Sequence record: OL744216.1 | Direction: 5' to 3' (one strand) | Length of the DNA: 64,000 nucleotides | Origin: Enterobacter phage vB_ExiM_F4M1E | Made by a program: the position numbers and the translations under genes | The notes under the pieces: generated by a model | What the model was told of the DNA's origin: nothing | Database searches by the model: none | What the model saw: only the letters and a program-made list of their open reading frames with translations | Part shown: positions 1-64,000 of the stretch, in pieces | How positions within the stretch are numbered: the stretch's first letter is position 1 | How the letters are laid out: each line of letters opens with the position of its first letter

Positions 1-6
1 CCAACC

Positions 7-765
7 TTGGCTTTCCCTGAGAAGGTCAAAGACATCTATTCCCAAGTCTCTGGTCCAGCGGTCCGTGTTGATTTGGATGGTACGCTGAAATACACAGGTG
101 TCAATGGTAACGCTGCCGTTGTTTCCACGTCTGCTGCACAGAATACCAACTACACTTGGGCCACTGTAGGGACCCCGGGCGTTGTTTATGAGAGAGCCAA
201 AGCTGTCAACGGACAGATTAGAGATCCAAACAGTGCGGGTGCTCTTCAGGTTGCTGCCTTGGTTGCACAAACCGCCGACGGAAAATGGTGGGGTAGTGGT
301 TCTCTCTCTATGCTGGGCGCTAGTAGTTCTGATGCTGCCGGACCTTCACTGCAACCGTTGGATAGTATCCCGGTCGGTTGTGAATTGTACGTCTCTCAGA
401 TGGTCAGTCAGAACATCCCTGGCATTAGTTGGCGTAGAGGTTTGCAGTCGTTCATTGTAGACAAACAGGCGGGAATTTACAAGTCAGCGGGAACTCAAGG
501 AGGGGCATACTCTCTGTTCAGGAATTTGGCAACCTCTTCCAGTTCTACTGTTTATACGGATGTTGACCAAGCGATCCTTGATGATGGCGGTATTGATTAC
601 GTTGTCGAGGGATATGGGGACCAATTCACTGCCTTGGTTACAAACGGCGGGCACATCTTCTGGTGTGGTCGTGGATACACAGGCACTCAGTGGCCTGTGC
701 CATTCCGTGTTGCAAGTGCATACAATGGTCGTCTGGACGATGAAAAACTCCTTCCACCGGAGTAA
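7..765 (+). CDS. tail fibre / receptor-binding protein, C-terminal fragment (gene starts upstream of window)
   Basis: ORF open to the window edge; Gly/Ser/Thr-rich sequence typical of fibre distal domains; followed by a strong terminator. Confidence 0.45.
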   Translation: MAFPEKVKDIYSQVSGPAVRVDLDGTLKYTGVNGNAAVVSTSAAQNTNYTWATVGTPGVVYERAKAVNGQIRDPNSAGALQVAALVAQTADGKWWGSGSLSMLGASSSDAAGPSLQPLDSIPVGCELYVSQMVSQNIPGISWRRGLQSFIVDKQAGIYKSAGTQGGAYSLFRNLATSSSSTVYTDVDQAILDDGGIDYVVEGYGDQFTALVTNGGHIFWCGRGYTGTQWPVPFRVASAYNGRLDDEKLLPPE

Positions 766-766
766 T

Positions 767-800
767 AAAAAAGGCACCCGATTGGGTGCCTTTTCTTTTA
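767..800. terminator. bidirectional rho-independent terminator between late (+) and replication (-) blocks
   Basis: AAGGCACCC-gatt-GGGTGCCTT stem flanked by an A-run and TTTTCTTTT. Confidence 0.7.
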
Positions 801-807
801 TCACAAC

Positions 808-2034
808 TTAAAACGGAATATCGTCATCGAAATCAACGTCCGGAGGGGTCATGTCAATGTGACCATTGTTGACCACCGGAGCCTGCGGGGTTTCAACTTT
901 AGGTTGCGGATCAGGTGCAGTCTGAGACTGAGTCGTCTGAACCGTGTTATTACCAGAAGGTTGTTCGCCCTTGACGTATGCGGATACCCCGGGAACAACT
1001 TCACTCATCAGTCCACGGGCATAAGCCAGCAGCTTACCAGTAATCTCTTCTGGGTTGTCATTCTCGCCAACCTGAATATCACGAGTGGCGTTCAGAACCG
1101 CATGGCCTACCATCGCACCCAGATCGTAATCAGACATACCTTTGTTAGCCGGATCATTCGCAGCATCCAGTTTCAGATGCTTGGTAACATCATGAACAAC
1201 CTTGGCTACTTCCACAACCGGAGGGATAGTCAGACCGCTACGGCGCAGGTTCAGGGCACCGTTCAGTGCATGGCCCGTTTCCATACCGGAGTTGTCCTTC
1301 TTGAAACCCCCTTTGGAACCACCCGCGCCTGAACCCGCAGAACCTTTTGGCCCGTAGGCTTTGAAACCGGACAGCGTACCGTCTTCAGCACGTTGGCCCG
1401 CCAAGCGACCACCGACCTGAACCTGAGCAATCTGCTCTTTGTTCAGAACAACAGAGACTTCATTACCGTTCTCATCCTTCACCACAGCGCCTGTATCGCC
1501 CAGGGAGAGGATTTCTCCGTAAACCTTAGTGGTTTTGCCACCTGAAGCGTTGGACGTCGCAGAGGACGTCTGAGAGCCTCCTGCATTGCCTGCCGGGGCA
1601 GCATCACGGGCACCGGACTTGTCGGTAATAACGATCTTGGATTTCTTACCTTCTGGTGCAGATCGCTCGTTTCCGTCAGCGTCGGTCCACTTACGGATCT
1701 GAACAGGAACACGAATAGCCATACCCGGCTTCAGATCAATCCACACGTCACCTTCTTTCACCTGATACTGATTTTCGTACTTCGGATTCTTAACTTCGTG
1801 GGTTCCGAAGCTGATCCACACTTGATCTTCCCCGTTTTTAACGAGCAGGGACGCCTTGTGTGTTGCCACGATAGTTTTACCCTTGTTAGGACCCTTGTTG
1901 ATAGGGGTAATTTTAGGGCTACCGTCCTCGTTCAGGCGTTTAATGTTGATACGCTCAATAGTACCAACAGCCAGGCTTACCGTAGAGTTGTCGATCGGGT
2001 TAACTACTTCGGTAATTACTTTAACATCAGACAT
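808..2034 (-). CDS. ssb: single-stranded DNA-binding protein with acidic C-terminal tail
   Basis: Gly-rich linkers; C-terminus DVDFDDDIPF, the last six residues identical to the E. coli SSB tail tip DDDIPF. Confidence 0.6.
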   Translation of the reverse strand: MSDVKVITEVVNPIDNSTVSLAVGTIERINIKRLNEDGSPKITPINKGPNKGKTIVATHKASLLVKNGEDQVWISFGTHEVKNPKYENQYQVKEGDVWIDLKPGMAIRVPVQIRKWTDADGNERSAPEGKKSKIVITDKSGARDAAPAGNAGGSQTSSATSNASGGKTTKVYGEILSLGDTGAVVKDENGNEVSVVLNKEQIAQVQVGGRLAGQRAEDGTLSGFKAYGPKGSAGSGAGGSKGGFKKDNSGMETGHALNGALNLRRSGLTIPPVVEVAKVVHDVTKHLKLDAANDPANKGMSDYDLGAMVGHAVLNATRDIQVGENDNPEEITGKLLAYARGLMSEVVPGVSAYVKGEQPSGNNTVQTTQSQTAPDPQPKVETPQAPVVNNGHIDMTPPDVDFDDDIPF

Positions 2035-2119
2035 TCACTTCTCCTTCGAGGATAAACAAGGCCCCAGAATTGAGGCCAGAACAACAGGTTACCACATTTA
2101 CTCAGAGTTGCAAGGTGCC

Positions 2120-2305
2120 TTACCAGACACCGAACCAAACACCAATGCCGTGGACAACACCGATCGGGGCGAAGATAGCGCCAGCAATCAGGAACAGCCA
2201 AGATGCAGTTTTGATACACACCACAACGTGGGTGAACCATGCAACGATGGATGCGATTACCAGTGCCAGCCAACCCAGACCTAAACCTGCCAGTAGCTTG
2301 TTCAT
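2120..2305 (-). CDS. small membrane protein (2 TM helices)
   Basis: hydrophobic 61 aa; AGGAGAGG RBS 6 nt upstream. Confidence 0.5.
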   Translation of the reverse strand: MNKLLAGLGLGWLALVIASIVAWFTHVVVCIKTASWLFLIAGAIFAPIGVVHGIGVWFGVW

Positions 2306-2317
2306 TTCCTCTCCTTT

Positions 2318-2695
2318 TTACAAATAAACGCGCTGCACCTCTTTGTCTGCTTGATCAAACATCAAGTTTGCAGCATTAATGTCCTTAATCATCTCCTCCG
2401 TCATCTGATCCGGGCGGAAGGCCCGCAGTGAACGTTTGAAGAGGACTTTCGGATCTTCAGTTACATCTCCCGACACATCGAACATCTTGATGATCATCTT
2501 CACCGGAACCTCACGAGAAATCTGCCCGCCGACGTTGATGGCATATGTCGCCCCTACTTCAACTTGACGGTGGTCCAGTTCGTACATCAGGTTCAGGTTA
2601 ACGTATTTGTATTCGTCGCAGCGAGTAATGTTCTTCTGTGCCTGAACACAAACCCAGCCCGGCTCAACAAAAGTGTTATCGAAAATGCTCATCAT
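2318..2695 (-). CDS. hypothetical protein
   Basis: 125 aa ORF with GAGGAAG RBS. Confidence 0.5.
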   Translation of the reverse strand: MMSIFDNTFVEPGWVCVQAQKNITRCDEYKYVNLNLMYELDHRQVEVGATYAINVGGQISREVPVKMIIKMFDVSGDVTEDPKVLFKRSLRAFRPDQMTEEMIKDINAANLMFDQADKEVQRVYL

Positions 2696-2747
2696 GTCTT
2701 CCTCATCAGTTAATGTTGTGACCAGTATACCTACATTCCCGCAGAAG

Positions 2748-3401
2748 TCAACTTACTTTTGAAATTACCAGTTTTTGAACGTAGCCCTGCAACAGGGCGT
2801 AAGTTACACCACCTACATAACTACCGCCGACAGAGAGTCTCTCCCCGGCACCGAACCAATTGGGCACAGAAAAGTTCTGAACTTCCCCGCTCACCATATT
2901 TCTCACACGGATCTGCCGAGAGTCCGGGTAAGTTTCGATTCGCAGATTAAAAACTTGGCCCTGATTACCATTGATCGAGCAACGAACATAATTTCCGCTG
3001 TTGTCTGTTGGGAACAATTGGTGCCCTCCAACCCCGACCATTCCATAATGCGCCAGTCCGGCGACGATCCTTGTGGCGTAGTCGCCAGAACACCACACCA
3101 TCTGGGTTGCAGAAGGACTAAGGCTTTGGAAAACAACCTCAATCACCATAGGATCTGTGGACAGATCCACTGAAGACTGAGTTTGGAAATACCCTTGGCC
3201 TTGGGCAGGTATGAACTGCATGACCCTTCCAATCCCTGCAACATCGACTATCCTTGGGCCTGTGCCGACCAAAGAGAAGGTGTGGTTTTCAGACCAGTCC
3301 TTCAAGACAGTCTCGCCGAGAGATTGCCGTGTGGCATCCACATAGAGAATGGCGTCCTCTTTGCGAGATGACTTCCCTATAATCATTATCTCGTTCATCA
3401 A
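2748..3401 (-). CDS. hypothetical protein
   Basis: 217 aa ORF, GGAGAAA RBS, stop overlaps next start. Confidence 0.5.
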   Translation of the reverse strand: MMNEIMIIGKSSRKEDAILYVDATRQSLGETVLKDWSENHTFSLVGTGPRIVDVAGIGRVMQFIPAQGQGYFQTQSSVDLSTDPMVIEVVFQSLSPSATQMVWCSGDYATRIVAGLAHYGMVGVGGHQLFPTDNSGNYVRCSINGNQGQVFNLRIETYPDSRQIRVRNMVSGEVQNFSVPNWFGAGERLSVGGSYVGGVTYALLQGYVQKLVISKVS

Positions 3402-3769
3402 TTTCTCCGAGGTTTTAAAACACCTGATTTTGAAAGAGGAATCTCATCGGCATCTCTGCCTTTCTCTCCATCTTTCCCATCCTTTCCGGCCTTTCCTGGT
3501 TTGCCCTCCGGGCCTGCCGGACCCGCTGGACCTGGCACATAAACATACTGCGGTTCAGTCAACGCTGCAATAAACAGTAGTATTGCCCAAGCAACACCAT
3601 TGACCCACAATGCAGGCCACATCGAAAAGAATACAGACAGGGCCAAGATCAATGTCGCATTGCGATGATCTCTTCGCCGAGCGATCAAGTACGGGGCCAT
3701 CCAGAACAACACGAACAGCCATGCAGAACCTGTGAACAAAGACCACATCAGATCAACAAACTCTGTCAT
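3398..3769 (-). CDS. membrane protein with collagen-like G-X-Y repeat (GPAGPAGPEGKPGKAGKDGKDGEKG)
   Basis: 3 hydrophobic helices N-terminal, collagen-like tract C-terminal. Confidence 0.5.
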   Translation of the reverse strand: MTEFVDLMWSLFTGSAWLFVLFWMAPYLIARRRDHRNATLILALSVFFSMWPALWVNGVAWAILLFIAALTEPQYVYVPGPAGPAGPEGKPGKAGKDGKDGEKGRDADEIPLSKSGVLKPRRN

Positions 3770-4062
3770 TTCAGACCCTCCTGAATCTTAATGCGGAGTA
3801 CCTCTGCGTCAACAGCGTATGTGTTCTTTACCACTGCGTCCGAATCCCGGTATCGGCACATAACGCCCTTGGCCTCTCCGTTACGAGAAATAACCCAACT
3901 CATGTCATAATTGGGTTGGCTCCTGCATACCTTGTGCAACTCAACAACCTCTGTGGGAAAGAGGGACTTCTTCATACTGTAATGGTCAGGCTTTCCGTCA
4001 TCGAACAGGTCACAACCGCTAACCAAAAGCGCTGCCAGTAGAATTAATTTCTTCACATCCAC
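3766..4062 (-). CDS. lipoprotein
   Basis: signal peptide ending in lipobox LVSGC. Confidence 0.55.
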   Translation of the reverse strand: MDVKKLILLAALLVSGCDLFDDGKPDHYSMKKSLFPTEVVELHKVCRSQPNYDMSWVISRNGEAKGVMCRYRDSDAVVKNTYAVDAEVLRIKIQEGLK

Positions 4063-4198
4063 CCCGCAAATTTAGAAATTTCTGTGGAGATCATGATCCC
4101 CAAGATATACGTCATAGAGAAGGCGACAGTCCAGTACATAAATCGGGTTCCCGCCATCGCTACCAGAATGAACAATATAACAAAAGTTTCAGGCGATA

Positions 4199-4621
4199 TC
4201 AACATTTTGTTGCCCCCATGCGGAGTTTCTCCTCTTCCTCATCAACCTCATCCTCTGCCCGGGCCATGATTTGATAAATCGTCTCGGGATTGTCGAGAAA
4301 CTCGGTATACTTCTTGATCCTGACTGCCAGTTTGCCGCGAACCTTACGCTCTCGCATCTGCTGGTTTTGCATGAAGCCTTTTTGGAACAGGATGAAGTAG
4401 TAGACCTGTTTTGCCCTGTTACGATCACAACCGAGTGCGATGGCGAAGTCATTGAAGCAGTCACTCTCGTGTTTGACCATAAAAATGTCCCAGAACACCT
4501 CACGAGCCTTCGCAAGCTCTTCCGGGGTAACTCGGGGCCACTCAGGACTACCGTACTTAACACCTTTTGACACCCCGGTGCGGTTCGGCGCTTTAGGGTA
4601 AACTTTTCTTGTATTGCTCAT
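4199..4621 (-). CDS. hypothetical protein (start reassigned to MSNTRKVY)
   Basis: GAGGAGTGA RBS before internal ATG; upstream part of track ORF lacks RBS. Confidence 0.45.
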   Translation of the reverse strand: MSNTRKVYPKAPNRTGVSKGVKYGSPEWPRVTPEELAKAREVFWDIFMVKHESDCFNDFAIALGCDRNRAKQVYYFILFQKGFMQNQQMRERKVRGKLAVRIKKYTEFLDNPETIYQIMARAEDEVDEEEEKLRMGATKC

Positions 4622-4649
4622 TTCATCACTCCTCAAGGTAAAACGTTAT

Positions 4650-4682
4650 TCCACTGGATGGGGGCCGAAGCCCCCGGATATT
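4650..4682. repeat. intergenic GGGGGC-cgaa-GCCCCC hairpin (palindrome family, no -35/-10)
   Basis: 6-bp GC stem with tetraloop between two minus-strand genes. Confidence 0.4.
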
Positions 4683-4684
4683 AC

Positions 4685-5353
4685 TTAGTCGCAGGACGAG
4701 GAACTTGAACCACTGTCATACGAACTGGAGTCGTAAGAACTGCTGGAAGAAGAACCATAGCTCGAACTGCTGTAGCTGTCGTCAGAAGACGAGTAGCTTG
4801 AACTGTACGTTGAGGTCGCAGCGGAACTGCGGCACTCTTCCACCGGGGCAGGCTGCGCCGCCGGGGTGTCATCACTCAGGATCGCTCCGGCTGCATAGCC
4901 ATACAGCGCTGCGTTTACCGGATCAATACCGTGAGAAACGACATGACCACCTGTGCTGTGCGGAGTATCGTCCAGTCGGCGGGCAGGTGCCGGAGAACCG
5001 GACACTTTAGCCTGCTTAATGAACTGACGCTTCGCTTTTGGCGGCAAGGTTTTACCCTTCGCATAGCTTGGAAGTTCCACACCTTTAAGCTGCTCGTTCA
5101 GAGGCTTAGGTGGGGTCTTTTCCACCGGGACTTTTACCCCAGCGGCCTTCAGGTCTGCTTCAACCTGCGCCACGCTCTCCTGAGTAGACGGCTCAACGGT
5201 CACATTAACAACGGGACGTTCATAGCTGCGAGACTCCACAGTCACAACACGTTTAGTCTGTGATTGCTTGGCGATGTATTCGTCAACCTTCACGTCATCA
5301 ATCTTCGCCGGGGCGAACAGGGCTTTTACCCACGCTACAAACCTCTTGATCAT
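4685..5353 (-). CDS. protein with Ser/Tyr/Asp low-complexity C-terminal tail
   Basis: 222 aa; C-terminal about 45 residues almost exclusively S/Y/D. Confidence 0.5.
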   Translation of the reverse strand: MIKRFVAWVKALFAPAKIDDVKVDEYIAKQSQTKRVVTVESRSYERPVVNVTVEPSTQESVAQVEADLKAAGVKVPVEKTPPKPLNEQLKGVELPSYAKGKTLPPKAKRQFIKQAKVSGSPAPARRLDDTPHSTGGHVVSHGIDPVNAALYGYAAGAILSDDTPAAQPAPVEECRSSAATSTYSSSYSSSDDSYSSSSYGSSSSSSYDSSSYDSGSSSSSCD

Positions 5354-5565
5354 ACTTCCTCTCCTTCTTCGTTGAGAACAGTCAGCAAATTGGTGCCCAG
5401 CAGGCCAGCGGAGATCAGATCATCAATACCTGCCTGCCCGGTGAGTCCATCTTCAAAACAGTCAGCCAGATTTTCGTTCTCCAGCATCCAGTTATTAGCG
5501 GCCTTTTCGGAGGTGAACAACAAGCCTTCATGACCGATGTCCCACTCACAGAAAATCTCAAACAT
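5350..5565 (-). CDS. acidic hypothetical protein
   Basis: 71 aa ORF, ATGA-type overlap with neighbours. Confidence 0.45.
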   Translation of the reverse strand: MFEIFCEWDIGHEGLLFTSEKAANNWMLENENLADCFEDGLTGQAGIDDLISAGLLGTNLLTVLNEEGEEV

Positions 5566-5894
5566 TATCCTCTCCTCTTATTGTAAACTTCCCTCGCCCA
5601 TTTCACAGCCGCTTCAAGTACGTCTCCGTGACATGGATGGGGATGACAGAAGCATACCAGATCTTTACCTTCCAAAGCAAGAAGATCTTCAATGGTAATT
5701 TTCCCGGACCTGATCTGTTCCCACAACCAAACACGGTATCGTTCAATTGTGGCCCCTCTCGGCTCTTCTTTCGACAGCTTAAAGGGGTTGGCGAACTTAG
5801 ACTGCTTTAGCCCGAAGTGGGGCATGGCGCGGCCTATGTACACAGCATTATCCGGGATTACTTTACTCAGGTGGTAAAAGTTAAGGACCGCCAT
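5565..5894 (-). CDS. DUF4326-like protein
   Basis: VYIGR...NPF...C.C.P.PCHGDVL pattern reminiscent of DUF4326. Confidence 0.4.
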   Translation of the reverse strand: MAVLNFYHLSKVIPDNAVYIGRAMPHFGLKQSKFANPFKLSKEEPRGATIERYRVWLWEQIRSGKITIEDLLALEGKDLVCFCHPHPCHGDVLEAAVKWAREVYNKRRG

Positions 5895-6184
5895 TATCGG
5901 TCGGCCTTTAACTTCTTGTCAACCTCCGCCACCATACGGTTCAGTTCAGCCATTTCTTCGTCCAGCTTCTTGTTGATAGGTTTCCCAAACAACCAGAATT
6001 TATCCTTCGCAAAGTCCACCTTGTCGGCTGTCCACTGGCAAAGGTCTTCCAACTTTCCCGCCAGGAAACTGCCAAAGGCAGCGAGCAGGCTGAACGGGAT
6101 CAGTACGGCACGATGTGGGTTAAGCACAATGAGCACTGTCAGCAGAAGAATGACTTTACCAAACTTCGTTAGCACCTTCAACAT
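5894..6184 (-). CDS. membrane protein
   Basis: two hydrophobic helices. Confidence 0.5.
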   Translation of the reverse strand: MLKVLTKFGKVILLLTVLIVLNPHRAVLIPFSLLAAFGSFLAGKLEDLCQWTADKVDFAKDKFWLFGKPINKKLDEEMAELNRMVAEVDKKLKADR

Positions 6185-6586
6185 TTAATTCCCCTCCAAA
6201 CGAACATGTGGGTCAGCAAGATCATCCAACCCGTAATCCCAGAGGTCCATCCCAAAGTGACGAACACCATCCTCTGGCTCGTAGCCCGGTCGGGTGCATG
6301 GAGACACCCAAATACCTTCGACATTTGCTTCGACAAGCCCCTCTACACCAATACGGCTGTATGTCAGATAAGGGACCAACACCGGATCTTTTTCGCCGCA
6401 ACCGCAGTCACAGACCCATGCTTTTCCTTCCCCGACATACGGAAGTTTCTCTGCCGGGATGAAATTTAACTGCGCCAGAGGGAATCTTTGGATCATCGCC
6501 GCTTGGTAGTCCGGGCCTACCAACCCGGATACGAAAGCATTGACTTCTTCAGATTGCTTCTCAACGAGTTCGCCGTTATTTAGCAT
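6185..6586 (-). CDS. hypothetical protein
   Basis: 133 aa ORF with CDCGCGE Cys cluster. Confidence 0.5.
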   Translation of the reverse strand: MLNNGELVEKQSEEVNAFVSGLVGPDYQAAMIQRFPLAQLNFIPAEKLPYVGEGKAWVCDCGCGEKDPVLVPYLTYSRIGVEGLVEANVEGIWVSPCTRPGYEPEDGVRHFGMDLWDYGLDDLADPHVRLEGN

Positions 6587-6923
6587 CCAAAAGCTCCTTC
6601 TTGGTTTTGATTTCCTGATTAACTTTCACGTAAACATCCTTGGCGATCGGCTTGTAACAACGATCGTCAGAGAAGATGTACCCGGCCTGCTTGGCTTCAT
6701 ACTTCTCGCATGTCGCATAGTGGCGCTTATAGTCGCCGTAGTCCATACGGATAATCAGCGGAGACAAAATGAATCCCCAGAAGATAACACCGACCCCAAC
6801 ACCCGCCAGTTTATACTTCCATGACTCACCAAGACCCTGTACAAACCCAAAAAGCGCGCCCGCAATCACAAACACCAGAACCATGTCTGCATTTTTAAAC
6901 AAAAACTCAAAGAAACCGATCAT
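6576..6923 (-). CDS. membrane protein
   Basis: hydrophobic N-terminal half. Confidence 0.5.
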   Translation of the reverse strand: MIGFFEFLFKNADMVLVFVIAGALFGFVQGLGESWKYKLAGVGVGVIFWGFILSPLIIRMDYGDYKRHYATCEKYEAKQAGYIFSDDRCYKPIAKDVYVKVNQEIKTKKELLDAK

Positions 6924-6934
6924 ATGTACTTCCC

Positions 6935-7120
6935 CTATTTTAAATTTTTCTGAAGGTTGTCAACTTGATTTTCAAGTTCCTTGGCAAGGGCCAGTGCCTT
7001 GTTGTGGTACTTGTCTTTGAACGCCTGCTTGGTCGTCCATTTCAGCCCGGGAGTTGTGATAATCGCCATCATCAGCGAAATACCAAATAACTTAACGGCT
7101 TTTGAAAATAAACCTTTCAT
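6935..7120 (-). CDS. small membrane/secreted protein
   Basis: 61 aa with hydrophobic core. Confidence 0.35.
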   Translation of the reverse strand: MKGLFSKAVKLFGISLMMAIITTPGLKWTTKQAFKDKYHNKALALAKELENQVDNLQKNLK

Positions 7121-7128
7121 GATCCTCC

Positions 7129-7350
7129 TTAAAAATCAAACTGTTTAGTTAACTTTTTCATCGTGCCTTGATATGACGGGTGCAGTTTGTAATTGCACCC
7201 CTTCTCAACACACCAATCCGAAGCCGGGTTACGAAGCGCCACCAAACCACACCAGGCACAGACTTGCTTGCCTGCGTGTTTGTCCAGATAGAAGTGGTGA
7301 CGCTCATAATGATACTCTTCTTTCTGCCCCTTGTCTACCTTTTTCACCAT
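7129..7350 (-). CDS. Cys/His-rich putative zinc-binding protein
   Basis: CAWCG...C..C/H pattern. Confidence 0.45.
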   Translation of the reverse strand: MVKKVDKGQKEEYHYERHHFYLDKHAGKQVCAWCGLVALRNPASDWCVEKGCNYKLHPSYQGTMKKLTKQFDF

Positions 7351-8018
7351 CCGAATTTCTCCGTTGGAAGATAAACTTGCTGCTGGTTACGAAGTACCAG
7401 TCGCAGATCTTTTTGTGGCTCAAGATAGTCAGTCTCGGTCACACGAATAAGGTATCGCCAGCCCGGCGCACGGGCCTGTTGTGCGGTGTGCAGTTCCCAC
7501 CAGTCCCATTCAACCACCTGACCGTCCGGCGCGTCGTAGGTGTCAAGGAGGCCCTTGTTATCCATCTCACAAACCTGGCTGGAGATCCCGGCGTACAGAT
7601 TCGGGAGGTTCTCCGTGACCAAGTTGATATTGCGTGAGGCAATGAACTTCGTCGGGCAATCCCCACCGACAACCAGCAGATGGTAGCGAGGGGACTCAGT
7701 GCCTTCCTGCATGTGGATGTGCGGAGCGCCAGAGGCTGGGGACAGAGACTTCCCACCACGAGGAACGCCATCCGTGTGCCAACCAGGGATCGCAGGGATC
7801 ATGCCCGACATCAGCATGTGGGTTTTCACATCAACCACGATATGCTTTTTATCGCCACGCAGGTTAATAGCCTGGAGGGCCGCACGGGTTACGTCCCCGC
7901 CGAAGCGGAAAGCATCATCGAACGATGCGTTCCACAGACCCTGTGTGTTCTTGATGTCGTCCTGAGACGGCTTCTCGATCTTATTGCCAAACTGTACTTC
8001 GCCACGGTTAAATTTCAT
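7344..8018 (-). CDS. 2OG-Fe(II) oxygenase superfamily protein (PhyH-like)
   Basis: PGWHTDG (WHxD) facial-triad motif plus downstream HIHM histidine. Confidence 0.45.
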   Translation of the reverse strand: MKFNRGEVQFGNKIEKPSQDDIKNTQGLWNASFDDAFRFGGDVTRAALQAINLRGDKKHIVVDVKTHMLMSGMIPAIPGWHTDGVPRGGKSLSPASGAPHIHMQEGTESPRYHLLVVGGDCPTKFIASRNINLVTENLPNLYAGISSQVCEMDNKGLLDTYDAPDGQVVEWDWWELHTAQQARAPGWRYLIRVTETDYLEPQKDLRLVLRNQQQVYLPTEKFGW

Positions 8019-8027
8019 TTCGTCACC

Positions 8028-8273
8028 TCATTGATATTGGGCTTTCCAGGTAATTCGTCCGGTCTTGCACACAAACTTATCTTCAACCACCAATCCGCTG
8101 AACGCCCCGTCCGGGGCATTGACAACGGAGTTGACCATTCTCTGCTCCCCGGTCTTTACGCAACCGTCTTGGTAGTCCTGATACTCTTGCATTCCGTAAC
8201 TGACAAGAGAGATTATAATCAAACAGCCGATTAAAGTAAACCACAATTTGAACCAAATGCTGCTGTTTTTCAT
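8028..8273 (-). CDS. secreted/membrane-anchored protein
   Basis: N-terminal signal/TM (LIGCLIIISLVSYG). Confidence 0.45.
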   Translation of the reverse strand: MKNSSIWFKLWFTLIGCLIIISLVSYGMQEYQDYQDGCVKTGEQRMVNSVVNAPDGAFSGLVVEDKFVCKTGRITWKAQYQ

Positions 8274-8536
8274 GATAATACCCCTGCATAAATGTCGATA
8301 GCTTCCTCTTTCGAGATGTGCCCATTTACCGTGTGTACTTCCTGTTTCAGGCAGTATTTACACACCCTCGACACCTGAGTTTCATGGCTCTGTGGGACCA
8401 CATATGTCGGGGTGTCGTGATGCCGGGTGATCTGAAGGGCCTCTGTTACTCTCCAGTTGTGCATGACACATTCGTCTTTCTTTTTTGTCGTGAACCAACC
8501 CATGTTACACCTCCGGTGGTAAGGTAACGCCGCCAA
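8270..8536 (-). CDS. hypothetical Cys-containing protein
   Basis: 88 aa ORF. Confidence 0.45.
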   Translation of the reverse strand: MAALPYHRRCNMGWFTTKKKDECVMHNWRVTEALQITRHHDTPTYVVPQSHETQVSRVCKYCLKQEVHTVNGHISKEEAIDIYAGVLS

Positions 8537-8720
8537 CGCTGCGGCAACGTGACAGGTATGCGGTGTTGGCCCGAGTAGCCTGATCCCTAAGCTCGTCGTT
8601 CTCTTTGGCCTGGTATTCGATGAACTTTAGCATTTCCCACAACTTGTCAATAAGTACATCCTTCTTCAAGGATTTCCAGTGTTTACGGAAGGCGATCTCG
8701 TCTTCACTCATCAGCCTTTT
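8505..8720 (-). CDS. hypothetical protein (start at MKRLMSEDE)
   Basis: GAGGAAA RBS before internal ATG. Confidence 0.4.
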   Translation of the reverse strand, partial: KRLMSEDEIAFRKHWKSLKKDVLIDKLWEMLKFIEYQAKENDELRDQATRANTAYLSRCRSVGGVTLPPEV

Positions 8721-8722
8721 CA

Positions 8723-9091
8723 TTACAGTTTCCTCATTTTCTTGATGTTTTTTGGGGACACGTAAGAGATATTGTTGAAAATCTTCATCTCTTCTGTGGT
8801 TACGCATACATTATCTGTTTCTGCACAGAACGTGCTGCCAAGCCATACGTACATGCAGCGTACATCACCGATGCCGAAGCATGGCTTATCCCGGAGGTCA
8901 CCGAAGATAAAGTTTTCATCCTTGCCCATCGGTTTTCCGTCGATAAAGATAATATACCCCTCGTCCTTGAGTTGCTGAATCTCAAAGGCCCGGTCAAAAC
9001 CCTTCATGAAGCGACGGTATGAAGACTTATTCATGAAATCACTTTCGTGAATGATTGCAGAACTTACCTGCGTGATTTTGGTGTTGTTCAT
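8723..9091 (-). CDS. hypothetical protein
   Basis: 122 aa ORF. Confidence 0.5.
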   Translation of the reverse strand: MNNTKITQVSSAIIHESDFMNKSSYRRFMKGFDRAFEIQQLKDEGYIIFIDGKPMGKDENFIFGDLRDKPCFGIGDVRCMYVWLGSTFCAETDNVCVTTEEMKIFNNISYVSPKNIKKMRKL

Positions 9092-9160
9092 GTCTTTTCC
9101 TCTTTGTTGTCGATGAGAGGATTATGCGGGAAATCAGGAGGGAAGTCAACAATTTTGTGC

Positions 9161-9187
9161 AAATAAAAAGGCCACCCGAAGGTGGCC
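9161..9187 (-). terminator. rho-independent terminator
   Basis: GGCCACC-cgaa-GGTGGCC stem followed by a T-run on the minus strand. Confidence 0.65.
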
Positions 9188-9193
9188 TCAATC

Positions 9194-9592
9194 TTATTCA
9201 GCGTCCAGCGCCGCCAGTTCCGCACGAAGCTCTTCTGGGGTCTTGGACTGAACTTCACGCTGCTCGGCTTCCGCCAGAGCGTTGATCAGTTTCTGACGCT
9301 GCGCCGCCTTGGTCTGTGCAGCCACGCGCTCTGCCGCTTCGGTCTCTTTCACGCCGATCACGTGCTTAACGATCTCCAGCTTCAGTTCCAGATCTTTACG
9401 CACAGCGTTTTTGTTCTGGGACAGGAAGGACTCTTCCTTCTCTGCATTGATCTGGCGGTTGATACCCTTCGCCACTTCGTCCAGTTGGGTCAGAGACAGA
9501 TCGAACAGGTCTTCAGTCGCCAGTGACGCGAAGCGTGGGGAAGCGAAACGGATTTTGGAACGTGCTGCGATTTCAAAAATGTTGGTAGACAT
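9194..9592 (-). CDS. Ala/Glu/Lys-rich coiled-coil protein (start MSTNIFEIA), monocistronic unit
   Basis: GAGGAGAA RBS; flanked by its own family promoter and a terminator. Confidence 0.55.
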   Translation of the reverse strand: MSTNIFEIAARSKIRFASPRFASLATEDLFDLSLTQLDEVAKGINRQINAEKEESFLSQNKNAVRKDLELKLEIVKHVIGVKETEAAERVAAQTKAAQRQKLINALAEAEQREVQSKTPEELRAELAALDAE

Positions 9593-9623
9593 TGTATTCT
9601 CCTCAGTAATTAAGTTCGGGTTC

Positions 9624-9652
9624 ATTATGGGGCCTTCCGGCCCCGTTGTCAA
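9624..9652 (-). promoter_or_regulatory. sigma70-type promoter of the palindromic-spacer family
   Basis: minus strand reads TTGACA-acGGGGCCggaaGGCCCC-ATAAT with a 17-nt spacer. Confidence 0.6.
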
Positions 9653-11656
9653 TCAGAAAATCACTTTCAGTGTGCGGGTGAATGCACCAGTCACTTTCAC
9701 CGTCAGTTCGTTGCGCTGGGTATCAGAGAAGCCCAGGCCAGACAGTTGTTCGTCAGAGGCCGGAACCTTCATCTTACCTGCCAGATGCTCGAACACTTTA
9801 CGGTGCTCGTTCAGTTCGTTACGCAGATACTCGTTGTAGAAACCGCGAGTAGTGCCCGGCTGTTTTGCGCCTTCCAGCATGAAGAAGTAATGCTTGTTAC
9901 CAATCGCCTGACCGTCCCAGTGGTTCGGAGAGTTCATGATCACAGACACCTTCTGGAACTGCTCAGTCGCAACACCCCACACATCTTTGGACTGCTTGGT
10001 GTGCGGCAGTGATTCGATGACTTCCACGCCACCTTTACGGGTGTAACGGAAGGTGATCACATCCACATTGCTACCACGAGCCATCGCCTGTGGGCGGTTG
10101 AACTCCAGCGTTGTATTGCCATGTTCCAGTTGCAGGGTAAAGCCGATACGGTCACGAGATCGGACATTGTACTGATTCACCCACACCTTGTAAATACCTT
10201 CCTGAATCTGATCTTCACGTTCGAAGATGATGTTCTCAACCGGGTTCAGATCGTCATGTTTGTCCATGCCGTTCATATCCAGGTCCAGATACGCACCTGA
10301 CCCGCGACGGTTTCCGTAGTACAGATGGTCACCACGAGGTGTACGCATGTGGAGGTCGAGATCATCACCGTTGCTCCACGCAAGAGAGATACGCAGCGCA
10401 CCCTCCACCTTACCACCTGCCGCTTTCACACGCTCTTTGATGGAGTCAGTAACTTCACCGTTGTAAGACCAAGAGAAGTTGTTGTCCCACTTCAGCATGT
10501 TCGGAGCGTCCGGATATACCGGGGCCACCAGAGAAACCAGGTTACCAGTGTGGCGGTTTTCAACCATCGCTTCGATGCTTGTCGCCGTCGGCAGAACTTC
10601 ACGGATGAATTTCTCGATGGAGATCTCTTCCACGTTAGCCGGGCCTTTGACAGGTTTCTTCGCGCCTTTCAGCAGGTCACCGAACACATCTGTGGCCTTC
10701 TGGGTGTTACGGTCAGCAAACAGCACGTTGTTAACGGTCAGGTCTTCCAGTACAGCGTAGCGGCGAGGCAGAGAGTCCATCAGACCCAGTTCCTGAACCT
10801 TCTCCTGTGCCTTCTTGATCATCGCTTCGGTAACCAGCGCGGTTGGGCGCTTGTAGTTTGCCGGGGCCATAACCTTTTCCCAACGCTTAACCGCAGATTC
10901 AATATCCATACCACCGGACAGATCTTCCAGCAGGGTGCCGATCGCAGTATTACGGAACTTACCGCGCTCACCCAGCTTCAGGCCGTTTGTCCACACGAAC
11001 GCTTCTTTACCTGCGGCATCCAGAGCATCGTATTTGTTCTTCAGATCGAGGAACAGGTTGACGCTGGCGATCTGCTCGTTCCCACGGTACAGGGAACCCT
11101 GTGCGTTCAGTTCGATGATCGTTTCTGCTGCGTCGGCAGTCAGTTCGATCAGGCTGCGCTCCAGAACCTGCACGTTGCTACGAGAGCGGCTCAGGGCAGT
11201 TGCGATGTCTGAGTTTGGCTTCACGAAGTTCTGTGGCAGAACGGCGTGGAAGTGGTTATACGTCACGACCTGATCGTTTTCCAGAACGTTGCTTTGCGCC
11301 GTACCCACCTTAGTGGTGAAGTGCAGGAACTCGTCAGCGATCGGTGCTGCATGGATCATTTTGGACAGTGCGTCAACAACGGTCTGGTAGTAACCCGGCA
11401 CTTTGATGTCCCAGATAGAGACACGTTTACCATCCACAAAGGTCACCACACGACCCACATCACGGATGAACTGCTTGCAGCAGTTGCAGTCGTACTCACG
11501 GCGCTCACGGAACACGAGGTTGGTGCCCGCCGGGAATGAATCCAGATAGTGGTTCCACACCGCATCTTTGTCAGCAGCCACTTCAAACAGGCCAGTTTTA
11601 GCCATTTTGGTCAGTTGTTTCTGGATAGCCAGTACGAAGTTATGATAGTTGTTCAT
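9653..11656 (-). CDS. large protein of unknown function (667 aa)
   Basis: long ORF with good RBS; no catalytic motif recognised; C-terminal SLAWSNGDDLDLH...YYGN...LDLDMNG region. Confidence 0.6.
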   Translation of the reverse strand: MNNYHNFVLAIQKQLTKMAKTGLFEVAADKDAVWNHYLDSFPAGTNLVFRERREYDCNCCKQFIRDVGRVVTFVDGKRVSIWDIKVPGYYQTVVDALSKMIHAAPIADEFLHFTTKVGTAQSNVLENDQVVTYNHFHAVLPQNFVKPNSDIATALSRSRSNVQVLERSLIELTADAAETIIELNAQGSLYRGNEQIASVNLFLDLKNKYDALDAAGKEAFVWTNGLKLGERGKFRNTAIGTLLEDLSGGMDIESAVKRWEKVMAPANYKRPTALVTEAMIKKAQEKVQELGLMDSLPRRYAVLEDLTVNNVLFADRNTQKATDVFGDLLKGAKKPVKGPANVEEISIEKFIREVLPTATSIEAMVENRHTGNLVSLVAPVYPDAPNMLKWDNNFSWSYNGEVTDSIKERVKAAGGKVEGALRISLAWSNGDDLDLHMRTPRGDHLYYGNRRGSGAYLDLDMNGMDKHDDLNPVENIIFEREDQIQEGIYKVWVNQYNVRSRDRIGFTLQLEHGNTTLEFNRPQAMARGSNVDVITFRYTRKGGVEVIESLPHTKQSKDVWGVATEQFQKVSVIMNSPNHWDGQAIGNKHYFFMLEGAKQPGTTRGFYNEYLRNELNEHRKVFEHLAGKMKVPASDEQLSGLGFSDTQRNELTVKVTGAFTRTLKVIF

Positions 11657-11665
11657 TTAAATCTC

Positions 11666-12352
11666 CTATTTGGAATTAATCAGGTTAGTTAAACATTTTT
11701 TAACAGAATGCGGCAGTTGTTGATGAACCTTGGGTATATCACTATCCTTTACTACCCTGATGGTTTTCACGTCAGCGCCGGATGACATAAGAGTATCCTC
11801 TATAATACTTTCAGTCAACTCCTTTATTACATTGTCCGTAGGATTTATACCCATAGAGGAGAAAACTTTCAAAATGTCTTCTTTCTTTATCACCAAGGAG
11901 AGGTCCCTCCGTCTTTCTGCGGCAGGTGTAACCTCCAAGACGGGCTTTTGAGGTGAAGTGAAAACCTGCCCCGATTGCCCCCTTATCATATCCTTGGCAA
12001 GATCGTCAAAATGTTTTGCAGACCGCAAGAGAAAATCTGAAACACCTTTTGAGTTCAGGAAGGTTTTATCTCTCTGAGCAAAAGACCGTATATCATCAAC
12101 CTTTGAAAACAAAGAGTTGGTTGGGATGTTCTTCCAGACAATATTAAAATAACTTGCCTTCCGACAGATCATCGCTGATCTGAACCCAAGCCCGGAGAAT
12201 AGGTTAGCCGCGCAACTCTTACCTCGGCTCTTGAGGGCAGAAAATACATCTGCATTCCTAACCCACACCTTACCACCACTCACAACAAATGTGAAAATAA
12301 CCCCGTTGAAATCCTTCTTGAAACAAAGGTCTCTTCCGATATTGTCATTCAT
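11666..12352 (-). CDS. KilA-N/Bro-N-like DNA-binding domain protein, in an AT-rich island
   Basis: N-terminal FTFVVSGGKVWVRNADVFSAL pattern resembling KilA-N/Bro-N; local AT-rich composition. Confidence 0.35.
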   Translation of the reverse strand: MNDNIGRDLCFKKDFNGVIFTFVVSGGKVWVRNADVFSALKSRGKSCAANLFSGLGFRSAMICRKASYFNIVWKNIPTNSLFSKVDDIRSFAQRDKTFLNSKGVSDFLLRSAKHFDDLAKDMIRGQSGQVFTSPQKPVLEVTPAAERRRDLSLVIKKEDILKVFSSMGINPTDNVIKELTESIIEDTLMSSGADVKTIRVVKDSDIPKVHQQLPHSVKKCLTNLINSK

Positions 12353-12368
12353 TTTTCAGCCTCATTGC

Positions 12369-12680
12369 TTAGTTAACTGTTACGAAGTCTACACCAGCTT
12401 GCTCAAGGATGTCAATACGTAATTGACGCTCTTTTTTACGGTAGTCGTTTTTCAGAGACTCCCGCTGTCTGTTAAGGGTATTGTACTGATCATCCGGGAA
12501 AATACGGATTACCGACTCGGCGGAGAAAATGCCAAGACCTTCAGCCCGGACCCCTCCATTATTGAGCAGTTTGCCCTTGGCGACAACATAGTATGGGAAT
12601 ACATCATACTTCACAATTGCCGTCACTGACGGCAGCAGGTCATCAGGATTCATCAGACTTGCCCTCCACTTTTCCAACAT
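12369..12680 (-). CDS. hypothetical protein
   Basis: 103 aa ORF in AT-rich island. Confidence 0.45.
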   Translation of the reverse strand: MLEKWRASLMNPDDLLPSVTAIVKYDVFPYYVVAKGKLLNNGGVRAEGLGIFSAESVIRIFPDDQYNTLNRQRESLKNDYRKKERQLRIDILEQAGVDFVTVN

Positions 12681-12834
12681 ATGTCATATCCAGCTTGCTG
12701 CTGAATGTTTCGAGTCCGAGTTCATAAACCCCGTTCTCAACCAGACCAACACCCGGGATTTCGTGATTAATAACTTTTCCAGTGATGGTCCCGTCAGGGT
12801 GAATAGTCACTTGGGCCAGTGCTTTAAATGACAT
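12643..12834 (-). CDS. small hypothetical protein
   Basis: 63 aa ORF. Confidence 0.35.
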   Translation of the reverse strand: MSFKALAQVTIHPDGTITGKVINHEIPGVGLVENGVYELGLETFSSKLDMTYVGKVEGKSDES

Positions 12835-13060
12835 AATCCGTCTCCTTTATCTTCGTCAGATCTTTTATCAGTTGTGCCAGCGAATAGTTCTTTGCCACCC
12901 ACGTGTTGTCTTTGCCAACTCGTTCCGGGTCACCAAGATATTGCACTATTTCTTCCAGCGTGTCAAACGATTTGTTGTCACGGGTTTTCATTTTTCCACT
13001 CCTGAAACTCTTCCCATTCATCGAACCAGCGACGGTACTTGGCAATAGCCTTGTCCGCAC
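12824..13060 (-). CDS. small hypothetical protein
   Basis: 78 aa ORF; start uncertain (overlaps upstream gene). Confidence 0.3.
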   Translation of the reverse strand: MRTRLLPSTVAGSMNGKSFRSGKMKTRDNKSFDTLEEIVQYLGDPERVGKDNTWVAKNYSLAQLIKDLTKIKETDYVI

Positions 13061-13274
13061 GGTCCTTTGACTTAATTTTTCCCTTTACAGGATAGATGTC
13101 TGTTGCCATCACAAGGCTCGGATCAATACTTCCCGGCCCGACCACCCAGATCTTGTAGTGGAGATCGTAATAGTCGTTGTAATATTCCAGGCGCAGACCT
13201 GCCGGGGAATAATTCTTCTTGGCGAAAAGATCCTTGGCCCGGTCCAAGAGGTCGAAGAAGTCTTCCTTATTCAC
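12978..13274 (-). CDS. hypothetical protein, GTG start (replaces TTG-started 133-aa track ORF)
   Basis: GAGGAG RBS 7 nt before GTG; N-terminal part of the track ORF is occupied by a better small gene in another frame. Confidence 0.4.
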   Translation of the reverse strand: MNKEDFFDLLDRAKDLFAKKNYSPAGLRLEYYNDYYDLHYKIWVVGPGSIDPSLVMATDIYPVKGKIKSKDRADKAIAKYRRWFDEWEEFQEWKNENP

Positions 13275-13434
13275 GGATGAACTCCTCAATAAGTCCCAGA
13301 AGCTGTTTAGCTTGTTCCTTGTCGAGGATGACAGAGTCTTCTCCGTGGTAAATCTCAATAGTGTCGGAGAACAGGACAACTTCTTTTTCGTCCCAGTCCT
13401 CTGTCCCCTTCAAGAATTTTTTGGTCTCTTTCAT
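13267..13434 (-). CDS. small acidic protein (55 aa), absent from ORF track
   Basis: TAAGGAG RBS; its stop overlaps the GTG start of the downstream gene. Confidence 0.4.
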   Translation of the reverse strand: MKETKKFLKGTEDWDEKEVVLFSDTIEIYHGEDSVILDKEQAKQLLGLIEEFIRE

Positions 13435-13443
13435 GATTGCTCC

Positions 13444-13665
13444 TTAATGACCGTAGTTGCAGCCGATGATGTACTTGACACCCTTGTACTCAAACTTATG
13501 GTCGAACTGACCGCAGCAGCCGCGCTGTACCAGACGGGCATACTCCGCCATTTCTTCTTCGTTATCCACACGGGCATAACGGAAGTTGTCTGCATAATCC
13601 AGACCACAACGTGCGATATGGTAGGACAACTCTTCGTGCAGGAACATTTTAATTTCAGGTATCAT
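13444..13665 (-). CDS. Cys-rich hypothetical protein (start MIPEIKMF)
   Basis: CGLDY...GCCGQFDHK...GCNYGH motif. Confidence 0.4.
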   Translation of the reverse strand: MIPEIKMFLHEELSYHIARCGLDYADNFRYARVDNEEEMAEYARLVQRGCCGQFDHKFEYKGVKYIIGCNYGH

Positions 13666-13732
13666 ATGACCTCCTTTGTTTCGATGGGTGCATATTACCA
13701 GAATGAATCTGGAAGTCAACACTTTTCTTCAG

Positions 13733-13760
13733 ATAATAAAAAACCGCCCCGAAGGGCGGT
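13733..13760 (-). terminator. rho-independent terminator after DNA polymerase gene
   Basis: ACCGCCC-cgaa-GGGCGGT stem followed by a T-run on the minus strand. Confidence 0.65.
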
Positions 13761-13765
13761 TCTGA

Positions 13766-16402
13766 TCAGTGACAATCTCCCCAACTTGTCCCTGTCAGGT
13801 ATTCACCTGTGATGTGGACTGGTGACTTCATCATCTTGGCTGCCTGCTCTACGCATTTGACCACCATCTGCCCCACCGGGCAATGAATAATCGTGTACAC
13901 GCCGTTCTCGTCCGGATCACACTTGAACTTACCTTCTTTCACACAGTGACCATCCAGAACCAGACCTTTCGCCAGGCACTGTTCAACAAAGGCTTTTGCA
14001 GTCGCCTCGTCGTTGAACTTCCATTCCTTCTTGAACTTGTGCGGCACCTCAAGCTGGTATTCATCGTGGTAGTAGATGATACGGCGGACGCCTTCATCAT
14101 ACCAGCCTCGTTTAACCAACTGCCAGTGCAACAGGATACCAACCAAGTCGAACAGTGCGGCACCGCCGTTCTGCTGGTATGCGTTCAGCAGGGAGTGTTT
14201 GGATCGGGTGTAGATCTTACGACCATCAAGACCGTAGATAAACCGTTTCCCAGTCAACTCCCAGAACTTCTCAAGGGCTTCTTTACGACCTTTCAAGCCG
14301 ATGTTGCTATCCCAGAATGCGTCGATTACCGCCTGTGCTTTGTCGAGGGAAATACCCAACATAGAGGCGATCTTCGCCGCTTGGGCACCGTACATGATGC
14401 CATATGTTACACCCTTACCTTCGCCACGGGAAACCTTCTTGCCCGCCGCCTTGGTATACGCCTCGGCGTTTCGGCTGTGGGCGTCACCAGACTCCATGAT
14501 GCGGAGATAAGCGCCACCATCGAACTCATAAGCACCCCATGCCGCGATCATACCTTCGAGGTTTGACCCGTCAATACCCACCTGATACTTCCCTTCCGAC
14601 GCCTTGAACAGCGCTCGCATTTCCTTGCCCAGCAGAACCTTCTCGTCTGGTTTAGGAACGTTAGCCACGATCGTGTGCTTACGGCGTCCGGTGTTGGTAA
14701 TACCAGAATAACGCGCCGGGAGCTTCCCGTCAATACGCAGTCGTGGATGGTTCAACCACCCCGTGTCAACCTTGTCTTCCTTGAGTGGGTCAAGTACAGA
14801 ACGGCGGTTTCGCAGGGAGAGCCATTTCACGATCTGCTTCGCCATATGACCATCAACCTTCTCAAGGTTAGGGCACAGGCCGCTCATATCCTTCAGCTGA
14901 GGCGATGTTGGCAGACCACGGGCTTTACGGCGGAGGAGTTTATACATCTTCTCCTTATCCTGCCACGCCTTCAGGGTGATCCCGAGGTACTCCAAGATCA
15001 GATCCCGGTACTCAACCTGGTCCAACTGCTCGATGTACTCACGCACAAGGCCGTCAACCTCGTTGTCAGGACGCTGTTTCTTAAACTGGTCCTTGGTAAC
15101 ATCTTTGCTGCGCCACAGCGTAGGCTTCCATCCTGCATCACGGATCAGGAACTTCTTCACGTCGTCCTGGTTACCGATTCGCATCGGGATCATGATGTCC
15201 GGCATCGTCTGATTCTTCAGGTCCAACATTGCTCGTGCCATGTCCTCTGGTGAGAGAGGGATCAGGGTCGTTTGCTTGTTGTTCTGGTCCCGGATAAACT
15301 GTGGCATCGCTGCCTCATCCTCGACACCATGCTCATTGCAATACTTGATTGCTGCCGCCGTCAGGCTACCGTCTGCCTTGAAAGACTTCGCCGGAGGGCC
15401 TTTGAAATCAAGGGCCTCCCAGTTGATGTTATATCCCAACTTCTCAAGCCACTTCCACCCGGTCCCGGACAGAGATCCGTCACCCTTGAAAGGTTTAGAT
15501 GGGAACGTGGGCTGTGCCGACTTAGCCATCTCTTTCTTGGGCAGGTGTGGTTCAACATCGCCCTCGATGTCCCGCATCATTGTGTCGATACGGTCACGAA
15601 GTTTCAGCGCCGCCTCTTCGTCGAAGGTTACGCCTTGGATCTCTTGCTCGATCATCAGGTAGTCGGTGAGCATCCCCCGGCGCAGGCCATTCTTCCAGTT
15701 GATCAGTTTGTACTTTTTGGCGTCCTTATCCTTATCTTCATCCTTGTACATGAAGCGTTTGTCATCTACCAGCTTGCCGTCGCAGGCGATCTCCTCCATG
15801 AGGGCCGTCCACACCATTTCGTTGATGATGACGTCTTCGATGATACGATCGCAATACTTCCACAGCGGCAATCCGCGCCAGTCCTCGATTGCCACCTTCT
15901 GGTTGGCAACACGCATACCCCAGGCTTCCAAACCGTGAGGGCCGACAGGTTTCATCTTCCCGGTCACCGGGTTCTTCACCATCTCAGGACAGCCACGGGG
16001 CAGCGGGCGGTCCGGGTAAAGAGTTCGAGACATTGATAAAGTGTCGAACAGGTTAACCTGTTTGCCGTTCAGGGTGCCCATGCACTTGGGATCACCGAAC
16101 ATATCATACTGAGTCCCCAGCATCTTTTTGAACAGACGCAGGTCGTAGCCGAACAGGTTGTGGATCGCAATTGAGCGAGGCTCAGTCTTGAACCAATCGT
16201 TCAACTCCTCAAAGGTGCGGATCTTGAAGTTCTTCCCCTTCGACTCGATGAATTTGATGGCCTGATCGTACCCTTCCCGATTGGGATCGAGGAAGATATT
16301 CCAGTTATCGACCTTATACTCCTTGAACAGGATCACGTGAAGCTGGTCTACCTCATCGAGCAGACCGTTGGCTTCAGCATCTCCTACAAACAACCCTTTC
16401 AT
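13766..16402 (-). CDS. DNA polymerase, family A, with 3'-5' exonuclease domain
   Basis: exo motif FVGDAEANG; pol motifs GKGVTYGIMYG (B-like) and YYHDEYQLEV (C); AAGGAGAG RBS before second ATG (MKGLF). Confidence 0.85.
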   Translation of the reverse strand: MKGLFVGDAEANGLLDEVDQLHVILFKEYKVDNWNIFLDPNREGYDQAIKFIESKGKNFKIRTFEELNDWFKTEPRSIAIHNLFGYDLRLFKKMLGTQYDMFGDPKCMGTLNGKQVNLFDTLSMSRTLYPDRPLPRGCPEMVKNPVTGKMKPVGPHGLEAWGMRVANQKVAIEDWRGLPLWKYCDRIIEDVIINEMVWTALMEEIACDGKLVDDKRFMYKDEDKDKDAKKYKLINWKNGLRRGMLTDYLMIEQEIQGVTFDEEAALKLRDRIDTMMRDIEGDVEPHLPKKEMAKSAQPTFPSKPFKGDGSLSGTGWKWLEKLGYNINWEALDFKGPPAKSFKADGSLTAAAIKYCNEHGVEDEAAMPQFIRDQNNKQTTLIPLSPEDMARAMLDLKNQTMPDIMIPMRIGNQDDVKKFLIRDAGWKPTLWRSKDVTKDQFKKQRPDNEVDGLVREYIEQLDQVEYRDLILEYLGITLKAWQDKEKMYKLLRRKARGLPTSPQLKDMSGLCPNLEKVDGHMAKQIVKWLSLRNRRSVLDPLKEDKVDTGWLNHPRLRIDGKLPARYSGITNTGRRKHTIVANVPKPDEKVLLGKEMRALFKASEGKYQVGIDGSNLEGMIAAWGAYEFDGGAYLRIMESGDAHSRNAEAYTKAAGKKVSRGEGKGVTYGIMYGAQAAKIASMLGISLDKAQAVIDAFWDSNIGLKGRKEALEKFWELTGKRFIYGLDGRKIYTRSKHSLLNAYQQNGGAALFDLVGILLHWQLVKRGWYDEGVRRIIYYHDEYQLEVPHKFKKEWKFNDEATAKAFVEQCLAKGLVLDGHCVKEGKFKCDPDENGVYTIIHCPVGQMVVKCVEQAAKMMKSPVHITGEYLTGTSWGDCH

Positions 16403-16464
16403 ACTCTCTCCTTTTTGGCATACCTCCACTCAGGATATCCCAATGCCTCGTAAAGATCAACCTA

Positions 16465-16644
16465 TCAATCCGGCAGCTTGACCATGCAATTCCCATCTTT
16501 CCACTTGCTGATGGTGCCCAAGACCTCGACCTTGGCCTTCCTGCCTTTTATTTGGCGGATAATTCCGCCCTGAAGCTCATTGTAGCCCCAATAAATAGCC
16601 ACCTTGTCGCCCTCTTTAAGAGGGGTCCCGCGATAATCAGTCAT
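16465..16644 (-). CDS. small protein (59 aa), absent from ORF track
   Basis: ORF MTDYRGTPLKEGDKVAIYW... in the gap between pol and the next gene. Confidence 0.3.
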   Translation of the reverse strand: MTDYRGTPLKEGDKVAIYWGYNELQGGIIRQIKGRKAKVEVLGTISKWKDGNCMVKLPD

Positions 16645-16728
16645 TGTGATTCCTTATGTCCAGAATGTACATGACAACACAGAGGAGGCCCACGGCCCCC
16701 AAGAACGCCAATCCAACCCAATCCGGCA

Positions 16729-17196
16729 TTAGTTCACCTCGACAGGCTCAATGAAGTAGTTCTGTCCCTTCTTAACCTGCATGAAGGTCCCCTCTACCCA
16801 AGTCCCTGAACCTTGAATACGGGTTTCAGAGATGTCATACTTCGTGTTTGGATCACGTTTTCGGTGAAGCAGTTGGAGAATCAACTCCAGACTGTTGAAG
16901 GAGATTTTATACTCAAACCCCTCTTTGTCTTCAAACACGGCTACCGCAGAACTTCTTCCTTTTTCAGTGTGCGAGAATTGGAGAGACATTTTACGAACTT
17001 CGTGCTCAATCTCCTCAACACGTTTGCTTTCCCCACCTGGCCGAAACAGATGATCAAAATCGCAGAGGGGAAATCGGGCAGCATATGCCGCCTCCGCCTT
17101 TTCTGTAAAGGCAAAACCTTCCCAGCCTGTGAACCACTTCCCGCCTGATCCGGCTTCTGCCAAGGCAGGGTATGAACGCTTTTTCAGCTTCCTCAT
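16729..17196 (-). CDS. hypothetical protein
   Basis: 155 aa ORF. Confidence 0.5.
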   Translation of the reverse strand: MRKLKKRSYPALAEAGSGGKWFTGWEGFAFTEKAEAAYAARFPLCDFDHLFRPGGESKRVEEIEHEVRKMSLQFSHTEKGRSSAVAVFEDKEGFEYKISFNSLELILQLLHRKRDPNTKYDISETRIQGSGTWVEGTFMQVKKGQNYFIEPVEVN

Positions 17197-17398
17197 TGGG
17201 GAACCTCCCGATAATCCAGTAGTGGGTATCGTTTAGGGTAAATCTCCATCCGGGCGCACACATTGCAATAGTGCGGATACTTCGGAGGGGAGGTTAAGAA
17301 AGCCTCCCCGTTGTTCATCATTTCCCCGGTGCAACCGTTAAACCCGCAATCCATGTGGACTCTGACCTGGACTACCGGAACGACACGCTCAGTCATCT
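17193..17398 (-). CDS. zinc-ribbon protein (start MTERVV)
   Basis: CGFNGC...CNVC; AAGGAGTGG RBS; ATGA overlap with upstream stop. Confidence 0.45.
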
Positions 17399-17763
17399 GT
17401 CCACTCCTTTTCATAACCCGCTTGTTGCTGGGTGATGGCAATATGCGGCGCATCGCAGCCGTCGTACCAGTTATCGACAAACATTTTCTCGGACCCTTCT
17501 ACGATGAACAGTCCCGCCAGCCGTAATTCCTCTTGCAGGTTGCCAAACATATTATCGTTCTGGTCGAAGATCACCAAGCCTGCATCATACGACGGGCCGT
17601 CCTCGTGGCGGTAAACGACCATATCACCGCCGTAAGTGATCTTCAGCTTGGAATCGATCTCGTCAAGCCTGTCGGAAACCTCTTGCCAAGAATCCGTGTG
17701 TAGATTGCCCAGTGGTGGGTCTAACAGTGCAATAACGCCTACAGTTACACGTTGTTCGCTCAT
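17389..17763 (-). CDS. hypothetical protein (start MSEQRVTV)
   Basis: GGGGAGTGGAGAA RBS. Confidence 0.5.
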   Translation of the reverse strand: MSEQRVTVGVIALLDPPLGNLHTDSWQEVSDRLDEIDSKLKITYGGDMVVYRHEDGPSYDAGLVIFDQNDNMFGNLQEELRLAGLFIVEGSEKMFVDNWYDGCDAPHIAITQQQAGYEKEWTDD

Positions 17764-18038
17764 TTCTCCACTCCCCATATCTCGTAGCTTGGCTCGAAGC
17801 ACAATGCCACTTTACATTTGAAGACGACTTCTCCGTTTGCCGGGTTGAACAGTTCAAGCTCTGCATCTCCCCGGTTCCAAGTCTCCCAGCCATCGTGATT
17901 ATCACGGAAATCCGCACATGCTTCTTCCGCTGCTATCTCAAGGTCCCATTCGTCACTTACGTCAAACAACGGATGACTTGGCTTGAAAGTGTACTCGTAA
18001 GGCCCGCAAGGCCCAATACTTATCCGATAACCGATCAT
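17760..18038 (-). CDS. hypothetical protein
   Basis: 92 aa ORF, ATGA coupling. Confidence 0.5.
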   Translation of the reverse strand: MIGYRISIGPCGPYEYTFKPSHPLFDVSDEWDLEIAAEEACADFRDNHDGWETWNRGDAELELFNPANGEVVFKCKVALCFEPSYEIWGVEK

Positions 18039-18141
18039 TCTTACTCCTTACTTGCTGCAATATACAGCATGTGAATAGTTTTCTTTAACTCACGAACGGG
18101 CCAGTGCCTTCGTAAATTGGGGGAGTGCTCCCCCGTCATAG

Positions 18142-18795
18142 TTAGTCAAGAACAAATGGTGCCGTCGGCACCGAGAAATTACCGTCGTAACGGGCTACTT
18201 TGCTGATACGGAATTGGTCAAGCCCACCAAACATCGTTTGTTCGCCGAACCCGATCCTTGCGAAACGGCTTACGTCACTCCACCCTCCAGAAACAAAGGA
18301 TGTGGTGGTTGGTGCCACTTTACCGTTAATATATAACTTCGTGACCCCTCCTTTGCTCACAATGGCGATATGTGCCCAGTTGGAAAGAGGCCAGTAGTTG
18401 GTACTAAAGCTCAAATAATTCTTCTGGTCCTGAAGATAAACCACGCTTTGGTAAACCTTGAGGCAACTCTGCGTACCTGTTCCAAAGTACATCCACCAAG
18501 AAGAGGCAACTGAAGAGTTTCTTGACCAAAATTCAATAGTGAACTCGTCCTCTGGTTTGAAGACGAGATCTGTTTTCTCTGTCGCCACCATCTCAAAATA
18601 GCTGGTAGCGGTAGTACAGTCAAAGTATTTGTTGTTGAATTTTCCGTAACTTCCGGTGCCTACTGTGGCTACCTTGGAAAATTGCCGGGTAGGCTTGGCA
18701 ACATCAATACCACCCTTGTCTGCTTGCAGGAGAAGGAGAGTCTTATCTCCCTTCACGCCGCCGCTTGCACCAGCCGCCAAAAGAATTTCCTGCAC
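18142..18795 (-). CDS. concanavalin-A-like lectin/glucanase (LamG-like) domain protein
   Basis: beta-sandwich signature ...FGGLDQFRISKVARY... at C-terminus. Confidence 0.4.
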   Translation of the reverse strand: MQEILLAAGASGGVKGDKTLLLLQADKGGIDVAKPTRQFSKVATVGTGSYGKFNNKYFDCTTATSYFEMVATEKTDLVFKPEDEFTIEFWSRNSSVASSWWMYFGTGTQSCLKVYQSVVYLQDQKNYLSFSTNYWPLSNWAHIAIVSKGGVTKLYINGKVAPTTTSFVSGGWSDVSRFARIGFGEQTMFGGLDQFRISKVARYDGNFSVPTAPFVLD

Positions 18796-18805
18796 TTTTT
18801 ACTCC

Positions 18806-19477
18806 TTAATGATTGAAGTGGTAAACAGCCCGGGCAAACCCTTCGGGGGTCAGCGATCGTAACTGTTTGGTCCTCTCCGACTTACCGCCTAAAAACTTCC
18901 ACCCCCAGAAGCAGCCTATATGAGGTACAGGCTTCTTGTCGGGCATCACAAAGCCATTCCCTACCCAGAGGCAAGTTTTCTTTGTGTAGGCGTTCCTGTA
19001 CGGCATTTTTGGGTGATACGAGCCTTCAATCTGGCTCAGGTATCCGCCATACTCGTAAGGGTCGAAGTAATGGTCCGGCTTACGCCAGAGCGTACTCATT
19101 TTCCCAACCGGATTTTCAACCATCCACGGGCAGTCGAAAACGTTGGCAACACGCTCTACCATTTTAGCATTATCTATCGACTCCATCAACTCTGATTTTG
19201 TCCGGGTGTGTTTGGCCCCGGCAACTGACAGGTTGGTGCAGCTTGGGAATGCGAAGATGATGTCCGGCTTAGGGATGCCCGCACCCATCGCAAAGGCCAA
19301 GAAATCTTCGTCGATCCAGCAATTAACATACTGGATGTTTGGATGCTCCCGGCGCAGTTCATACTGCCCATGATCGGCGGTGTCTGCATTGAAGCAGAAC
19401 ACCTTCCAACCATTGAGGGCGTACTCGTACCCCATGAAGCCGGAGCCATCAAAGAGGCTCCAGACGACTTTAGACAT
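18806..19477 (-). CDS. DNA (cytosine-5)-methyltransferase
   Basis: motif I LFDGSG, motif IV FPSCTNLSVAG (PC), motif VI WMVENP (ENV); GAGGAA RBS at MSKVVW. Confidence 0.7.
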   Translation of the reverse strand: MSKVVWSLFDGSGFMGYEYALNGWKVFCFNADTADHGQYELRREHPNIQYVNCWIDEDFLAFAMGAGIPKPDIIFAFPSCTNLSVAGAKHTRTKSELMESIDNAKMVERVANVFDCPWMVENPVGKMSTLWRKPDHYFDPYEYGGYLSQIEGSYHPKMPYRNAYTKKTCLWVGNGFVMPDKKPVPHIGCFWGWKFLGGKSERTKQLRSLTPEGFARAVYHFNH

Positions 19478-19478
19478 A

Positions 19479-19733
19479 TTATTCCTCACAAACAGGGGCG
19501 ATGATGATACACGGGGTGTATACGGATCGGCCCTGACTATCTGTCAGGTTTACCTGACTCTGCCCATGAAGGATGTCTTCTTCATCCGCTGAGAAAGTAC
19601 CTGCACCATACTGAATCAGAAAACGAAGTTGAAGGATCAGGTAGATCGAATCCATACCGGAAGAGTCCAGCAGATCTTCCATATCGAAATCCACCATGAT
19701 TCGCTCTTTGTCCAAACGTACCCAATATTTCAT
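19479..19733 (-). CDS. hypothetical protein (start MKYWVRL)
   Basis: internal ATG with GAAGGGGA RBS. Confidence 0.4.
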   Translation of the reverse strand: MKYWVRLDKERIMVDFDMEDLLDSSGMDSIYLILQLRFLIQYGAGTFSADEEDILHGQSQVNLTDSQGRSVYTPCIIIAPVCEE

Positions 19734-19963
19734 AAATTTTCCCCTTCGATGTTTACGACCCGATCGTGATGAGATACTACGTACCCTGATGCCCGGCAGT
19801 TCCACGCCTCCAGGGCAGACATCGGTTTATATGTCCCCTCTATTTCTGCGAAGCACTCAAGGCACATAACCCGATCATTCATCCGAGTCTCTTTATTCCC
19901 CTTCGTCCAAGTCGCCGGGCTGGCGCAGAACGGACAGCCTTTGAGGATCATCTTCTTAGCCAT
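19730..19963 (-). CDS. zinc-ribbon protein (start MAKKMILKGCPFC)
   Basis: CPFC...CLEC; GGAGAG RBS. Confidence 0.45.
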   Translation of the reverse strand: MAKKMILKGCPFCASPATWTKGNKETRMNDRVMCLECFAEIEGTYKPMSALEAWNCRASGYVVSHHDRVVNIEGENL

Positions 19964-20138
19964 GAAGTCTCTCCAGTACGATCCCTGCTTCTTTTGCCTC
20001 TTTGACCGGAACATAACCGCCGTACCAATCGAGGATGAACTCTTTCCCACCACGGACGAACACTTGGTATCGCCCGTTCACCGTCAGCGCCGGGACCTTG
20101 CGGGTGGTGCTTACCACCCTTACTGTACCGCCCATCAT
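19956..20138 (-). CDS. hypothetical protein
   Basis: 60 aa, GAGGGG RBS. Confidence 0.4.
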   Translation of the reverse strand: MMGGTVRVVSTTRKVPALTVNGRYQVFVRGGKEFILDWYGGYVPVKEAKEAGIVLERLHG

Positions 20139-20303
20139 AGCACACCCCTCGACACCAGTCCACCAAAAGTCATCATGACCGCGATGAAGTTGACAGTGAA
20201 CACTATCCGGCTCCAGATCCCATCCCCGAACACTTGGGGCCAGTACACTGCAATCAGCATAAAGGCACCATTGGTGACGAGGGCAAGCATATCGAAATGG
20301 TCT
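20127..20303 (-). CDS. small membrane protein (about 58 aa, GTG start), absent from ORF track
   Basis: GGAAGGAG RBS then GTG; hydrophobic; stop overlaps downstream ATG (ATGA). Confidence 0.3.
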
Positions 20304-20660
20304 TTACTCACGGTTAACTCCTTCCACAGAAATGACTACCAACACCCTCAAAGCACACAAAAGTAGTGCCAGGCCAAAGGTGGATACTACGGCAACAACC
20401 AACACAGGAAGCATGTATAAGCAGCCTGTCATTATTGCACCTGCAAGCGCGGCAATCACAAGCTCAGGACCTTCCAGTTCAAAAGCTGCATCCCCGTACT
20501 TTTTGTAGTCATTCCTCAGCATTAAGAACAGGAAAATAAACGACCAAACCACAATACTGGTAACAACCCAATTGGCGTTGCAAACTGGCTCGATAAATGC
20601 CATCCACTTATCAAAGACGACACCAAAATTGTGGGCAATCCATTCAAACATAGCGATCAT
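20304..20660 (-). CDS. membrane protein (3-4 TM)
   Basis: very hydrophobic 118 aa. Confidence 0.5.
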   Translation of the reverse strand: MIAMFEWIAHNFGVVFDKWMAFIEPVCNANWVVTSIVVWSFIFLFLMLRNDYKKYGDAAFELEGPELVIAALAGAIMTGCLYMLPVLVVAVVSTFGLALLLCALRVLVVISVEGVNRE

Positions 20661-20956
20661 GATCCGTACCTCACCTCATATAAAAACGTATCCAAGTCGG
20701 TCTTATCGTCCCAACCTTCAATTGACAGTGGCATCAGGCAGTTGGCATCAACAACCAACATGTCTCCGGCCCGGTCAATGCTCTCCCACCACCCGAACTT
20801 ATCTTTCTCGACAAGGAACACCACCTTGCCTAAGAACTCCGGCTGACCGCCGTGAATAAGGGCGTACCCACCCGAGAAGAGTTCACCTTCCGGGGGCAGG
20901 CACTTGTCCTTCCGTCCCAAATCACTCATTCTCGTCAACCTCTGTAAAAGTTCCAA
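20657..20956 (-). CDS. hypothetical protein
   Basis: 99 aa ORF. Confidence 0.45.
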   Translation of the reverse strand: MELLQRLTRMSDLGRKDKCLPPEGELFSGGYALIHGGQPEFLGKVVFLVEKDKFGWWESIDRAGDMLVVDANCLMPLSIEGWDDKTDLDTFLYEVRYGS

Positions 20957-21116
20957 AGATCGAGTGCTTCGCCCCTACGAACGTCACGTCCCCGGGGAAA
21001 CGCTCAACGTTCCAAGCCTTGCCATTTGGAGCCGTGGCGAGGATTTTGTATTTCTTACCCGAGGTAAATACTTCCTCAAACCCCTTGTTTACCCGGCAGC
21101 ACATCAGCATTTTCAT
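20922..21116 (-). CDS. hypothetical protein
   Basis: 64 aa ORF. Confidence 0.4.
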   Translation of the reverse strand: MKMLMCCRVNKGFEEVFTSGKKYKILATAPNGKAWNVERFPGDVTFVGAKHSIFGTFTEVDENE

Positions 21117-21322
21117 TTCTTTGCTTTCCTCTTTGATTGTGGCTCACATACCCGCGCCCGATAAGCATTGTACTCAACATAGCGCCAAGTCTTCTTTAAG
21201 TGCTCTACCAGTTCCTTCAGGTTCTCTTCATCCCTTGCCCAGCCGCAGACGTAATAACAGTCGCCAACTGACATTCGACACTTAACACTGTAATGGGTTT
21301 CAAAATCCTTGTCAAGCATCAT
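21113..21322 (-). CDS. hypothetical protein
   Basis: 69 aa ORF. Confidence 0.45.
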   Translation of the reverse strand: MMLDKDFETHYSVKCRMSVGDCYYVCGWARDEENLKELVEHLKKTWRYVEYNAYRARVCEPQSKRKAKK

Positions 21323-21494
21323 ATCTCCCCACTATCTCATCCCCAAGCCGGGCAGTCTGCTTAATCTCTTCGAGAATGTAAGAGGCATGTTCCTTACTGA
21401 TCGCCATAATGCTGAAGGAGAACTTCCGGCCCTCTACATCGTTCCACTCGATCGAGTATTCTTTCCACTCCCGTCCCTCCACGATAACACTCAT
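21312..21494 (-). CDS. hypothetical protein
   Basis: 60 aa ORF. Confidence 0.4.
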   Translation of the reverse strand: MSVIVEGREWKEYSIEWNDVEGRKFSFSIMAISKEHASYILEEIKQTARLGDEIVGRYDA

Positions 21495-21630
21495 TTGAGC
21501 ATCTCTCCGATCATTAGTCCTGTTATCATGATCTCTAATGCACCGAGCATCATCACAATGATCCAGATAACCTCGTCAACAGGTCGTCTTCCGAAGCAAT
21601 GGGCCATCAATGTCGTCAAGAAAGTGATCA
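21491..21630 (-). CDS. small membrane protein (46 aa), absent from ORF track
   Basis: GGCGGAGGAA RBS; hydrophobic; ATGA overlaps on both sides. Confidence 0.35.
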
Positions 21631-21924
21631 TAATCCCAGTTCCTCCGCCGAGTAGATGTCGTTTCCGGCGTAGCCTTGGAACAGTACCATCACTGGGTCA
21701 CAGCGACCCTTGGTGGACATGAAACGGGACTTCTCGGCATTCACCAGATAGACATCTTTGTTCACCGGGAAGGTCTTTGGCTGACCCATGCCGGGCGTTG
21801 ACACCGTGATACGGCTGTGCTTAGGGATCTTTTTGACGACTTCTACCTGCTTTCCGACCAGCGATTCGATCCCTTCACGTTCTGCTACCATATCCCGCAC
21901 TACAGGGACCATTAATTTTACCAT
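21628..21924 (-). CDS. hypothetical protein
   Basis: 98 aa ORF. Confidence 0.45.
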   Translation of the reverse strand: MVKLMVPVVRDMVAEREGIESLVGKQVEVVKKIPKHSRITVSTPGMGQPKTFPVNKDVYLVNAEKSRFMSTKGRCDPVMVLFQGYAGNDIYSAEELGL

Positions 21925-21984
21925 GATATCCTCCTCCTCTTGGGTAATACTTGAAGTCTACAGAAGTTATTGCGGGGTGTCAAA

Positions 21985-22012
21985 CGAAAAAAGGCCCCCG
22001 AAGGGACCTTTT
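21985..22012 (-). terminator. rho-independent terminator (possibly bidirectional)
   Basis: AAGGcCCC-cgaa-GGGaCCTT stem with T-runs on both sides. Confidence 0.55.
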
Positions 22013-22013
22013 A

Positions 22014-22538
22014 TTATTCTGCCGCTGCTTCCGGCATTGCTTCAGCAACTTCCGGCTCCGGAGTGAATACACGGAAAGAGGTTTCTGTCTCGATAGAGAA
22101 ACGGTCATTGTGCCGACGCAGGAATGCGTATACCGAACGGGCCTGCGTGTTTGCGTACATGATCATATCTGCCGGATGGAACTCCAAACAGGAGTGGCCT
22201 GACGCCTGCACACGCTGAATAACGTTATTCGCCTGCACGGTGATCACTTGGGCGATAAAGTTACGCAGTTCGGTAGATGCTGTTCCGGTACGAACAAACT
22301 CCGACAGATGCGGATAGAGATATTGTGGCACATTCCGATCCAGCGGGTAGAACTGCGAGTCGTTCGGCACAGACGTCGAGAAGGTCACCTTCACCGAGTT
22401 ACCAAGATTCTGCAAGATCGCATTCTCAAAAGCGGTTGTCACAATGTCAGTGATGTCCACAACCGCACCATTTTTCATCGGTGGGATGTCAAAATCGTTA
22501 CGTTCGCCACCACGTTGACGTTCAATAATCATAAACAC
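22014..22538 (-). CDS. hypothetical protein
   Basis: 174 aa ORF after primase-helicase. Confidence 0.55.
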   Translation of the reverse strand: MFMIIERQRGGERNDFDIPPMKNGAVVDITDIVTTAFENAILQNLGNSVKVTFSTSVPNDSQFYPLDRNVPQYLYPHLSEFVRTGTASTELRNFIAQVITVQANNVIQRVQASGHSCLEFHPADMIMYANTQARSVYAFLRRHNDRFSIETETSFRVFTPEPEVAEAMPEAAAE

Positions 22539-22540
22539 CT

Positions 22541-22566
22541 CAAGTTAAATGGGGCCGAAGCCCCGT
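22541..22566. repeat. intergenic GGGGC-cgaa-GCCCC hairpin (palindrome family)
   Basis: GC hairpin immediately after primase-helicase stop, no strong T-run. Confidence 0.4.
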
Positions 22567-22568
22567 TA

Positions 22569-24641
22569 TCAGAACGGACACTCATCATCCATGTCATCTT
22601 CAGGCATGTCCGGAACATCCGGGATGTCTGGTATTGCAGAAGTTACTGGCTGAATAGGTTCAGGGGTTTCCTCCTTTACCTCTTCAACGGGTTCGTCCAG
22701 GTTCAGGTCTTGCTGCTCAACCTGCTGTTCCTTGGCCTCTTCCTGTGCTGCCAAGAACTGCTCGTCCGCCGGAGGGATGTCATCATCCGTCAGGTCAGAT
22801 CCGGTCTTATCTTGGTTCTCCGGAGAGAGCGGTTGTGCTGCACTTCCCGTCGGCTCCTGATAAGAAGCGTTGCTCGGATCATGTTCCGGGTGGACCGCAT
22901 ACCACTCACGGAGAGTTTCGTATGGACTGTCCAAGAACCCTTCAGGCGGCTCCAGATAATCTCCCGTATCAATGTCATAAAACACCGGGAACTTACCAGC
23001 ACGACCGTGTTTACGGTCATCCAGGATAACGAACCACGACGTGTTACGCTGCTTCATCGGCAACTCTGGGTCTTTGTTACGCTCGATGCCCCACATGTAG
23101 TAGGTGTTACGCATCATTGCACGGGACCCGGCGAACTGTGCCGACTGCACCTGACCGCCGAACTCGTGCGGCTTACCCGCTTCCGGTTTGTTCAGGTGAC
23201 AGAAGCAATAATACGTGAAGCCCAGTTCTTTTGCAAGTTTGGAGATCTCATCCGAGAAACGCTCCAGTTCCTGGTTTGCCTCAGATGCCGACATACCCTG
23301 TACCAGACGGGTGATCGGGTCGATGAAGATGTCCTCACAACCTTCCACGATGACGGCATGTCGGATTGCACCTTTCAGTTCATCCCATACTGCACGACCG
23401 TAGTTGTTGTAGTAGATGACAGAATCACCAACTTCATCCGTTGCTGCGATCAGTTCTTCCTGTTTGAAGTAACCGCGCTGGCCCTCGAACACCTCGTTGC
23501 CCCAGATGTCACGATAGGTTCCATCTTCCTGCGGGATCATCACCTTCTCTGCGTTAACAAAGTCCTTGTGATAACGCTTCCCGGCAATCTTCTTACAAGT
23601 GATCTCGTTCTCTTCCTCGAACTTGAACACTGCGGCCTTGGCCTTCTCCACCCCGGTGATGTATTCGACCATCTGGTTGAGGAGTTCACTCTTACCCATC
23701 TTAACGCCTGCGCCGATGAAGTAACCTTCACCTTTACGACGGCCCAGTGTCAGGCGGGTCATAGTAGGCCACGGGAATTTCTTCCCGAGCTTAGGGATCT
23801 CGTGGGCCTTATCTCGGAACTGGCTGTACGTAGAGAACCCGTCCGGCACATATTCCTTCGGCTTCATCGCGGCCCAGAAAAGCTGCTGCGCCAGGCCCTT
23901 GTTGTACATGTCACAAGGGTCCATGTCTTCAGGGATATCGACCACTTTCATCTGCGGGATAACGGAATACACCGCTGCCACAGCGTCTTTACCCTTCATG
24001 ATCCCCTTGGCTTTCTCAGTTTCGTTCGCCCGGTCGGCGTCGAAAGCCACAATGATCTCTTCGAACTTACTCAGGAGCTTATAGTTGTTCTTCTGAGACA
24101 GGTTCTGTACTGCGTTGGATGTGCCGTTGGAGATTGACACAACCGTGAAGTTAGGCTTACGGGAATTGCCGTCCTTCGATTTGTAGTTCTCGCGGAGAAC
24201 TTGCCACAGAATCGCTGCATCGTACTCACCTTCGGTGATGAAGATCATACGCTTGGACGACTTGTTGGCACCCTCCAGGCCAAACAGATCACAGGCTACC
24301 GATTGGAAGCCGATGGTGCTGAAATGGCCCTTCTGCTGCTTAGGGATGGTCAGATCGCGCTTCTTAAAGCCAACGATCTTTCCTTCCAAAGTATATGGAA
24401 AATAATGCGCTTCCGGCGTCATACCGTCCTTAGCAGACAGTTTTGTGCGAATACCGAAGCGTTCAGCCGTCTTCTCATCAATCCCGCGCTCCGGGATCGC
24501 CTTGAAGGGATACGTCTTTACATCTTCAACTGTCTCTTCAACTCGCTGCACTCCGCCTCCAAAACCCCGTGTGGTTGACGCCTTCGGGTTGGTGTACCCC
24601 GTCTTGTAGCCACCGAACAATCCTTCACCAAATGTGCTCAC
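22569..24641 (-). CDS. bifunctional primase-helicase (TOPRIM primase + DnaB-like helicase, T7 gp4-like)
   Basis: TOPRIM ITEGEYDA and AFDADRANE; Walker A GAGVKMGKSELLN; C-terminal acidic tail. Confidence 0.85.
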   Translation of the reverse strand: MSTFGEGLFGGYKTGYTNPKASTTRGFGGGVQRVEETVEDVKTYPFKAIPERGIDEKTAERFGIRTKLSAKDGMTPEAHYFPYTLEGKIVGFKKRDLTIPKQQKGHFSTIGFQSVACDLFGLEGANKSSKRMIFITEGEYDAAILWQVLRENYKSKDGNSRKPNFTVVSISNGTSNAVQNLSQKNNYKLLSKFEEIIVAFDADRANETEKAKGIMKGKDAVAAVYSVIPQMKVVDIPEDMDPCDMYNKGLAQQLFWAAMKPKEYVPDGFSTYSQFRDKAHEIPKLGKKFPWPTMTRLTLGRRKGEGYFIGAGVKMGKSELLNQMVEYITGVEKAKAAVFKFEEENEITCKKIAGKRYHKDFVNAEKVMIPQEDGTYRDIWGNEVFEGQRGYFKQEELIAATDEVGDSVIYYNNYGRAVWDELKGAIRHAVIVEGCEDIFIDPITRLVQGMSASEANQELERFSDEISKLAKELGFTYYCFCHLNKPEAGKPHEFGGQVQSAQFAGSRAMMRNTYYMWGIERNKDPELPMKQRNTSWFVILDDRKHGRAGKFPVFYDIDTGDYLEPPEGFLDSPYETLREWYAVHPEHDPSNASYQEPTGSAAQPLSPENQDKTGSDLTDDDIPPADEQFLAAQEEAKEQQVEQQDLNLDEPVEEVKEETPEPIQPVTSAIPDIPDVPDMPEDDMDDECPF

Positions 24642-24651
24642 ACTTCCCCCT

Positions 24652-24805
24652 TAGTCAACGTTGCAACGTAAATCGTATTGCCGTGCATGTTGACACCAAC
24701 AGTGACCGGGCCTTTGAGTGAATAATCAAACTCATTGACCCACTTCTTGATGTTGGTTTGCAACTCAATCGGGTTTGTGTAAACCAGAATCTTAACTTCC
24801 ATCAA
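24652..24805 (-). CDS. small protein (50 aa), absent from ORF track
   Basis: MEVKILVYTNPIELQ... ORF between primase gene and next gene; weak G-run RBS. Confidence 0.3.
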
Positions 24806-25077
24806 AAACCCCCGTCTTCTTCCAAAAACGCACGTGACATTTCGGCATCACGAATTTGAGCCGAGATCTCAGCATAAATCACTTGACGGGGAATGTCAAT
24901 GTCCAGCACATCACCTTCGAAGTAGACGGCAACCGAAATGATGTCGAGGTAATCCTCAGCATCCCAGTCGCTTGCGGCATTAGGAATGCCCTTATACAGC
25001 ATCACTTCGGCTTCGACTACAACTTCCTGACCGAAATCCTTGTGAAAATATGGGAACTCTACAGTTGTGCTACGCAT
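24802..25077 (-). CDS. hypothetical acidic protein
   Basis: 91 aa ORF. Confidence 0.45.
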   Translation of the reverse strand: MRSTTVEFPYFHKDFGQEVVVEAEVMLYKGIPNAASDWDAEDYLDIISVAVYFEGDVLDIDIPRQVIYAEISAQIRDAEMSRAFLEEDGGF

Positions 25078-25112
25078 GATAACTCCTTATTGATGATTTC
25101 TTAACTGATCTG

Positions 25113-25304
25113 TTACTTCTTGCCGGAAATTTGGTCTTCTCTGACCTGTGTTTTAACTCCATCCGGCATTTCGACCAGATAAGCATTGCAGGTCAGGTAT
25201 TCCTGTTGAAGCAGGACCTTACCTTCCCCGCGATAATCCCAGCGCTGATTGCCCTGGTCAAAGAGAACAACGTCGTTGATCTCATACGCAAAAACAGGTT
25301 TCAC
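25113..25304 (-). CDS. hypothetical protein (GTG start MKPVFAYE)
   Basis: TGGGAGC RBS then GTG. Confidence 0.4.
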   Translation of the reverse strand: MKPVFAYEINDVVLFDQGNQRWDYRGEGKVLLQQEYLTCNAYLVEMPDGVKTQVREDQISGKK

Positions 25305-25480
25305 CAGATATGCTCCCAATACCTACCATCGTTAGTAACGATGTGTGAATAACCAACCCGGACACACACCACCCGGCGAGCGTCGATATTCTTGGCAGTG
25401 ATCACCCTGATGTACGGCAAACCGACAATAAGAATGAACAAGGATACCATGAATATTGCCAAAGGAATAAGCATAATCAT
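25301..25480 (-). CDS. small membrane protein (59 aa), absent from ORF track
   Basis: GGTGGAG RBS; MIMLIPLAIFMVSLFILIVGLPYI... TM helix; stop overlaps downstream GTG. Confidence 0.3.
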   Translation of the reverse strand: MIMLIPLAIFMVSLFILIVGLPYIRVITAKNIDARRVVCVRVGYSHIVTNDGRYWEHIW

Positions 25481-25692
25481 CGGAACTCCACCGCAGATAC
25501 CTTTTCGAAACCATCCTCTGCGAGGTGCTTTTCGAACAGCTTCAGTAAACGTTCAGGGGTCGTACAGGCGCTCCCCGGGTAAATCAACCACATATAACCC
25601 TCAGCACAGTTCAGGTTGATGGCGTACCCAAGGCCAGCGGCCCGATCAAAATCCCCTTCACCCTTCTTCACCAAACAACGGACATCTTTCAT
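25477..25692 (-). CDS. hypothetical protein
   Basis: 71 aa ORF. Confidence 0.4.
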   Translation of the reverse strand: MKDVRCLVKKGEGDFDRAAGLGYAINLNCAEGYMWLIYPGSACTTPERLLKLFEKHLAEDGFEKVSAVEFR

Positions 25693-25988
25693 GTTGGCCT
25701 CGTGTGTGGATGATCAGGGGCAACATACCCGGAGATAATCTGCACGAGGTGGGTACGCATCTGTTGCGTGGCCCCGTACTTATTCATCGCCGACATGATG
25801 TCGATGATCATTTGGTTGAACAAATGAGGCTTCAGTCGAGGAGTTTCACGCTCACGCTGTAAAAGCTCCTCAATCGCGCTCTCAGCGATTTCTGCCATTT
25901 GCTGGGCGTTTCCATGACATGCCTCGTCAAAACGCTCCCAGTGGCGATCTGCGGTCATTCTGACCCTATTCTGCTGCTCGCTTCCCAC
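25689..25988 (-). CDS. hypothetical protein
   Basis: 99 aa ORF. Confidence 0.45.
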   Translation of the reverse strand: MGSEQQNRVRMTADRHWERFDEACHGNAQQMAEIAESAIEELLQRERETPRLKPHLFNQMIIDIMSAMNKYGATQQMRTHLVQIISGYVAPDHPHTRPT

Positions 25989-26130
25989 GGATCTCGATCT
26001 CCAGCTTAATGTTGATCAACATCTGTTCCAAGTCTGCCTTTTGCTTCTCTACACGGCGAAGATCATCACGGCCCAGATCACGCAGGGCCAGAAGGTGACT
26101 CATGGACAGATTGCTCAGGTCTTTAGTCAT
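25966..26130 (-). CDS. small coiled-coil protein (start MTKDLSNLS)
   Basis: TGAGGAG RBS; ATGACTAA overlap with upstream stop. Confidence 0.4.
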   Translation of the reverse strand: MTKDLSNLSMSHLLALRDLGRDDLRRVEKQKADLEQMLINIKLEIEIRGKRAAE

Positions 26131-26551
26131 TGAGAGACTCCTCATATTTTTCCACCAAAGCATCAACAAAGTGGGCATGGTGAATACATGCAGATGCACA
26201 TCCGTCTTTGTGAAGCTCTTCAGAGATTTCTCTACGAAGTTCTGCCGCAGGACCAACAATATTGCGGACGTGTTTGTCAAACGACTCCCAAGCGTTGGCC
26301 CGGCCCTCTTTGCCGGGGTCTCGTTTCGCCGTGTCGATTACGAAACAACCCTCGCCCCGGCGAAGCTCGTCGGAAGAAGAACGGTACATGGACCCGGTTT
26401 TACCGGAGAAGAAAACGGATTTCTCCGTCATCTTCGTAATCACCGCCATCTCGAACGGCTTGGCTCCGGCGTTACCCCGGGAAAAGGCGATGTGGTCACC
26501 CACACGCGCCTCAATTCCGAAACAGTCCTTAATCACCACACACCTCGACAT
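26123..26551 (-). CDS. hypothetical protein (start MSRCVVIKD)
   Basis: 143 aa ORF. Confidence 0.45.
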   Translation of the reverse strand: MSRCVVIKDCFGIEARVGDHIAFSRGNAGAKPFEMAVITKMTEKSVFFSGKTGSMYRSSSDELRRGEGCFVIDTAKRDPGKEGRANAWESFDKHVRNIVGPAAELRREISEELHKDGCASACIHHAHFVDALVEKYEESLND

Positions 26552-26747
26552 CAGTTTCGAAACAGAAGAAGCCCTCGCATACCGTGCCGTCTTGGCGGGT
26601 AAAGTTGACGATGACCTCATCGTCGTCGGCGTCAATAGAGACTACGACGCCCTTATCCCCCGGATTAACCCCGTCGAGGCTGTAATCTTGCAGGTTTTCC
26701 GGATTGAAGATAACCTTTTCGCCTACCGCTACCAGTTTGTTGCTCAT
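26529..26747 (-). CDS. hypothetical acidic protein
   Basis: 72 aa ORF. Confidence 0.4.
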   Translation of the reverse strand: MSNKLVAVGEKVIFNPENLQDYSLDGVNPGDKGVVVSIDADDDEVIVNFTRQDGTVCEGFFCFETDVEVCGD

Positions 26748-28105
26748 ACCTCACCTCCAAAAATTTCAGGGAACGTTTCATGATAGAACTTACGGACACC
26801 CTGGTCAACAATAATGTCCTTCACACGCAGGCGCTTCATCAGGCGAAGACCTTCAGTGCTCGTTGCTCGGGACAGCATAACATAGGCTTGGCCCGGCGTG
26901 AAGGTGCCGAAACCTAAATCAATGTTCACTTTGCCCAGCGTCAGGCCCTGTGCTTTGTGTCCGGTGATAGCATAGCCCAATTTGAACGGGAATTGCAAGT
27001 ATTTCCCGATCTCTTTGTCAACCAGAACGGTTTGCTTCTCCATCACCTTGACAGTCTGCTTGGTGCCGTCTTCCAGTTCGATCTCTTTTTCAACCTGAAC
27101 CATCTTTTCTTCCGGGACCTGTGTCACGTTGGTCCACTCGTACTTGCCGATATGGATCGGCTTGCCGTCAATGTCCACGATGACGAAGGTCTTGGCGATT
27201 TTCTTGATGATCCCTACCGTACCGTTAACGTAATCTGGCTCCTTTTTCTTCTGGTCATTGTCGTTCACAACGATCATGACCTTCAGACCTTCTTTCAGGT
27301 TCAGAACTTCGTTGACCGGGCGCTCCGGGAACTCACCTGAGATCTTGGCTTCGAAAACATGAGGCTCGGCCTTGATCTTCTCAAACTCGCGCTGATTGAT
27401 TTGCTCTGCCAGTTTGTTGGTGGTTGTCAGAGTGACAGCACCTGGCAACGCCGGGCCGAAGCACTTCTCGTTGAAGTAATCAACTGCCGCACCAACATTA
27501 TTACCCACACGAATGTTGTTCAGGTGTTCAGCAAACACCGGGTCGGTCTGTCGGTGGACCTTCGGCAGATACGCATTCGTGAAATTCAGTTCGTTCCAGA
27601 TATCGCAGCCGAACGGGATTTCATTACCATGCAATTCACGGAACATCGCCGTTTCTTCACGCTTCAGCACAGGCTTGATCTGGAAGCCGTCGCCAAACAT
27701 GATGACCTGAAGACCACCAAAAGGCTTATTTACCTTACGATGATAGCGCAGTTTCATGTCGATCTCACGCAGCTTGTCACTACGGGTCATAGAGATCTCG
27801 TCAAAGACGATAGCATCTAACGCATCTGACGCCATCAGCATCGCAGGCTTCTTAGACTTCGCTTTGTAGTCTTCCTTGGTTGTAACACCAAAGGTAAGGC
27901 CAAATGCCTTATGGGTGGTAATGCCGTTAATATTCAGCGCCGCAATCCCGGTTGGTGCAACAAACAGGAAGCTGTCGGCAAAGAACTCACGCAGAGTGGC
28001 GATCATCAAACTCTTGCCCGAACCACCCGGGCCTGTGATGAACACGTTTTCACCTGCCATGATGGCTCGCATTGCTTCTTCGTTACCAATTACTGTCTTA
28101 CCCAT
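26744..28105 (-). CDS. SF1B DNA helicase (Dda/RecD/Pif1-like)
   Basis: Walker A GPGGSGKS, Walker B IVFDEISM, motif III FGDGFQIKPV. Confidence 0.8.
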   Translation of the reverse strand: MGKTVIGNEEAMRAIMAGENVFITGPGGSGKSLMIATLREFFADSFLFVAPTGIAALNINGITTHKAFGLTFGVTTKEDYKAKSKKPAMLMASDALDAIVFDEISMTRSDKLREIDMKLRYHRKVNKPFGGLQVIMFGDGFQIKPVLKREETAMFRELHGNEIPFGCDIWNELNFTNAYLPKVHRQTDPVFAEHLNNIRVGNNVGAAVDYFNEKCFGPALPGAVTLTTTNKLAEQINQREFEKIKAEPHVFEAKISGEFPERPVNEVLNLKEGLKVMIVVNDNDQKKKEPDYVNGTVGIIKKIAKTFVIVDIDGKPIHIGKYEWTNVTQVPEEKMVQVEKEIELEDGTKQTVKVMEKQTVLVDKEIGKYLQFPFKLGYAITGHKAQGLTLGKVNIDLGFGTFTPGQAYVMLSRATSTEGLRLMKRLRVKDIIVDQGVRKFYHETFPEIFGGEV

Positions 28106-28290
28106 TACGCCTCTGCCTCAAATTTTGTGGTACTGATGATTTTGGCCTCACTGATTTCAATATTCGTGTGACCTTTCTTCGCCAAACGGCTGGCCTTCAG
28201 TGTTGCCGCCTGCGGATCGTCAACCTTGGCGCGAACGCTTTGACCATAGCCCGCATCGGATGATACCAGAAAAACAGACTTCTCTTCCAT
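28105..28290 (-). CDS. hypothetical protein
   Basis: 61 aa ORF. Confidence 0.4.
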   Translation of the reverse strand: MEEKSVFLVSSDAGYGQSVRAKVDDPQAATLKASRLAKKGHTNIEISEAKIISTTKFEAEA

Positions 28291-28299
28291 AAAACCCCC

Positions 28300-28497
28300 T
28301 TATTCGTTACCCACGGTATGGATAAATAGGTTTAAAACTATTGCCACGCCAGTTAACAGCCCGCCGAAGAACATGACCAGCGGAACCTCATTGGCAAAAG
28401 GAGAGGCCATGAGTTCAGGGAACATCTTTTCAACACCCCATTTTCCCAAGCCGATCCAAATCAAGGCATTTACCACCACTGCAATAAGAAATCTCAT
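28300..28497 (-). CDS. small membrane protein
   Basis: two TM helices. Confidence 0.45.
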   Translation of the reverse strand: MRFLIAVVVNALIWIGLGKWGVEKMFPELMASPFANEVPLVMFFGGLLTGVAIVLNLFIHTVGNE

Positions 28498-29024
28498 GCT
28501 TTCATCTCCTTGGGTTTATAAAATACATGGTAGCCGATAGTGGCTGTCTTCGTAAAGAACTTTCTCCAGTATGGTTTGACCTTCTTCGTGTGGAAGTGAG
28601 TTGCGCCATGTGTTGGGTCCAGCTTGTTATACAATACATCATTGTTCCGGATCTTGTAAAGGAATTTCGCAATATCCTGTGCAACCATCCAAGACTCTTT
28701 ATCACGAACGGCGTACCCGCTACGGATCATCGTCCAAGAGAATTGAGAGGATTGATATACGACTTTCCTCACTGACTCCGGATAACCGTCATGTTTCAGC
28801 CTGTTCAGAGTAACAAATCCAACCGCCATCTGTCCACTGATATTTTCCCCACGCGACTCGAAATAAATATTGCAGGCCAAGGCATTGACCGACGAGTCAT
28901 TCTTTTTGCACACATGAACAACCGGGGCGAGCTTTTTCTTCGGTGTATTCTCTTTAGCTAAGGCGGATGCCGGGGCTAAAGAAAGTACGCTGGCTGCAAT
29001 GAGGGCAGCGGTGCTCTTTCTCAT
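28494..29024 (-). CDS. secreted cell-wall hydrolase, SleB/CwlJ (Hydrolase_2)-like
   Basis: signal peptide MRKSTAALIAASVLSLAPASALA; NIYFESRGE...GQMAVGFVTLNR motif; TAGGAG RBS. Confidence 0.55.
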   Translation of the reverse strand: MRKSTAALIAASVLSLAPASALAKENTPKKKLAPVVHVCKKNDSSVNALACNIYFESRGENISGQMAVGFVTLNRLKHDGYPESVRKVVYQSSQFSWTMIRSGYAVRDKESWMVAQDIAKFLYKIRNNDVLYNKLDPTHGATHFHTKKVKPYWRKFFTKTATIGYHVFYKPKEMKA

Positions 29025-29073
29025 ACAAACTCCTAAATAAGAAAGGCCCAGTTTATCACTGAGCCTTTGGAAG

Positions 29074-29475
29074 TCAAGCCTTTTTGGAGGCTTGAGCGAG
29101 GACGCCCTTCTTAACATCTTCCCAAAGGGAATTGAGGAAAGGGTCGTTCTTGATCACATCCGGATACCAAGGCCCGTAGATACGGTATACGGAATCCACA
29201 GTGATCGCATACAACTGCCCGCCATTAACTGCGAGGCCAGTTACGTAGCCCGTTCGGACTTGGGTGCCATCTTTGCCAGTCTTCCGGCGCTTCGCCTCAT
29301 TGAACTCGATATAGCCCGTCAATGTAACGATCTTCTCGGGGACTTGCAGGTCGGGCAGCTTTTCATGATTGATTAGCTGATTACCGGACTTGCTGCCCTC
29401 CAGGCAAAGATTACCCCCGTACTTCTTGCCGTACTTCCTGGCAAACTCAGCCATTTTAGTCGTGGACAATTTCAC
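29074..29475 (-). CDS. hypothetical protein
   Basis: 133 aa ORF. Confidence 0.5.
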   Translation of the reverse strand: MKLSTTKMAEFARKYGKKYGGNLCLEGSKSGNQLINHEKLPDLQVPEKIVTLTGYIEFNEAKRRKTGKDGTQVRTGYVTGLAVNGGQLYAITVDSVYRIYGPWYPDVIKNDPFLNSLWEDVKKGVLAQASKKA

Positions 29476-29977
29476 TCTCCTTCAGAACATAGATGGTCAC
29501 ATCGAAGTCTCGCAGGCGACCCTCGATCATCCGGGAGATGATACCCCAATCACCCCCGGCAAGTCCAGCCCCGATTTTAGGCAGACCGATCTTCAGATCG
29601 TGGGTTGGCATGTCAAGAATACGACACTTGGCATGAAGAGACACCGCCATCGCTGACAGCGCCGAACGCAGTGCCCAGTAATCGAGGTCCATCTTACCCT
29701 CTTTGCGACCCGTGAAGGTGTACTGGCTGTACAGGTTGTACACCAGCAGACCATTCTCGGAGAACGCGCAGGATAATGTCCCCAACTTTGCCTTATCTCC
29801 CCGTACTGTCATCTGGTCCGCCGTCCATGCCTCTGGGAACGCCTCGGCTATCTTCGGGGCAATACCAGACTTCATTGTATTCATGCAGTTGCAGCCGTGG
29901 GCGATGACATTCACCTCCCCGGCCTTTGCAGCCGTGATCAGGTTGCCTACCTTGTACCGTATTTTACCACATGGCAT
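29456..29977 (-). CDS. macro-domain (ADP-ribose binding/processing) protein
   Basis: VNVIAHGCNCMNTMKSGIAPKI and LPKIGAGLAGGDWGI segments matching macro-domain motifs; GAGGTGAA RBS at MPCGKIRY. Confidence 0.5.
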   Translation of the reverse strand: MPCGKIRYKVGNLITAAKAGEVNVIAHGCNCMNTMKSGIAPKIAEAFPEAWTADQMTVRGDKAKLGTLSCAFSENGLLVYNLYSQYTFTGRKEGKMDLDYWALRSALSAMAVSLHAKCRILDMPTHDLKIGLPKIGAGLAGGDWGIISRMIEGRLRDFDVTIYVLKESEIVHD

Positions 29978-29978
29978 C

Positions 29979-30191
29979 TTAAAGTTCACCTCGCTTCGCT
30001 CTCTGGCAGATCTGGAGAACATCGTAGCACGACTGCTTCACAATCCAAGGCTCCCCACGATACAGGGTGATGAGGGTCCCTTTACGATCTGTCCCCTCGA
30101 TCTGTGTCACTTGTGGGTGAAACTCCCGGATATTTGCAACATCGAGGCAGATCGATTCCTCAGAAGCCAGTTGATTGAGATATACAAACAT
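29979..30191 (-). CDS. hypothetical protein
   Basis: 70 aa ORF. Confidence 0.4.
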   Translation of the reverse strand: MFVYLNQLASEESICLDVANIREFHPQVTQIEGTDRKGTLITLYRGEPWIVKQSCYDVLQICQRAKRGEL

Positions 30192-30199
30192 GAACCCTC

Positions 30200-30466
30200 C
30201 TACAGGTATTGGCTTTCAAGCCACTGCGCCGCCTCGTCAGGTGACTTACAGTCTCGCTTTTCGTTGATGGTAAACCAGCCGTCGATGCAATTACACGCCC
30301 AGTCTTCCTCGTCCTCTTCCTCCGCACGTTCTTGAACCTCAACATGCCAAGTGCCGTCCCAGCTCTGGTCGATAATTACCTGAACCTCATTGTGGAGTTC
30401 TTTTTCCACACGGTCAGCAACCTCATTGAACTGGTCCATAATATCAATTTCATTTTCCACTTTCAA
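30200..30466 (-). CDS. acidic hypothetical protein
   Basis: 88 aa, EEEDEED tract. Confidence 0.45.
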   Translation of the reverse strand: MKVENEIDIMDQFNEVADRVEKELHNEVQVIIDQSWDGTWHVEVQERAEEEDEEDWACNCIDGWFTINEKRDCKSPDEAAQWLESQYL

Positions 30467-30827
30467 TCTCCTTCAGTTTGAGAGACAGAGCCTCAACCTC
30501 ACGCTTGAGGTCTTCAGCCTTCAACACTGTTCGGGACCACTCTTGGGCTTTATCCATGAGTTGCCTACCAATAGCGATCGCCTCTGTAGCGCACACAATT
30601 TCGCCTTTACTATAGCGAACCTTGACAGTCCTGTTGTATGGCACAGCACACCAACCCACCGCACCAAGGTTAGTGTAGTGGCTGAATTTGTACGGCCCCC
30701 AAACTTTACCCGTCTTTTGGTTGAAGACCCAAAAGTCATCACCCCATTTCAGTTGTGGGTTCCAACTTTTATCGATCTCGTCCTGATATCGGTAGTCACT
30801 CGGTTTGTATTCCGGTCGTCTGCTCAT
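30450..30827 (-). CDS. hypothetical protein
   Basis: 125 aa ORF. Confidence 0.5.
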   Translation of the reverse strand: MSRRPEYKPSDYRYQDEIDKSWNPQLKWGDDFWVFNQKTGKVWGPYKFSHYTNLGAVGWCAVPYNRTVKVRYSKGEIVCATEAIAIGRQLMDKAQEWSRTVLKAEDLKREVEALSLKLKEIESGK

Positions 30828-31270
30828 TCTTCAGACCCCATCATGTTGAGTTTACGGCCCGCCCGCATCTCTAAAAATGCTTTCAGGTCCCCAAACTTCC
30901 CTGTCGCCACCGCTCCCGCTGGCGCTCGGTTGTAGTCCCAGGCTTCCTTCGCCTCCTCGATATCACCAACACGGGCTTCGATCTGCTTTCTCAGAGAATA
31001 CGCAGAATAGCCAGAACGGATGACTCTGGGCGGAACATAGCGAATAATACCTGCATCAATTGCACGTTGGGACATTGCGACCTTGTTCCTGTGCATCTTG
31101 ATACATTTCACTACGTACTCCTCGAACTCTTTCTTGAACGCCGGATGGATCAGTGCCTCCGGGGCATAGAAATGCACCACACGATATTGACCATCCTCAC
31201 CTTTGAGGTACTGAATCTCTGGACGACCAAATTGCACTGTCACATCAAAATCTTCAATCGTAAATTTCAT
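30824..31270 (-). CDS. hypothetical protein
   Basis: 148 aa ORF. Confidence 0.5.
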   Translation of the reverse strand: MKFTIEDFDVTVQFGRPEIQYLKGEDGQYRVVHFYAPEALIHPAFKKEFEEYVVKCIKMHRNKVAMSQRAIDAGIIRYVPPRVIRSGYSAYSLRKQIEARVGDIEEAKEAWDYNRAPAGAVATGKFGDLKAFLEMRAGRKLNMMGSEE

Positions 31271-31313
31271 CTAAAAAGCCCTCTCTGTTTCCAATGAGGG
31301 CAGATTACATGAC

Positions 31314-31505
31314 TTACTCTTCGGTGTCAACCTTTTCGACGAACACAATGTCGCCATATTTCAGCTTACGACGAGAGTCATCGTCATTTTCAACACGGTT
31401 CACGTTGAAAGAACCCTTGGCATTAGAGCGTCGCCAGCCGGACGCGCCGCCAAACTGAGTGCATAAAGCACGAAAGTCTTCGCTGGACACTTCGATCTTG
31501 TGCAT
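31314..31505 (-). CDS. hypothetical protein
   Basis: 63 aa ORF. Confidence 0.4.
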   Translation of the reverse strand: MHKIEVSSEDFRALCTQFGGASGWRRSNAKGSFNVNRVENDDDSRRKLKYGDIVFVEKVDTEE

Positions 31506-31828
31506 TACAGGCTCCCCGGCAGTACCAGTTTAGGACCTTCACCTTTCTTCGACTCACGGATACGTTCACGGACGTAAACCTCGATGTCGGTAGGACGCCA
31601 CAGTTCAACCGCAACAACCTGGAAGCGACCAATGTGGGCACCCGGCTGCTTGTCCATGTGACTCGCCATCAGCTTCGCACTGTCTTCATCAGCGAAGACT
31701 GCCTTGACCGTGATCGCATGACCGTCATCCGTCTGACCGAGGCTCATGGAGGGCACATTGTGCCCGGCGGCAGTATCATCAATCGCAAACATGAGGGTAG
31801 TCCCGCAAACGGTATTAGTCAGTTCCAT
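31505..31828 (-). CDS. hypothetical protein (start MELTNTV)
   Basis: GGAGAAAA RBS. Confidence 0.45.
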   Translation of the reverse strand: MELTNTVCGTTLMFAIDDTAAGHNVPSMSLGQTDDGHAITVKAVFADEDSAKLMASHMDKQPGAHIGRFQVVAVELWRPTDIEVYVRERIRESKKGEGPKLVLPGSL

Positions 31829-32075
31829 CAATTTTCTCCACTTTGTCGCCAAAACAGGCCATGAAAGTACGGCCTTCATCACCACCGAACGGGATCATTA
31901 CCTGAGTCCCGATCACAATTGCATCATCGCTTGCCAAAATAGGCTGGCTCATGATGGCTTTTCCGAGTATATCCCAGTCACATGCGTACCGGAAAGTGTC
32001 TCCACACTTTATATCATGTGCATATACAAACATAATCACCCCACGCAGACTTCGTACCAGCCGCATTTTGTGCAT
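31815..32075 (-). CDS. hypothetical protein
   Basis: 86 aa ORF. Confidence 0.4.
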   Translation of the reverse strand: MHKMRLVRSLRGVIMFVYAHDIKCGDTFRYACDWDILGKAIMSQPILASDDAIVIGTQVMIPFGGDEGRTFMACFGDKVEKIDGTD

Positions 32076-32155
32076 TCACGAACGAAAGCGTGAACGCTAC
32101 CAGTGGTTACGAACTTGTGTTGACAATTCTGTTGTTTCACGGACTTTACTGTCAT
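32036..32155 (-). CDS. small zinc-ribbon protein (39 aa, start MTVKSVKQQNC)
   Basis: CQHK...CTKCGWYEVC; AAGGGGTG RBS; ATGA overlap. Confidence 0.35.
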   Translation of the reverse strand: MTVKSVKQQNCQHKFVTTGSVHAFVRECTKCGWYEVCVG

Positions 32156-32496
32156 ACCACACCCCTTGGTTTTACCAGTTCCAGATCCGACTGCGGGATG
32201 AAATAGAACCCGCTGCGATAGAACCACTCGTACCCATCGCTGCCTTCCTGCACCTCGGCATCGCTCACATAAAACGACTTCCCGTTGAACTTATCACGTA
32301 CAAAGTCCCCACGGGTAAAGCCCGGGATACCGCATTTACGGACGTGATAAAGCTCATGACGAACTCCCTCAAACGCCCCACGGAGATCCATAACCTCACG
32401 AAGTTCGAACTCCACGTCCTCTTCGTCGTTACCGATCCCGTGGATCTTGGCATCAATCCGGGTCAGCAGGTCCTCTACTGTATCCCAATCTGTCAT
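32152..32496 (-). CDS. hypothetical protein
   Basis: 114 aa ORF. Confidence 0.45.
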   Translation of the reverse strand: MTDWDTVEDLLTRIDAKIHGIGNDEEDVEFELREVMDLRGAFEGVRHELYHVRKCGIPGFTRGDFVRDKFNGKSFYVSDAEVQEGSDGYEWFYRSGFYFIPQSDLELVKPRGVV

Positions 32497-33224
32497 CCTT
32501 TGTCCTCCAACTCCAGAGGCTTCATACCCAGAGCCTTGATCCCGGTACGCTGGATCAGGCTGTTCAGGGACGCTTCAATCTCTGCGTTGGCACGAGCCAT
32601 CACCGTCTCTGAATGCTCAGTGAAGGTATGGAGTGCATAGGCCGTTACTTCTGGCAGCTTGGCATGAATGGTCTGGAACTTCTCCATCGCCGCCTGCAAC
32701 TCACCCTTATTGGCTTTACCTTTGGCAATCAACGCCGACAGGGCTTCAAGGCCCTCTGCATGGCGTTTCATCATGATTTTGAGGGATGCCTCAATCTCAC
32801 GATTAGCCTGCTCGGTACTGGTGTTCTGCCCATCGATCAGAGGAAGGTTGCCCTGCCCATGAGGGGTAATGTAACGCAAGGTACACGGTACACCATTCCC
32901 GCTGTGGGATGCAACCAAACCTGCCCACTGGTAAGCTGTCAGTTCCAGTTCCAGCACACGCCCTCCACGGCTCTGTGGCTGGCTGCGGTAATTAGGAATA
33001 CCGTAGGCCGTCTCTTCATACGCCAGGTCAATACGAAGCGCTATGCGCTCATTATGGACGATGTCTGAACCAAACATCTCAGTATTGCCACCTGACGGAT
33101 GGGTCAGTGTGATTCGACCATATGCCGGGTGTTCCTGAATAATACGATCACAACCTGAACCCGTCATTTCGGAACGGATCGTTGGTCGCTCCTTCGGATA
33201 CGGTTTGCCTTCTTCTCTGCTCAT
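32493..33224 (-). CDS. hypothetical protein
   Basis: 243 aa ORF. Confidence 0.5.
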   Translation of the reverse strand: MSREEGKPYPKERPTIRSEMTGSGCDRIIQEHPAYGRITLTHPSGGNTEMFGSDIVHNERIALRIDLAYEETAYGIPNYRSQPQSRGGRVLELELTAYQWAGLVASHSGNGVPCTLRYITPHGQGNLPLIDGQNTSTEQANREIEASLKIMMKRHAEGLEALSALIAKGKANKGELQAAMEKFQTIHAKLPEVTAYALHTFTEHSETVMARANAEIEASLNSLIQRTGIKALGMKPLELEDKG

Positions 33225-33445
33225 TTCACCACCTTCACTACATAGCCCGAAGTTTTCTTTGTCTTGCGAACAGAACCACCATCTGTGGTGTACTCAATGC
33301 TCGCCATATTCAAAGCCTTCGAGAAGCCAATAATCTTGCCACGAGACATCCCGTGACGGTTGTACTCAGTAAACACCACTTCATCACCGATTGCAAGTGC
33401 GTTTCCGACAAAATCATTCATTTCCATTCGCTCGCTGCTCCTCAA
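33221..33445 (-). CDS. hypothetical protein
   Basis: 74 aa ORF. Confidence 0.45.
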   Translation of the reverse strand: MRSSERMEMNDFVGNALAIGDEVVFTEYNRHGMSRGKIIGFSKALNMASIEYTTDGGSVRKTKKTSGYVVKVVK

Positions 33446-33650
33446 AAAACAGTTCGTCTGCCATGTCGTTTAAGACTTGGGCCAGTTCCCGTGCCTTCTC
33501 CCGAGAAAGGTACATAAACTCCTCTCCGAGGCAACAAGGCCCACCAGTCCGGCGGACAGCCAAAACTATTTGGCGATACCCTCGTGGTTCAACCACCGCC
33601 GTGGTCGAAGAGTATTTATCCTCACGATCACCATCAATATACTTTCTCAT
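33414..33650 (-). CDS. hypothetical protein
   Basis: 78 aa ORF. Confidence 0.4.
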   Translation of the reverse strand: MRKYIDGDREDKYSSTTAVVEPRGYRQIVLAVRRTGGPCCLGEEFMYLSREKARELAQVLNDMADELFFEEQRANGNE

Positions 33651-34681
33651 TTCTTCCCCTTACGCTTAAATTTGTTGTGACCCTTACCACGGCGGAGCTT
33701 AGTGTGCTCCCAATCACGTGCTGGTTTCTCGACCTTAGCGATAGCTGCAAGCTCGTTAAGGTTCCACGTATCGAAAGAATGACCAATTACAGCCAACTCT
33801 TCTTTTCGGAACCCGGTAAGTGCAGCGGCGAGAGAAGCACCAATCCCAGTGCCGCCAACTATAGCTACTTTACGCTGCTTGTCAAGAAATTCTTTGGCCT
33901 TTTCCACAGAGATCTCTTCCACCTCTGAAAGGTCGAGATCCTTTTTACGTGCGCCGTACATCCACGCCCACATAACAGGTTTCAAAGCCTGCTTGGTGCC
34001 AAAGTAAACATCCACATTGAACTCCCGGCAGAGCTTCATCAGTTCCCTCATGGTTTCATCGGCAGTGCGGACCAAGATGTTTGCATCTGGGATGGCCTCC
34101 ACAAAGATCGGATGTTTACGAACACCCATGAACTGATAAACCTCGTCAGATCGTTCCAATCGGGCGCGGAGTCGCTTGAACTCTTCCGGGTCCTCCACCA
34201 AGTCCGTGATTTTGAACATCAGCGGATGCTTCGGTTTCGGAACGTCCTGTAAACACATCTCCTCCAGCTTGGCAAAGTCCCCTTCCAATTGGAGGGTGAA
34301 CTCAGTATTCTTGTCGATGGGGCGCATCTTTCCTCCCGGCATCTGCCATTCCATAACCAGACGGGCTGGAATACGGCGTCCTGTTGGGCTGGTCACAACC
34401 TTCAAATCGTGTTTACGGACGAGTTCACGAACCTCTTCCACGACCTTGGCGATTGCCGGATCGTCACCGGAGAAATTAATATCCGGGCGAGCCGCCAGAA
34501 ATTGATCCATATCTACCATTACCGTGCGGGCCTTTTCCATGTCGATTTCAAATCCCTCTGCACGTTGCTTTCTGAGGTTTTTCAAGTGGTCCTTGAAGAA
34601 CGGGTCTTCGATAAAAATACCTTCGTCCAAAGTTACACGGGCTTCTTCGAAAGTCTGACCTTGGGATTTGAAATTGTTCAT
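33647..34681 (-). CDS. hypothetical protein (344 aa, basic C-terminus)
   Basis: long ORF; Gly-rich IVGGTGIGASLAAALTG segment; function not recognised. Confidence 0.55.
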   Translation of the reverse strand: MNNFKSQGQTFEEARVTLDEGIFIEDPFFKDHLKNLRKQRAEGFEIDMEKARTVMVDMDQFLAARPDINFSGDDPAIAKVVEEVRELVRKHDLKVVTSPTGRRIPARLVMEWQMPGGKMRPIDKNTEFTLQLEGDFAKLEEMCLQDVPKPKHPLMFKITDLVEDPEEFKRLRARLERSDEVYQFMGVRKHPIFVEAIPDANILVRTADETMRELMKLCREFNVDVYFGTKQALKPVMWAWMYGARKKDLDLSEVEEISVEKAKEFLDKQRKVAIVGGTGIGASLAAALTGFRKEELAVIGHSFDTWNLNELAAIAKVEKPARDWEHTKLRRGKGHNKFKRKGKK

Positions 34682-34738
34682 GTTTACTTCCTCATTTGTG
34701 TTGGTATGGGGCCATATTACAGGCCCCGATCTCTACTG

Positions 34739-35002
34739 TCAACCGAATTTTAATACTTCAGTGAAAAACTGGAAGAGAACCTGCGGAAGGATGATGATGA
34801 CGAACAGGCGCACAGGCATCCAGACCGCAGTGTGCCAGGTGAACAGGCCACGGGTAGCCGGGCTGAACAGGTAGCGAATACGACGAGCGGTCGCAAACAC
34901 TTCGTTAACCCAACCATAGATGATCCAGAACACACCAAAGAACAGCACAAAAATCAGAGCTTCCGGTGGGGTTACGGTGAAGAAATTAATTAGCGCTTGC
35001 AT
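34739..35002 (-). CDS. membrane protein
   Basis: two TM helices. Confidence 0.45.
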   Translation of the reverse strand: MQALINFFTVTPPEALIFVLFFGVFWIIYGWVNEVFATARRIRYLFSPATRGLFTWHTAVWMPVRLFVIIILPQVLFQFFTEVLKFG

Positions 35003-35267
35003 AAGTCTCCCTTAAATCAGATTCACATTGATAGAAATTATATGTCGGGACATAGTACACCCAAGAGTGCAATAAATCCGACCAGAACATCCCTTGCACT
35101 ACAAACTCATGACCCTCTGTCGAAGAGTCCCCGCCACAGATAGCCACTGGCGTACCGCAACGGTATTTCGGCATCCCGAAATTCTTTATCGCCCAACGGT
35201 CATGCTGGCACAAATCTTTACCGAAGTAAAGTCCCAGTGTGTCCAGTTCAACTTCATTAGTACCCAT
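34986..35267 (-). CDS. hypothetical protein (start MGTNEVELD)
   Basis: GAGGGGG RBS. Confidence 0.4.
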   Translation of the reverse strand: MGTNEVELDTLGLYFGKDLCQHDRWAIKNFGMPKYRCGTPVAICGGDSSTEGHEFVVQGMFWSDLLHSWVYYVPTYNFYQCESDLRETYASAN

Positions 35268-35529
35268 AATCAACCCCCTCGTCAATCGTGGTGACTGTTC
35301 TCGACTGTTTCCCACTTCTATATTCTGAGGTGACGGTCGCCCCTGGGCAGTAAACCACGTTCAAAGTGCTGGCGTTTTTCCCCTCCATGTAATAGATTTT
35401 ACAACCCTTTTCTGCCAACTCTTTCGGCAGAATGTAGCTGTCTGTGGATTCAGTTGTACTGGCATCACAACCAACCAAGACCCCGGCGGTAAGAACTGCC
35501 GCCACCAACATCCAAATTTTAGCCTTCAT
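35257..35529 (-). CDS. lipoprotein
   Basis: signal peptide with lipobox LVGC; GGAGAGC RBS. Confidence 0.5.
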   Translation of the reverse strand: MKAKIWMLVAAVLTAGVLVGCDASTTESTDSYILPKELAEKGCKIYYMEGKNASTLNVVYCPGATVTSEYRSGKQSRTVTTIDEGVDYGY

Positions 35530-35758
35530 ATTTGCTCTCCAAAGTTAAACGATCGTTCACTTCTTTCTTTTCGACCTTGTAGCCACGGGACTGTAGCAGC
35601 AACACACAGTATTGCTCCAATGTTTCAGAGAACCACCCCATACTTGGGAGTTCGTCCTTGTCAATCACAAAGCCGATAAGGCGTTTGTCCGGCTCGTTGG
35701 TTTTTGGCGCATTGGACAGGCGCAGATTGATACGTTCTGGCTCGTTAATTTTCATCAT
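35519..35758 (-). CDS. hypothetical protein
   Basis: 79 aa ORF. Confidence 0.4.
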   Translation of the reverse strand: MMKINEPERINLRLSNAPKTNEPDKRLIGFVIDKDELPSMGWFSETLEQYCVLLLQSRGYKVEKKEVNDRLTLESKYEG

Positions 35759-36081
35759 ACCTCCGAGTATGAATAAAAGGCCCTTATAATCACGATCTCC
35801 AGTTTAAGACCGGGATTATCTCTTGTCAATGAATTTTTCTTTCTCTGTGCATTCTCCAAATCACAAAAGACTTGAAATTTTTTATTAATGTCGGGAAGAG
35901 TATCGCACCCTTTTATTTTTACAGCATAGTAAACGTCACCGCCCTTCAGTTGCTGCCCCAGCTTATGCTGGAACCAAGCGTTAAAGTGGTCGGGTGTTGT
36001 GTCAATTGGTTCCGGGAACAGCCTCAGCCACCAACCTTTTAGCATCTTCTTCATCCGTGGCACTCCACGCGATAGTGCCAT
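35755..36081 (-). CDS. hypothetical protein (AT-rich local composition)
   Basis: 108 aa ORF. Confidence 0.4.
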   Translation of the reverse strand: MALSRGVPRMKKMLKGWWLRLFPEPIDTTPDHFNAWFQHKLGQQLKGGDVYYAVKIKGCDTLPDINKKFQVFCDLENAQRKKNSLTRDNPGLKLEIVIIRAFYSYSEV

Positions 36082-36281
36082 TCTTCAGACCAATGGCGTG
36101 TCTCGTCCGAAGAGTACACATACAAAACCGAATTTTTGCTCGTCGAAAAGAACTTCTGGATCGATTTTTCATTTACCGGGGTCCCATCTTCAAGAAAGAA
36201 ACCATCCAGAAGAATTGCCAAGCCTTTTCTGGTCTTGGATACAGAAACGTTGTAACCTTCATCAACGGTGGTGTAGATCAT
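36051..36281 (-). CDS. hypothetical protein
   Basis: 76 aa ORF. Confidence 0.4.
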   Translation of the reverse strand: MIYTTVDEGYNVSVSKTRKGLAILLDGFFLEDGTPVNEKSIQKFFSTSKNSVLYVYSSDETRHWSEEWHYRVECHG

Positions 36282-36808
36282 TATTCGTCATCCTCATTTT
36301 TGTATCGGCTTCCCTTGACATTAAAACCAACATCAGCCAAGGCATGAGCAGGCAGTCTGCCATCATCTGTCCAGAAACTCAAGGACTTTTTCTTCTCTTC
36401 CAATTCCTTATCCATCAGGGCCAATAAGACTGCCGGATTAGTCTTCGGCATAGCCTGCTGGCATTTAGAAAGCGCGGCATTGAACTGGCGGGTAATGATA
36501 TCGATCTGGTCCACCATGTCAAGTTCATCCATCGCTTCTTTACACACACAGCAGTGACCAATGTTTTTGTATTCATCCTGCCCGGTGCGGTGGCTGTACT
36601 GCTTCTTCTGGATAGGGAGCGCCCGGCGACCACAGTAAGCACACGCCCGCATTCGATCACCCTTGCCGAGGGTGGCTGTTGGGCGGAGACCTTCTTTGGT
36701 GCTGTCCCAACCTTTATGGTTTCCATTACGCCCGTACATCCAAGAGAAGAACTTTTGTGCTCTCTCATCGACATGATCTTCGCCTGCGTGTTCTGTGTGT
36801 TCAAACAT
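36281..36808 (-). CDS. HNH-type endonuclease-like protein
   Basis: CAYCG...H...N.GHCCVC arrangement consistent with HNH/zinc-finger nuclease fold. Confidence 0.4.
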   Translation of the reverse strand: MFEHTEHAGEDHVDERAQKFFSWMYGRNGNHKGWDSTKEGLRPTATLGKGDRMRACAYCGRRALPIQKKQYSHRTGQDEYKNIGHCCVCKEAMDELDMVDQIDIITRQFNAALSKCQQAMPKTNPAVLLALMDKELEEKKKSLSFWTDDGRLPAHALADVGFNVKGSRYKNEDDE

Positions 36809-37007
36809 TCCCCTCTCCTTTCATAAATTGAGCGAATGCCAACAAGTCCGCCGGAGACATGTGCTTTACATACGCCCCGTACTCACCATACAAGTTCTCC
36901 AAGACTTCCGGGCATTTGCCGGGGTGGAAGCCGAGGTTCTGGAGATTCTCGATAGTGGTGGCGATCAGCAGTAATTTTTTGAAGTCTTCTTCTTTCATTC
37001 TTAACAT
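36801..37007 (-). CDS. hypothetical protein, first gene of the leftward block
   Basis: 68 aa ORF directly downstream of leftward promoter. Confidence 0.45.
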   Translation of the reverse strand: MLRMKEEDFKKLLLIATTIENLQNLGFHPGKCPEVLENLYGEYGAYVKHMSPADLLAFAQFMKGEGNV

Positions 37008-37038
37008 TTATCGTTCCTCGTCTGTGTTTGATGAGAGT

Positions 37039-37067
37039 AATATACAGGGTCTCGATCGAGAAATCAA
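37039..37067 (-). promoter_or_regulatory. leftward sigma70-type promoter TTGATT-N17-TATATT with operator-like palindrome in spacer
   Basis: perfect 12-bp palindrome TCTCGATCGAGA (37050-37061) sits in the spacer; it shares the GGTCTCGATCG word with iterons at 48.4 kb. Confidence 0.5.
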
Positions 37068-37130
37068 TACTTGAATCGTATTTTTGTTCATGCTACCTTA
37101 TTGTTCACTAAACATGAACAGGAGAGCACC

Positions 37131-37694
37131 ATGAACAAAGTCTTATCCCCGGCAGAGCAGCTTGCCATGATGATCAAGCTGGCAGCAACCCACCATATGA
37201 AGCAATTCGATAAGGGTGGTCGCCCTTACGTCCTGCACGTCCTGAAGGTGATGCATTACCTTAAAGACAAGGATGATGACGAACTAAACTGTATCGCAGT
37301 TGGTCACGATCTGATCGAAGACACTCCGGTTCAACAGTGCGACCTGGAACGCTTAGGTATCTCCGATCGTGTCATCGACGGGATCACCCGCTTAACCAAG
37401 GTCCAGTTCCAGTCTCATGATGAATATCTGAAGGATATTCTGAAGAGCCATGACGCCTGCCGTGTTAAGCTGGCTGACCTGCGCCACAACACAGATATCC
37501 GCCGTCTGAAAGGTTTGCGTCAAAAAGACTTGCAGAGAATCCAAAAGTACCATAAAATGCACATGCAGATTAAGGACATGATTGCATGGTACGAAGACAA
37601 CCATTTGAGCATGTTCTCTTTCCCGGGTGATTACTTTGATGCCCGCAACGAGCAGGTAAAATCAATCATGGAGAAAGAATACGATGCGAATTAA
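37131..37694 (+). CDS. small alarmone hydrolase ((p)ppGpp/(p)ppApp hydrolase, HD domain, Mesh1/SpoT-hydrolase-like)
   Basis: HD-domain motif GGRPYVLHVLKVM...AVGHDLIEDT; AGGAGAG RBS; first gene of rightward block. Confidence 0.65.
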   Translation: MNKVLSPAEQLAMMIKLAATHHMKQFDKGGRPYVLHVLKVMHYLKDKDDDELNCIAVGHDLIEDTPVQQCDLERLGISDRVIDGITRLTKVQFQSHDEYLKDILKSHDACRVKLADLRHNTDIRRLKGLRQKDLQRIQKYHKMHMQIKDMIAWYEDNHLSMFSFPGDYFDARNEQVKSIMEKEYDAN

Positions 37695-37851
37695 AGTTTT
37701 AGATGCCCCGCTGGGGCATAAGTTTGACCCGGACACTCACTATCGGGTGTTCCGTCCGACAGAACCGGGCAAGGCTTTCGTTGTTGATGATGACTGCGAG
37801 GCTTGCTTCTTGAATGATATGGAGTGGGAGGAGGTGACAAGTGAAATTTGA
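37684..37851 (+). CDS. small protein (55 aa), absent from ORF track
   Basis: MRIKVLDAPLGHKFDPDTHYRV...; ATG overlaps upstream stop. Confidence 0.3.
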   Translation: MRIKVLDAPLGHKFDPDTHYRVFRPTEPGKAFVVDDDCEACFLNDMEWEEVTSEI

Positions 37852-38029
37852 GATCGTAAAAGGTATTAATGAAATCCAGCTATACACTGGGCGAGTCAAT
37901 GCAACCTTCGTATGCCCTCGCAAAAATGAAACGGTTGTGGTCAATGGAAAACGACACTTTGTCAGGGAAGTTGTTCACCAGTACGATCGTATTGAGGATG
38001 TCCTGAAGATTTTTGTGGAGGAAGAATGA
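37841..38029 (+). CDS. hypothetical protein (GTG start)
   Basis: GGAGGAGG RBS then GTG. Confidence 0.4.
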   Translation: MKFEIVKGINEIQLYTGRVNATFVCPRKNETVVVNGKRHFVREVVHQYDRIEDVLKIFVEEE

Positions 38030-38556
38030 AAAAGACCCTGAGCATTGAACCAGTTGTTTCTACGTACCTCGGTCGCCCCTATGGTATGGGTGACGATTCT
38101 GTACTTGACGATGGTGACTGGCTGGATCTGGAGGATGACAAGCAGTATACGATCACCCGACTCGGATGCCGGATCAACAAGGTGGAACCGTCGGAAACGT
38201 ACTGCATGTATTACTTCCTTCACGCCATGAAGCCTGGCTGGAAGGGTGATTACCAGAAAGGTTGGACGTGGGATTCTTTCTTCACCTGTTCCTGTGGACA
38301 CGGCGGCTGTGCCGGGTATCACGAGAACGTCCGTATCCATCGCAAGAAGGCCACTGTCCGGGTAATGGGTAAGGTATCAGACGGGTACAAGGACGGAGTT
38401 GTCGGGACCGGGCAGGATGTTGTATACTTCGACAAGAAGCAGTGGGACGGTGTACGGGAATATTATCTCGACCTGTTCCGCAAGAACCCGGAAGGTATCT
38501 TCCAGGATAACGAAATGTTCTTCACCGGGCGATTTGGCCTGGCAACATGGGGTTGA
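38026..38556 (+). CDS. hypothetical protein
   Basis: 176 aa ORF, ATGA overlap. Confidence 0.5.
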   Translation: MKKTLSIEPVVSTYLGRPYGMGDDSVLDDGDWLDLEDDKQYTITRLGCRINKVEPSETYCMYYFLHAMKPGWKGDYQKGWTWDSFFTCSCGHGGCAGYHENVRIHRKKATVRVMGKVSDGYKDGVVGTGQDVVYFDKKQWDGVREYYLDLFRKNPEGIFQDNEMFFTGRFGLATWG

Positions 38557-38558
38557 GA

Positions 38559-39173
38559 ATGAAGCGTACCAAAGTAATGAACAAAGCGCGATTCCGCAAA
38601 TCCTTTTTGGGCTTTGCTGTCGCGGCTGTTGTAACCTTCACCCTGTCCGGCTGTGAGCAGGCTGACGAAACGGTGAAGCTGTACATGAACTCTGAGCAGT
38701 GTGCCAAAGAAAGTGGCAATACTCTCGAACAGTGCCAAACTGCGGAGAAAGAAGCCCAAAAGGTTGCCGCAGAAACGGCACCGAAGTTTGGGACGTATGC
38801 GGAGTGCTACGAAGAGTTTGGCAGTATGTGTCAGCACAACACAGCGGCTGCTGCCAGCACGGGCGGAGAATCGCCTTGGATGCCCCTGATGATGGGCTAC
38901 ATGCTGGGCAATATGATGGGGTCAAGTAACTCTTATCATGCGGCACCGATGTATCAGAGCCGTTCTGGTAAGTGGGTGGATAACAAGGCCCGGTCTTACG
39001 ATGTGAAGCCGGGCAAATCGTTCAAAGTAACGAAGTCTGCCATTAAGCCAAAGGTTGAGGCACCGCGATCCACTTGGTCCGGTTCCAAATCCAGCTTCTC
39101 CTCGTCAAAGACAACCACCCGTGGCGGGTTCGGTTCCTCTGTGGGGCGTAGTAGCAGTTCTTTTGGTGGATAA
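38559..39173 (+). CDS. lipoprotein with Gly/Ser-rich C-terminus
   Basis: signal peptide with lipobox LSGC. Confidence 0.5.
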   Translation: MKRTKVMNKARFRKSFLGFAVAAVVTFTLSGCEQADETVKLYMNSEQCAKESGNTLEQCQTAEKEAQKVAAETAPKFGTYAECYEEFGSMCQHNTAAAASTGGESPWMPLMMGYMLGNMMGSSNSYHAAPMYQSRSGKWVDNKARSYDVKPGKSFKVTKSAIKPKVEAPRSTWSGSKSSFSSSKTTTRGGFGSSVGRSSSSFGG

Positions 39174-39178
39174 AAGTA

Positions 39179-39206
39179 TTGACTTATCAGATGGCCCATA
39201 TATAAT
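39179..39206 (+). promoter_or_regulatory. sigma70-type promoter TTGACT-N16-TATAAT with -10 embedded in GGCCC...GGGCC palindrome
   Basis: GGCCCATATATAATGGGCC spans the -10 element upstream of the MoxR gene. Confidence 0.5.
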
Positions 39207-39238
39207 GGGCCTTATTGACAACAAAGAGGAGAAATTCA

Positions 39239-40477
39239 ATGCAGCAGACTTACAAACGTACTGACCAGACGATGTTCAAGAAACGTATTTCCATTCGTCA
39301 AATGGAAGATCTGATCCGTCTCGGTGCCCGTATCGGTAAAACCACCTTCTTCTTCGGCGGCGCGGGCCTCGGTAAGTCCCAGAAAGTGTTGCAGATTGCA
39401 AATAGTATGTTCCCCCATCGTGTTGGGGACAATCTTTGTGACGTGCGTCTGTCTGACAAAGAACCACAGGATATCGCAGGTATCCCGGTCCCGGTAACCT
39501 ATTTCGATCCGGTTCAAGGCAAAGAAGTTACCCGTACTGTGTACGCATGTCCGAGTTTCTGGCCTACTGACCCAAACTGGGAAGGTATCGTGTTCTTGGA
39601 TGAACTGCCGAACGCAATGCTGGGCACTCAGCACTCTGCGTATCAGGTCATTCTGGATCACGTTGCAGGTGACCACCGATTCCCGAAAGGCTGTGTGTTC
39701 GTTGGCGCAGGCAACCGTGACACAGACAACGCAGGCACTACCGAGATGCCGGGGCCGCTGGTTAACCGTATGATCATGGCGGAGGTTGAGTACAACTTGG
39801 ATGTTTGGATCGAGGACTATGCTGTTCCGTTCAAACTTCACCCGCACGTGATCGGTTTCCTGAAACAGTTCCCTGAGCATTTTTACACAGGTGACGTAGA
39901 GAAGCGCTCTACCCCTGTGTTTGCATCACCTCGCCAGTGGAAAACTGTTTCTGATATCCTGTACGATTACGAAGTAGAGAAGAACGAGTACATCACTGAG
40001 ATCGCGATCGCGGGTTCTGTCGGTGAAGGTCTGGAAACCGCTGTTCTGGCGTACCATTTACGTGCCGCCGAACTGCCGAAAGTAGAAGACATCTTCTCCG
40101 GTAAAGTTAAGAAGCACGAACTATCTCGTGAGAAGAACGACCTGGTTTACGTACTGGCGCAGACCTGCTTACGTCAACTGGAAAAAGAAGTGATGGATAA
40201 TAACATGAACGATGAAGATTTCATCGAACGTGCCAGCAATTTCCTGAACTTCATGTTCAATAACTACTACAAGGCGAATAAAGATACCATGATCGCACTC
40301 ATGATTGGCATCTTCCGTGCATCCAATACGGATCAGCAGGCGATTCTGAGCATGAACCCGAAACGTACCAAGATGATCCCGGCCCTGCGTAAAAATTGCG
40401 AAGCAGTCATGACTATCGTAATGGAATACCAGACCCGTTACGGTAAAATCATGGAAGATTTCAACGCGAAGGCTTGA
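39239..40477 (+). CDS. MoxR-family AAA+ ATPase
   Basis: Walker A GGAGLGKS, Walker B VFLDELPNA; AGAGGAGAAA RBS at MQQTYKRT. Confidence 0.75.
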   Translation: MQQTYKRTDQTMFKKRISIRQMEDLIRLGARIGKTTFFFGGAGLGKSQKVLQIANSMFPHRVGDNLCDVRLSDKEPQDIAGIPVPVTYFDPVQGKEVTRTVYACPSFWPTDPNWEGIVFLDELPNAMLGTQHSAYQVILDHVAGDHRFPKGCVFVGAGNRDTDNAGTTEMPGPLVNRMIMAEVEYNLDVWIEDYAVPFKLHPHVIGFLKQFPEHFYTGDVEKRSTPVFASPRQWKTVSDILYDYEVEKNEYITEIAIAGSVGEGLETAVLAYHLRAAELPKVEDIFSGKVKKHELSREKNDLVYVLAQTCLRQLEKEVMDNNMNDEDFIERASNFLNFMFNNYYKANKDTMIALMIGIFRASNTDQQAILSMNPKRTKMIPALRKNCEAVMTIVMEYQTRYGKIMEDFNAKA

Positions 40478-40543
40478 CATCACAACCTGAACTGATAAAA
40501 TTGGGTCATCTTTCGAGATGGCCCTTTTTCTTTTGGAGGAAAT

Positions 40544-42100
40544 ATGTTCGACAATATTATGAGTGCCGAGGAGCTTGAACTTGCCAACGCAAATACCGAA
40601 GAGGCAGAGAAACTCCTTGAGGCGGCAAGTCTTCAATTGATGCGCTACAAGCCCTTCTATGGGGTAATGCTGGCATCAATGCCGATCACCCGTGCCACAG
40701 AGACCATCAATACGATGGCTACCAACGGGCGTGACCTGTTTTATTCTCCGGAGTTCGTCGCCGGGATGTGTGACAAGCGCAAGGCGCTGGTAAAACAGCG
40801 TATTGACCAGCAGATCACGGACAAGAAAAAGAACGCAGAGATGAAGTTGATGATCGATGTGTTTTATCGTCGCAAGACTGCCCGTGAGGTGGCCTTGGTG
40901 CTGGAGCACGAATGCGATCACGTCGTTTCTGAGCACATGTACCGTGGGAAAGGATACAACTTCGCGCTGTTCAACATTGCAGCCGACCACCGTATCAATA
41001 CGAACGCTGTTCTCAACCACACGACGAATAATGAGATGGGTACAGCTTGGTTCCCTATGGGTGCCAAAACGGTGTTCGACCCAGACAAAGAATTTGGCTT
41101 CATGAAGTGGGCATACTGTGATTTCCAGTACGCAGATATGTATGCGGAACAGATCTATGAGCTTCTCGTTAAGCAGACCCCTCCCCCTCCGCCGAGCGGT
41201 GGTGGCGGTGGTGCATCGGGAAGCGGAGAGGAAGGTCAAGGTGATTCCGGTGGTCAGGGTAATGGCCCGATGGGTACTGACCAACACCCAAATGCAGACG
41301 GGACCTTCAGTGAGCAGGATGGGGAAGACGATCTGTCCAAAGCAATGGGCACTGACCCGGGGGCTATGAAGCCGCTGACCCAGGATCAAAAGAACTATAA
41401 CGACACGGTAATGCGCCGGGCCATCGAAAACGCTGTTCAGGCAGCGGGCAAGGGAGCGCCAGCAGATGCCCGTAAGTTTGTGGAAGAGGCCGGAAAGCCG
41501 AAGGTTAACTACCTGCGCCTGTTACGTCGGACAATTGAGCGTCTGTTCAAAGACAACGTTTCATACCGCCGTTTAAACCGCCGCAGTTACTCCCTGACGC
41601 GATCTTTACGCCAGGCGGGGTATCTGACCTCTCGACAGACGATCGGCCTTCCTTCGTACACCAAGGCCAAGACAATCCGTGCCCACGTGTTCTTCGACGT
41701 GTCTGGATCGTTCACCGATGATCTTCTGGGGCCGACCAAACGGGAAATCAAGGGGCTGTGCAATCAGTATGAGGACTTTGAGGTCACAATGGCGGCTTGG
41801 TCCACAAAGGTTGGTAACATTTGCACGTACACGAAGAAGAACCTGAAGGAGATTGATAACTATAAGATCAAGACGACTTACGGGACGGATGTGAAGTGCG
41901 TGTTCGAATGTCTTGATGAACTTGACAAAGAGCCGGACCAGATTGTAATCTATACAGATGGTTACTTCTCCGATGTATCTCAGACCAAAAACTGGGCAGA
42001 GAAGTATGGCAAGAAGACTCTGTGGATCATTTTGGGCCGTCATGGGCCGGAATGGACGCCACCGTTTGGAACTGCAATTGACTTTGACAAATACCTGTAA
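40544..42100 (+). CDS. VWA-domain protein with N-terminal HExxH putative metallopeptidase module (DUF2201-like partner of MoxR)
   Basis: MIDAS-like FDVSGSF...YTDGYF; HECDH zinc-peptidase-type motif; immediately downstream of the MoxR ATPase. Confidence 0.6.
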   Translation: MFDNIMSAEELELANANTEEAEKLLEAASLQLMRYKPFYGVMLASMPITRATETINTMATNGRDLFYSPEFVAGMCDKRKALVKQRIDQQITDKKKNAEMKLMIDVFYRRKTAREVALVLEHECDHVVSEHMYRGKGYNFALFNIAADHRINTNAVLNHTTNNEMGTAWFPMGAKTVFDPDKEFGFMKWAYCDFQYADMYAEQIYELLVKQTPPPPPSGGGGGASGSGEEGQGDSGGQGNGPMGTDQHPNADGTFSEQDGEDDLSKAMGTDPGAMKPLTQDQKNYNDTVMRRAIENAVQAAGKGAPADARKFVEEAGKPKVNYLRLLRRTIERLFKDNVSYRRLNRRSYSLTRSLRQAGYLTSRQTIGLPSYTKAKTIRAHVFFDVSGSFTDDLLGPTKREIKGLCNQYEDFEVTMAAWSTKVGNICTYTKKNLKEIDNYKIKTTYGTDVKCVFECLDELDKEPDQIVIYTDGYFSDVSQTKNWAEKYGKKTLWIILGRHGPEWTPPFGTAIDFDKYL

Positions 42101-42108
42101 GGAGAATT

Positions 42109-42486
42109 ATGTCACAGTACGGTTATCAATTGGAGTGTGGTCGCCGGGGGGCGACTCTCTCTGTCTTCCGCCTGGATGCATCCGGCGGCGTGGAGTACAC
42201 TTGGAAAGCGATTTTTAACAGCCGGGGCATGGAAGTGGTAAGGTCCACAGGGGAGGGTATTGAAACTCAACTGGCGCACTTTGAGACATTCCTGTACCCA
42301 GATCGTGTTGAAGAGGATGAACTGGCATTCGTGGATCTTCTTTCGATGTCTCCTGTGGAGGAGGATCATGATTTTATCCGGTTGTGTTCCTTCTTGGTTG
42401 CCAAGTGGGCAGCGGGCCACAATGAAGAGATGTTGCACGATGTGATCCGATCCACAATCAAAAGGTGGTCAGAAAAGACAACATGA
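42109..42486 (+). CDS. hypothetical protein, third gene of MoxR operon
   Basis: 125 aa ORF, GGAGAA RBS. Confidence 0.5.
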   Translation: MSQYGYQLECGRRGATLSVFRLDASGGVEYTWKAIFNSRGMEVVRSTGEGIETQLAHFETFLYPDRVEEDELAFVDLLSMSPVEEDHDFIRLCSFLVAKWAAGHNEEMLHDVIRSTIKRWSEKTT

Positions 42487-42492
42487 CCCTAT

Positions 42493-42521
42493 GTGCCCCG
42501 GAAGGCACACAAAACAATAAT
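42493..42521 (+). terminator. weak terminator-like hairpin
   Basis: TGTGCC-ccggaa-GGCACA followed by an A/T-rich stretch. Confidence 0.3.
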
Positions 42522-42645
42522 AGATCTAACACCTTCGCTACGCTCACCCATCCGGGCCTACGGGGTGTTGATCTGATCTTATAATAAAACTTCCCCACTC
42601 ACATTCGTTCGGGGTCAGTTTTATTAAATTTCTTCGAAATTGTCA

Positions 42646-42674
42646 TTGACAACAACATTCCCTTCATGTATCTT
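42646..42674 (+). promoter_or_regulatory. candidate sigma70 promoter TTGACA-N17-TATCTT
   Basis: consensus -35 with weak -10 upstream of the 42728 gene. Confidence 0.3.
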
Positions 42675-42727
42675 TATGTTTAAGGGAGATTACTCCCACA
42701 CAACAAATAACATGAAGGAGAGACAAT

Positions 42728-42970
42728 ATGAGAGTACGTCAGCATCGTGGTTCATTGGTGGAAAGCCTGAAGACAGTTAAGCAGATCCCTGCCACCAAAG
42801 AAGCATTGGCAGATCACATCAACATGGTGATGGATTTCCCTGTTAAGTTTGGACCTGGCTCCATCAGTCTGATTCATCAGGGTATGGATGATCGAATCGG
42901 TTGGGATACTTATCTCATCACGGTTTCAGGTTTGGGTGTGTTTGGTTATTGTGATGAGGAGGTCAAATGA
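42728..42970 (+). CDS. hypothetical protein
   Basis: 80 aa, AAGGAGAGA RBS. Confidence 0.45.
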   Translation: MRVRQHRGSLVESLKTVKQIPATKEALADHINMVMDFPVKFGPGSISLIHQGMDDRIGWDTYLITVSGLGVFGYCDEEVK

Positions 42971-43059
42971 ACATCCTGTTTGCAGGTATTGTATTGATCC
43001 TCGTTGTGGATTTCTTCTATTCAAAATATCGAAGGAATCCGTATGGAACTTGGGGATAA
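42967..43059 (+). CDS. micro membrane peptide (30 aa)
   Basis: ATGA overlap; single TM helix. Confidence 0.25.
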   Translation: MNILFAGIVLILVVDFFYSKYRRNPYGTWG

Positions 43060-43165
43060 GATCTCAATAGGTCTTGTGCTCCTTGGTGGATCTATGCTAC
43101 TGTTTGGACTGATCGGAAAGATCATTATGTTCTTCATAACACTCTGTGGAGGTTTCAGTGGGTAA
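43043..43165 (+). CDS. micro membrane peptide (40 aa)
   Basis: single TM helix; overlaps previous peptide. Confidence 0.25.
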   Translation: MELGDKISIGLVLLGGSMLLFGLIGKIIMFFITLCGGFSG

Positions 43166-43279
43166 TATCAAATGGTGGGCACTAATGCCTGCGGCAAATG
43201 AGAACGAAGGTGGCGACGGGAAACGTGCTGTGGCACAACAGTATTTTTGGTGGCCTTCTAACATTAATCCGGGGGCGTA

Positions 43280-43630
43280 ATGGAAAACATCGTATTTTAT
43301 TCCCTTTGGGCACTGTCCTCAGTTGTCGGGGTATGGCGTATGATCAACCTGATGTCCATGTCAGGTCGCGTGGGTAACGACGATCGTGTGATGGTCCTCT
43401 TCATCCTCACGCCAGCCAGTTTACTGATGACTCCGGTCATACTGGTTGTGGAACTTCTGTTCTGGGCGGGGAAGAAGATTGACAATTTCCGAGAATCTCC
43501 CGGCTACGTGACTTGGAAGATCCAACGTCAGATCCGTAAACGTCGCCGGGGGCCTCTGGTTCGTGTTGTTGAGCATTTGTACAATAAGCGTAAGGAGAGG
43601 GCACGTGAAAAAGACGTATCTGAAGTATAA
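43280..43630 (+). CDS. membrane protein
   Basis: three TM helices, basic C-terminus. Confidence 0.5.
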   Translation: MENIVFYSLWALSSVVGVWRMINLMSMSGRVGNDDRVMVLFILTPASLLMTPVILVVELLFWAGKKIDNFRESPGYVTWKIQRQIRKRRRGPLVRVVEHLYNKRKERAREKDVSEV

Positions 43631-43763
43631 ATGGCGCTTCTGGGAGCATACTCTGGTCTTTACTGGGTGGCTCTTCGGATACGGTCATGATGTCTACTAC
43701 GGCGTCAAGGATAGCCGCAACAAGGCATACTTCGCCTATACTTTCCACAAGGAGCGAGTATGA
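43605..43763 (+). CDS. small hypothetical protein (GTG start)
   Basis: GGAGAGGG RBS then GTG. Confidence 0.3.
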   Translation: MKKTYLKYKWRFWEHTLVFTGWLFGYGHDVYYGVKDSRNKAYFAYTFHKERV

Positions 43764-44017
43764 AGCTCGGAAGTGTTCAAATCAGTGTGTTGCATGTCTT
43801 GGCAACCCGGGATCGTGGGTGGGTTGACCACCCCTACGGACCAGGGTGGGTTTGGGATAGTGTTGGCGGGACCCGGAGAACCTTGGAAGCCTTGGTTAAA
43901 CGCGGACTGGTTGACAAAGGGGAGTATGTTTCACCAGACACCGGGCATAAGTGTCCCCAGTATAGAATCTCACAGGCCGGAAAGGTATTCCTTCTGGGGC
44001 GTCCCTACGGGAAATAG
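43760..44017 (+). CDS. hypothetical protein
   Basis: 85 aa ORF. Confidence 0.45.
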   Translation: MKLGSVQISVLHVLATRDRGWVDHPYGPGWVWDSVGGTRRTLEALVKRGLVDKGEYVSPDTGHKCPQYRISQAGKVFLLGRPYGK

Positions 44018-44059
44018 TGGGAAGACCCTCCGAGAATCCTATTGATAAAGAGGTAAATA

Positions 44060-44257
44060 ATGGCTAAACTAACTAAACCCCAGCAAAAGTTTCTGCTGGC
44101 TGCACTGGGCGGCGACCACAACCGTGACCTAAAGGGCAAAGTTCAGGACAACCTTGCTTCGCAAGGGCTGATTCGTTATCTTCCGCCGTTTGGCTGGGTT
44201 CTCACTTCAGAAGGTGGGGAAATTGCCCGTGAACTGGAGGCCCGCCGTGCAGATTAA
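44060..44257 (+). CDS. hypothetical protein
   Basis: 65 aa, AGAGGTAAATA RBS. Confidence 0.45.
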   Translation: MAKLTKPQQKFLLAALGGDHNRDLKGKVQDNLASQGLIRYLPPFGWVLTSEGGEIARELEARRAD

Positions 44258-44786
44258 GCGTTCCACAATCGAAAAGATCCGTATCGAAGACATTCAGGAT
44301 TCACATCGCCTTGACCCGGTTGAGGTTATTGTGGAGAACTTTGAACCCGGCGCAGGCAAGATTACCATCTCTTGCTACGGTCAGGTCTGGACAGGCTTCT
44401 GGGGAAGCATGGGCGGCACAGTGGAGGAGTTCTTCCAGCGTGTCTCTAATGACTACCTGATCGATAAGATGTCTGACTACCGGGCAACGGAGCCGGACCC
44501 AGATAAGGACCCGGAGTATCTGAAGTCTTTGATCCTGAAACACCGCCGTTCCCGAGACATCACCAAAGACCAAGCGAAGCAGGCGTGGTACTACGTTGAT
44601 AGCTACGGGCCGGATCGTAACTCTCTTTGTTACGGCTACGTTCCGGAGGAGTTGCAGGTTATCGAGGGTATGTGTGAACCTTGGTACTTTGACTGGCCTC
44701 AAATTCCAAGCACTAACTACGCATATCTGGAGCGTATTCTTGATCTCGTTCGTGAAGTTATAAAACCCGGAGGAAACAATGAATAA
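44247..44786 (+). CDS. hypothetical protein (GTG start VQIKRSTIEK)
   Basis: GGAGG RBS then GTG. Confidence 0.5.
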   Translation: MQIKRSTIEKIRIEDIQDSHRLDPVEVIVENFEPGAGKITISCYGQVWTGFWGSMGGTVEEFFQRVSNDYLIDKMSDYRATEPDPDKDPEYLKSLILKHRRSRDITKDQAKQAWYYVDSYGPDRNSLCYGYVPEELQVIEGMCEPWYFDWPQIPSTNYAYLERILDLVREVIKPGGNNE

Positions 44787-44988
44787 GGTACGCTGTACGT
44801 ATGTCGAAGAGGATATGGAATGCCACTTCACCGTTGGTAAAGAATATGCCTGCAAGGTTGACGAATCGGCAGCAGATCCTAACTCGATGATTGTCATTGG
44901 GGAGGATAAGGAGCCGTGGTACGCCGAACGCTTAGATGACAATAACGTATCTCTGTTGGGCATTTTCGTAAAATTTGAATTTATTTAA
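44779..44988 (+). CDS. hypothetical protein
   Basis: 69 aa, GGAGGAAAC RBS. Confidence 0.4.
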   Translation: MNKVRCTYVEEDMECHFTVGKEYACKVDESAADPNSMIVIGEDKEPWYAERLDDNNVSLLGIFVKFEFI

Positions 44989-44994
44989 TGAAAA

Positions 44995-45024
44995 GGGGTT
45001 GACTTCGGTCAGCCCCTTTTGCTA
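44995..45024 (+). terminator. rho-independent terminator (with possible overlapping TTGACT promoter)
   Basis: GGGGTTGAC-ttcg-GTCAGCCCC stem followed by TTTTGCTATTCTT. Confidence 0.6.
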
Positions 45025-45066
45025 TTCTTACCTAATCGAAACGAAACAGACGAAAGGAACAACAAA

Positions 45067-45297
45067 ATGAGCATGAAGAAAAAAGCAAACGACCTGGCAC
45101 GTGTAGCAGTACAGAAAGGCCACATCGAAGCAGTTCGTCGCTTGCAGCAGGCTTTCGAACTTGAACTCCGCGCCGCTGGCGTGAAGGGAGAGGAAGTGAA
45201 CAAGGCTCTCGCAGTTATCAATGCCAACATCGGTTTCTACGAAGACAAGATTGGCGGTGAGTATGACAACGCACTGTTCGAGATGGAGGACCTGTAA
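45067..45297 (+). CDS. hypothetical protein
   Basis: 76 aa. Confidence 0.5.
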   Translation: MSMKKKANDLARVAVQKGHIEAVRRLQQAFELELRAAGVKGEEVNKALAVINANIGFYEDKIGGEYDNALFEMEDL

Positions 45298-45491
45298 TGG
45301 CTAAAGCAACTGTACGCCTGAGCCAAGGTGCTGAATGGGTGGTTGACAGGATGCCAAACGTTCTGTACCCTCAGTTTCAGAAAGACCTCGAAGAGGCCAT
45401 TACTGCAATAATGCACCAGTATGGCTACGACAACGGGATCGCAATGGCGTTCCATGAATCTACCCCGGTATACGTGGAGAGAAGCAAATGA
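45297..45491 (+). CDS. hypothetical protein
   Basis: 64 aa, ATGA coupling. Confidence 0.45.
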   Translation: MAKATVRLSQGAEWVVDRMPNVLYPQFQKDLEEAITAIMHQYGYDNGIAMAFHESTPVYVERSK

Positions 45492-45850
45492 ATATCAAAA
45501 CAATCGTCCCACAATACATGGTTCGCCAGGGTCTTGGTGACTGTGAGTGCCACATCAACGACTCCTGCGACTGTATGCCGGAGTTAGTCCTGACCAAAAA
45601 CGGTCTTGGCGGTCAGGGTGTGGCGTACTGGACATACACCGACGATACTTGCCCGGCGGATATCGACGATGCAGGAAAGGCGTATTGGTGTGAGTTCCTT
45701 GGTCTGCCGGGTTTCTGGGCAATGGGTGAGGACGATGCAGCAGAAACTTTGCTGGCACGTCTTGACTCTATGGGTCAGTGTGCTACAGTTAACTTCCGAA
45801 ACACGAAACAGGCGAGCGAAGTCATCGCCGAACTGGAGAAAAATAAATGA
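45488..45850 (+). CDS. Cys-rich hypothetical protein
   Basis: GDCECHINDSCDCMPE motif. Confidence 0.5.
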   Translation: MNIKTIVPQYMVRQGLGDCECHINDSCDCMPELVLTKNGLGGQGVAYWTYTDDTCPADIDDAGKAYWCEFLGLPGFWAMGEDDAAETLLARLDSMGQCATVNFRNTKQASEVIAELEKNK

Positions 45851-46188
45851 GCATCTTTGAAAATATCCGCACACTCGAAGCATCAGCAGAAATTTGCGTG
45901 AAAGACACCCGTCAGTACATCGCTATGCGAGAAGGTGACGCTGAACGTTGGGAACTGGACGCTTTCATCCCACGCATGGATGACAACTGCTTCCACTTTA
46001 CTGAAGCGGTGGAGAAGCTGAACCTGGACAACCCAGTCAATATGCTTCGTTTCATCAAGGCTATCAAGGCGCTGGGTGCGGTTGAGACACTGGAACGTAT
46101 GCAGGAGAGCGAAGAGTTCTCCACCTTCGTAAACATCCGCCTTGAAGGCTGGGTAAACCGTATCACCTCGGAGGCCACAGATGACTAA
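45847..46188 (+). CDS. hypothetical protein
   Basis: 113 aa. Confidence 0.5.
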   Translation: MSIFENIRTLEASAEICVKDTRQYIAMREGDAERWELDAFIPRMDDNCFHFTEAVEKLNLDNPVNMLRFIKAIKALGAVETLERMQESEEFSTFVNIRLEGWVNRITSEATDD

Positions 46189-46408
46189 GTTGATCAGTCA
46201 CAAAGAAGCTGGTAAACTCATCAACCGTGCATATGAGTTGACCCGGGCGCACCCTCAGTTACGTGTGGGCCAGAATCTCTGGAACTACGTTAACGAGGAT
46301 TACCCGGACGTGGCAGCGTTGTTTCATGGTGGGGAGCATGACTTCTTCTATCAGCCAAATGCGGCAGTAGCCGTTGAAACATTCCTTATCTATTACGTGG
46401 AGAAATAA
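46181..46408 (+). CDS. hypothetical protein
   Basis: 75 aa. Confidence 0.45.
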   Translation: MTKLISHKEAGKLINRAYELTRAHPQLRVGQNLWNYVNEDYPDVAALFHGGEHDFFYQPNAAVAVETFLIYYVEK

Positions 46409-46409
46409 A

Positions 46410-46685
46410 ATGAGCATCGACCTGAAAATCACACGCACTATCAGTACCGGGGTAATGTTCTTCGTCCCCCATGACGAAGACCGTTATGACGAAATTGAAA
46501 CCACGATCCTGAATGAGTTTATCGATCTGGATTGCGGGTCTGTCGCGCTTCACGCCGATGATGCTGAGTTCTGTCAGTATTACCTAACTGCCGACATCGA
46601 GGATGAGGAAGAGTTCCACAAGGTGTGCCAGTGGCTCCTGAAGCGCATGGAAGAACTGGGCACCACACTGGATTTCGTATCATGA
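46410..46685 (+). CDS. hypothetical acidic protein
   Basis: start MSIDLKI. Confidence 0.45.
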   Translation: MSIDLKITRTISTGVMFFVPHDEDRYDEIETTILNEFIDLDCGSVALHADDAEFCQYYLTADIEDEEEFHKVCQWLLKRMEELGTTLDFVS

Positions 46686-46909
46686 CAAAGTACGTTTTCT
46701 TGTCCAACATCATGTACAACAGCATGGCTATCCGCCGGGTTCGTTGGTGGCATAAGCTGTTCGGTCATGCAGGAGAGGTTGTCCTTGATTACGTATATGT
46801 AAATCAGGTTGACAATGAGGACGGGTTCCGCAAGGCGGTCATCTACTTCCGTAATCGGGGCCTGGAGGCCCAAGTTATGGGTATGAAAATGCACGAGGGT
46901 ATCGTATGA
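46682..46909 (+). CDS. hypothetical protein
   Basis: start MTKYVFLSN; ATGA coupling. Confidence 0.45.
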   Translation: MTKYVFLSNIMYNSMAIRRVRWWHKLFGHAGEVVLDYVYVNQVDNEDGFRKAVIYFRNRGLEAQVMGMKMHEGIV

Positions 46910-47178
46910 TCTGCTACGACAAATATGGTAAGATGACGCCAGAGTTTCAGGCTTACCAACAAGAGGCTTGGGACAAGCTGCGGGCCATTGCCGGGCAACT
47001 GACGAAGCAAGCCATTGCCAGTGGTGTTTGTCCCAATGCAATGCGGGATACAATGGTCAAGGCTATCGAGTGCGGATGTGTTGTTGCCTGTGCAGAGGTC
47101 TTCGTTGAAGAGAACAAGAAGGATGTGCCCCAGAAAGGCTCTCCTGAGTGGCACATGGGGTTCGTGAACGGACTTTGA
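46906..47178 (+). CDS. hypothetical protein
   Basis: 90 aa. Confidence 0.45.
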   Translation: MICYDKYGKMTPEFQAYQQEAWDKLRAIAGQLTKQAIASGVCPNAMRDTMVKAIECGCVVACAEVFVEENKKDVPQKGSPEWHMGFVNGL

Positions 47179-47236
47179 TAAATCATACCGGGAGAGGCTT
47201 GCGCCTCTCCTGATGCGTTACAGGAGCAAATAGAGC

Positions 47237-48097
47237 ATGTCCTCATTTGATGCGGTTTTCTTACACGGTGTTGCTGACTATTCCAAAGGCACCAGCCCAA
47301 CACCCGAGATCCCGGACTGGAAAAATTTACAGCGCCGCCTGTCCGACGTGGAGAGCACCGCCAGGTCAGAGTGGCAGAATAATGATTCAATAGCATCTGA
47401 CATTAAAGATATCGCCAGCGACTTTGATTTCGACTCCTCGCTTGAGGATTTCGTAATCAGGGCAAATGACAAGATAGATCATCTCCACCAAGGTATCCGC
47501 GATGCCAGCTATGATCTCGATACCAACTGGGACCCTGACGCGATGACCCGTGATCAAATGGTGATTTTTGTCGAGAACCTTAAAGATCACCTCCAAGAAT
47601 ACCTTCCCAACTCCCGGCAAATGAAAGAGGTGGCTATGGGTTGGTATGGTTACAACGTTGCCCGGTTTGTTGAGGAGTATCATCCACTGGGCCAAGTGTG
47701 GCTCTGCTACACCCATGATGACACATACATGGGGGATTTGCACGACTCCAAGTTGGGCGACCTTACCATAAAGGCTTGTGCCAATGGTATCTTGAGATTC
47801 ACGACTCAGTGGGTCCCTGGGTATCTTCACTTTACCAGCGACAATAAGATTGTCATGGGTGAACGTGAAGGTAAAGGCAATATCGTCATTAAGGTGGATG
47901 AGTTCAAGACATACTTCGAAGACTGGAGGCGTCCAACAGAAGAGGAGATAGGCTTGTTTGATGTCCTCCACCCGGGGGCGAACTGGTCCGTATTCCGATA
48001 CTTGCGAGACTACGAAGGGAAGAACTACATCTCAAACAAGAAGGTCATCACCACCATACCGACCAGCAGTTTGATATCGGTGAGCACAGCACTGTGA
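47237..48097 (+). CDS. hypothetical protein (286 aa), last gene before non-coding region
   Basis: preceded by GGAGAGGC-ttgc-GCCTCTCC hairpin and CAGGAGCAAA RBS. Confidence 0.55.
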   Translation: MSSFDAVFLHGVADYSKGTSPTPEIPDWKNLQRRLSDVESTARSEWQNNDSIASDIKDIASDFDFDSSLEDFVIRANDKIDHLHQGIRDASYDLDTNWDPDAMTRDQMVIFVENLKDHLQEYLPNSRQMKEVAMGWYGYNVARFVEEYHPLGQVWLCYTHDDTYMGDLHDSKLGDLTIKACANGILRFTTQWVPGYLHFTSDNKIVMGEREGKGNIVIKVDEFKTYFEDWRRPTEEEIGLFDVLHPGANWSVFRYLRDYEGKNYISNKKVITTIPTSSLISVSTAL

Positions 48098-48127
48098 TAT
48101 TTGTGAGCTAAGGACGGCTCAGATTTC

Positions 48128-48290
48128 AGATCGGTTTTCGATTTGATATTTTCGCCTGATATTTGCGTAGATATTTGAAATCAGATTTCAATTCGAAATT
48201 CAATTTGAGATTTGATTTGGGATGGGGCTGCTGACCGGAACCCAGATCTGATTTCTTTTTCAGATTTACTGACCAGTGTATCAAACCGTC
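48128..48290. repeat. AT-rich degenerate short repeats (AGATTTCA / GATTTGA / GATATTT) - candidate DNA-unwinding element
   Basis: more than 10 copies of GATTT-based words in 160 bp, no ORF. Confidence 0.4.
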
Positions 48291-48402
48291 TGACCTGTGG
48301 TCAATACCTAATGCATCATAAATGTTACATTAAGGGACTTATGCACCACTAATGGTACATATATGTTACAATGCTGGAGTTATCCTCTATCAGAAAATTT
48401 GA

Positions 48403-48582
48403 GGGTCTCGATCGACTTTTCACTTTGCCAATCGTATTCTCTGCCCGGCGGGCGGGGCCGGAGTCTCGGTACAAAAACCGGGGTCTCGATCGGTTTTTCG
48501 ATTTCCAGATCGTATTCTCGATACAGGTACAGGTCTCGCGCCGGGGTCTCGATCGAAAATTCATTTTCGAAAACGTATTCTC
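48403..48582. repeat. iteron array: 3-4 units of GGGTCTCGATCG ... CGTATTCTC
   Basis: GGGTCTCGATCG at 48403, 48481, 48545 (variants 48460, 48531); CGTATTCTC at 48433, 48511, 48574. Confidence 0.5.
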
Positions 48583-48618
48583 AAAATCTATACAGAGGTT
48601 CAAATCGAAATGCAAATC

Positions 48619-48720
48619 GTTATCATTCTCACCTCTACCGGGTCGGAGTGAGAATCGTTCTCATTTGCAAATGCAACTAATAATCATTCGCATTCAGCTT
48701 GTTGAATGATAATCATTTTC
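48619..48720. promoter_or_regulatory. cluster of ATTCTCAT-core operator-like boxes including an exact Fur-box core
   Basis: TTGAATGATAATCATTTTC (48702-48720) contains AATGATAATCATT, the central 13-mer of the Fur consensus; also GAGAATCGTTCTCATT and ATAATCATTCGCAT. Confidence 0.4.
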
Positions 48721-48758
48721 ATCTCCAGAATAGCGGGCAGGTCCGGTGATTGTCTCCG

Positions 48759-48786
48759 GGTCAATTCTCCCCGCTATGTGTATAAT
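48759..48786 (+). promoter_or_regulatory. candidate promoter (GGTCAA-N-TGTGTATAAT) with no ORF downstream
   Basis: consensus TATAAT preceded by TGTG; -35 weak. Confidence 0.3.
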
Positions 48787-48792
48787 ATAACC

Positions 48793-48995
48793 CAAGCCCG
48801 GCCCGGTTGCAAGCGTCTTTACAGTTCTTTACAAAACTATTTTAGGCGAACTACCGGCGATCCACCTTCCGACCTGGCCCCGGTGCCCGGTACGTTAGCC
48901 CCGCCTTTTCGCCGTGGGGTGGCGTCTCCTCTCCTGTATGTGTACATTATGCACCAGGCCCGGCGGGCCGTCAATACAAAAATCAAAATAAATTT
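48793..48995 (+). ncRNA. candidate non-coding RNA between orphan promoter and GGCCCGgcGGGCC hairpin + A/T-rich end
   Basis: 200 nt GC-rich structured segment without ORF, bounded by promoter-like and terminator-like elements. Confidence 0.2.
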
Positions 48996-48998
48996 TTC

Positions 48999-49027
48999 TT
49001 GACCTGCCAGGCAAGCCGGGCCACAAT
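48999..49027 (+). promoter_or_regulatory. promoter of array gene 1: TTGACC-N17-CACAAT
   Basis: spacer contains GGCAAGCCGGGCC. Confidence 0.45.
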
Positions 49028-49057
49028 GCAGGCACACCAACAAAAGGAGATCGACCC

Positions 49058-49390
49058 ATGCAACAGACGAAATATTTTATTGAAGGAACAGCCGCCGCCC
49101 ACGCCGGGCAGATCCGCGCCTGCCGCTACAATAAAGAAGAGAACCGCCGCGAATGGTTCGCCGGGTTCGATAGTGTGGATCGTGGTTTCGCCGTGTTTAA
49201 GATCCTCCCTGGCCCCGGCGCTGTTAAGCTGGCTGACCTGGACCCCGTTTATATTGGTGGCGTTAAACAATGCCAGGATCGCGCCGTTACCCTGCAACAG
49301 ACAGACCGCGCCGGGCGCTATGTCATTTATGATATGGCAACGGGCAAGCCGTACCAGGAAAGCACAAAATTAAATTACAAAAATATTTAA
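49058..49390 (+). CDS. array gene 1, hypothetical (110 aa)
   Basis: AAAAGGAGA RBS; GC-rich codons. Confidence 0.55.
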   Translation: MQQTKYFIEGTAAAHAGQIRACRYNKEENRREWFAGFDSVDRGFAVFKILPGPGAVKLADLDPVYIGGVKQCQDRAVTLQQTDRAGRYVIYDMATGKPYQESTKLNYKNI

Positions 49391-49417
49391 AATAATGCTT
49401 GACGGGGCCGACGATAG
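49389..49417 (+). promoter_or_regulatory. family promoter TTGACG-GGGCCgacgataGGCCC-CATAAT
   Basis: 17-nt spacer with GGGGCC/GGCCCC inverted repeat; CACATAGCGACGCAC motif follows. Confidence 0.6.
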
Positions 49418-49479
49418 GCCCCATAATTCACCACATAGCGACGCACACCGCGCCGCACTAACAAAGAGAGACCGTCATC

Positions 49480-49917
49480 ATGTTACATTCAATCAATAAA
49501 GAGCAAAAACTGTACGTCCTGAAGTGTGGCAACGGCTTTACCTGCTATGGGTTCGAAGTGCTGGACACAAACGCCCGCAAGGTTAAGCAGTGGTTAGAAT
49601 CTGAAGGTGCAACAGTTGAGGATCTGCCATATCGCAAGGGCACAAAGAAGCATTATAAAGCCTGTCAAGATATGATCGCCGCTGGTTGTGCTTATCATGC
49701 CAGAACGGGCAAACGCTGCCTTGCTGGACTCACCAAACAATTAAAGGGCCTGGAGGGTCGCCGGGTAGAAGTGATCACAATGTACGGCGAAAAGCGCCGC
49801 TTTATTGTGGGTCGCTCTACTGGCTGGATGCCTGCCCACCTGGAGATCGCCCGCGCTAACAGTAGCGGCGGCATGAGTGCAGAGCAGCAATATAAATCTG
49901 TAACCATCGTAAAATAA
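49480..49917 (+). CDS. array gene 2, hypothetical (145 aa, Cys-containing)
   Basis: CA-rich leader CTAACAAAGAGAGACCGTCATC-ATG. Confidence 0.55.
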   Translation: MLHSINKEQKLYVLKCGNGFTCYGFEVLDTNARKVKQWLESEGATVEDLPYRKGTKKHYKACQDMIAAGCAYHARTGKRCLAGLTKQLKGLEGRRVEVITMYGEKRRFIVGRSTGWMPAHLEIARANSSGGMSAEQQYKSVTIVK

Positions 49918-49930
49918 TTTAAAAAGAGTA

Positions 49931-49959
49931 TTGACACCGGGGCCACCTGGCCCCATAAT
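49931..49959 (+). promoter_or_regulatory. family promoter TTGACA-ccGGGGCCAccTGGCCCC-ATAAT
   Basis: consensus -35/-10, palindromic spacer; GCCCGGCAAA direct repeat follows. Confidence 0.6.
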
Positions 49960-50007
49960 ACAAACAAGCCCGGCAAATGGTGCCCGGCAAAATCAGAGAG
50001 TAAAGAA

Positions 50008-50230
50008 AATGGCTAAAGTAACCTATAAAAAATCACGTGGCGTCTCCTCTGTTAACCTGGCGGCGGTTGTAACCCTGCCCGCATACCGTACCCGTGACGA
50101 GGCGCGCGCCGTTGCCAGTAAGATCCGCGCCGCTGGCGTGACTCCGACAACGCCAACCAAAACGGCGGACGGCTGGCGCGTTACCGCAAAGCATAACGGC
50201 GGCACACTTTCCCGCAACACTCACCGCTAA
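50008..50230 (+). CDS. array gene 3, hypothetical (73 aa, start MAKVTYKK)
   Basis: AGAGAGTAAAGAAA RBS. Confidence 0.5.
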
Positions 50231-50239
50231 CCAATTGCA

Positions 50240-50262
50240 GGCCCCGCCGGGGGCCTTTTGTG
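50240..50262 (+). terminator. terminator-like hairpin GGCCCC-gccg-GGGGCC + TTTTGTGT
   Basis: same palindrome as promoter spacers, here followed by a T-run. Confidence 0.45.
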
Positions 50263-50275
50263 TGGAGTCAGTACC

Positions 50276-50620
50276 ATGACCAAACAGATCTACCATGTAC
50301 CGATCACGCCGCTTTTCCGTTGTCATATCTTTTATGACTGTAATGATCTTGCGGGGCAATGGATCGGCGATACCGATCAACAATATGATTTCCCGGAATG
50401 GGACGAACTAAACCGCCGTGTAAGCAACGCCGCACACAATGCCGATCCTGATAGCCTGGCGGACGTGGAACACTTCCCCGGCGGGGCCGCTTGCTTTCCT
50501 TATATTGAGATCACCGCGCCAACGTGGGCGCTATGTAAAGCGATGGGCGACGCCGTGATCCGTTGCATCCTGGACAATGGCGGGATCGTCGAACCAAAAG
50601 ACAACGGAATAAATATTTAA
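50276..50620 (+). CDS. array gene 4, hypothetical (114 aa, start MTKQIYHV)
   Basis: GGAGTCAGTACC RBS. Confidence 0.5.
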   Translation: MTKQIYHVPITPLFRCHIFYDCNDLAGQWIGDTDQQYDFPEWDELNRRVSNAAHNADPDSLADVEHFPGGAACFPYIEITAPTWALCKAMGDAVIRCILDNGGIVEPKDNGINI

Positions 50621-50639
50621 ATTATTTTCGTTTTAGGGG

Positions 50640-50668
50640 TTGACGCCGCCCGGGGTTACCCTCATAAT
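50640..50668 (+). promoter_or_regulatory. family promoter TTGACG-N17-CATAAT
   Basis: followed by CACATAGGGCGACGG motif. Confidence 0.55.
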
Positions 50669-50720
50669 GTACCACATAGGGCGACGGAATAACCCGCCGC
50701 CAAAACCAAAAGGTAACAGT

Positions 50721-50960
50721 ATGCAAACCGTAATGATTAGCCACCCGGATCACGCTTCAGACTTCTACGCCCCGATCTACGCCCCGCTTGATTGGCAACG
50801 CCAGGGCCTGCAAAAAACCGCCACGGGCTATGGCACAAAGATCCCAACGTCCTATATGTTGGACTATCAAGGCAAGCGCCGTCGGATCTACGTTGACCAG
50901 TACAGCAACAGCGGCCACACTTACATCATGATCAAAGGCGAAAAAATTACGGTCTGCTAA
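50721..50960 (+). CDS. array gene 5, hypothetical (79 aa, start MQTVMISH)
   Basis: CA-rich leader + AAAAGGTAACAGT. Confidence 0.5.
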   Translation: MQTVMISHPDHASDFYAPIYAPLDWQRQGLQKTATGYGTKIPTSYMLDYQGKRRRIYVDQYSNSGHTYIMIKGEKITVC

Positions 50961-50969
50961 AAATAATTG

Positions 50970-50998
50970 TTGACCGGGGGCCGGAAAGGCCCCATAAT
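50970..50998 (+). promoter_or_regulatory. family promoter TTGACC-GGGGGCCggaaaGGCCCC-ATAAT
   Basis: 17-nt palindromic spacer. Confidence 0.6.
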
Positions 50999-51030
50999 AC
51001 CAGACATACCAAACAAACGAGGCTTTACAA

Positions 51031-51261
51031 ATGAATCTGACTACTATCGGCGCTAACCAAACTATGATCACCCTGGCAAATGGCGCACAGGTTTTCTTTT
51101 CCTACAATACCCCGGTTGCGGCATACCTGCCCGGAGAGGGCTACTTGGTGACCGCCACAAAGCACAGCGCCACCACCTCAAAGCATGTTAATGCTTGGGC
51201 TGGCAAAGGTTGCGAGACCCGCCCACAGGAATTTTTTGATAATCTTATCAAATCCGCTTGA
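51031..51261 (+). CDS. array gene 6, hypothetical (76 aa)
   Basis: leader ACCAAACAAACGAGGC. Confidence 0.5.
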   Translation: MNLTTIGANQTMITLANGAQVFFSYNTPVAAYLPGEGYLVTATKHSATTSKHVNAWAGKGCETRPQEFFDNLIKSA

Positions 51262-51287
51262 CGCTGGTTTCTGCCGGGGTATATAAT
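51258..51287 (+). promoter_or_regulatory. family promoter TTGACG-N18-TATAAT with CCGGGG-tatataat-CCCCGG palindrome spanning -10
   Basis: palindrome arms flank the -10 hexamer. Confidence 0.55.
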
Positions 51288-51339
51288 CCCCGGCATAGGC
51301 AAGCGAAAGCAAACAACCAAACCGAAAGGATACCAAACG

Positions 51340-51720
51340 ATGAATATTTTCAACACTGTAAACGCCGCCGACATCAAAGAAATTTCCGTAACTGGCAAAC
51401 GTTGGTTTCAGCGTAGCTATGGCAACACGTATCACAGCGTAAGCGTCGCCGCCGTGGTATCACGTGAGACAGCCGAAAACTTGGGGGCTAATCCATCCCC
51501 GGCGGGATCTGGCGACGTGTGGATCGACCTGGGTTATGTTGGGTTCGCTTATGGTTATGATCGCGGGTTCGAACAAACCGCCCTGGCTATCCTGATCGAG
51601 GCTGTAAGCGATGCGCCGCAGGACTGGAAACAAAATTCATACGCTTGCCAGGTGGCAACGGCTTTAAATGTGCCTTACTCCGAAAACGTTTATGATGTTA
51701 GCCGCAAAAAGGATTTATAA
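51340..51720 (+). CDS. array gene 7, hypothetical (126 aa)
   Basis: leader CAAACAACCAAACCGAAAGGATACC. Confidence 0.55.
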   Translation: MNIFNTVNAADIKEISVTGKRWFQRSYGNTYHSVSVAAVVSRETAENLGANPSPAGSGDVWIDLGYVGFAYGYDRGFEQTALAILIEAVSDAPQDWKQNSYACQVATALNVPYSENVYDVSRKKDL

Positions 51721-51726
51721 TTTAGG

Positions 51727-51756
51727 TTGACACGGGGCCGGGTTAGGCCCCATAAT
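51727..51756 (+). promoter_or_regulatory. family promoter TTGACA-cGGGGCCgggttaGGCCCC-ATAAT
   Basis: palindromic spacer. Confidence 0.6.
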
Positions 51757-51788
51757 ACCCACAGACCCAAACAAAAGAGTAAAACGCG

Positions 51789-51998
51789 ATGATTAACGAG
51801 CAGCAAGTAAACGACGTAAAACATGAGGCTTATCAGGTGGCGATCCGTAGTGGTTCCCGCGCCGCCTTCAATCTGGTTGTTGAGTTGTACCCTGAACAGG
51901 CGGAAAATATTTTAATGCAGGTTTCCGTATTACTGGAAGCAACAAAGCACACCAAATTAAGCGCCGGGATCGATAAGCTGGCAAAAAGTTTAAAATAG
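51789..51998 (+). CDS. array gene 8, hypothetical (69 aa)
   Basis: leader CCCAAACAAAAGAGTAAAACGCG. Confidence 0.5.
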   Translation: MINEQQVNDVKHEAYQVAIRSGSRAAFNLVVELYPEQAENILMQVSVLLEATKHTKLSAGIDKLAKSLK

Positions 51999-52002
51999 TT
52001 GT

Positions 52003-52031
52003 TGACTCTTACCCCGTCCCGCTGGCATAAT
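52003..52031 (+). promoter_or_regulatory. family promoter TTGACT-N17-CATAAT with GTCCCGCT...AGCGGGAC palindrome spanning -10
   Basis: 8-bp arms flank the -10. Confidence 0.55.
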
Positions 52032-52086
52032 AGCGGGACTGATTAAGAGAAACACCACACAAACCAAACTAAAGAGAGTAAACATT

Positions 52087-52476
52087 ATGAACGCTAATTA
52101 TGACTTTTCCCAAATGGTTGTCGCATCCTCTACCGATCTGCGTAACTTCCGCAAAGAAAATAACTTTTACAAGGCCGTTCACCTGGTCGGGCTGGTAGAC
52201 GGGGAGATCAAAGATCTGGCGGAGGTTTCATTCTACGGCACCGGGAAAACCAACACGGCTATTTTGTGGATTCACTCCCCGATCCTGTCTCTCTATGGTT
52301 CAAGCGCTGGCAAGGCTGGCGGCTACGGTTACAACCGTGAGGACGCCGCTTTTCAAAGCGCCTTGCGGGGAATGGGGATCAAAAGTACAGGTTACGAATT
52401 GCCACGTGATTTTTTCCCGGCGCTTGCAAAGCATTTAGGGGTTGATGTATACTCAATCATCGAATCACACGGTTAA
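52087..52476 (+). CDS. array gene 9, hypothetical (129 aa)
   Basis: leader ACCACACAAACCAAACTAAAGAGAGTAAAC. Confidence 0.55.
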   Translation: MNANYDFSQMVVASSTDLRNFRKENNFYKAVHLVGLVDGEIKDLAEVSFYGTGKTNTAILWIHSPILSLYGSSAGKAGGYGYNREDAAFQSALRGMGIKSTGYELPRDFFPALAKHLGVDVYSIIESHG

Positions 52477-52481
52477 TATGA

Positions 52482-52796
52482 ATGATAACTATTCTCACAA
52501 TGCTGGGACTTGCGGCGGCGGCGATTTACTGCGTCGCTACTTATAAAGCGTCTGTATGGCGAAAGGGTCAAAAAATGTACGGCTATTTTGAATATGAGTA
52601 CAAAGGGGAGAAGGGATCAAGCCGGGACTATGGCGCGATGTTAGAGATCGATATGGTTGGCGCGATGAACTACCGCCAGGAGTTGGGCGCGGTGATCACG
52701 TATGAAGTTTACAAGTCATCTGAGGATGAGATCGGGCAGATAATTGATCAACGTTACTATATGGAACAGCAACAAAACAAACGCCGGAGAAAATGA
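52482..52796 (+). CDS. array gene 10, membrane-anchored protein (104 aa)
   Basis: N-terminal TM helix ILTMLGLAAAAIYCVATY. Confidence 0.5.
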   Translation: MITILTMLGLAAAAIYCVATYKASVWRKGQKMYGYFEYEYKGEKGSSRDYGAMLEIDMVGAMNYRQELGAVITYEVYKSSEDEIGQIIDQRYYMEQQQNKRRRK

Positions 52797-52933
52797 GAAT
52801 GATTCACACTAACGAGAACCGCCAAAAGGCACGACCCCGCGCCCGCCTGTCATATGCTGAAGCCGAGGACCGCCTACAGCGTGAAAAGAGCAACAAACAA
52901 CAGCGCCGCAAAACGCGCTATAACTGGGAGTAA
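52793..52933 (+). CDS. array gene 11, basic micro-protein (46 aa, MRMIHTNEN...)
   Basis: ATGA overlap; its start codon context AAATGAGAATGATT is itself a Fur-like/ATTCTCAT box. Confidence 0.3.
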   Translation: MRMIHTNENRQKARPRARLSYAEAEDRLQREKSNKQQRRKTRYNWE

Positions 52934-52977
52934 GCGCCCCGGCAGGGAAACACTAGGCCAAACCGTTTAAACCGCAC

Positions 52978-53005
52978 AGGGGGCCTTACAGGCCCCTTAT
53001 TTTTG
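52978..53005 (+). terminator. rho-independent terminator GGGGCC-ttaca-GGCCCC + TTATTTTT
   Basis: family palindrome used as terminator stem with a T-run. Confidence 0.6.
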
Positions 53006-53009
53006 ATCT

Positions 53010-53249
53010 ATGGGGTACACAATGCAAAACCTTTACAGCATGACAGAATTTATCCGCCTCCTGGCGGGCCGTCCGATGGGCTTTACCTGCCTTTACTTGG
53101 TAAACGACGGCAAAGGCTACCGGATAACCTCAAAGTCATTAGCCGCCATTGCAGCGCGGGAAGGGGTGAAGATCTCCACCTCTCAGGCGCTCATTGTTGA
53201 CCCGGCGACCGTGGCGACGATTGAGGCGATCCGAGTCACCGTAAAATAA
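53010..53249 (+). CDS. array gene 12, hypothetical (79 aa; alternative start 53022)
   Basis: no dedicated promoter, may be read through. Confidence 0.4.
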   Translation: MGYTMQNLYSMTEFIRLLAGRPMGFTCLYLVNDGKGYRITSKSLAAIAAREGVKISTSQALIVDPATVATIEAIRVTVK

Positions 53250-53273
53250 TTCAAATATTTTCATTCCGGGGCT

Positions 53274-53301
53274 TGACGCCCGGCCCCGGTTCCCCCATAA
53301 T
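53274..53301 (+). promoter_or_regulatory. family promoter TTGACG-N16-CATAAT
   Basis: followed by CACATAGCGACGCACACCGCGACGCAC direct repeat. Confidence 0.55.
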
Positions 53302-53352
53302 ACACCACATAGCGACGCACACCGCGACGCACCAAACAAAAGAGAGTCCGTA

Positions 53353-53772
53353 ATGTCTACTAAAAATCCTTTCCGCATCAAATCAGGTTTATCCGTTTAC
53401 GCACTGGCTTGCGGCTACGTTCAGCAAATCGACACCGAAGTAACCGGGGAAAGTATCCGGGTACAATTGAGAATGGAACACGGCGCGTTTCACGTGCAGG
53501 CGTACAACTTCACCGAACACGGGCGGATCGAATGGGTAGTAGAGGACATGATCGGCGACGCTCGCACACAATGGCAACGCCTTGTAAATCAGATTTTTGG
53601 CGACACCATAAAGGCGACCAAAAAGGATCGCCGCTATACGGTAAATCGTGAGTATCGCGGGGAGAGTGACCCGGCGTATGTGACCCGCTTTTGTGGGGAG
53701 TATGTAGACTACAGCGACACCGCCGCCGCTGGCTGGATTAAGGCCGCAGAACACAAGGCCGGAAAACTTTAA
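53353..53772 (+). CDS. array gene 13, hypothetical (139 aa)
   Basis: leader CACCAAACAAAAGAGAGTCCGTA. Confidence 0.55.
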   Translation: MSTKNPFRIKSGLSVYALACGYVQQIDTEVTGESIRVQLRMEHGAFHVQAYNFTEHGRIEWVVEDMIGDARTQWQRLVNQIFGDTIKATKKDRRYTVNREYRGESDPAYVTRFCGEYVDYSDTAAAGWIKAAEHKAGKL

Positions 53773-53780
53773 AATAGTTG

Positions 53781-53810
53781 TTGACGCCGGGCACCGTCCC
53801 GGCTTACAAT
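53781..53810 (+). promoter_or_regulatory. family promoter TTGACG-CCGGGcaccgtCCCGG-cttACAAT
   Basis: variant palindrome CCGGG/CCCGG. Confidence 0.55.
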
Positions 53811-53841
53811 ACCCAAACACAAACAAAAGAGAGTCAACACC

Positions 53842-53994
53842 ATGAAACATTATTTAGTAAACATCCCTGGCGTGGCTGGCCCGCTGAAAGTTTACGGCTA
53901 CGACGAACAGGACGCAAGAAAGCGCCTACGTGATCGGGAAGGGTACGGATCACGCCTCCCACGTGGCACAAAACTTTATTTGCAAAACGCTTGA
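53842..53994 (+). CDS. array gene 14, micro-protein (50 aa)
   Basis: leader CACAAACAAAAGAGAGTCAACACC; 3' end overlaps the next promoter. Confidence 0.4.
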   Translation: MKHYLVNIPGVAGPLKVYGYDEQDARKRLRDREGYGSRLPRGTKLYLQNA

Positions 53995-54020
53995 CGTGTG
54001 GTTATGCCGTCGCCTACAAT
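53991..54020 (+). promoter_or_regulatory. family promoter TTGACG-N18-TACAAT with TATGCCGT...ACGGCATA palindrome spanning -10
   Basis: 8-bp arms flank the -10. Confidence 0.5.
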
Positions 54021-54066
54021 TACGGCATAGACAAACGAAAGCAGACAACCAAACGAGGGTTAAATT

Positions 54067-54360
54067 ATGTTTGAAGTATTCGCCGGAATGTGCTTTTATG
54101 CCGCCGCCGCTTTAAAGCAGTGTGATGATTTTGTTGTGGAGTCCTACGACGATCCGCTGACGTGTGAGATCGTGGCGACCGATTACCGCCAGGACACCCG
54201 CTGGATTAACCCGGCTTGTATTCCATCGCCAGAAGTCGAACCGATGCCAGAAGGCGAAGAGATTCAAGATCCTGCCGTGGCTGTTACCTCGTTTTTTGTG
54301 GATAATCTGGACGCCGCCGCGCTGGTCCAAATGTACGCAAGCCAGGAGGCCGCACAATGA
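54067..54360 (+). CDS. array gene 15, acidic hypothetical (97 aa)
   Basis: leader CAAACGAAAGCAGACAACCAAACGAGGG. Confidence 0.5.
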   Translation: MFEVFAGMCFYAAAALKQCDDFVVESYDDPLTCEIVATDYRQDTRWINPACIPSPEVEPMPEGEEIQDPAVAVTSFFVDNLDAAALVQMYASQEAAQ

Positions 54361-54500
54361 ACCACAGCCGCAACATTGCAAAGCGCCGCCGCCCTAATTC
54401 CAGCGCCGCCAATGATGAGCGCCGGATCGCTGGTTTCATCGCTTGCGGCTACACCGTACAGCAGGCCCGGCAAATGGTAAAAGCAAAAGGCAGAAAATAA
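54357..54500 (+). CDS. array gene 16, basic micro-protein (47 aa)
   Basis: ATGA overlap with gene 15. Confidence 0.35.
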   Translation: MNHSRNIAKRRRPNSSAANDERRIAGFIACGYTVQQARQMVKAKGRK

Positions 54501-54503
54501 TTG

Positions 54504-54533
54504 TTGACACCGGGCACCGTCCCGGCTTATAAT
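54504..54533 (+). promoter_or_regulatory. family promoter TTGACA-CCGGGcaccgtCCCGG-cttATAAT
   Basis: near-duplicate of promoters at 53781 and 54755. Confidence 0.55.
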
Positions 54534-54571
54534 TCAGCTACACCAAACAAAACAGGCAAACGAGGCCACAA

Positions 54572-54751
54572 ATGAAATCATCCTTACTTTTCGCCCTGGT
54601 AGACATAGTGATCGGCAATGGTTGCGGTCAACATACCTTCATTGCAAACCGTCCCTATCCGCTCAAATCGTTGCAGGCCGACGCCCGCCTAACCGCCGGG
54701 CAGATCCGCCGCTACTTTCGTGAACCACACCCGGCAAAAACTGCAAAATAA
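54572..54751 (+). CDS. array gene 17, micro-protein (59 aa)
   Basis: leader ACACCAAACAAAACAGGCAAACGAGGCC. Confidence 0.4.
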   Translation: MKSSLLFALVDIVIGNGCGQHTFIANRPYPLKSLQADARLTAGQIRRYFREPHPAKTAK

Positions 54752-54754
54752 TTG

Positions 54755-54784
54755 TTGACGCCGGGCACCGCCCCGGCTTATAAT
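54755..54784 (+). promoter_or_regulatory. family promoter TTGACG-CCGGGcaccgcCCCGG-cttATAAT
   Basis: near-duplicate. Confidence 0.55.
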
Positions 54785-54814
54785 TACCGAACACAAACAA
54801 ACGAGGCTACAAAA

Positions 54815-55114
54815 ATGCAACAGGCAAACACTCTTTTCATTCTGGCAAACGTAGCGGATCACGTTGTGGCGTCACTGTCCAACGTGGCGGGCACCGTGCA
54901 GATCATTTGCCGCCATATGGATGACACCGCGCCGAACCGCCTACAAATCAACGTAGACCGTAAAGGGGCCGACTTTGTGATCTCTTATGATGCCATTTAC
55001 AACGGGCGGCGCTTTATGCAGGCCAAAAGCGACCCGATCCCGGCTAACTACATTCAGGAGGCGATCGCCGTCCTGGTAAACGACACTATCCCGGCGGGGG
55101 CTATGTTACCATGA
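54815..55114 (+). CDS. array gene 18, hypothetical (99 aa, start MQQANTLF)
   Basis: leader ACACAAACAAACGAGGCTAC. Confidence 0.5.
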   Translation: MQQANTLFILANVADHVVASLSNVAGTVQIICRHMDDTAPNRLQINVDRKGADFVISYDAIYNGRRFMQAKSDPIPANYIQEAIAVLVNDTIPAGAMLP

Positions 55115-55266
55115 ATCCGCATAAACTTTTAATCACCGCCTACCCAAACAAGGCGGATCGCCGTGAAACTTTGGACCGCTTAACCCTGTATTATCAGGAG
55201 GCCGGGCACAGTAAAGCGACGGCCCGCGCCTTGGCTAAAAAACGTTTACGTTTTGGTAAAAATTAG
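55111..55266 (+). CDS. array gene 19, basic micro-protein (51 aa)
   Basis: ATGA overlap. Confidence 0.35.
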   Translation: MNPHKLLITAYPNKADRRETLDRLTLYYQEAGHSKATARALAKKRLRFGKN

Positions 55267-55267
55267 C

Positions 55268-55296
55268 TTGACGCCCGGCCCGAAAGGGCCGATAAT
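55268..55296 (+). promoter_or_regulatory. family promoter TTGACG-cCGGCCCgaaaGGGCCG-ATAAT
   Basis: followed by CACATAGGGCG + GCGGGGA-atggt-TCCCCGC hairpin. Confidence 0.6.
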
Positions 55297-55342
55297 CTCT
55301 CACATAGGGCGGGGAATGGTTCCCCGCATTATCTAAGAGGTT

Positions 55343-55501
55343 ATGAATATGTTTACTTTGATGACTTGGGAACACGAATCAAGCGCCCCTGTCCGCCGGA
55401 CCTTTGAAAACTTATGCGCCGCTTATCGCCTGGCGCAAGGCGGTTACTATAAAGCCCAAATCATCGACGAAAATAATATTGTAATGTACGAATTTAAATG
55501 A
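55343..55501 (+). CDS. array gene 20, micro-protein (about 51 aa)
   Basis: TAAGAGG RBS; two in-frame ATGs. Confidence 0.4.
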   Translation: MNMFTLMTWEHESSAPVRRTFENLCAAYRLAQGGYYKAQIIDENNIVMYEFK

Positions 55502-55530
55502 TTGACATCCGGCCCGAAAGGGCCGATAAT
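55502..55530 (+). promoter_or_regulatory. family promoter TTGACA-tCCGGCCCgaaaGGGCCG-ATAAT
   Basis: duplicate of 55268 promoter. Confidence 0.6.
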
Positions 55531-55566
55531 GACCCCACACCAAACAAAAGAGAGAGAGACCGTAAA

Positions 55567-55773
55567 ATGATTACTATGATTCTTCAAAAGTCCCGCCTGA
55601 TTGATGTTACCGTTACCCTGTCCGCTTGCGGTGACACGTCCCGCCGGGCCGATCATTACCAGGTGACCGCTGTTAGTGATCGCGGCGCTGTCCTGCTGTC
55701 TGAAGTAACAGAGCATTTGCACGAGGCTTTTAAAACCTATTCAAAGTGGAAAGGCGACGAAGAAATAAAATAA
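55567..55773 (+). CDS. array gene 21, hypothetical (68 aa, start MITMILQK)
   Basis: leader CACCAAACAAAAGAGAGAGAGACCG. Confidence 0.45.
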   Translation: MITMILQKSRLIDVTVTLSACGDTSRRADHYQVTAVSDRGAVLLSEVTEHLHEAFKTYSKWKGDEEIK

Positions 55774-55781
55774 AAATCCGC

Positions 55782-55811
55782 TTGACGCCGGGGCCACGTT
55801 GGCCCCATAAT
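55782..55811 (+). promoter_or_regulatory. family promoter TTGACG-ccGGGGCCAcgtTGGCCCC-ATAAT
   Basis: palindromic spacer. Confidence 0.6.
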
Positions 55812-55845
55812 GCCACCACACCAAACGAATAAAGAGAATCACAAA

Positions 55846-56100
55846 ATGTTAAAATTCATCAAATCACTTTTCACCCGCACCACCCCGGCTTGCAAGTTGC
55901 CACCCCTGGAGGCTAAAGGCGTGATCGCTCGCAAAGTCTCAGAATTGTTTATCATTTCATTGGTTCACAACGGCGGAGACTGTTACGAAATCATCGAAAT
56001 GGGCCGCTACACTAAAACAGGGTCAAGCCGTGTCCGTTACGGTGAACACCGCGCCCGGAATCATTTTGATTCTGTATGCTGTATGGTGGGTGCAAAATAA
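55846..56100 (+). CDS. array gene 22, hypothetical (84 aa, start MLKFIKSL)
   Basis: leader CACCAAACGAATAAAGAGAATCAC. Confidence 0.5.
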   Translation: MLKFIKSLFTRTTPACKLPPLEAKGVIARKVSELFIISLVHNGGDCYEIIEMGRYTKTGSSRVRYGEHRARNHFDSVCCMVGAK

Positions 56101-56103
56101 ACC

Positions 56104-56132
56104 TTGACGGGGCCAACGTTAGGCCCCATAAT
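56104..56132 (+). promoter_or_regulatory. family promoter TTGACG-GGGCCaacgttaGGCCC-CATAAT
   Basis: followed by CACATAGGGCGACAC motif. Confidence 0.6.
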
Positions 56133-56184
56133 GTAACACATAGGGCGACACAACGCCGCCCACAAACAGAAAAGAGATCGTAAA

Positions 56185-56544
56185 ATGAGCAAATACACCC
56201 CGTGGGAACCAATGTACAAAATCACCCTGTCCGAGTGCAGCAAAAACGAACTGGATGGAATTGTCCGCGCCGCTACTGCCGTGATCCGTGGGCTTAACTT
56301 CAAACGTTTAACCTTCAAAGAAGTAAAACAAATTTTTGAAATGCCGGATCACAAGGCCGCTTCCCGCTTGGGGCTTACTGTAACATCGCAAGGGCTTTAC
56401 AAAGATCACGACCTTAAAGGGCCGCACGTGTGGCTTTTAGCTTGCGCCGTGGGCCGCACCATTGCCGACACTATCAAAGAGATGAAAGCGCTACGCGATG
56501 ACGCAAAAGCCCGCCGGGCCGCGCTGGAAGTGGCACAAAAATAA
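56185..56544 (+). CDS. array gene 23, hypothetical (119 aa)
   Basis: leader CACAAACAGAAAAGAGATCG. Confidence 0.55.
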   Translation: MSKYTPWEPMYKITLSECSKNELDGIVRAATAVIRGLNFKRLTFKEVKQIFEMPDHKAASRLGLTVTSQGLYKDHDLKGPHVWLLACAVGRTIADTIKEMKALRDDAKARRAALEVAQK

Positions 56545-56557
56545 TTTAAAAATAAAG

Positions 56558-56587
56558 TTGACGCCGGGAAGCGTTACGGGCTATACT
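56558..56587 (+). promoter_or_regulatory. family promoter TTGACG-N18-TATACT
   Basis: degenerate palindrome CCGGGaagcgttaCGGG. Confidence 0.45.
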
Positions 56588-56635
56588 CTTTTCATCGGGT
56601 CACAACAGACCAAAACAAACAAAGAGAGAAACAAA

Positions 56636-56713
56636 ATGAGCGTAATCTTCCTGGTATCTGTTTTCGTAGCTATCGCATCTTCTACCGCAATTTGTATCAA
56701 ACTGGGATACTAA
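56636..56713 (+). CDS. array gene 24, 25-aa hydrophobic peptide (MSVIFLVSVFVAIASSTAICIKLGY)
   Basis: own promoter and leader ACCAAAACAAACAAAGAGAGAAAC; single TM helix. Confidence 0.4.
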   Translation: MSVIFLVSVFVAIASSTAICIKLGY

Positions 56714-56717
56714 TAAA

Positions 56718-57110
56718 ATGACTACTTTCAACGTTTTAAACTTAAACGCTTTTATCGCGGGTTACATTGAGGCAATGTTTTTTGCAGAGTCCGCCACCGA
56801 TAGCGACGGCGAAGAAATCGAAAGTTTAGCCGGGTATGAGTTAAGCGCTGAAGCCCTGGACGCTGCCCGCATGGATTGCGCCCGCTTTATGGATGTTGCG
56901 CCGCTGTTACTCAAAGGGGCAATGTTGGCAGGGGTTGACTACGACCACACCCAGGCAGGCCGGGATCTATGGTTTAGCCGTCAAGGTCACGGCGTAGGAT
57001 TCTGGGATCGCGGACTTGGGACGATCGGTGATAAACTTCACGACGTGGCGCAGACTTTCGGATCAAAAAATCTGTTTATCAATGATGCTGGATTTATTGA
57101 GGTAGAATAA
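56718..57110 (+). CDS. array gene 25, acidic hypothetical (130 aa)
   Basis: follows peptide gene. Confidence 0.5.
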   Translation: MTTFNVLNLNAFIAGYIEAMFFAESATDSDGEEIESLAGYELSAEALDAARMDCARFMDVAPLLLKGAMLAGVDYDHTQAGRDLWFSRQGHGVGFWDRGLGTIGDKLHDVAQTFGSKNLFINDAGFIEVE

Positions 57111-57571
57111 TGAACCTTACAGATCTGAAGTATTACGATGAATTAACCCCAGCGGCGCAAGCTGAAGCCCGGCGCAACGTTGCCGCCAGTGTGCAGACTC
57201 ACCACGGGCGGGAAATCGGAAAGGCGTTTTTTAAATTCCAGCGGGACCCAAACAAGGCGATCAATGACCCGCTACACATCCGCCGGATCGTCAACGGCGG
57301 CGAAGCGTGGCGCAAGATCCGCCAGGAGGGCGACGCCTATCTAATCCGCTTTATCCGGTCCAATAAAGTGATCTTTACTGATTGCGGTGCGTATGTGGCG
57401 TATGTGGACGCCTTCACAATGTTTATTGATGGGTTGGAATACATACCCACAGCCGAACAGCAAAAGACGCTTAGAACGCCTTACATCGACGTTAACGGGC
57501 GCGGCCCGGCGTTTCATAATTGGCTATACCGTATGCACCACAAAATAAAGTTTTTCATGATCCGGGGTTGA
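57110..57571 (+). CDS. array gene 26, hypothetical (153 aa)
   Basis: ATGA coupling. Confidence 0.5.
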   Translation: MNLTDLKYYDELTPAAQAEARRNVAASVQTHHGREIGKAFFKFQRDPNKAINDPLHIRRIVNGGEAWRKIRQEGDAYLIRFIRSNKVIFTDCGAYVAYVDAFTMFIDGLEYIPTAEQQKTLRTPYIDVNGRGPAFHNWLYRMHHKIKFFMIRG

Positions 57572-57596
57572 CACCCGGCGGAATAGGGCCGATAAT
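57568..57596 (+). promoter_or_regulatory. family promoter TTGACA-N17-GATAAT
   Basis: followed by CTCATAGGGCG + CGGGGA-atgg-TCCCCG hairpin; overlaps the end of gene 26. Confidence 0.55.
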
Positions 57597-57649
57597 GTCT
57601 CTCATAGGGCGGGGAATGGTCCCCGGCCCAATGACCTGGAGTCAGTACA

Positions 57650-57901
57650 ATGGAAATCAAACACGTAATTTCTGCAAACGTCGCCGTTTTAGGTTCTGTA
57701 AGTGAAACCCGTGTGAGTCTCGCTAAATGGTGCGCCGCTCAAACTTTCGGGAGTTACGGCGAAAAGGTAACAGAGGTTAAGCGCTTGCTTTCCTTTGGTA
57801 ACGTGGGCCGCAAGTTGTTAACAGAGGATATCGCCCGCCGGGTTGAGATCCATTATTCACTTGCTCAAATCATCGTAAAAGAGATCGAAAGCGTAATTTA
57901 A
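57650..57901 (+). CDS. array gene 27, hypothetical (83 aa)
   Basis: GGAGTCAGTACA RBS. Confidence 0.5.
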   Translation: MEIKHVISANVAVLGSVSETRVSLAKWCAAQTFGSYGEKVTEVKRLLSFGNVGRKLLTEDIARRVEIHYSLAQIIVKEIESVI

Positions 57902-57909
57902 CCCGGCCC

Positions 57910-57925
57910 GGCCCCGCAAGGGGCC
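57910..57925. repeat. promoterless GGCCCC-gcaa-GGGGCC hairpin
   Basis: family palindrome without -35/-10 or T-run. Confidence 0.35.
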
Positions 57926-57937
57926 AACAGAGGACAA

Positions 57938-58162
57938 ATGAGAATGATTATCAAAAACACTTTGGGCAAAACTGATTTTCTGCGCTCGCTGGAGATCGGC
58001 AAGCCGCAAGCCTGGTATTGTAAAAAGCTGGCGCATGATGAAATGAAAGATTTTACAGCCACGTTAACCCGCGTTAAAATCAGCATTACCCAAAAGAAAG
58101 CGCTTTTAGTGATTGAGGGGCAGATCCCGCAAACCGTGATCATTGTTGAGAGGACCGCATAA
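57938..58162 (+). CDS. array gene 28, hypothetical (74 aa, MRMIIKN)
   Basis: AGAGGACAA RBS; start context AAATGAGAATGATTATCA is a Fur-like box. Confidence 0.45.
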   Translation: MRMIIKNTLGKTDFLRSLEIGKPQAWYCKKLAHDEMKDFTATLTRVKISITQKKALLVIEGQIPQTVIIVERTA

Positions 58163-58163
58163 A

Positions 58164-58388
58164 ATGGGGGCCAATACTCGCAACCGCTACGGCATAACGC
58201 GCCGTTTCGGGGTCTGCTATATGCTGGCAGATGATCCACAATATCGGGCCTTGCTGGAGGCTTACCAGGTCACCAAACTGGACGCCCAAAAGGGCCGGGC
58301 CGAACACGACGCCCACACCGCCAACATTAAAGCGCTTCACGACTTTTTAGCCGTCGCGGAAAAGCGTCACGACATCCGCCACAATTGA
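58164..58388 (+). CDS. array gene 29, hypothetical (74 aa, start MGANTRNRYG)
   Basis: GAGAGGACC RBS. Confidence 0.45.
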   Translation: MGANTRNRYGITRRFGVCYMLADDPQYRALLEAYQVTKLDAQKGRAEHDAHTANIKALHDFLAVAEKRHDIRHN

Positions 58389-58398
58389 GGGCCGAACC

Positions 58399-58593
58399 AT
58401 GATCACAGCTTCAGAGATCCGCCAAACGTTAGCCGCCTTGCGTTACCTCCACGCCTTACGCCGGGAAAGTGATCCGACTTATGCCGGGTCATGCCTGGCT
58501 AACGATGCCGAAAACGGGATCGCCACACTGAAAGAATTAAATGATCGCATGAGCGACAGCGACCGATCCGACTTTATCGGGGGCGAAATATGA
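58399..58593 (+). CDS. array gene 30, hypothetical (64 aa)
   Basis: ORF. Confidence 0.45.
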   Translation: MITASEIRQTLAALRYLHALRRESDPTYAGSCLANDAENGIATLKELNDRMSDSDRSDFIGGEI

Positions 58594-58898
58594 TCGCCAT
58601 TACGCCAACCGTTTTAGATTGGTATCGCCAGCAGATCGCGCCGCCGCTGGCTATCTTCAAACAGGCCGAAAGCAAACAGCGCCGGATCTCCATTCATGAG
58701 ATCATTACGCTTAACGCTGGGCAGAAAATGAATGTTTCCCGGTCCCATATGGGCAACACGTTAGCGCTTTTAAGTTTACGCCGCAAGCGTCAACGGTTAA
58801 CCCTGGAATCACTCCGCATGATGGGACAGCCGCACCAGGTCACCGGGGACAGGATCGCCAGGGCATGGAACCGGGCAAACAGTCGAAAGGCTGGATGA
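58590..58898 (+). CDS. array gene 31, hypothetical (102 aa)
   Basis: ATGA coupling. Confidence 0.45.
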   Translation: MIAITPTVLDWYRQQIAPPLAIFKQAESKQRRISIHEIITLNAGQKMNVSRSHMGNTLALLSLRRKRQRLTLESLRMMGQPHQVTGDRIARAWNRANSRKAG

Positions 58899-59041
58899 AT
58901 TAACAGTGTTCACAGGGGTTGACTTGTTCGCCCCTTTTTTGTTATCCTTTTGTCATGCGATGGCACCTGATGCAGGGGGAGACAAACACCGGACCTGCCC
59001 GCTATTCAGGGAGGCGGACCGGACCTGGGCCGCGCCGGGCA

Positions 59042-59063
59042 AATGAGAATGGTTATCATTCCC
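59042..59063. promoter_or_regulatory. Fur-like / ATTCTCAT box AATGAGAATGGTTATCATTCCC in intergenic region
   Basis: 14/19 match to Fur consensus. Confidence 0.35.
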
Positions 59064-59317
59064 AACAAAATCAAATACATACTTTAAAACCGTTGTCAAA
59101 TTTATTTCTTACCCCTGTATAAATGTACATGCCCGCCAAACGCTCTAAAACGCGTTTTAAGCCGTTTTGCCCTTCCCCGGTATCCTACACCATAAAAATA
59201 TAGATCGCCCGAAATCGGACTTTCGCACTTTTTGTCCTTGCAAACGTGAAATTTTTATGTTAGGCCTGAAGGGCTGAAAGCCGGGTGTACGTTGACAAAA
59301 CTTTACAAAACTCCCTA

Positions 59318-59346
59318 TTGACGCCCGGCCCGTTATCCCTGATAAT
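59318..59346 (+). promoter_or_regulatory. family promoter TTGACG-N17-GATAAT (second TTGACA 26 nt upstream)
   Basis: followed by CTCGTAGGGCGGC motif. Confidence 0.55.
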
Positions 59347-59398
59347 GTATCTCGTAGGGCGGCAATGATGCGACGGCCCACAAAGAGGGGACAGTAAA

Positions 59399-59638
59399 AT
59401 GAAAGAAATCATGACCTTGGTAAAATCCCGTATGTTACGTGGCGGATTCAACGCATACGCCGACGGCAATATCATTGCCACGGTCGCAAAAGTTACAAAA
59501 AATGATAATGATTCTCAGTTCGCCGGGCAGTATCGGATCTGTTTTACCCGTGGAAAGTTGCAAGGTAAAACGGCATACGCACCAGATTTTCAAGAGCTTA
59601 ATGATCGTATTTGCGCCGTTTTAGATTTTGCAAAATAA
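59399..59638 (+). CDS. array gene 32, hypothetical (79 aa)
   Basis: AAAGAGGGGACAGTAAA RBS. Confidence 0.5.
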   Translation: MKEIMTLVKSRMLRGGFNAYADGNIIATVAKVTKNDNDSQFAGQYRICFTRGKLQGKTAYAPDFQELNDRICAVLDFAK

Positions 59639-59641
59639 ATG

Positions 59642-59670
59642 TTGACGCTGGGGCCGAAAGGCCCCATAAT
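59642..59670 (+). promoter_or_regulatory. family promoter TTGACG-ctGGGGCCgaaaGGCCCC-ATAAT
   Basis: palindromic spacer. Confidence 0.6.
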
Positions 59671-59715
59671 ACCCACTCAAGCAACAAACCACTAAAAACA
59701 CTGGAGACCGTAAAA

Positions 59716-60030
59716 ATGACCAAATCTAAATTTTTCGAAATGCTGGATCGCTACCTGTCAAGCCATAACGAGTGGGCCAAACTGGGCAACGGGTACGACT
59801 CATACAAGGCCGAACAGTTAAAACCTTATGTTTTCCATGAGGACCCGGCGAACCTGGAGAAGTGGAAAGCGAAAGATCCGTCCTATCCTTGGACCGCTCA
59901 CGCTTCAGGCTTTACCCTGGCTGATTGTTGGCATGTTGAGGTAATGCAACATAAAACCGCTGAAGCCGCCGAAAAACAGCACGTAATTTTCACCCGCTGG
60001 ATCGCAGACTATCAAAAGGCCCGCGCTTAA
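59716..60030 (+). CDS. array gene 33, hypothetical (104 aa, start MTKSKFFEML)
   Basis: CTGGAGACCGTAAAA RBS. Confidence 0.5.
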   Translation: MTKSKFFEMLDRYLSSHNEWAKLGNGYDSYKAEQLKPYVFHEDPANLEKWKAKDPSYPWTAHASGFTLADCWHVEVMQHKTAEAAEKQHVIFTRWIADYQKARA

Positions 60031-60275
60031 TGTCCCGGCTTTTTAAAATCAATCTTCCATTGTGGGCCGCTTTAGCGGTCCTCATTGCCTTTTCTGGCGA
60101 TACGGTCAACAATTGGATTTTGTCCGCTGTACTTGGACCCGATCAAATGGTCACAACATTTTTAAACGCTTTCGGCGCTACACTGGCAACGGCCCGCCTT
60201 GCCTATCGTGGCAAATCAATAAACCGTTATGATCTGGCGCTATCACTGCCCGCCCTGGTTACCTGCCTAAACTGA
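60030..60275 (+). CDS. array gene 34, membrane protein (81 aa)
   Basis: two TM helices; ATGA overlap. Confidence 0.5.
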   Translation: MSRLFKINLPLWAALAVLIAFSGDTVNNWILSAVLGPDQMVTTFLNAFGATLATARLAYRGKSINRYDLALSLPALVTCLN

Positions 60276-60279
60276 AGAG

Positions 60280-60308
60280 GCCCGCCACCCCGGCGGGCTT
60301 TTCTTTTG
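60280..60308 (+). terminator. rho-independent terminator ending the plus-strand block
   Basis: GCCCGCC-acccc-GGCGGGC + TTTTCTTTT. Confidence 0.7.
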
Positions 60309-60547
60309 TCCCAAACGTGGCAAGCCTGGAGGCCCGGCCCGGTATCGGTCCGACTCCCCCAGTCAATCCCCTTATCACTTCCATTTGTGGAAATCAACAC
60401 TTAATTTTATTCACTTTAAAGCGCATAATTGAATAAACGAGGAGCTAACCCACTAACCAGGGTTGAGAGTAGCGGCCCGCATAGGGCCTTACAGCGCGTT
60501 TTAGCCCCTATTGACTTCTATCTGCAAACGTGTATCAAGCCGGATCG

Positions 60548-60623
60548 GTGAATCATCCATTTTCTTTACATAACTTGACACTATTTATTCATTTATCTGC
60601 ATAATGCTAGAATGATTCTCATT
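60548..60623. promoter_or_regulatory. promoter-like TTGACA...CATAAT overlapped by ATTCTCAT/Fur-like box GAATGATTCTCATT
   Basis: TTGACA 60575, CATAAT 60596, box 60610-60623: classic repressor-over-promoter layout. Confidence 0.3.
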
Positions 60624-60672
60624 TACTATCAATAACTTAACTTTTTATTGACTTCTGACAAAACACGGTTTT

Positions 60673-60818
60673 ACGTTCCCACGGATCAAGGGAGGGCGCG
60701 CCGTAGGCGCGACCAATAGAAAACAGGTAACGGATCACCCCCTTTGCTAACTCGCAAAGGATTGTGCTCACGTTCCCACGGTCAAGGGATGACCGCTATC
60801 ACCTGTTTTCTATTGGTC
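60673..60818. repeat. composite repeat: 21-bp direct repeat ACGTTCCCACGG(A)TCAAGGGA x2, perfect 18-bp inverted repeat GACCAATAGAAAACAGGT, two internal hairpins
   Basis: DR 60673/60770; IR 60711-60728 vs 60801-60818; hairpins CCTTTGC-taactc-GCAAAGG (60741-60760) and GCGCGCC-gta-GGCGCG (60696-60711). Confidence 0.5.
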
Positions 60819-61082
60819 ATTACGTAGTAATAAAACCGCTATTGTCAAGGGCTTTTTAGTGCCTACAGGCACAAATACGAATTATTCTCATCTGCATAAA
60901 GATTGGTTTTATCTGCATAAGTACGTAAACAGGCGGACCCGTACAGCGTAGCGGGGGCCGCATAGGCCCTACCGGGCAAGGGCCTTTATTGCTCACAAAA
61001 CAGCCGAAAGCGTAGTATTTGCCTGGCAAAATTCGCTCTTCGTGTCAAGCGAAAAATAATTTTTTTTTCTTTTTGCGTAAAC

Positions 61083-61226
61083 GATAATGATTCTCATCCG
61101 AGAACCATTCTCAAAGGGCTAATGCGAATCATTCTCATTATCATGCCACAAGGTGAGTGAGACTCATTCTCATCCAGGCCAGTGCTGGCGGGCCTCTCCA
61201 CGTGTTGGGAATGATTATCATTCACG
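61083..61226. promoter_or_regulatory. dense cluster of six ATTCTCAT / Fur-like boxes
   Basis: GATAATGATTCTCATC, GAGAACCATTCTCA, AATGCGAATCATTCTCATTATCATG, GAGACTCATTCTCATC, GGAATGATTATCATTCACG (AATGATTATCATT is 12/13 to the Fur core). Confidence 0.4.
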
Positions 61227-61589
61227 TCAGTGCGTATAAGGTGTATTATGTTAAATGGGGAAATGTTGGGGGAGGCACACCACGGCCCGGCTGTCAATAA
61301 GAGAAGTGTAAAGATGGGCAAGATGGTAGACATTTTGTGACTTTGATCGCGTAAAGTTAGGGGCTACCGATCTGGATTCAAGATTGAGAGGGAGAGGCTA
61401 AGTGATTGATTATTAAGGATATTTGGGAAAAATAACAGGTGCCCCTCCCCACCCCTGTTCGCCATGCCTGGCAGCTATATCCACACACTGAGATATTTTT
61501 CTGGTTTCTGGGCAAGAAGGGCCACCCCTGATCGCGTTCTAAAAATTTTGGCGGGAGGGTATTTTGACATAAAAAGAGGGCACAGCGCC

Positions 61590-61800
61590 TTACAGGTGAG
61601 CCTCTTCAGGCGTCCCTTGATATTTGGGCAATGTGGGAATACAGACGGGTACGTCTCTGTGGGAACAGGTATACCCGGCGGGAGAGGGCCTCCCGGACGG
61701 GGTATGGCGCTCGCAGAGTTATCAACAGGTCTGCCTCTTTAGGCAGTGGGTACAAGACAGGTTAGGCTCTTCAGGTCTACCAGTGTGGGAAACAAAATTG
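61590..61800. repeat. direct repeats CTCTTCAGG...GTGGGAA(C/T)A x3-4
   Basis: 61591, 61650, 61731, 61762; GTGGGAA at 61632, 61654, 61783. Confidence 0.35.
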
Positions 61801-61810
61801 TGGAGGGAGA

Positions 61811-61835
61811 TACAAAAATACCGCCCGAAGGCGGT
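61811..61835 (-). terminator. rho-independent terminator ending the right minus-strand block
   Basis: ACCGCC-cgaa-GGCGGT stem, T-run on minus strand. Confidence 0.7.
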
Positions 61836-62207
61836 TTATGGTTGGTATGGATCGTGGTAGTAATCCAGGTGGGACAGAGAGTTTCTGAGCACGGTCATAT
61901 GGATACCTGTCCATTCCGACTGTGTGGTGGGGTAATTGGCAACCCAATCCTGAAGACGTGCTTTCAGGACCGGATACTCAACACCGACCTTACCGTGTTT
62001 GGTTCGACACATCACAATACTGTGGCACAGTTGTCGATAGGCGGTCTCCCGCTCCAACCTGGCGACATACTCCTCGTTGCCTCTCTTCATACGGGCAATC
62101 TCCGCATTGAGTTTACGGCGCTCCCGGAGGTCAGCGCTCCACAGGTGAGCCACGGTAGGCGCAGTTTGGATGTAAGTGATGTGCCTCTTTGGCGTGGGTC
62201 CGTACAT
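61836..62207 (-). CDS. hypothetical protein (start MYGPTPKR)
   Basis: AGAGGAACACC RBS. Confidence 0.5.
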   Translation of the reverse strand: MYGPTPKRHITYIQTAPTVAHLWSADLRERRKLNAEIARMKRGNEEYVARLERETAYRQLCHSIVMCRTKHGKVGVEYPVLKARLQDWVANYPTTQSEWTGIHMTVLRNSLSHLDYYHDPYQP

Positions 62208-62289
62208 AGGTGTTCCTCTTTGGTATGTTTTGGAATATGTGGGGAGTATACGGGAGTTTTGGGAAGAGGTCAAGGGCCTTTCGGCCCTT

Positions 62290-62595
62290 TTATACGATTT
62301 CGAAGGATTTTCGGAACAGGTTCATGTGGTCATTGAGGAATACCCATGTGGCACTGTCTCCCTGCTCATAATCGTCGTTGTACACAACCACGACATCATA
62401 TGGTGGGAATTTCTCAGCGTATGTGGTGGTCCGGAACCTGTAGACCTGCCCAACCTGGAATCCATGCCCGTTGTGCTCAAGGCACCGGGCAACCCCGAAC
62501 TCCGGCACCGGGAAGTAGAGTTGCCTCCACTCGGGCCTCCTGGGCCGGGCCTTCAGGTTCCACCGGGTAGCAAGTTTGCACGGGATTCGACTCAT
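62290..62595 (-). CDS. hypothetical protein (start MSRIPCKL)
   Basis: GAGGACTACC RBS. Confidence 0.45.
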   Translation of the reverse strand: MSRIPCKLATRWNLKARPRRPEWRQLYFPVPEFGVARCLEHNGHGFQVGQVYRFRTTTYAEKFPPYDVVVVYNDDYEQGDSATWVFLNDHMNLFRKSFEIV

Positions 62596-62849
62596 AGGTA
62601 GTCCTCTAAAATTTGGAGATACCATCCAGACAGGTCCGGGCGTAACGGGTTTATTGGGCCATCATCGTGGATAAGGTAGATGACACCATCTGTGCCCTCG
62701 AAGATACGTAGGCCACAGTCTACCGCCAGATAGCGGATCTCCTTTTGGGTGTACCCATATTGTGGATAGAGCACACCAGTTTTTGGGCAGACCTCCTTAC
62801 TCATTGGATTCGGCCCCCGCCTGATAAGCGTCCCACAAATCCTCGACAT
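62592..62849 (-). CDS. hypothetical protein
   Basis: 85 aa, ATGA coupling. Confidence 0.45.
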   Translation of the reverse strand: MSRICGTLIRRGPNPMSKEVCPKTGVLYPQYGYTQKEIRYLAVDCGLRIFEGTDGVIYLIHDDGPINPLRPDLSGWYLQILEDYL

Positions 62850-62973
62850 ACTGCTTGTCCGGGTGGTCAGACGGCTCGTACCCGGTAAGGTCCTCGAAGA
62901 AGTCGTTGAACTTGTCTCGCAGGGTCCGGGGCGACCAATCAGGAACCCCGGTATAGTCTAAATCATAAGACAT
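62797..62973 (-). CDS. hypothetical acidic protein (start MSYDLDYT)
   Basis: TAGGAG RBS. Confidence 0.4.
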   Translation of the reverse strand: MSYDLDYTGVPDWSPRTLRDKFNDFFEDLTGYEPSDHPDKQYVEDLWDAYQAGAESNE

Positions 62974-62981
62974 AAAAACTC

Positions 62982-63302
62982 CTATAGGTTTCGGAAACCG
63001 TTGATGACGTGATCTCCCAATGCCCCGCCAACCCACAGTCGATAGAGGTTGTGCTCTCGACGCAGGACCTTTCCGTACACCGACATTCCCGGTTTGAACT
63101 CGTCGTACTTGTAGCCGTCCTCATCCTGATACCAGACACGGATAGTCAGACCCTTTTCCCAGCAGCGGTCCAAGAGGGCCATCTGGTAGGTATGAACATC
63201 ATTGAGGCCCTCCTTGAAGATGAGGTAATCGGTATACGAAAACGACGAATGCACGTTGAACCGGGTCGGCGCATCCGACGGATGAAAGTTTACAATATTC
63301 AC
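62982..63302 (-). CDS. hypothetical protein (GTG start)
   Basis: AAGGAG RBS then GTG. Confidence 0.45.
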   Translation of the reverse strand: MNIVNFHPSDAPTRFNVHSSFSYTDYLIFKEGLNDVHTYQMALLDRCWEKGLTIRVWYQDEDGYKYDEFKPGMSVYGKVLRREHNLYRLWVGGALGDHVINGFRNL

Positions 63303-63338
63303 AGGAACTCCTTAGTTATCAACAGGTTCGCCACATTT

Positions 63339-63530
63339 CTACAACACCGACGGGGGTGTGTAGTCGCATTCCAGCAAGGCCAAAAGCTGGTTCAGCTTCA
63401 GGTGCCCAGTGATTACGTGTTTCTCTTCCGACAAATCTTCTTTTGAAGTCAGGAAGACAACGGTGATCGGCAGCGAACGCTCACAGGACTGATAGAAGTG
63501 AGTCAGCACTTTGTCATTTCTCATCAGCAA
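63339..63530 (-). CDS. hypothetical protein
   Basis: 63 aa. Confidence 0.4.
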   Translation of the reverse strand: MLMRNDKVLTHFYQSCERSLPITVVFLTSKEDLSEEKHVITGHLKLNQLLALLECDYTPPSVL

Positions 63531-63730
63531 TCCCCCAGACGACGCATGAAGCTGGCTACATCATCTTCGTCCGCCGGGCGGACCGTGCAGGTCACCGGAA
63601 GGCTGCGGTTCCAGAAGCGAGCCGCCAGTGCCGCCGTGCGGTGGTTAAATGACAGCAACATAACGTCGCCATTACTGTCAACAACCACGTGGGGTAAGTT
63701 GAAAGTTTCTTCGCTTGGTGTGTAACTCAT
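63524..63730 (-). CDS. hypothetical protein
   Basis: 68 aa. Confidence 0.4.
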   Translation of the reverse strand: MSYTPSEETFNLPHVVVDSNGDVMLLSFNHRTAALAARFWNRSLPVTCTVRPADEDDVASFMRRLGDC

Positions 63731-63999
63731 TGTTTATCCTCCAATTCCGCCAATCGGGCGGTGTCTCGTGCGATACGTTCTTTGAGCAGGGCAATCTCCC
63801 GATCGCGGTGCTCCTCGTCTGTTGCCAGAGGGTACTCCACAACCAGTCCGGTAGACAGGATCTTCAGTTCGGTACGGTGCCCGTTAGCGTAGTGAATGAT
63901 GCGGGTCCCAGCCTTGTACATCTTCTCTAAATCCTTCATAGACCCTCCACAATGGTGCAGTACCCGGCGAAGATGAAGATCGACGCCAGCAGTGCCCAA
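63727..63999 (-). CDS. hypothetical protein, 5' end beyond window
   Basis: ORF open to window edge, coiled-coil-like. Confidence 0.4.
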   Translation of the reverse strand: MGTAGVDLHLRRVLHHCGGSMKDLEKMYKAGTRIIHYANGHRTELKILSTGLVVEYPLATDEEHRDREIALLKERIARDTARLAELEDKQ

Positions 64000-64000
64000 G

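Follow-up and report, generated by a model that had tools for sequence, protein, structure and literature searches.

Arrays of Fur-box-like palindromes in the early region of a Certrevirus phage

The early region of a Certrevirus, an rV5-like virulent myovirus, carries about 16 palindromic boxes that we read, with a probability of roughly one half, as sites for the host ferric uptake regulator Fur with proposed effects in cis. The reading is drawn from the sequence, the symmetry and the 6-bp overlaps of the boxes, from the use of such sequences at bacterial iron genes and from their confinement to the early region. The box unit is a 15-bp palindrome of 7-1-7 architecture, TGA(G/T)AAT-N-ATT(C/A)TCA. 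Every copy falls within 48.6-61.2 kb of the window, the whole 64-kb stretch of DNA analysed, and together they form two non-coding arrays and seven dispersed copies at a density of about one per 0.8 kb (Table 1).

The boxes described in the first-pass annotation on both sides of the gene array are real. With up to two mismatches, TGAGAATNATTCTCA occurs at 14 sites, all in 48649-61206, against 0.03 expected from first-order Markov shuffles, and TGAKAATNATTMTCA occurs at 15 sites in the 64-kb window against about 0.6 expected from the same shuffles; all of these palindromes fall within 12.6 kb. The exact word ATTCTCAT/ATGAGAAT is present eight times in the 64 kb, every copy within 52793-61166. 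Under local, dinucleotide-preserving shuffles computed region by region, non-coding 48100-49057 holds three boxes against 0.023, the gene array 49058-60279 holds five against 0.087, and non-coding 60280-61463 holds seven against 0.020. Outside this stretch (1-48099 and 61464-64000, 50.6 kb) the count is zero against about 0.57 expected. The array spacings, which range from 17 to 48 bp, show no helical phasing. Several details of the earlier description are corrected here. The perfect 13-mer AATGATTATCATT is found at 61210 as claimed, and its counterpart AATGATAATCATT begins at 48705 rather than 48704. The word proposed as the start context of three ORFs, AAATGAGAATGATT, is present at 52791 and 57936, while the third instance is AAATGAGAATGGTT at 59041, followed only by a 14-codon ORF. 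One repeated ATCTGCATAA word stands at 60911 as placed, the others at 60595 and 60890 instead of 60586 and 60891, and the ‘six boxes within 145 bp’ resolve into the five full boxes of array B and their overlaps shifted by 6 bp.

Table 1. Coordinates of boxes, promoter-like sites and leaders in the window.
Feature	Position	Strand	Detail
Array A, four Fur-type 7-1-7 boxes	48617..48721	.	start-to-start 32, 29, 29 bp
Array A box 1	48617-48631		right half alone is good
Array A box 2	48649-48663		TGAGAATCGTTCTCA
Array A box 3	48678-48692		TAATAATCATTCGCA
Array A box 4	48707-48721		TGATAATCATTTTCA
Leader GGAGACAATCACCGGACCTGCCCGCTATTC	48722..48760	-	between leftward promoter-like site and box 48707
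Promoter-like TTGCAA-17-TATATT, leftward	48784..48812	-	prediction
Early gene array	49399..59670	+	about 22 strong predicted sigma-70 promoters TTGACG-N17-CATAAT
Box TGATAACTATTCTCA	52483..52497	.	overlaps start codon (52482) of 104-aa early ORF; +23 to +37 from promoter-like TTGCAA-18-TATACT (52424-52453)
Box TGAGAATGATTCACA	52794..52808	.	ATG (52793) starts 46-aa ORF, homologue of KaOmega gp156
Box TGAGAATGATTATCA	57939..57953	.	ATG (57938) starts 74-aa ORF
Second module copy	58919..58997	+	TTGACT-18-TATCCT (58919-58948), leader GGAGACAAACACCGGACCTGCCCGCTATTC (58968-58997), then box 59044
Box TGAGAATGGTTATCA	59044..59058	.	about +89 from promoter-like 58919-58948 (+), after repeated leader
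Box TGATAATGATTCTCA	59503..59517	.	within 79-aa ORF 59399-59638; 19.7 bits, literature Fur matrix
Box CTAGAATGATTCTCA	60607..60621	.	1.2-kb non-coding region, right after ATCTGCATAA (60595)
Box TACGAATTATTCTCA	60876..60890	.	two ATCTGCATAA words (60890, 60911) directly after
Array B, boxes 61082-61096, 61099-61113, 61123-61137, 61158-61172, 61206-61220	61082..61220	.	spacing 17, 24, 35, 48 bp

The transcript predicted from the leftward promoter-like site would traverse array A and reach box 48707 at +56 to +70. Its leader and that of the second module copy form an inverted repeat, seen as a reverse-orientation BLAST match and by direct reading. Other repeat families crowd both non-coding regions, together with a very stable hairpin structure, and leftward predicted promoters point into the repeat region. 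The placement of box 57939 on a start codon is also present at CR3_151 and P7_174.

The claim that the boxes are Fur-box-like is borne out on each count: similarity to the 19-mer consensus, 7-1-7 symmetry, scores with an independent matrix and pairing at 6 bp. The classical 19-mer Fur consensus GATAATGATAATCATTATC is matched in at least 15 of 19 bases at 7 positions against 0.1 expected, and in at least 14 of 19 at 26 positions against 1.6. The logo of 93 phage sites reads T G A (G.65 / T.29) A A T (C/G) A T T (C/A) T C A and departs from the 7-1-7 Fur consensus TGATAAT-N-ATTATCA only at heptamer position 4, where the phage favours G (65%, with 29% T) and the E. coli consensus has T. A small Fur matrix, built from 10 published boxes in PMC10665472, rises above the background of shuffled controls, with 15 positions of at least 14 bits against 0.75 expected, all in 48612-61207. 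Seven of the eight matrix sites are pairs of matches 6 bp apart (48702/48708, 52789/52795, 57934/57940, 59039/59045, 59498/59504, 61077/61083 and 61118/61124), and overlapping sites shifted by 6 bp are a Fur signature (Chen et al. 2007). The exact 19-mer AATGAGAATSATTCTCATT is present in at least 120 bacterial genomes, where the flanking ORFs encode Plug/TonB receptors (13), ZnuA-type binding proteins (7), FeoB (5), FTR1 (5), Fe3+-binding proteins (5) and members of the FUR family (4). Because it precedes TonB receptors, feoB, FTR1 permeases and fur, the GAGAAT variant is, judged from its sequence context, an ordinary bacterial Fur operator and not a separate specificity.

The boxes are also found in related phages, their positions being kept across four host genera in phages of Klebsiella, Cronobacter, Pectobacterium and Proteus. 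In KaOmega, the closest relative, with a complete genome of 149 kb, the homologous 13 kb contains 12 of 12 strict-pattern boxes. The positions of array A are kept in KaOmega, CR3, phiTE and P7_Pc, and two of its boxes in Proteus phage Mydo, while G and T are exchanged between relatives at heptamer position 4 of the same site. Across five genomes, identity to the window reaches 89.4% in box columns compared with 83.1% in other non-coding columns (p = 6e-5). In an alignment with four relatives, array B is near-completely conserved, and the high conservation of its spacers points to selection on something beyond isolated boxes.

Strong early promoters of the form TTGACG-N17-CATAAT have been described for the genus (PMC7344957), and the window has approximately 22 such predicted sigma-70 promoters, all clear of boxes. 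The promoter-like matches that do overlap boxes are all weak (8 to 9 out of 12), and several consist of box sequence. The adjoining ORFs have no Pfam match or DNA-binding domain, and no link of the box-adjacent genes to iron physiology is visible. The idea that the boxes are operators of early expression finds only partial support, since they leave the strong early promoters free. If host Fur is the ligand, iron-loaded dimers present at DNA entry would occupy both arrays and the dispersed boxes, and since no strong early promoter is covered, bulk early transcription would probably not be switched. The likely effect in cis would be an iron-dependent occlusion or roadblock of a few minor units in which the box lies between +1 and about +90. 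Candidates are the transcript that would run leftward into the repeat-rich 48.1-48.7 kb, the promoter-leader-box module duplicated at 58.9 kb, and small ORFs that have their start codon in a box. Alternatively, Fur may keep H-NS off the AT-rich non-coding stretches, in the manner of ftnA. Replicated genomes would also sequester Fur as a side effect. Counting against the Fur reading are the lack of strong-promoter overlap, the lack of phasing, the conserved spacers, the G at position 4 and the missing iron link.

The operators of iucA (aerobactin), fhuA, fepA-fes and sodA share the 7-1-7 palindrome and the overlapping sites 6 bp apart. The iucA operator of the Fur protection assays holds GAGAATCATT, and box 48707 includes GATAATCATTTTCA, the first 14 bases of the published Fur box GATAATCATTTTCAATATC, which we take to be that of sodA. 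Classical operators lie over the -35/-10 of the promoter they regulate, and of the E. coli Fur clusters, 83% overlap a strong promoter (-35/-10 of sigma-70), whereas the phage boxes cover no strong promoter, are carried by a virulent phage and lie beside genes without a known iron link. Fur sites are also known on prophage DNA, at nohA (the Nu1 homologue of Qin), at ynaE/ydfK (Rac/Qin) and in the sitABCD moron of lambdoid phages. Boxes 52483, 52794 and 57939 recall the ynaE/ydfK clusters in overlapping a translation start, and the nohA site adjoins the gene for the terminase small subunit, like several viral contigs. These prophage cases are single sites on temperate or cryptic elements within the host regulon, whereas the Certrevirus phage is strictly virulent and its approximately 16 sites are conserved at the subfamily level. 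Virulent cyanophages carry host PhoB and NtcA boxes at the promoters of identifiable auxiliary metabolic genes; the likeness would be that a lytic phage places some of its programme under a nutrient sensor of the host, but the Certrevirus boxes, unlike the cyanophage sites, form arrays. At the E. coli ftnA array, Fur is an anti-H-NS anti-repressor that displaces H-NS (Nandal et al. 2010, reviewed in PMC3788343). Like the phage boxes, the ftnA sites follow one another in AT-rich DNA off the promoter core, and they act by occupancy, not occlusion; unlike ftnA, the phage has two arrays with dispersed boxes and no single downstream target gene.

T5-like phages carry the same boxes, as do more than 100 unrelated viral contigs. 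In T5 they are located at 9554, 9658 (TGAGAATCATTATCA), 9693 and 9699, inside the injection stop signal, and untranslated repeat region 3, to which this signal belongs, is likewise conserved, repeat-dense, non-coding and early-entering. T5 belongs to another phage family. Comparison of its left 12 kb and of the SP01 locus with the KaOmega genome revealed no similarity, and the T5-type regions compared have zero proteins in common with the Certrevirus phage. The Certrevirus genome is circularly permuted, so that no fixed end enters first, unlike in T5. The T5 injection stop region has been interpreted via DnaA boxes, an account from which Fur is absent. Of 39 cases in viral contigs, 33 have the nearest box upstream of terL, and several boxes flank terS.

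Alternatively, in line with the decoy reading of the first-pass annotation, the arrays may mainly soak up Fur: some 16 sites on each of hundreds of replicated genomes would titrate the Fur pool. The resulting derepression of iron uptake, RyhB-mediated iron sparing and nrdHIEF in the host would serve the iron-dependent ribonucleotide reductases of the phage. Such a main role is unlikely, although it fits the site density and the gathering of boxes in long non-coding stretches off strong promoters. Titration is an established principle (multicopy plasmids in the Fur titration assay), relatives encode NrdA/NrdB, and derepressed Fur regulons have been reported, without explanation, in lytic infection by other phages in iron-replete medium. 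However, PAK_P4, a reported inducer of host iron genes, shows no box enrichment (2 against 0.9 expected), and T5 keeps its boxes although, by its annotation, it degrades host DNA early, so that titration would bring it nothing. The exact positions, the start-codon boxes and the duplicated promoter-leader module are left unexplained as well. A phage-encoded dimeric DNA-binding protein with a Fur-like half-site preference, for example one timing or shutting part of the early region, would account for the restriction of the boxes to that region and for the G favoured at heptamer position 4, but bacteria use the G variant as an ordinary Fur operator. Weak winged-helix candidates are encoded upstream by the homologues of gp133 (43760-44002; PadR E = 0.004, below the family threshold) and gp134 (44060-44254), yet both are absent or truncated in the box-bearing phiTE, P7_Pc and Mydo. 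A non-exhaustive search of the phage proteome for binders yielded no Fur homologue, the neighbouring ORFs lack a DNA-binding domain, and among the KaOmega relatives and T5-type regions compared no cognate DNA-binding gene co-occurs with the boxes, which are shared with T5-like phages and many contigs despite the dissimilarity of the T5 loci to KaOmega. The phage repressor suggested in the first-pass annotation is thus without positive support, and we regard it as rather improbable.

The surrounding repeats, the hairpin and the leftward predicted promoters facing the repeat region, like the T5 boxes in the injection stop signal and the terL and terS neighbourhoods in viral contigs, would suit an origin of replication, a packaging site or an architectural element, with the boxes acting as iterons for an initiator or terminase or binding a recruited host factor. 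The prospect is slim: the boxes are palindromic rather than oriented iterons, and the neighbouring ORFs, without Pfam match, hold nothing that identifies an initiator. No initiator or terminase gene is adjacent, the KaOmega terL lying about 56 kb from the nearest array on a circularly permuted genome; the T5 origin-binding protein gene, at 59.5 kb, is distant from the T5 boxes; and the terL association may reflect the ascertainment of viral contigs and the location of non-coding DNA. That the boxes arose by chance in AT-rich non-coding sequence, or through coding for the N-terminal peptide MRMI, is a negligible prospect. The non-coding regions are somewhat AT-richer (46% GC versus 50%) and three boxes supply start codons, but the local shuffles give 0.02 per non-coding region against the 3 and 7 observed, 11 of the 16 boxes are non-coding, and palindromic symmetry and cross-genus conservation cannot stem from coding. 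This origin is refuted by the shuffle counts and by the excess of literature-matrix matches.

In conclusion, we tentatively propose, as a possibility clearly short of even odds, that large virulent phages have repeatedly and independently acquired arrays of host Fur operators as a cis module, with which they sense or exploit the iron regulator at the start of infection. This proposal spans the Vequintavirinae, the Demerecviridae (first-step-transfer DNA) and more than 100 unrelated uncultivated viral lineages. If it holds, the module would be an iron-dependent gate, an H-NS shield, a Fur sink or, in T5, a part of the injection stop. With arrays in both rV5-like and unrelated T5-like phages, both groups may read or manipulate the iron status of the host.

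By BLAST, the window is assigned to the genus Certrevirus of the Vequintavirinae, the rV5-like virulent myoviruses, whose genomes in Certrevirus are circularly permuted and terminally redundant (PMC3475682). Its closest complete genome is Klebsiella phage KaOmega, with 93.6% identity over the tested segment. The span flagged by the first-pass annotation is the early region; it contains a block of small plus-strand ORFs (49.0-60.3 kb) served by some 22 strong sigma-70 promoters, TTGACG-N17-CATAAT, a type already known for Certrevirus (PMC7344957). Within it, the short word noticed previously forms the core of a palindrome of 15 bp, TGAGAAT-N-ATTCTCA, and its enrichment is borne out against shuffled sequence. 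With up to two mismatches, the window holds 14 copies against 0.03 expected; with G/T and C/A allowed at the variable position, 15 against 0.6. These elements, hereafter boxes named by their start coordinate, all lie within 48649-61206. In separately shuffled regions, 3 are counted against 0.023 expected in region A (48100-49057, which contains array A), 7 against 0.020 in region B (60280-61463, which contains array B) and 5 against 0.087 in the gene array, and the other 50.6 kb of the window holds none against about 0.57 by region-wise shuffling. A few of the coordinates first assigned are displaced by 1 to 9 bases, and the third of the words described as the start context of array ORFs carries one mismatch.

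By five sequence tests, these elements are identified as Fur boxes. The classical 19-mer of Fur, the host ferric uptake regulator, is matched at 15/19 or better at 7 positions of the window, against 0.1 expected. A Fur matrix built solely from 10 literature-quoted Fur boxes, scored against background as first proposed, reaches at least 14 bits at 15 positions, against 0.75 expected, all inside the flagged span. At 7 of 8 sites the matrix matches are paired 6 bp apart, a signature of Fur clusters (PMC2189734). The logo of 93 sites, aaaTGA[G/T]AAT[C/G]ATT[C/A]TCAttt, is the Fur 7-1-7 motif, differing at a single position where G is preferred to T, and the iucA operator from Fur protection assays includes GAGAATCATT. 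The exact G-variant 19-mer, AATGAGAATSATTCTCATT, occurs across 185,579 bacterial and archaeal species (one genome each) at no fewer than 120 loci, against roughly 4 by chance, the count being a lower bound and the expectation our own estimate. Among the matches listed, the leading groups in the 134 flanking ORFs are TonB-dependent receptors (Plug 13, barrel 10), ZnuA-type binding proteins (7), FeoB (5), FTR1 iron permeases (5), Fe3+-type solute-binding proteins (5) and members of the FUR family (4). Because the 19-mer is flanked by iron-uptake genes and fur in bacteria, the G variant is read as an ordinary bacterial Fur operator, and a separate, non-Fur specificity for GAGAAT is rejected.

The boxes are conserved in relatives. 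In the complete 149-kb genome of KaOmega, all 12 strict-pattern boxes are confined to 79959-93274, which corresponds by homology to the flagged span, and the search in related phages that the first-pass annotation had suggested locates them at the same positions in Cronobacter phage CR3 and the Pectobacterium phages phiTE and P7_Pc. Proteus phage Mydo, of a different genus and 43% GC, has the layout of the window: three long repeats precede a pair of boxes spaced by 29 bp, a conserved element comes next, and the distal end of the early array carries further boxes. At heptamer position 4, G and T exchange freely at the same site between phages; TGATAATCATTTTCA in the window, for example, is TGAGAATCATTCTCA in KaOmega. 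Across five Certrevirus genomes, identity to the window is 89.4% in box columns versus 83.1% in other non-coding columns (p = 6e-5).

Features of the early region and examples of viral box arrays
Feature	Position	Description
GATTTCA-type repeat family	48119-48267	five copies, ~25-33 nt
Second repeat family	48308-48383	three copies
Repeat family of 55-nt units	48400-48595	three copies, each with GGTCTCGATCG ... CGTATTCTC; also in Mydo
Long non-coding regions flanking the early ORF block	48.1-49.06 kb; 60.28-61.46 kb	
Box 48707	+56 to +70 of leftward promoter-like site 48812-48784	predicted transcript towards repeat-rich region
Candidate small RNA, minus strand	48785-48940	~150 nt; strong leftward promoter TTGACG-17-CATAAT at 48974-48946; terminator-like hairpin at 48806-48792
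Box 52483	+23 to +37 of weaker promoter-like site	
Box 59044	~+89 of promoter-like site 58919-58948	
Foldable element, plus strand	60665-60830	perfect 18-bp inverted repeat 60711-60728 / 60801-60818; direct repeat ACGTTCCCACGG at 60673 and 60770
Conserved stretch downstream of array B	61230-61330	GTGCGTATAAGGTGTATTATGTTAAATGG ... GTCAATA ... GTGTAAAGATGGGCAAGATGGTAGAC
Convergent junction with bidirectional terminator	61820-61835	
IMG/VR array, L009		6 boxes in 220 bp
IMG/VR array, L026		10 boxes in ~520 bp, 21% GC
IMG/VR array, L057		5 boxes ~28 bp apart

Several other elements surround the boxes. Upstream of array A, three additional repeat families fill a stretch that may be an origin-like or packaging region. 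The candidate small RNA keeps 98% identity in KaOmega and CR3 and 88% in Mydo, well above flanking DNA, and its consensus fold reaches -32 kcal/mol with only 3 compensatory pairs. The foldable element has a very stable predicted structure (-68.8 kcal/mol, z = -6.3) and no match in Rfam, and may act as a hairpin in the DNA or as a structured RNA; over 60669-60858, non-coding DNA of Salmonella phage SSBI34 matches the window at about 85% identity. Between 47.5 and 62.5 kb, no known RNA family is matched at or near its gathering score, the three matches being at chance level (E = 0.15 to 0.64, 16 to 66 bits below gathering), and no tRNA genes were found. The pseudo-ToxI locus of phiTE, located elsewhere at 106.7 kb, is ruled out as the identity of the non-coding region. 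Downstream of array B, the conserved stretch is almost invariant across five Certrevirus genomes, its first part recurs in Mydo (L008 25858-25890), and it contains no convincing sigma-70 promoter or ORF to account for its conservation. The word (T)TTATCTGCATAA lies at 60595, 60890 and 60911, each copy adjoining or between Fur-type boxes, with a variant at 60516; in phage T5, CTGCATAA is found 12 nt upstream of box 6100. A DnaA-box reading of (T)TTATCTGCATAA is not convincing, nor is a promoter reading of the ATCTGCATAA words, because the spacing from TTGACA is 19 nt.

In IMG/VR, the exact sequence AATGAKAATSATTMTCATT is present at 120 loci or more (L009-L128), a lower bound. Among the matches listed, nearly all contigs are unrelated to the window phage (GC 21% to 58%), often with 3 to 10 boxes in tandem and the G variant commonest; the adjacent ORFs are those of phages rather than of iron uptake, several terminase small subunits among them. 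The position beside terminase small-subunit genes recalls nohA of the Qin prophage, where a strong Fur site is known. At 46 of the 120 loci listed, terL is present, with the nearest box upstream of it in 33 of 39; this association is real as counted, and possibly reflects ascertainment and the placement of non-coding DNA. One locus is the T5-like Salmonella phage SP01. In T5 (NC_005859; L249 and L253), four box matches at 9554-9713, comprising three distinct boxes and an overlap shifted by 6 bp, fall within the stretch annotated as the injection stop signal in the left terminal repeat, on the first-step-transfer DNA and near the major nick at 9748. Within the first 62 kb of T5, 6 of 9 box matches fall in the 10-kb repeat, the following 50 kb having only three poor ones. 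Queried with a pair of boxes, BLAST on a set of 50,697 genomes of isolated phages gives 812 records. In the rows sampled, most phages are T5-like or rV5-like; one record can have as many as 16 places, which fall for the most part in DNA lacking annotation.

A phage-encoded repressor with Fur-like preference was one of the readings first put forward. A tblastn search with an E. coli Fur query found no Fur homologue in KaOmega or the window, and the ORFs adjoining the arrays have no Pfam matches. The sole candidate small DNA-binding proteins, both weak winged-helix matches, are gp133 (PadR-like, E = 0.004, below threshold) and gp134; they are rejected as the binder because the box-bearing phages phiTE, P7_Pc and Mydo either lack them or have truncated forms. 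The 92-aa ORF 61464-61742 (+), 3' of array B, is the counterpart of annotated KaOmega gp183, but its translation is not protein-like, it is unannotated or not conserved in CR3, phiTE and P7_Pc, and no Pfam family matches it. The ORF is rejected as an autoregulated repressor and is probably not a gene. Neither the left 12 kb of T5 nor the SP01 locus shows protein-level similarity to KaOmega. Since the boxes are common to unrelated phages, have no neighbouring gene in common and share their sequence with the operator of a regulator found almost universally in bacteria, they are most simply explained as sites for host Fur.

The proposal that the boxes are operators of the main early promoters fails, as none of the approximately 22 strong promoters is overlapped; in E. 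coli, such overlap with a strong promoter is seen for 83% of Fur clusters (PMC2189734). The promoter matches that do overlap boxes are weak (8 to 9/12), and several consist of the box sequence itself. The 48707 and 59044 loci form a duplicated inverted module of promoter, leader GGAGACAAnCACCGGACCTGCCCGCTATTC and box. Three boxes provide the ATG of small early ORFs, recalling ynaE and ydfK, prophage genes whose translation starts coincide with Fur clusters (PMC2189734). Because the boxes miss the strong promoters, and a few follow weaker sites or provide ATGs, we tentatively favour a model, drawn from sequence, in which Fur on the boxes would impose an iron-dependent block on a few minor transcription units. 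A close alternative, by analogy with ftnA, is that several Fur sites would keep H-NS off AT-rich DNA. The boxes might also act as a sponge titrating host Fur, and induction of the iron regulon during lytic infection in iron-replete medium has been published without explanation. However, PAK_P4, cited for such induction, shows no box enrichment (2 boxes against 0.9 expected in 93 kb), so a sponge is rejected as the cause in that phage, and T5 destroys host DNA early, so that titration would bring it no benefit. The annotated gene content and layout of PAK_P4, a Pseudomonas phage (KC862300; L251 and L252), recall rV5-like phages in the early array, the NadV/PRPP synthetase pair and the tRNA block.

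Fur boxes are textbook knowledge, and single sites have been found on prophage morons such as sitABCD, with others at cryptic-prophage genes. Full-text literature searches turned up no strictly virulent phage described as having conserved Fur-operator arrays of several sites, and the detailed published description of the T5 repeat region says nothing of Fur or iron. The motif family is known; what appears to be new is its occurrence in virulent phages as arrays conserved within the early region. The rV5-like and T5-like phages are both frequent in therapy cocktails, and the gut, blood and plant tissue are iron-limited, so phage efficacy there could depend on iron if Fur binds. In conclusion, Fur binding would mean that two large, widely used phage groups tie the earliest minutes of infection to the iron status of the host, and the boxes of T5 become a new candidate component of its long-unsolved injection stop signal.

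Follow-up and report, generated by a model that had tools for sequence, protein, structure and literature searches.

A putative block of promoter–stem-loop cassettes and small genes in a Certrevirus-like phage

The plus-strand array at positions 48999-60308 of the window (the whole stretch of 64,000 nucleotides analyzed) holds 34 small ORFs of 25-153 aa and 21 sigma70-type promoter cassettes, together with three canonical terminators and one 420-nt non-coding stretch (Table 1), in agreement with the roughly 34 micro-genes and 20 promoters proposed in an earlier, sequence-only reading. We consider it likely (probability about 0.7) that this region is a block of PeSL-type (promoter-early stem-loop) cassettes of a Certrevirus-like phage, with stem-loops acting on read-through transcripts and genes shuffled as modules. 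To judge by its sequence, the source phage is a Certrevirus-like (rV5-like, Vequintavirinae) myovirus. The array shares 82-92% identity with Certrevirus genomes at a coverage of only 35-81%, its flanks code for DNA polymerase, primase-helicase and a Dda-like helicase, and it forms the hyperplastic, presumably early, part of the genome.

Architecture of the cassettes

Each cassette appears to follow one order: an AT-rich tract with the preceding stop codon, a sigma70 promoter, a GC stem-loop, a leader and one to three tiny ORFs. The promoter reads TTGACR, a 17-18 bp spacer and nATAAT, and the short stem-loop is nested in the spacer or brackets the -10. When both strands of the array were scanned with TTGACN-N16-18-NA[TC]A[AC]T, all 22 matches obtained (48999-59670) were on the plus strand; the match at 50893 is intragenic and probably due to chance, so 21 promoters were retained. 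The window has 22 matches to the simpler pattern TTGAC-N18-20-ATAAT, compared with 0.33 +/- 0.53 expected from 100 dinucleotide shuffles, and 17 of these matches fall in the array. The -10 hexamers of the 21 promoters are CATAAT (10), GATAAT (4), TATAAT (3), TACAAT (2), CACAAT (1) and TATACT (1), and P54504 is a perfect 12/12 consensus promoter. AT content averages 74% over the 20 nt 5' of the -35, and the stop codon of the preceding gene lies -4 to +23 nt from it.

The leaders, described earlier as CA-rich, are so, and are also U-poor (A 45%, C 26%, G 21%, T 9%, versus about 25% each in the window), often with a hairpin of their own at the 5' start. Near-duplicate cassettes were likewise confirmed, with 87% identity over 69 nt between 53763-53831 and 54737-54805, and 90% over 30 nt between cassettes 55268 and 55502. 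Promoter-proximal ORFs number 21 of the 34, and the other 13 show coupling, with gaps of -4 to +10 nt, or lie behind terminators.

Table 1. Features of the array and of its upstream edge, by position (P, promoter cassette, with stem-loop class A-D in brackets; g, gene).
Feature	Position	Strand	Description
Divergent promoter	48946..48974	-	TTGACG-N17-CATAAT, GGCCC.gcc.GGGCC within spacer; back-to-back with P48999
P48999	48999..49057	+	TTGACC-N17-CACAAT, no hairpin, CA-rich leader; first promoter of array; drives g01
g01	49058..49390	+	110 aa, phrog_12835 (unknown function)
P49399 (A)	49399..49479	+	hairpin 49404-49422 GGGGCC.gacgata.GGCCCC; -10 CATAAT; GC hairpin at 5' end of leader (CATAGCGACGC...); drives g02
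g02	49480..49917	+	145 aa, 5 Cys; among relatives only in phiTE and KaOmega, replaced or absent in others
P49931 (A)	49931..50008	+	hairpin 49939-49954 GGGGCC.acct.GGCCCC; leader hairpin GCCCGGCAAATGGTGCCCGGC; drives g03
g03	50009..50230	+	73 aa, pI 11.6; SPOR match sub-threshold (E 1e-3, under Pfam cut-off)
Terminator, canonical intrinsic	50239..50256	+	AGGCCCCGCCGGGGGCCT then TTTGTG
g04	50276..50620	+	114 aa, acidic, 5 Cys; no own promoter, behind terminator 50239
P50640	50640..50720	+	TTGACG-N17-CATAAT; degenerate spacer, no stem of at least 5 bp; leader hairpin CATAGGGCGACGG...CCGCC; after promoterless g04; drives g05
g05	50721..50960	+	79 aa
P50970 (A)	50970..51030	+	hairpin 50977-50993 GGGGCC.ggaaa.GGCCCC; drives g06
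g06	51031..51261	+	76 aa; identity 100% KaOmega, 79% POP17
P51258 (D)	51258..51339	+	8-bp repeat 51272-51295 TGCCGGGG.tatataat.CCCCGGCA, -10 in loop; g06 stop codon inside -35 TTGA; drives g07
g07	51340..51720	+	126 aa; identity 98% POP17, 72% KaOmega
P51727 (A)	51727..51788	+	hairpin 51734-51751 GGGGCC.gggtta.GGCCCC; drives g08
g08	51789..51998	+	69 aa
P52002 (D)	52002..52086	+	repeat 52016-52039 GTCCCGCT.ggcataat.AGCGGGAC, -10 in loop; drives g09-g10-g11
g09	52087..52476	+	129 aa
g10	52482..52796	+	104 aa, TM segment at N-terminus
g11	52793..52933	+	46 aa, pI 11.2, ATGA-coupled
Terminator, canonical intrinsic	52978..52998	+	AGGGGGCCTTACAGGCCCCTT then ATTTTTG
g12	53022..53249	+	75 aa; no own promoter, behind terminator 52978
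P53273	53273..53352	+	no stem of at least 5 bp; leader hairpin CATAGCGACGCACACCGCGACGC; after promoterless g12; drives g13
g13	53353..53772	+	139 aa
P53781 (B)	53781..53841	+	hairpin 53786-53803 GCCGGG.caccgt.CCCGGC, then T+TACAAT; drives g14
g14	53842..53994	+	50 aa
P53991 (D)	53991..54066	+	repeat 54003-54029 TATGCCGT.cgcctacaatt.ACGGCATA, -10 in loop; g14 stop codon inside -35; drives g15-g16
g15	54067..54360	+	97 aa, acidic, 4 Cys
g16	54357..54500	+	47 aa, pI 11.8, ATGA-coupled
P54504 (B)	54504..54571	+	hairpin 54510-54525 CCGGG.caccgt.CCCGG, then CTTATAAT; drives g17
g17	54572..54751	+	59 aa
P54755 (B)	54755..54814	+	hairpin 54760-54777 GCCGGG.caccgc.CCCGGC, then TTATAATT; drives g18-g19
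g18	54815..55114	+	99 aa
g19	55111..55266	+	51 aa, basic, ATGA-coupled
P55268 (C)	55268..55342	+	hairpin 55276-55291 CGGCCC.gaaa.GGGCCG; -10 GATAAT; leader hairpin GGGCGGGGAATGGTTCCCCGC; drives g20
g20	55343..55501	+	52 aa, Pfam DUF7170 (E 2e-20)
P55502 (C)	55502..55566	+	hairpin 55510-55525 CGGCCC.gaaa.GGGCCG; begins right after g20 stop codon; drives g21
g21	55567..55773	+	68 aa
P55782 (A)	55782..55845	+	hairpin 55790-55806 GGGGCCA.cgt.TGGCCCC; drives g22
g22	55846..56100	+	84 aa, 4 Cys
P56104 (A)	56104..56184	+	hairpin 56109-56127 GGGGCC.aacgtta.GGCCCC; leader hairpin GGGCGACACAACGCCGCCC; drives g23
g23	56185..56544	+	119 aa
P56558	56558..56635	+	TTGACG-N18-TATACT, no real stem; nearly unchanged in 7/7 relatives; drives g24-g25-g26
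g24	56636..56713	+	25-aa hydrophobic peptide; kept in 7/7 relatives
g25	56718..57110	+	130 aa, acidic
g26	57110..57571	+	153 aa
P57568	57568..57649	+	degenerate class C, 4-bp stem only (57576-57591); leader hairpin GGGCGGGGAATGGTCCCCGGCCC; g26 stop codon inside -35; drives g27, probably also g28-g31 by read-through
g27	57650..57901	+	83 aa
g28	57938..58162	+	74 aa
g29	58164..58388	+	74 aa
g30	58399..58593	+	64 aa
g31	58590..58898	+	102 aa, pI 11.9; ParB-HTH match sub-threshold
Non-coding stretch	58899..59317	+	conserved: 91% column identity in 5 phages, 1-nt indels
P59318	59318..59398	+	TTGACG-N17-GATAAT, no GC hairpin, structured leader; drives g32
g32	59399..59638	+	79 aa; no homologue found among seven relatives
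P59642 (A)	59642..59715	+	hairpin 59649-59666 TGGGGCC.gaaa.GGCCCCA; drives g33-g34
g33	59716..60030	+	104 aa
g34	60030..60275	+	81 aa, TM protein
Terminator, canonical intrinsic	60276..60302	+	11-bp stem then CTTTTG; closes the array

Base-pairing in the stem-loops and their possible role

Perfectly paired inverted repeats between the -35 and +8 were compared with 1000 composition-preserving shuffles. Repeats of at least 5 bp occur in 16 of 21 promoters (shuffle mean 3.0) and of at least 6 bp in 14 (shuffle mean 0.7), counts attained in none of the 1000 shuffles. The repeat is GC-rich in 15 promoters: in 12 it lies within the spacer, as GGGGCC-N3-7-GGCCCC (class A, seven cases), (G)CCGGG-N6-CCCGG(C) (class B, three) or CGGCCC-gaaa-GGGCCG (class C, two), and in three, overlooked earlier (class D: 51258, 52002, 53991), 8-bp repeats bracket the -10, which therefore sits in the loop. 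The other six (48999, 50640, 53273, 56558, 57568, 59318) have no convincing hairpin, so the earlier statement that the spacer is "almost always" a GC palindrome is somewhat overstated. A post-hoc observation, consistent with a role in read-through RNA, is that four of these six have no actively promoted gene just upstream; the genes before 56558 and 57568, by contrast, are transcribed.

Seven relatives show this design with differing stems (GGGGCC/GGCCCC, GGGGCG/CGCCCC, GGCCCC/GGGGCC, GCCGGGA/TCCCGGC and CGGCCC/GGGCCG). All 16 distinct -10-bracketing versions compared keep a stem of 8-12 bp, with two to four Watson-Crick pair types at pair positions 4-10 and at least three at positions 5, 7, 8 and 10. 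Pairs in these stems that depart from Watson-Crick comprise 10 G·T or T·G, 1 C·A and 2 C·T; in a separate comparison of stems, such pairs, read on the plus strand, were again mainly G·T (9, with 2 C·A). This bias rests on about ten, partly non-independent cases. Stem sequence and loop length both vary, but pairing is preserved by compensatory and G·U-compatible substitutions; selection acts on base-pairing, with a plus-strand bias.

It had been suggested that a single factor reading the spacer palindrome could switch all promoters at once. This proposal is not supported: at least four unrelated stem sequences occur, the loop, and with it the half-site spacing, measures anything between 3 and 8 nt, and up to 11 nt in -10-bracketing stems, the register of the stem relative to the -10 differs, and six of the 21 promoters have no palindrome. 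The retention of stems through compensatory substitutions, with sequence and loop varying, further argues against a single palindrome-reading repressor, and the pattern of variation points to selection on pairing itself rather than on a protein-recognition sequence.

The sequences next to the hairpins count against the attenuating role favored below. A T-rich tail (TTATAATT) comes only after the hairpins of class B, and that of P54755 with this tail was terminator-like in the terminator scan. Downstream of the stem, classes A and C have ATAATnn and class D has GGCAAGCG or GACAAACG; these are not canonical intrinsic terminators, whereas three canonical ones with T-runs stand elsewhere in the array.

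We favor, from the pairing pattern and by analogy, a structure that acts in plus-strand RNA through attenuation or 3'-end protection. Judged by consensus strength, host RNA polymerase would fire at every cassette on DNA entry, and each micro-gene would therefore be expressed independently. Because transcription starts downstream of the stem-loop, the latter is absent from the transcript of its own cassette; it would form in plus-strand read-through RNA from the upstream cassette, where it may attenuate or pause transcription or cap the 3' end of the upstream message. Such an effect, suggested by likeness to phage RB49, in which a PeSL stem-loop was tested, would prevent expression from piling up along 20 tandem strong promoters.

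Gene content and exchange among relatives

The array proteins are ORFans. Pfam yields a single family above threshold, DUF7170, and the 31 PHROG families matched are all of unknown function; PADLOC on the array and PDB sequence searches with the six largest ORFs found nothing, in line with the earlier impression of no recognizable domains. None of these searches gave a homology that speaks for the host-takeover or anti-defence roles suggested earlier. The protein types anticipated are all present: basic micro-proteins with pI above 11 (g03, g11, g16, g31), TM peptides (g10, g24, g34) and a few proteins with 4-5% Cys. As for the claim that the genes are GC- and GCC-rich, their GC content is not higher (0.510 versus 0.513 for the rest of the window), whereas C-ending codons are indeed preferred (GCC 0.40 versus 0.28, CGC 0.53 versus 0.23, GGC 0.45 versus 0.29).

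Cassette content varies among the seven relatives in a presence/absence matrix, in line with the modular, recombining gene set proposed earlier. The genomes are mosaic gene by gene, and the nearest relative switches between adjacent genes, for instance at the cassette between g06 (KaOmega, 100%) and g07 (POP17, 98%). Promoter class also differs at orthologues, being A, B or C according to the phage for g03, g14, g17, g18, g20 and g23, and chimeric promoters occur: precisely where g02 is missing, the one promoter of POP17 is a chimera of P49399 and P49931. These data support a modular, recombining block of presumably early genes in which each cassette has its own strong host-type promoter. Since promoter-plus-leader units of 50-100 bp recur between unrelated genes and in relatives, they can be regarded as portable homology patches; recombination at such patches, whose footprints are observed, would insert, delete or swap single genes with regulation intact.

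Homology-break clusters fall in cassettes in 17 of 51 cases, with cassettes making up 17% of the sequence (p = 0.003), an enrichment of only about two-fold. Whatever process generates them, breaks in cassettes between genes would in part be favored by selection for viable recombinants.

Relation to published promoter arrays and PeSLs

Although the design was treated as new in the sequence-only reading, both of its elements have been published. A repeated sigma70-like early promoter, the same as in the array, was described in a block of short hypothetical ORFs of Certrevirus, at 13-21 sites in CB7, CR3, CR8 and CR9, in an account that does not mention the palindrome (Buttimer 2020; PMC7344957). 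The stem-loop design is known from the PeSL cassettes of T4-like phages (Arbiol 2010, PMC2839356; Comeau 2014, PMC4122927), defined by a sigma70 promoter, an AT-rich tract and a stem-loop, often GGGG...CCCC, whose usual place is the spacer or a site overlapping the -10; a lacZ assay showed termination of transcription by one of these stem-loops (PMC2839356). This design lets small genes shuffle between T4-like viruses, and the array cassettes match it in their AT-rich tract, their -35, their -10 and their G-run/C-run stem-loop, which lies in the spacer or spans the -10.

The micro-gene array of Enterobacter phage vB_ExiM_F4M1E is a cassette array of the PeSL (promoter-early stem-loop) type, not a new kind of system. 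The evidence comes from the promoters themselves, from the way in which their stem-loops vary, and from a comparison with related phages.

Promoters and genes of the array

A search of both strands of the array with the expression TTGACN, 16-18 nt, NA[TC]A[AC]T returned 22 plus-strand sites between 48999 and 59670, and no minus-strand match within the array. The site at 50893 lies inside a gene and is probably a chance match, leaving 21 promoters, each named here by the start of its -35 hexamer. Across the 64-kb window, TTGAC-N18-20-ATAAT was matched 22 times, against 0.33 +/- 0.53 in dinucleotide shuffles. Similarly, in a generic promoter scan the 21 plus-strand sites agreed with the consensus at 9-12 of 12 positions, with at least 10 in every case except P48999 (20/21). 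The 20 nt 5' of the -35 hexamer average 74% AT, compared with 50% in the window, and in 19 of the 21 cassettes the preceding gene ends with its stop codon at -4 to +23 nt relative to the -35 hexamer. Consensus promoters therefore stand on one strand before nearly every gene or mini-operon, and the sequence-only reading, which had described such an array at 48999-60308, is borne out with 21 plus-strand promoters and 34 ORFs. The packing of gene ends against the next promoter is extremely compact at g06, g14, g20 and g26: the TTGAC of the -35 hexamer supplies the TGA stop of g06, g14 and g26, and the g20 stop codon abuts the next -35 hexamer (Table).

The promoter-with-hairpin design also occurs outside the array, in three outlying copies located in the replication and ATPase modules, one of them directly after the stop codon of a 667-aa ORF. 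This implies that the design is general to the sigma70-type promoters of this phage and extends beyond the micro-gene block. In addition, a divergent minus-strand consensus promoter stands back-to-back with the first array promoter, an arrangement kept in 6/6 Certrevirus relatives. With respect to the rest of the window, the left 37 kb (minus strand) holds a replication module with DNA polymerase, primase-helicase and a Dda-like helicase, and an ATPase gene and other plus-strand genes occupy 38-48 kb. ARAGORN reported no tRNA or tmRNA in the whole window, and Rfam, scanned with 47000-64000 at E <= 1, yielded no more than three chance matches, all below threshold.

The ORFs (g01-g34) encode 25-153 aa. 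Twenty-one are promoter-proximal, and the other 13 are either coupled to the preceding gene (gaps of -4 to +10 nt) or situated downstream of canonical terminators. For instance, g04 and g12 directly follow terminators and have a Shine-Dalgarno sequence and no promoter of their own, which implies expression only through terminator read-through; the promoters next after these two genes are hairpin-less ones. The earlier description of the products as proteins without recognisable domains agrees with the database searches. In Pfam (30 of the 34 ORFs scanned individually, all 34 in batch), the only family above threshold was DUF7170 (g20, E 2e-20), accompanied by sub-threshold matches to SPOR, GYD, RWP-RK and ParB-HTH. 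The 31 PHROG families matched are all of unknown function, PADLOC found nothing, and PDB sequence searches with the six largest ORFs (g02, g07, g09, g13, g25 and g26) gave nothing below E = 0.01. Host-takeover or anti-defence roles are plausible for these ORFs by position only.

The genes had also been called GC-richer than the rest of the phage, and this was not the case (0.510 against 0.513 elsewhere in the window); their GC content is the same as that of the replication genes, whereas codon choice differs. The accompanying claim of a GCC-codon preference stands, at 0.40 against 0.28 in long ORFs elsewhere. It forms part of a preference for C-ending over T-ending codons, with CGC at 0.53 versus 0.23 and GGC at 0.45 versus 0.29 in the same comparison. 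The AT skew of the region is strongly positive (+0.11 to +0.16), indicating that the coding strand is T-depleted across the whole block and not only in the leaders.

Features of the array and related elements (window coordinates; dots separate arms, loops and promoter elements)
Feature	Position	Strand	Description
Class A, seven copies			GGGGCC-N3-7-GGCCCC, ends on first base of CATAAT
Class B, three copies			(G)CCGGG-N6-CCCGG(C), then T + TATAAT or TACAAT
Class C, two copies			CGGCCC-gaaa-GGGCCG, then ATAAT
Class D, three copies			8-bp repeats bracketing -10, -10 in loop
First array promoter (P48999)	48999-49027	+	hairpin-less
Divergent consensus promoter	48946-48974	-	TTGACG-N17-CATAAT, GGCCC.gcc.GGGCC in spacer
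Region that divergent promoter would transcribe	48100-48900	-
Outlying promoter	39179-39206	+	GGCCCAT.atata.ATGGGCC over -10
Outlying promoter	9624-9652	-	GGGGCC.ggaa.GGCCCC in spacer
Outlying promoter	5893-5922	-	GACCG.ataatgg.CGGTC over -10
Stop of g06 within -35 hexamer	51258-51261
Stop of g14 within -35 hexamer	53991-53994
Stop of g26 within -35 hexamer	57568-57571
Stop of g20	55499-55501		abuts next -35 hexamer
Canonical terminator	50239-50256		followed by g04
Gene g04	50276-50620
Canonical terminator	52978-52998		followed by g12
Gene g12	53022-53249
Canonical terminator	60276
Leader hairpins after CATAG	50678, 55306, 56142, 57606
Hairpin between g27 and g28	57905-57925		GGCCCCGCAAGGGGCC, GCAA loop
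Non-coding stretch	58899-59317		420 nt
Promoter-like site	58919		TTGACT-N18-TATCCT
Tandem TTGAC	59292 and 59318

Stem-loops, leaders and selection on pairing

Perfect inverted repeats of at least 5 bp occur between the -35 hexamer and about +8 in 16/21 promoters, against a mean of 3.0 in 1000 shuffles, and repeats of at least 6 bp in 14/21, against a mean of 0.7. These are excesses of about five-fold and twenty-fold, and none of the 1000 shuffles reached the observed counts. GC-rich repeats are found in 15 of the 21 promoters and fall into four classes (Table), with 12 located in the spacer and three bracketing the -10; the predicted RNA fold energies of the stems range from -10 to -21 kcal/mol. 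The spacer had been described as almost always a GC inverted repeat. That is somewhat overstated, since six of the 21 promoters have no convincing stem, and the -10-bracketing class D had been overlooked.

A stop codon precedes the GC hairpin by 10-25 nt. In class B, TTATAATT follows the hairpin, and a terminator scan picked up these hairpins; the 8 nt after the stem contain 3-5 T in class B and 0-3 in classes A, C and D, so that a T-rich tail is found only in class B. Canonical terminators with a GC stem and U-tract stand alone at three other places. The existence of these separate terminators, together with the restriction of the T-rich tail to class B, argues against a simple terminator role for the stems. 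One further GC hairpin, between g27 and g28, is of the same G-run/C-run type as the promoter stems and has neither a T-run nor a promoter.

The leaders are CA-rich, as had been noted, with A 45%, C 26%, G 21% and T 9%. Nine leaders open with a GC hairpin right after a CATAG motif. Leader hairpins of this type were also observed in the Vequintavirus Murica (L026, about 6640-6675), with CATAGGCGGGAAAACTTCCCGCC as an example there and CATAGGGCGGGGAATGGTTCCCCGC in the window. Being common to Certrevirus and a distant, AT-richer Vequintavirus, the leader hairpin predates the spacer palindromes and is more broadly distributed than they are; a role as an mRNA 5' stabiliser may be considered.

The sequences of the stems indicate that the stem itself is under selection. 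Loops drift freely (acct, gata, gaaa, ggaaa, gggtta, gacgata, aacgtta and others) and stems persist. In the more distant Salmonella phage SSBI34, for instance, GGGGCC/GGCCCC is replaced by GGGGCG/CGCCCC and by GGCCCC/GGGGCC, the latter with its arms swapped. Promoters of the class D type comprise 16 distinct sequences, all with 8-12 paired positions, and positions 4-10 of the stem each show two to four Watson-Crick pair types, as in the variants TGCCGGGG/CCCCGGCA, TGCCGGGT/ACCCGGCA, TATGACCG/CGGTCATA, TATAGGTC/GACCTATA and TATGTGGGG/CCCCACATA. These pairs were counted by script from the conserved outer end of the stem, since the MAFFT alignment misregistered the inner pairs. Among 192 distinct promoters, stems with a single mismatch carry nine G·T and two C·A on the plus strand, and the non-Watson-Crick positions of the class D table comprise ten G·T, one C·A and two C·T. 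Although few and in part redundant, these mismatches lean in the direction expected of pairing in plus-strand RNA, which tolerates G·U. The covariation of the stems is the most useful new point of the analysis; earlier PeSL work included no such demonstration.

The predicted start site lies downstream of the right arm or within its last bases, so the hairpin would form only in read-through RNA arriving from the upstream cassette and not in the promoter's own transcript. We propose that the array promoters are early and strong, and that the stems, once present in read-through RNA, attenuate or pause transcription or cap 3' ends, which would equalise expression along some 20 tandem promoters. 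The distribution of hairpin-less promoters fits the attenuator idea, although the observation is post hoc. Four of the six have nothing actively transcribed just upstream, compared with none of the 15 hairpin promoters: P48999 opens the array, P50640 and P53273 follow promoterless genes behind canonical terminators, and P59318 follows 420 nt of non-coding DNA.

Cassette exchange among related phages

The array matches Certrevirus phages, rV5-like myoviruses of the Vequintavirinae with genomes of about 145-155 kb, at 82-92% identity, with a coverage of only 35-81% and in many pieces; POP17/18, KaOmega, CR3, CR8, CR9, phiTE, CB7 and PcCB7V are among these phages. We compared the syntenic regions of phiTE, KaOmega, POP17, CR3, PcCB7V, CR9, SSBI34 and Murica. 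The promoter-plus-stem design is kept in all six Certreviruses and in SSBI34. The syntenic block of Murica, a Vequintavirus proper with 42% GC, shares the 5' leader hairpin and has few consensus promoters and no spacer palindromes, which means that the palindrome is not a subfamily-wide feature.

The sequence-only reading had seen the region as a modular, recombining early array with near-duplicate cassettes. The near-duplicates are real, and the comparison it suggested with related phages revealed cassette content that varies gene by gene among the seven relatives, with g02, g09, g16, g21, g23, g28, g29, g31, g32 and others present or absent. The nearest relative switches between neighbours as well: g06 is 100% identical to KaOmega and 79% to POP17, and g07 is 98% identical to POP17 and 72% to KaOmega. 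Promoter class can also differ between orthologs, which points to crossovers inside cassettes. The g14 promoter is class B in the window and POP17 and class A in four others; that of g17 is class B, class A or absent; that of g18 is class B or A; that of g20 is class C or B; and those of g23 and g03 are class A or B. POP17 lacks g02, and the single promoter remaining there is a chimera, with a 5' part like P49931 of the window and bases after the -10 (TCACCACA) like P49399, followed by the g03 leader. Gene-content mosaicism, promoter-class swaps and this chimera support the modular reading.

Homology ends coincide with the cassettes more often than their length would predict: 17 of 51 clusters of such ends fall in cassettes, which make up 17% of the sequence (p = 0.003). 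This excess is modest, selection for viable recombinants would account for part of it, and many further breaks lie at other gene junctions. Taken together, these comparisons show stems maintained by compensatory change and cassettes exchanged one by one between phages. The repeated promoter/leader units of 50-100 bp could provide the homology patches for such shuffling.

An exact scan of IMG/VR for TTGAC-N1-6-GGGGCC-N3-8-GGCCCCATAAT retrieved 18 stretches, 14 of them from four genomes of 142-153 kb and the other four as single copies on contigs of 20-98 kb. Similarly, BLAST with one cassette found matches in Certrevirus and in other Vequintavirinae-sized phages of Klebsiella, Salmonella and Cronobacter. 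Pseudomonas syringae phages of about 98 kb (phiPsa374, phiPsa300, psageK4 and others) carry a single class A-like cassette adjoining the DNA polymerase gene, in the form AAAATAA..TTGACA.GGGGCC.N4.GGCCCCATAAT, which was also seen at IMG/VR loci L012 and L024. Judged by size and host, these phages appear to belong to a different group, and single copies in them would reflect horizontal spread or convergence.

The non-coding stretch upstream of P59318 contains no credible ORF and is conserved above its flanking genes, with 91% column identity across KaOmega, POP17, CR3 and CR9; it is absent from phiTE and PcCB7V. Its 1-nt indels, in T- and G-runs, would shift the frame of any ORF. Promoter-like sites occur in it or at its edge (Table), and it has no Rfam match. 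It could be a non-coding RNA or another cis element; an identification with the phiTE pseudo-ToxI antitoxin RNA was rejected.

Alternative explanations and known systems

In the sequence-only reading, one factor recognising the spacer palindrome could switch all the promoters at once. Several features would suit a global operator of this kind, to which a dimer encoded by phage or host would bind. A protein occupying the palindromes, which are placed in the spacer or over the -10, would keep RNA polymerase off the promoter; the class A right arm GGCCCC always abuts ATAAT; early transcription must be shut off somehow in such phages; and the genus has no known phage RNA polymerase (PMC7344957). 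However, a single genome contains at least four unrelated half-site sequences, with more in the relatives, the arms are separated by 3-8 nt in spacer stems and by up to 11 nt in those bracketing the -10, with shifts of register, and the palindrome is missing from six promoters. Compensatory substitutions, arm swaps and G·T wobbles preserve pairing rather than a recognition sequence, making a single switch of this kind very unlikely. The same pairing would equally be needed if the repeats extruded as cruciforms or hairpins in supercoiled or transiently single-stranded DNA, making promoter strength dependent on topology, with the -10 displayed in the class D loop and the -35 and -10 misregistered by spacer hairpins. 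In concept this resembles the hairpin promoters of phage N4, with the host RNA polymerase as the reading enzyme. The position of the repeats within the promoter, not beside it, is in keeping with this idea, as is a class D loop that is exactly the AT-rich -10 and would favour extrusion. Nevertheless, with 5-7 bp and loops of 4-7 nt the stems are short to extrude as a stable cruciform, and the promoters retain a full double-stranded sigma70 consensus with 17-18-bp spacing. Furthermore, a cruciform with G·T on one strand must have A·C on the opposite one, so that the plus-strand surplus of G·T relative to A·C suggests pairing of a single strand or of RNA, and the known analogue, the PeSL, was shown to act as a terminator (PMC2839356). 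We therefore regard DNA extrusion as unlikely.

Mosaicism at the level of cassettes and the swapping of promoter classes could also mean that a phage nuclease or recombinase acts on the hairpins and actively removes and inserts the cassettes, in analogy to integron attC. PeSL mini-circles were detected in RB49 and phi1, and the authors of that study speculated on a recombination-site role for the stem-loops (PMC2839356); many homing endonucleases are present in the relatives (PMC7344957). Against this, Pfam scans covering the 34 ORFs revealed no integrase or recombinase in the array and none was found beside it, exchange has taken place at scattered points in the promoter, leader and gene ends and not at a single stem position, and ordinary homologous recombination on 50-100-bp repeats suffices, so we give structure-specific exchange little credence. 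More broadly, the stems could constitute a DNA-level structural code, either as hairpin- or cruciform-gated promoters for the host polymerase or as recognition structures for a dedicated cassette-exchange enzyme. This idea is doubtful, but its implications would be considerable: the gating version would amount to a topology-dependent master switch for the whole early programme, and the enzyme version to a promoter-carrying, integron-like gene-capture system in a lytic phage. The least probable explanation, to which we attach hardly any weight, is that the palindromes have no function and were copied as passengers with a promoter spreading by duplication. Several cassettes are indeed recent copies of one another, and the stem sequence hardly varies within class A. 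However, pairing is kept across divergent phages through double changes and swapped arms while the loops drift, inverted repeats exceed the shuffles at both stem lengths, and the same arrangement arose or was kept in unrelated T4-like phages.

The preferred reading, a PeSL-type array with stems acting on read-through RNA, can be placed among described systems. A putative sigma70-like promoter, AAAA(N3-4)TGTTGAC(N17-19)TATAAT, has been reported in Certrevirus, with 13 copies in CB7 and 21, 21 and 13 in CR3, CR8 and CR9 (Buttimer et al. 2020, PMC7344957). The promoters of the array are this element, in the corresponding genomic region of the same genus; most of its copies cluster among short hypothetical ORFs and a few lie in the replication module. 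We found the motif and the syntenic region in phiTE, CR3, CR9, KaOmega, POP17 and PcCB7V as well. That paper covers the -35, -10 and UP elements; the words palindrome, hairpin, stem-loop and inverted repeat are absent from it, and cassette exchange lay outside its analysis. The Certrevirus promoter was thus already known, whereas for this lineage no description existed of the stem-loop or of its role in shuffling. A literature search for Vequintavirinae transcriptomes or 5'-end maps returned nothing usable.

Other systems resemble the array in part. As in intrinsic terminators, a GC hairpin soon follows a stop codon, with a T-rich tail in class B, although most of the hairpins have no U-tract. 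Integron arrays likewise consist of tandem small ORFs, mostly unknown, with imperfect palindromes conserved in pairing and not in sequence and with content that varies cassette by cassette. However, the array has no integrase, its palindromes measure 15-27 nt and lie inside promoters, and every cassette has its own promoter, whereas integron cassettes are promoterless. Short GC-stem hairpins are also integral to the early promoters of phage N4, but those promoters lack a -35/-10 consensus and depend on a giant RNA polymerase carried in the virion, in contrast to the full sigma70 consensus of the array. Certrevirus was reported to have no RNA polymerase gene of any kind (PMC7344957).

The closest counterpart is the PeSL, described in hyperplastic regions of the T4-like phages RB49 and phi1 (Arbiol, Comeau & Krisch 2010, PMC2839356) and later extended to T4/PST and KVP40/nt-1 (Comeau et al. 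2014, PMC4122927). In RB49, one PeSL stem-loop cut lacZ expression about as much as the rrnB T1 terminator, and recombination between PeSLs explained indels and yielded mini-circles (PMC2839356). Both kinds of cassette combine a strong sigma70-consensus promoter with a 16-18 bp spacer, an AT-rich tract with the upstream stop codon, and a short G-run/C-run stem-loop between -35 and -10 or overlapping the -10 (in 15/21 here). Both are also laid out densely in tandem between small ORFans of a hyperplastic region, where indels and replacements between close relatives are bounded by cassettes. The window lineage differs in being Vequintavirinae/Certrevirus, with about 50% GC, and not T4-like, in stems that fall into a few sharply defined sequence classes, and in leaders that are modular too (CA-rich, with the 5' CATAG-hairpin). 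For PeSLs, assays have established promoter and terminator activity and the formation of mini-circles; the array is described here from its sequence.

A literature search found no paper on PeSLs outside T4-like phages, and our findings extend cassettes of this type to unrelated large lytic myoviruses of Certrevirus/Vequintavirinae, phages under development for biocontrol of Pectobacterium, Cronobacter and Klebsiella. The cassettes mark individually swappable genes, which are natural candidates for host-takeover and anti-defence screens, and they represent compact, strong promoter/insulator parts. At the sequence level, the design in the window matches the PeSL definition feature by feature. 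Its presence in an unrelated group suggests that the union of promoter and stem-loop arose convergently or is widely shared as a means to express and exchange accessory early genes.
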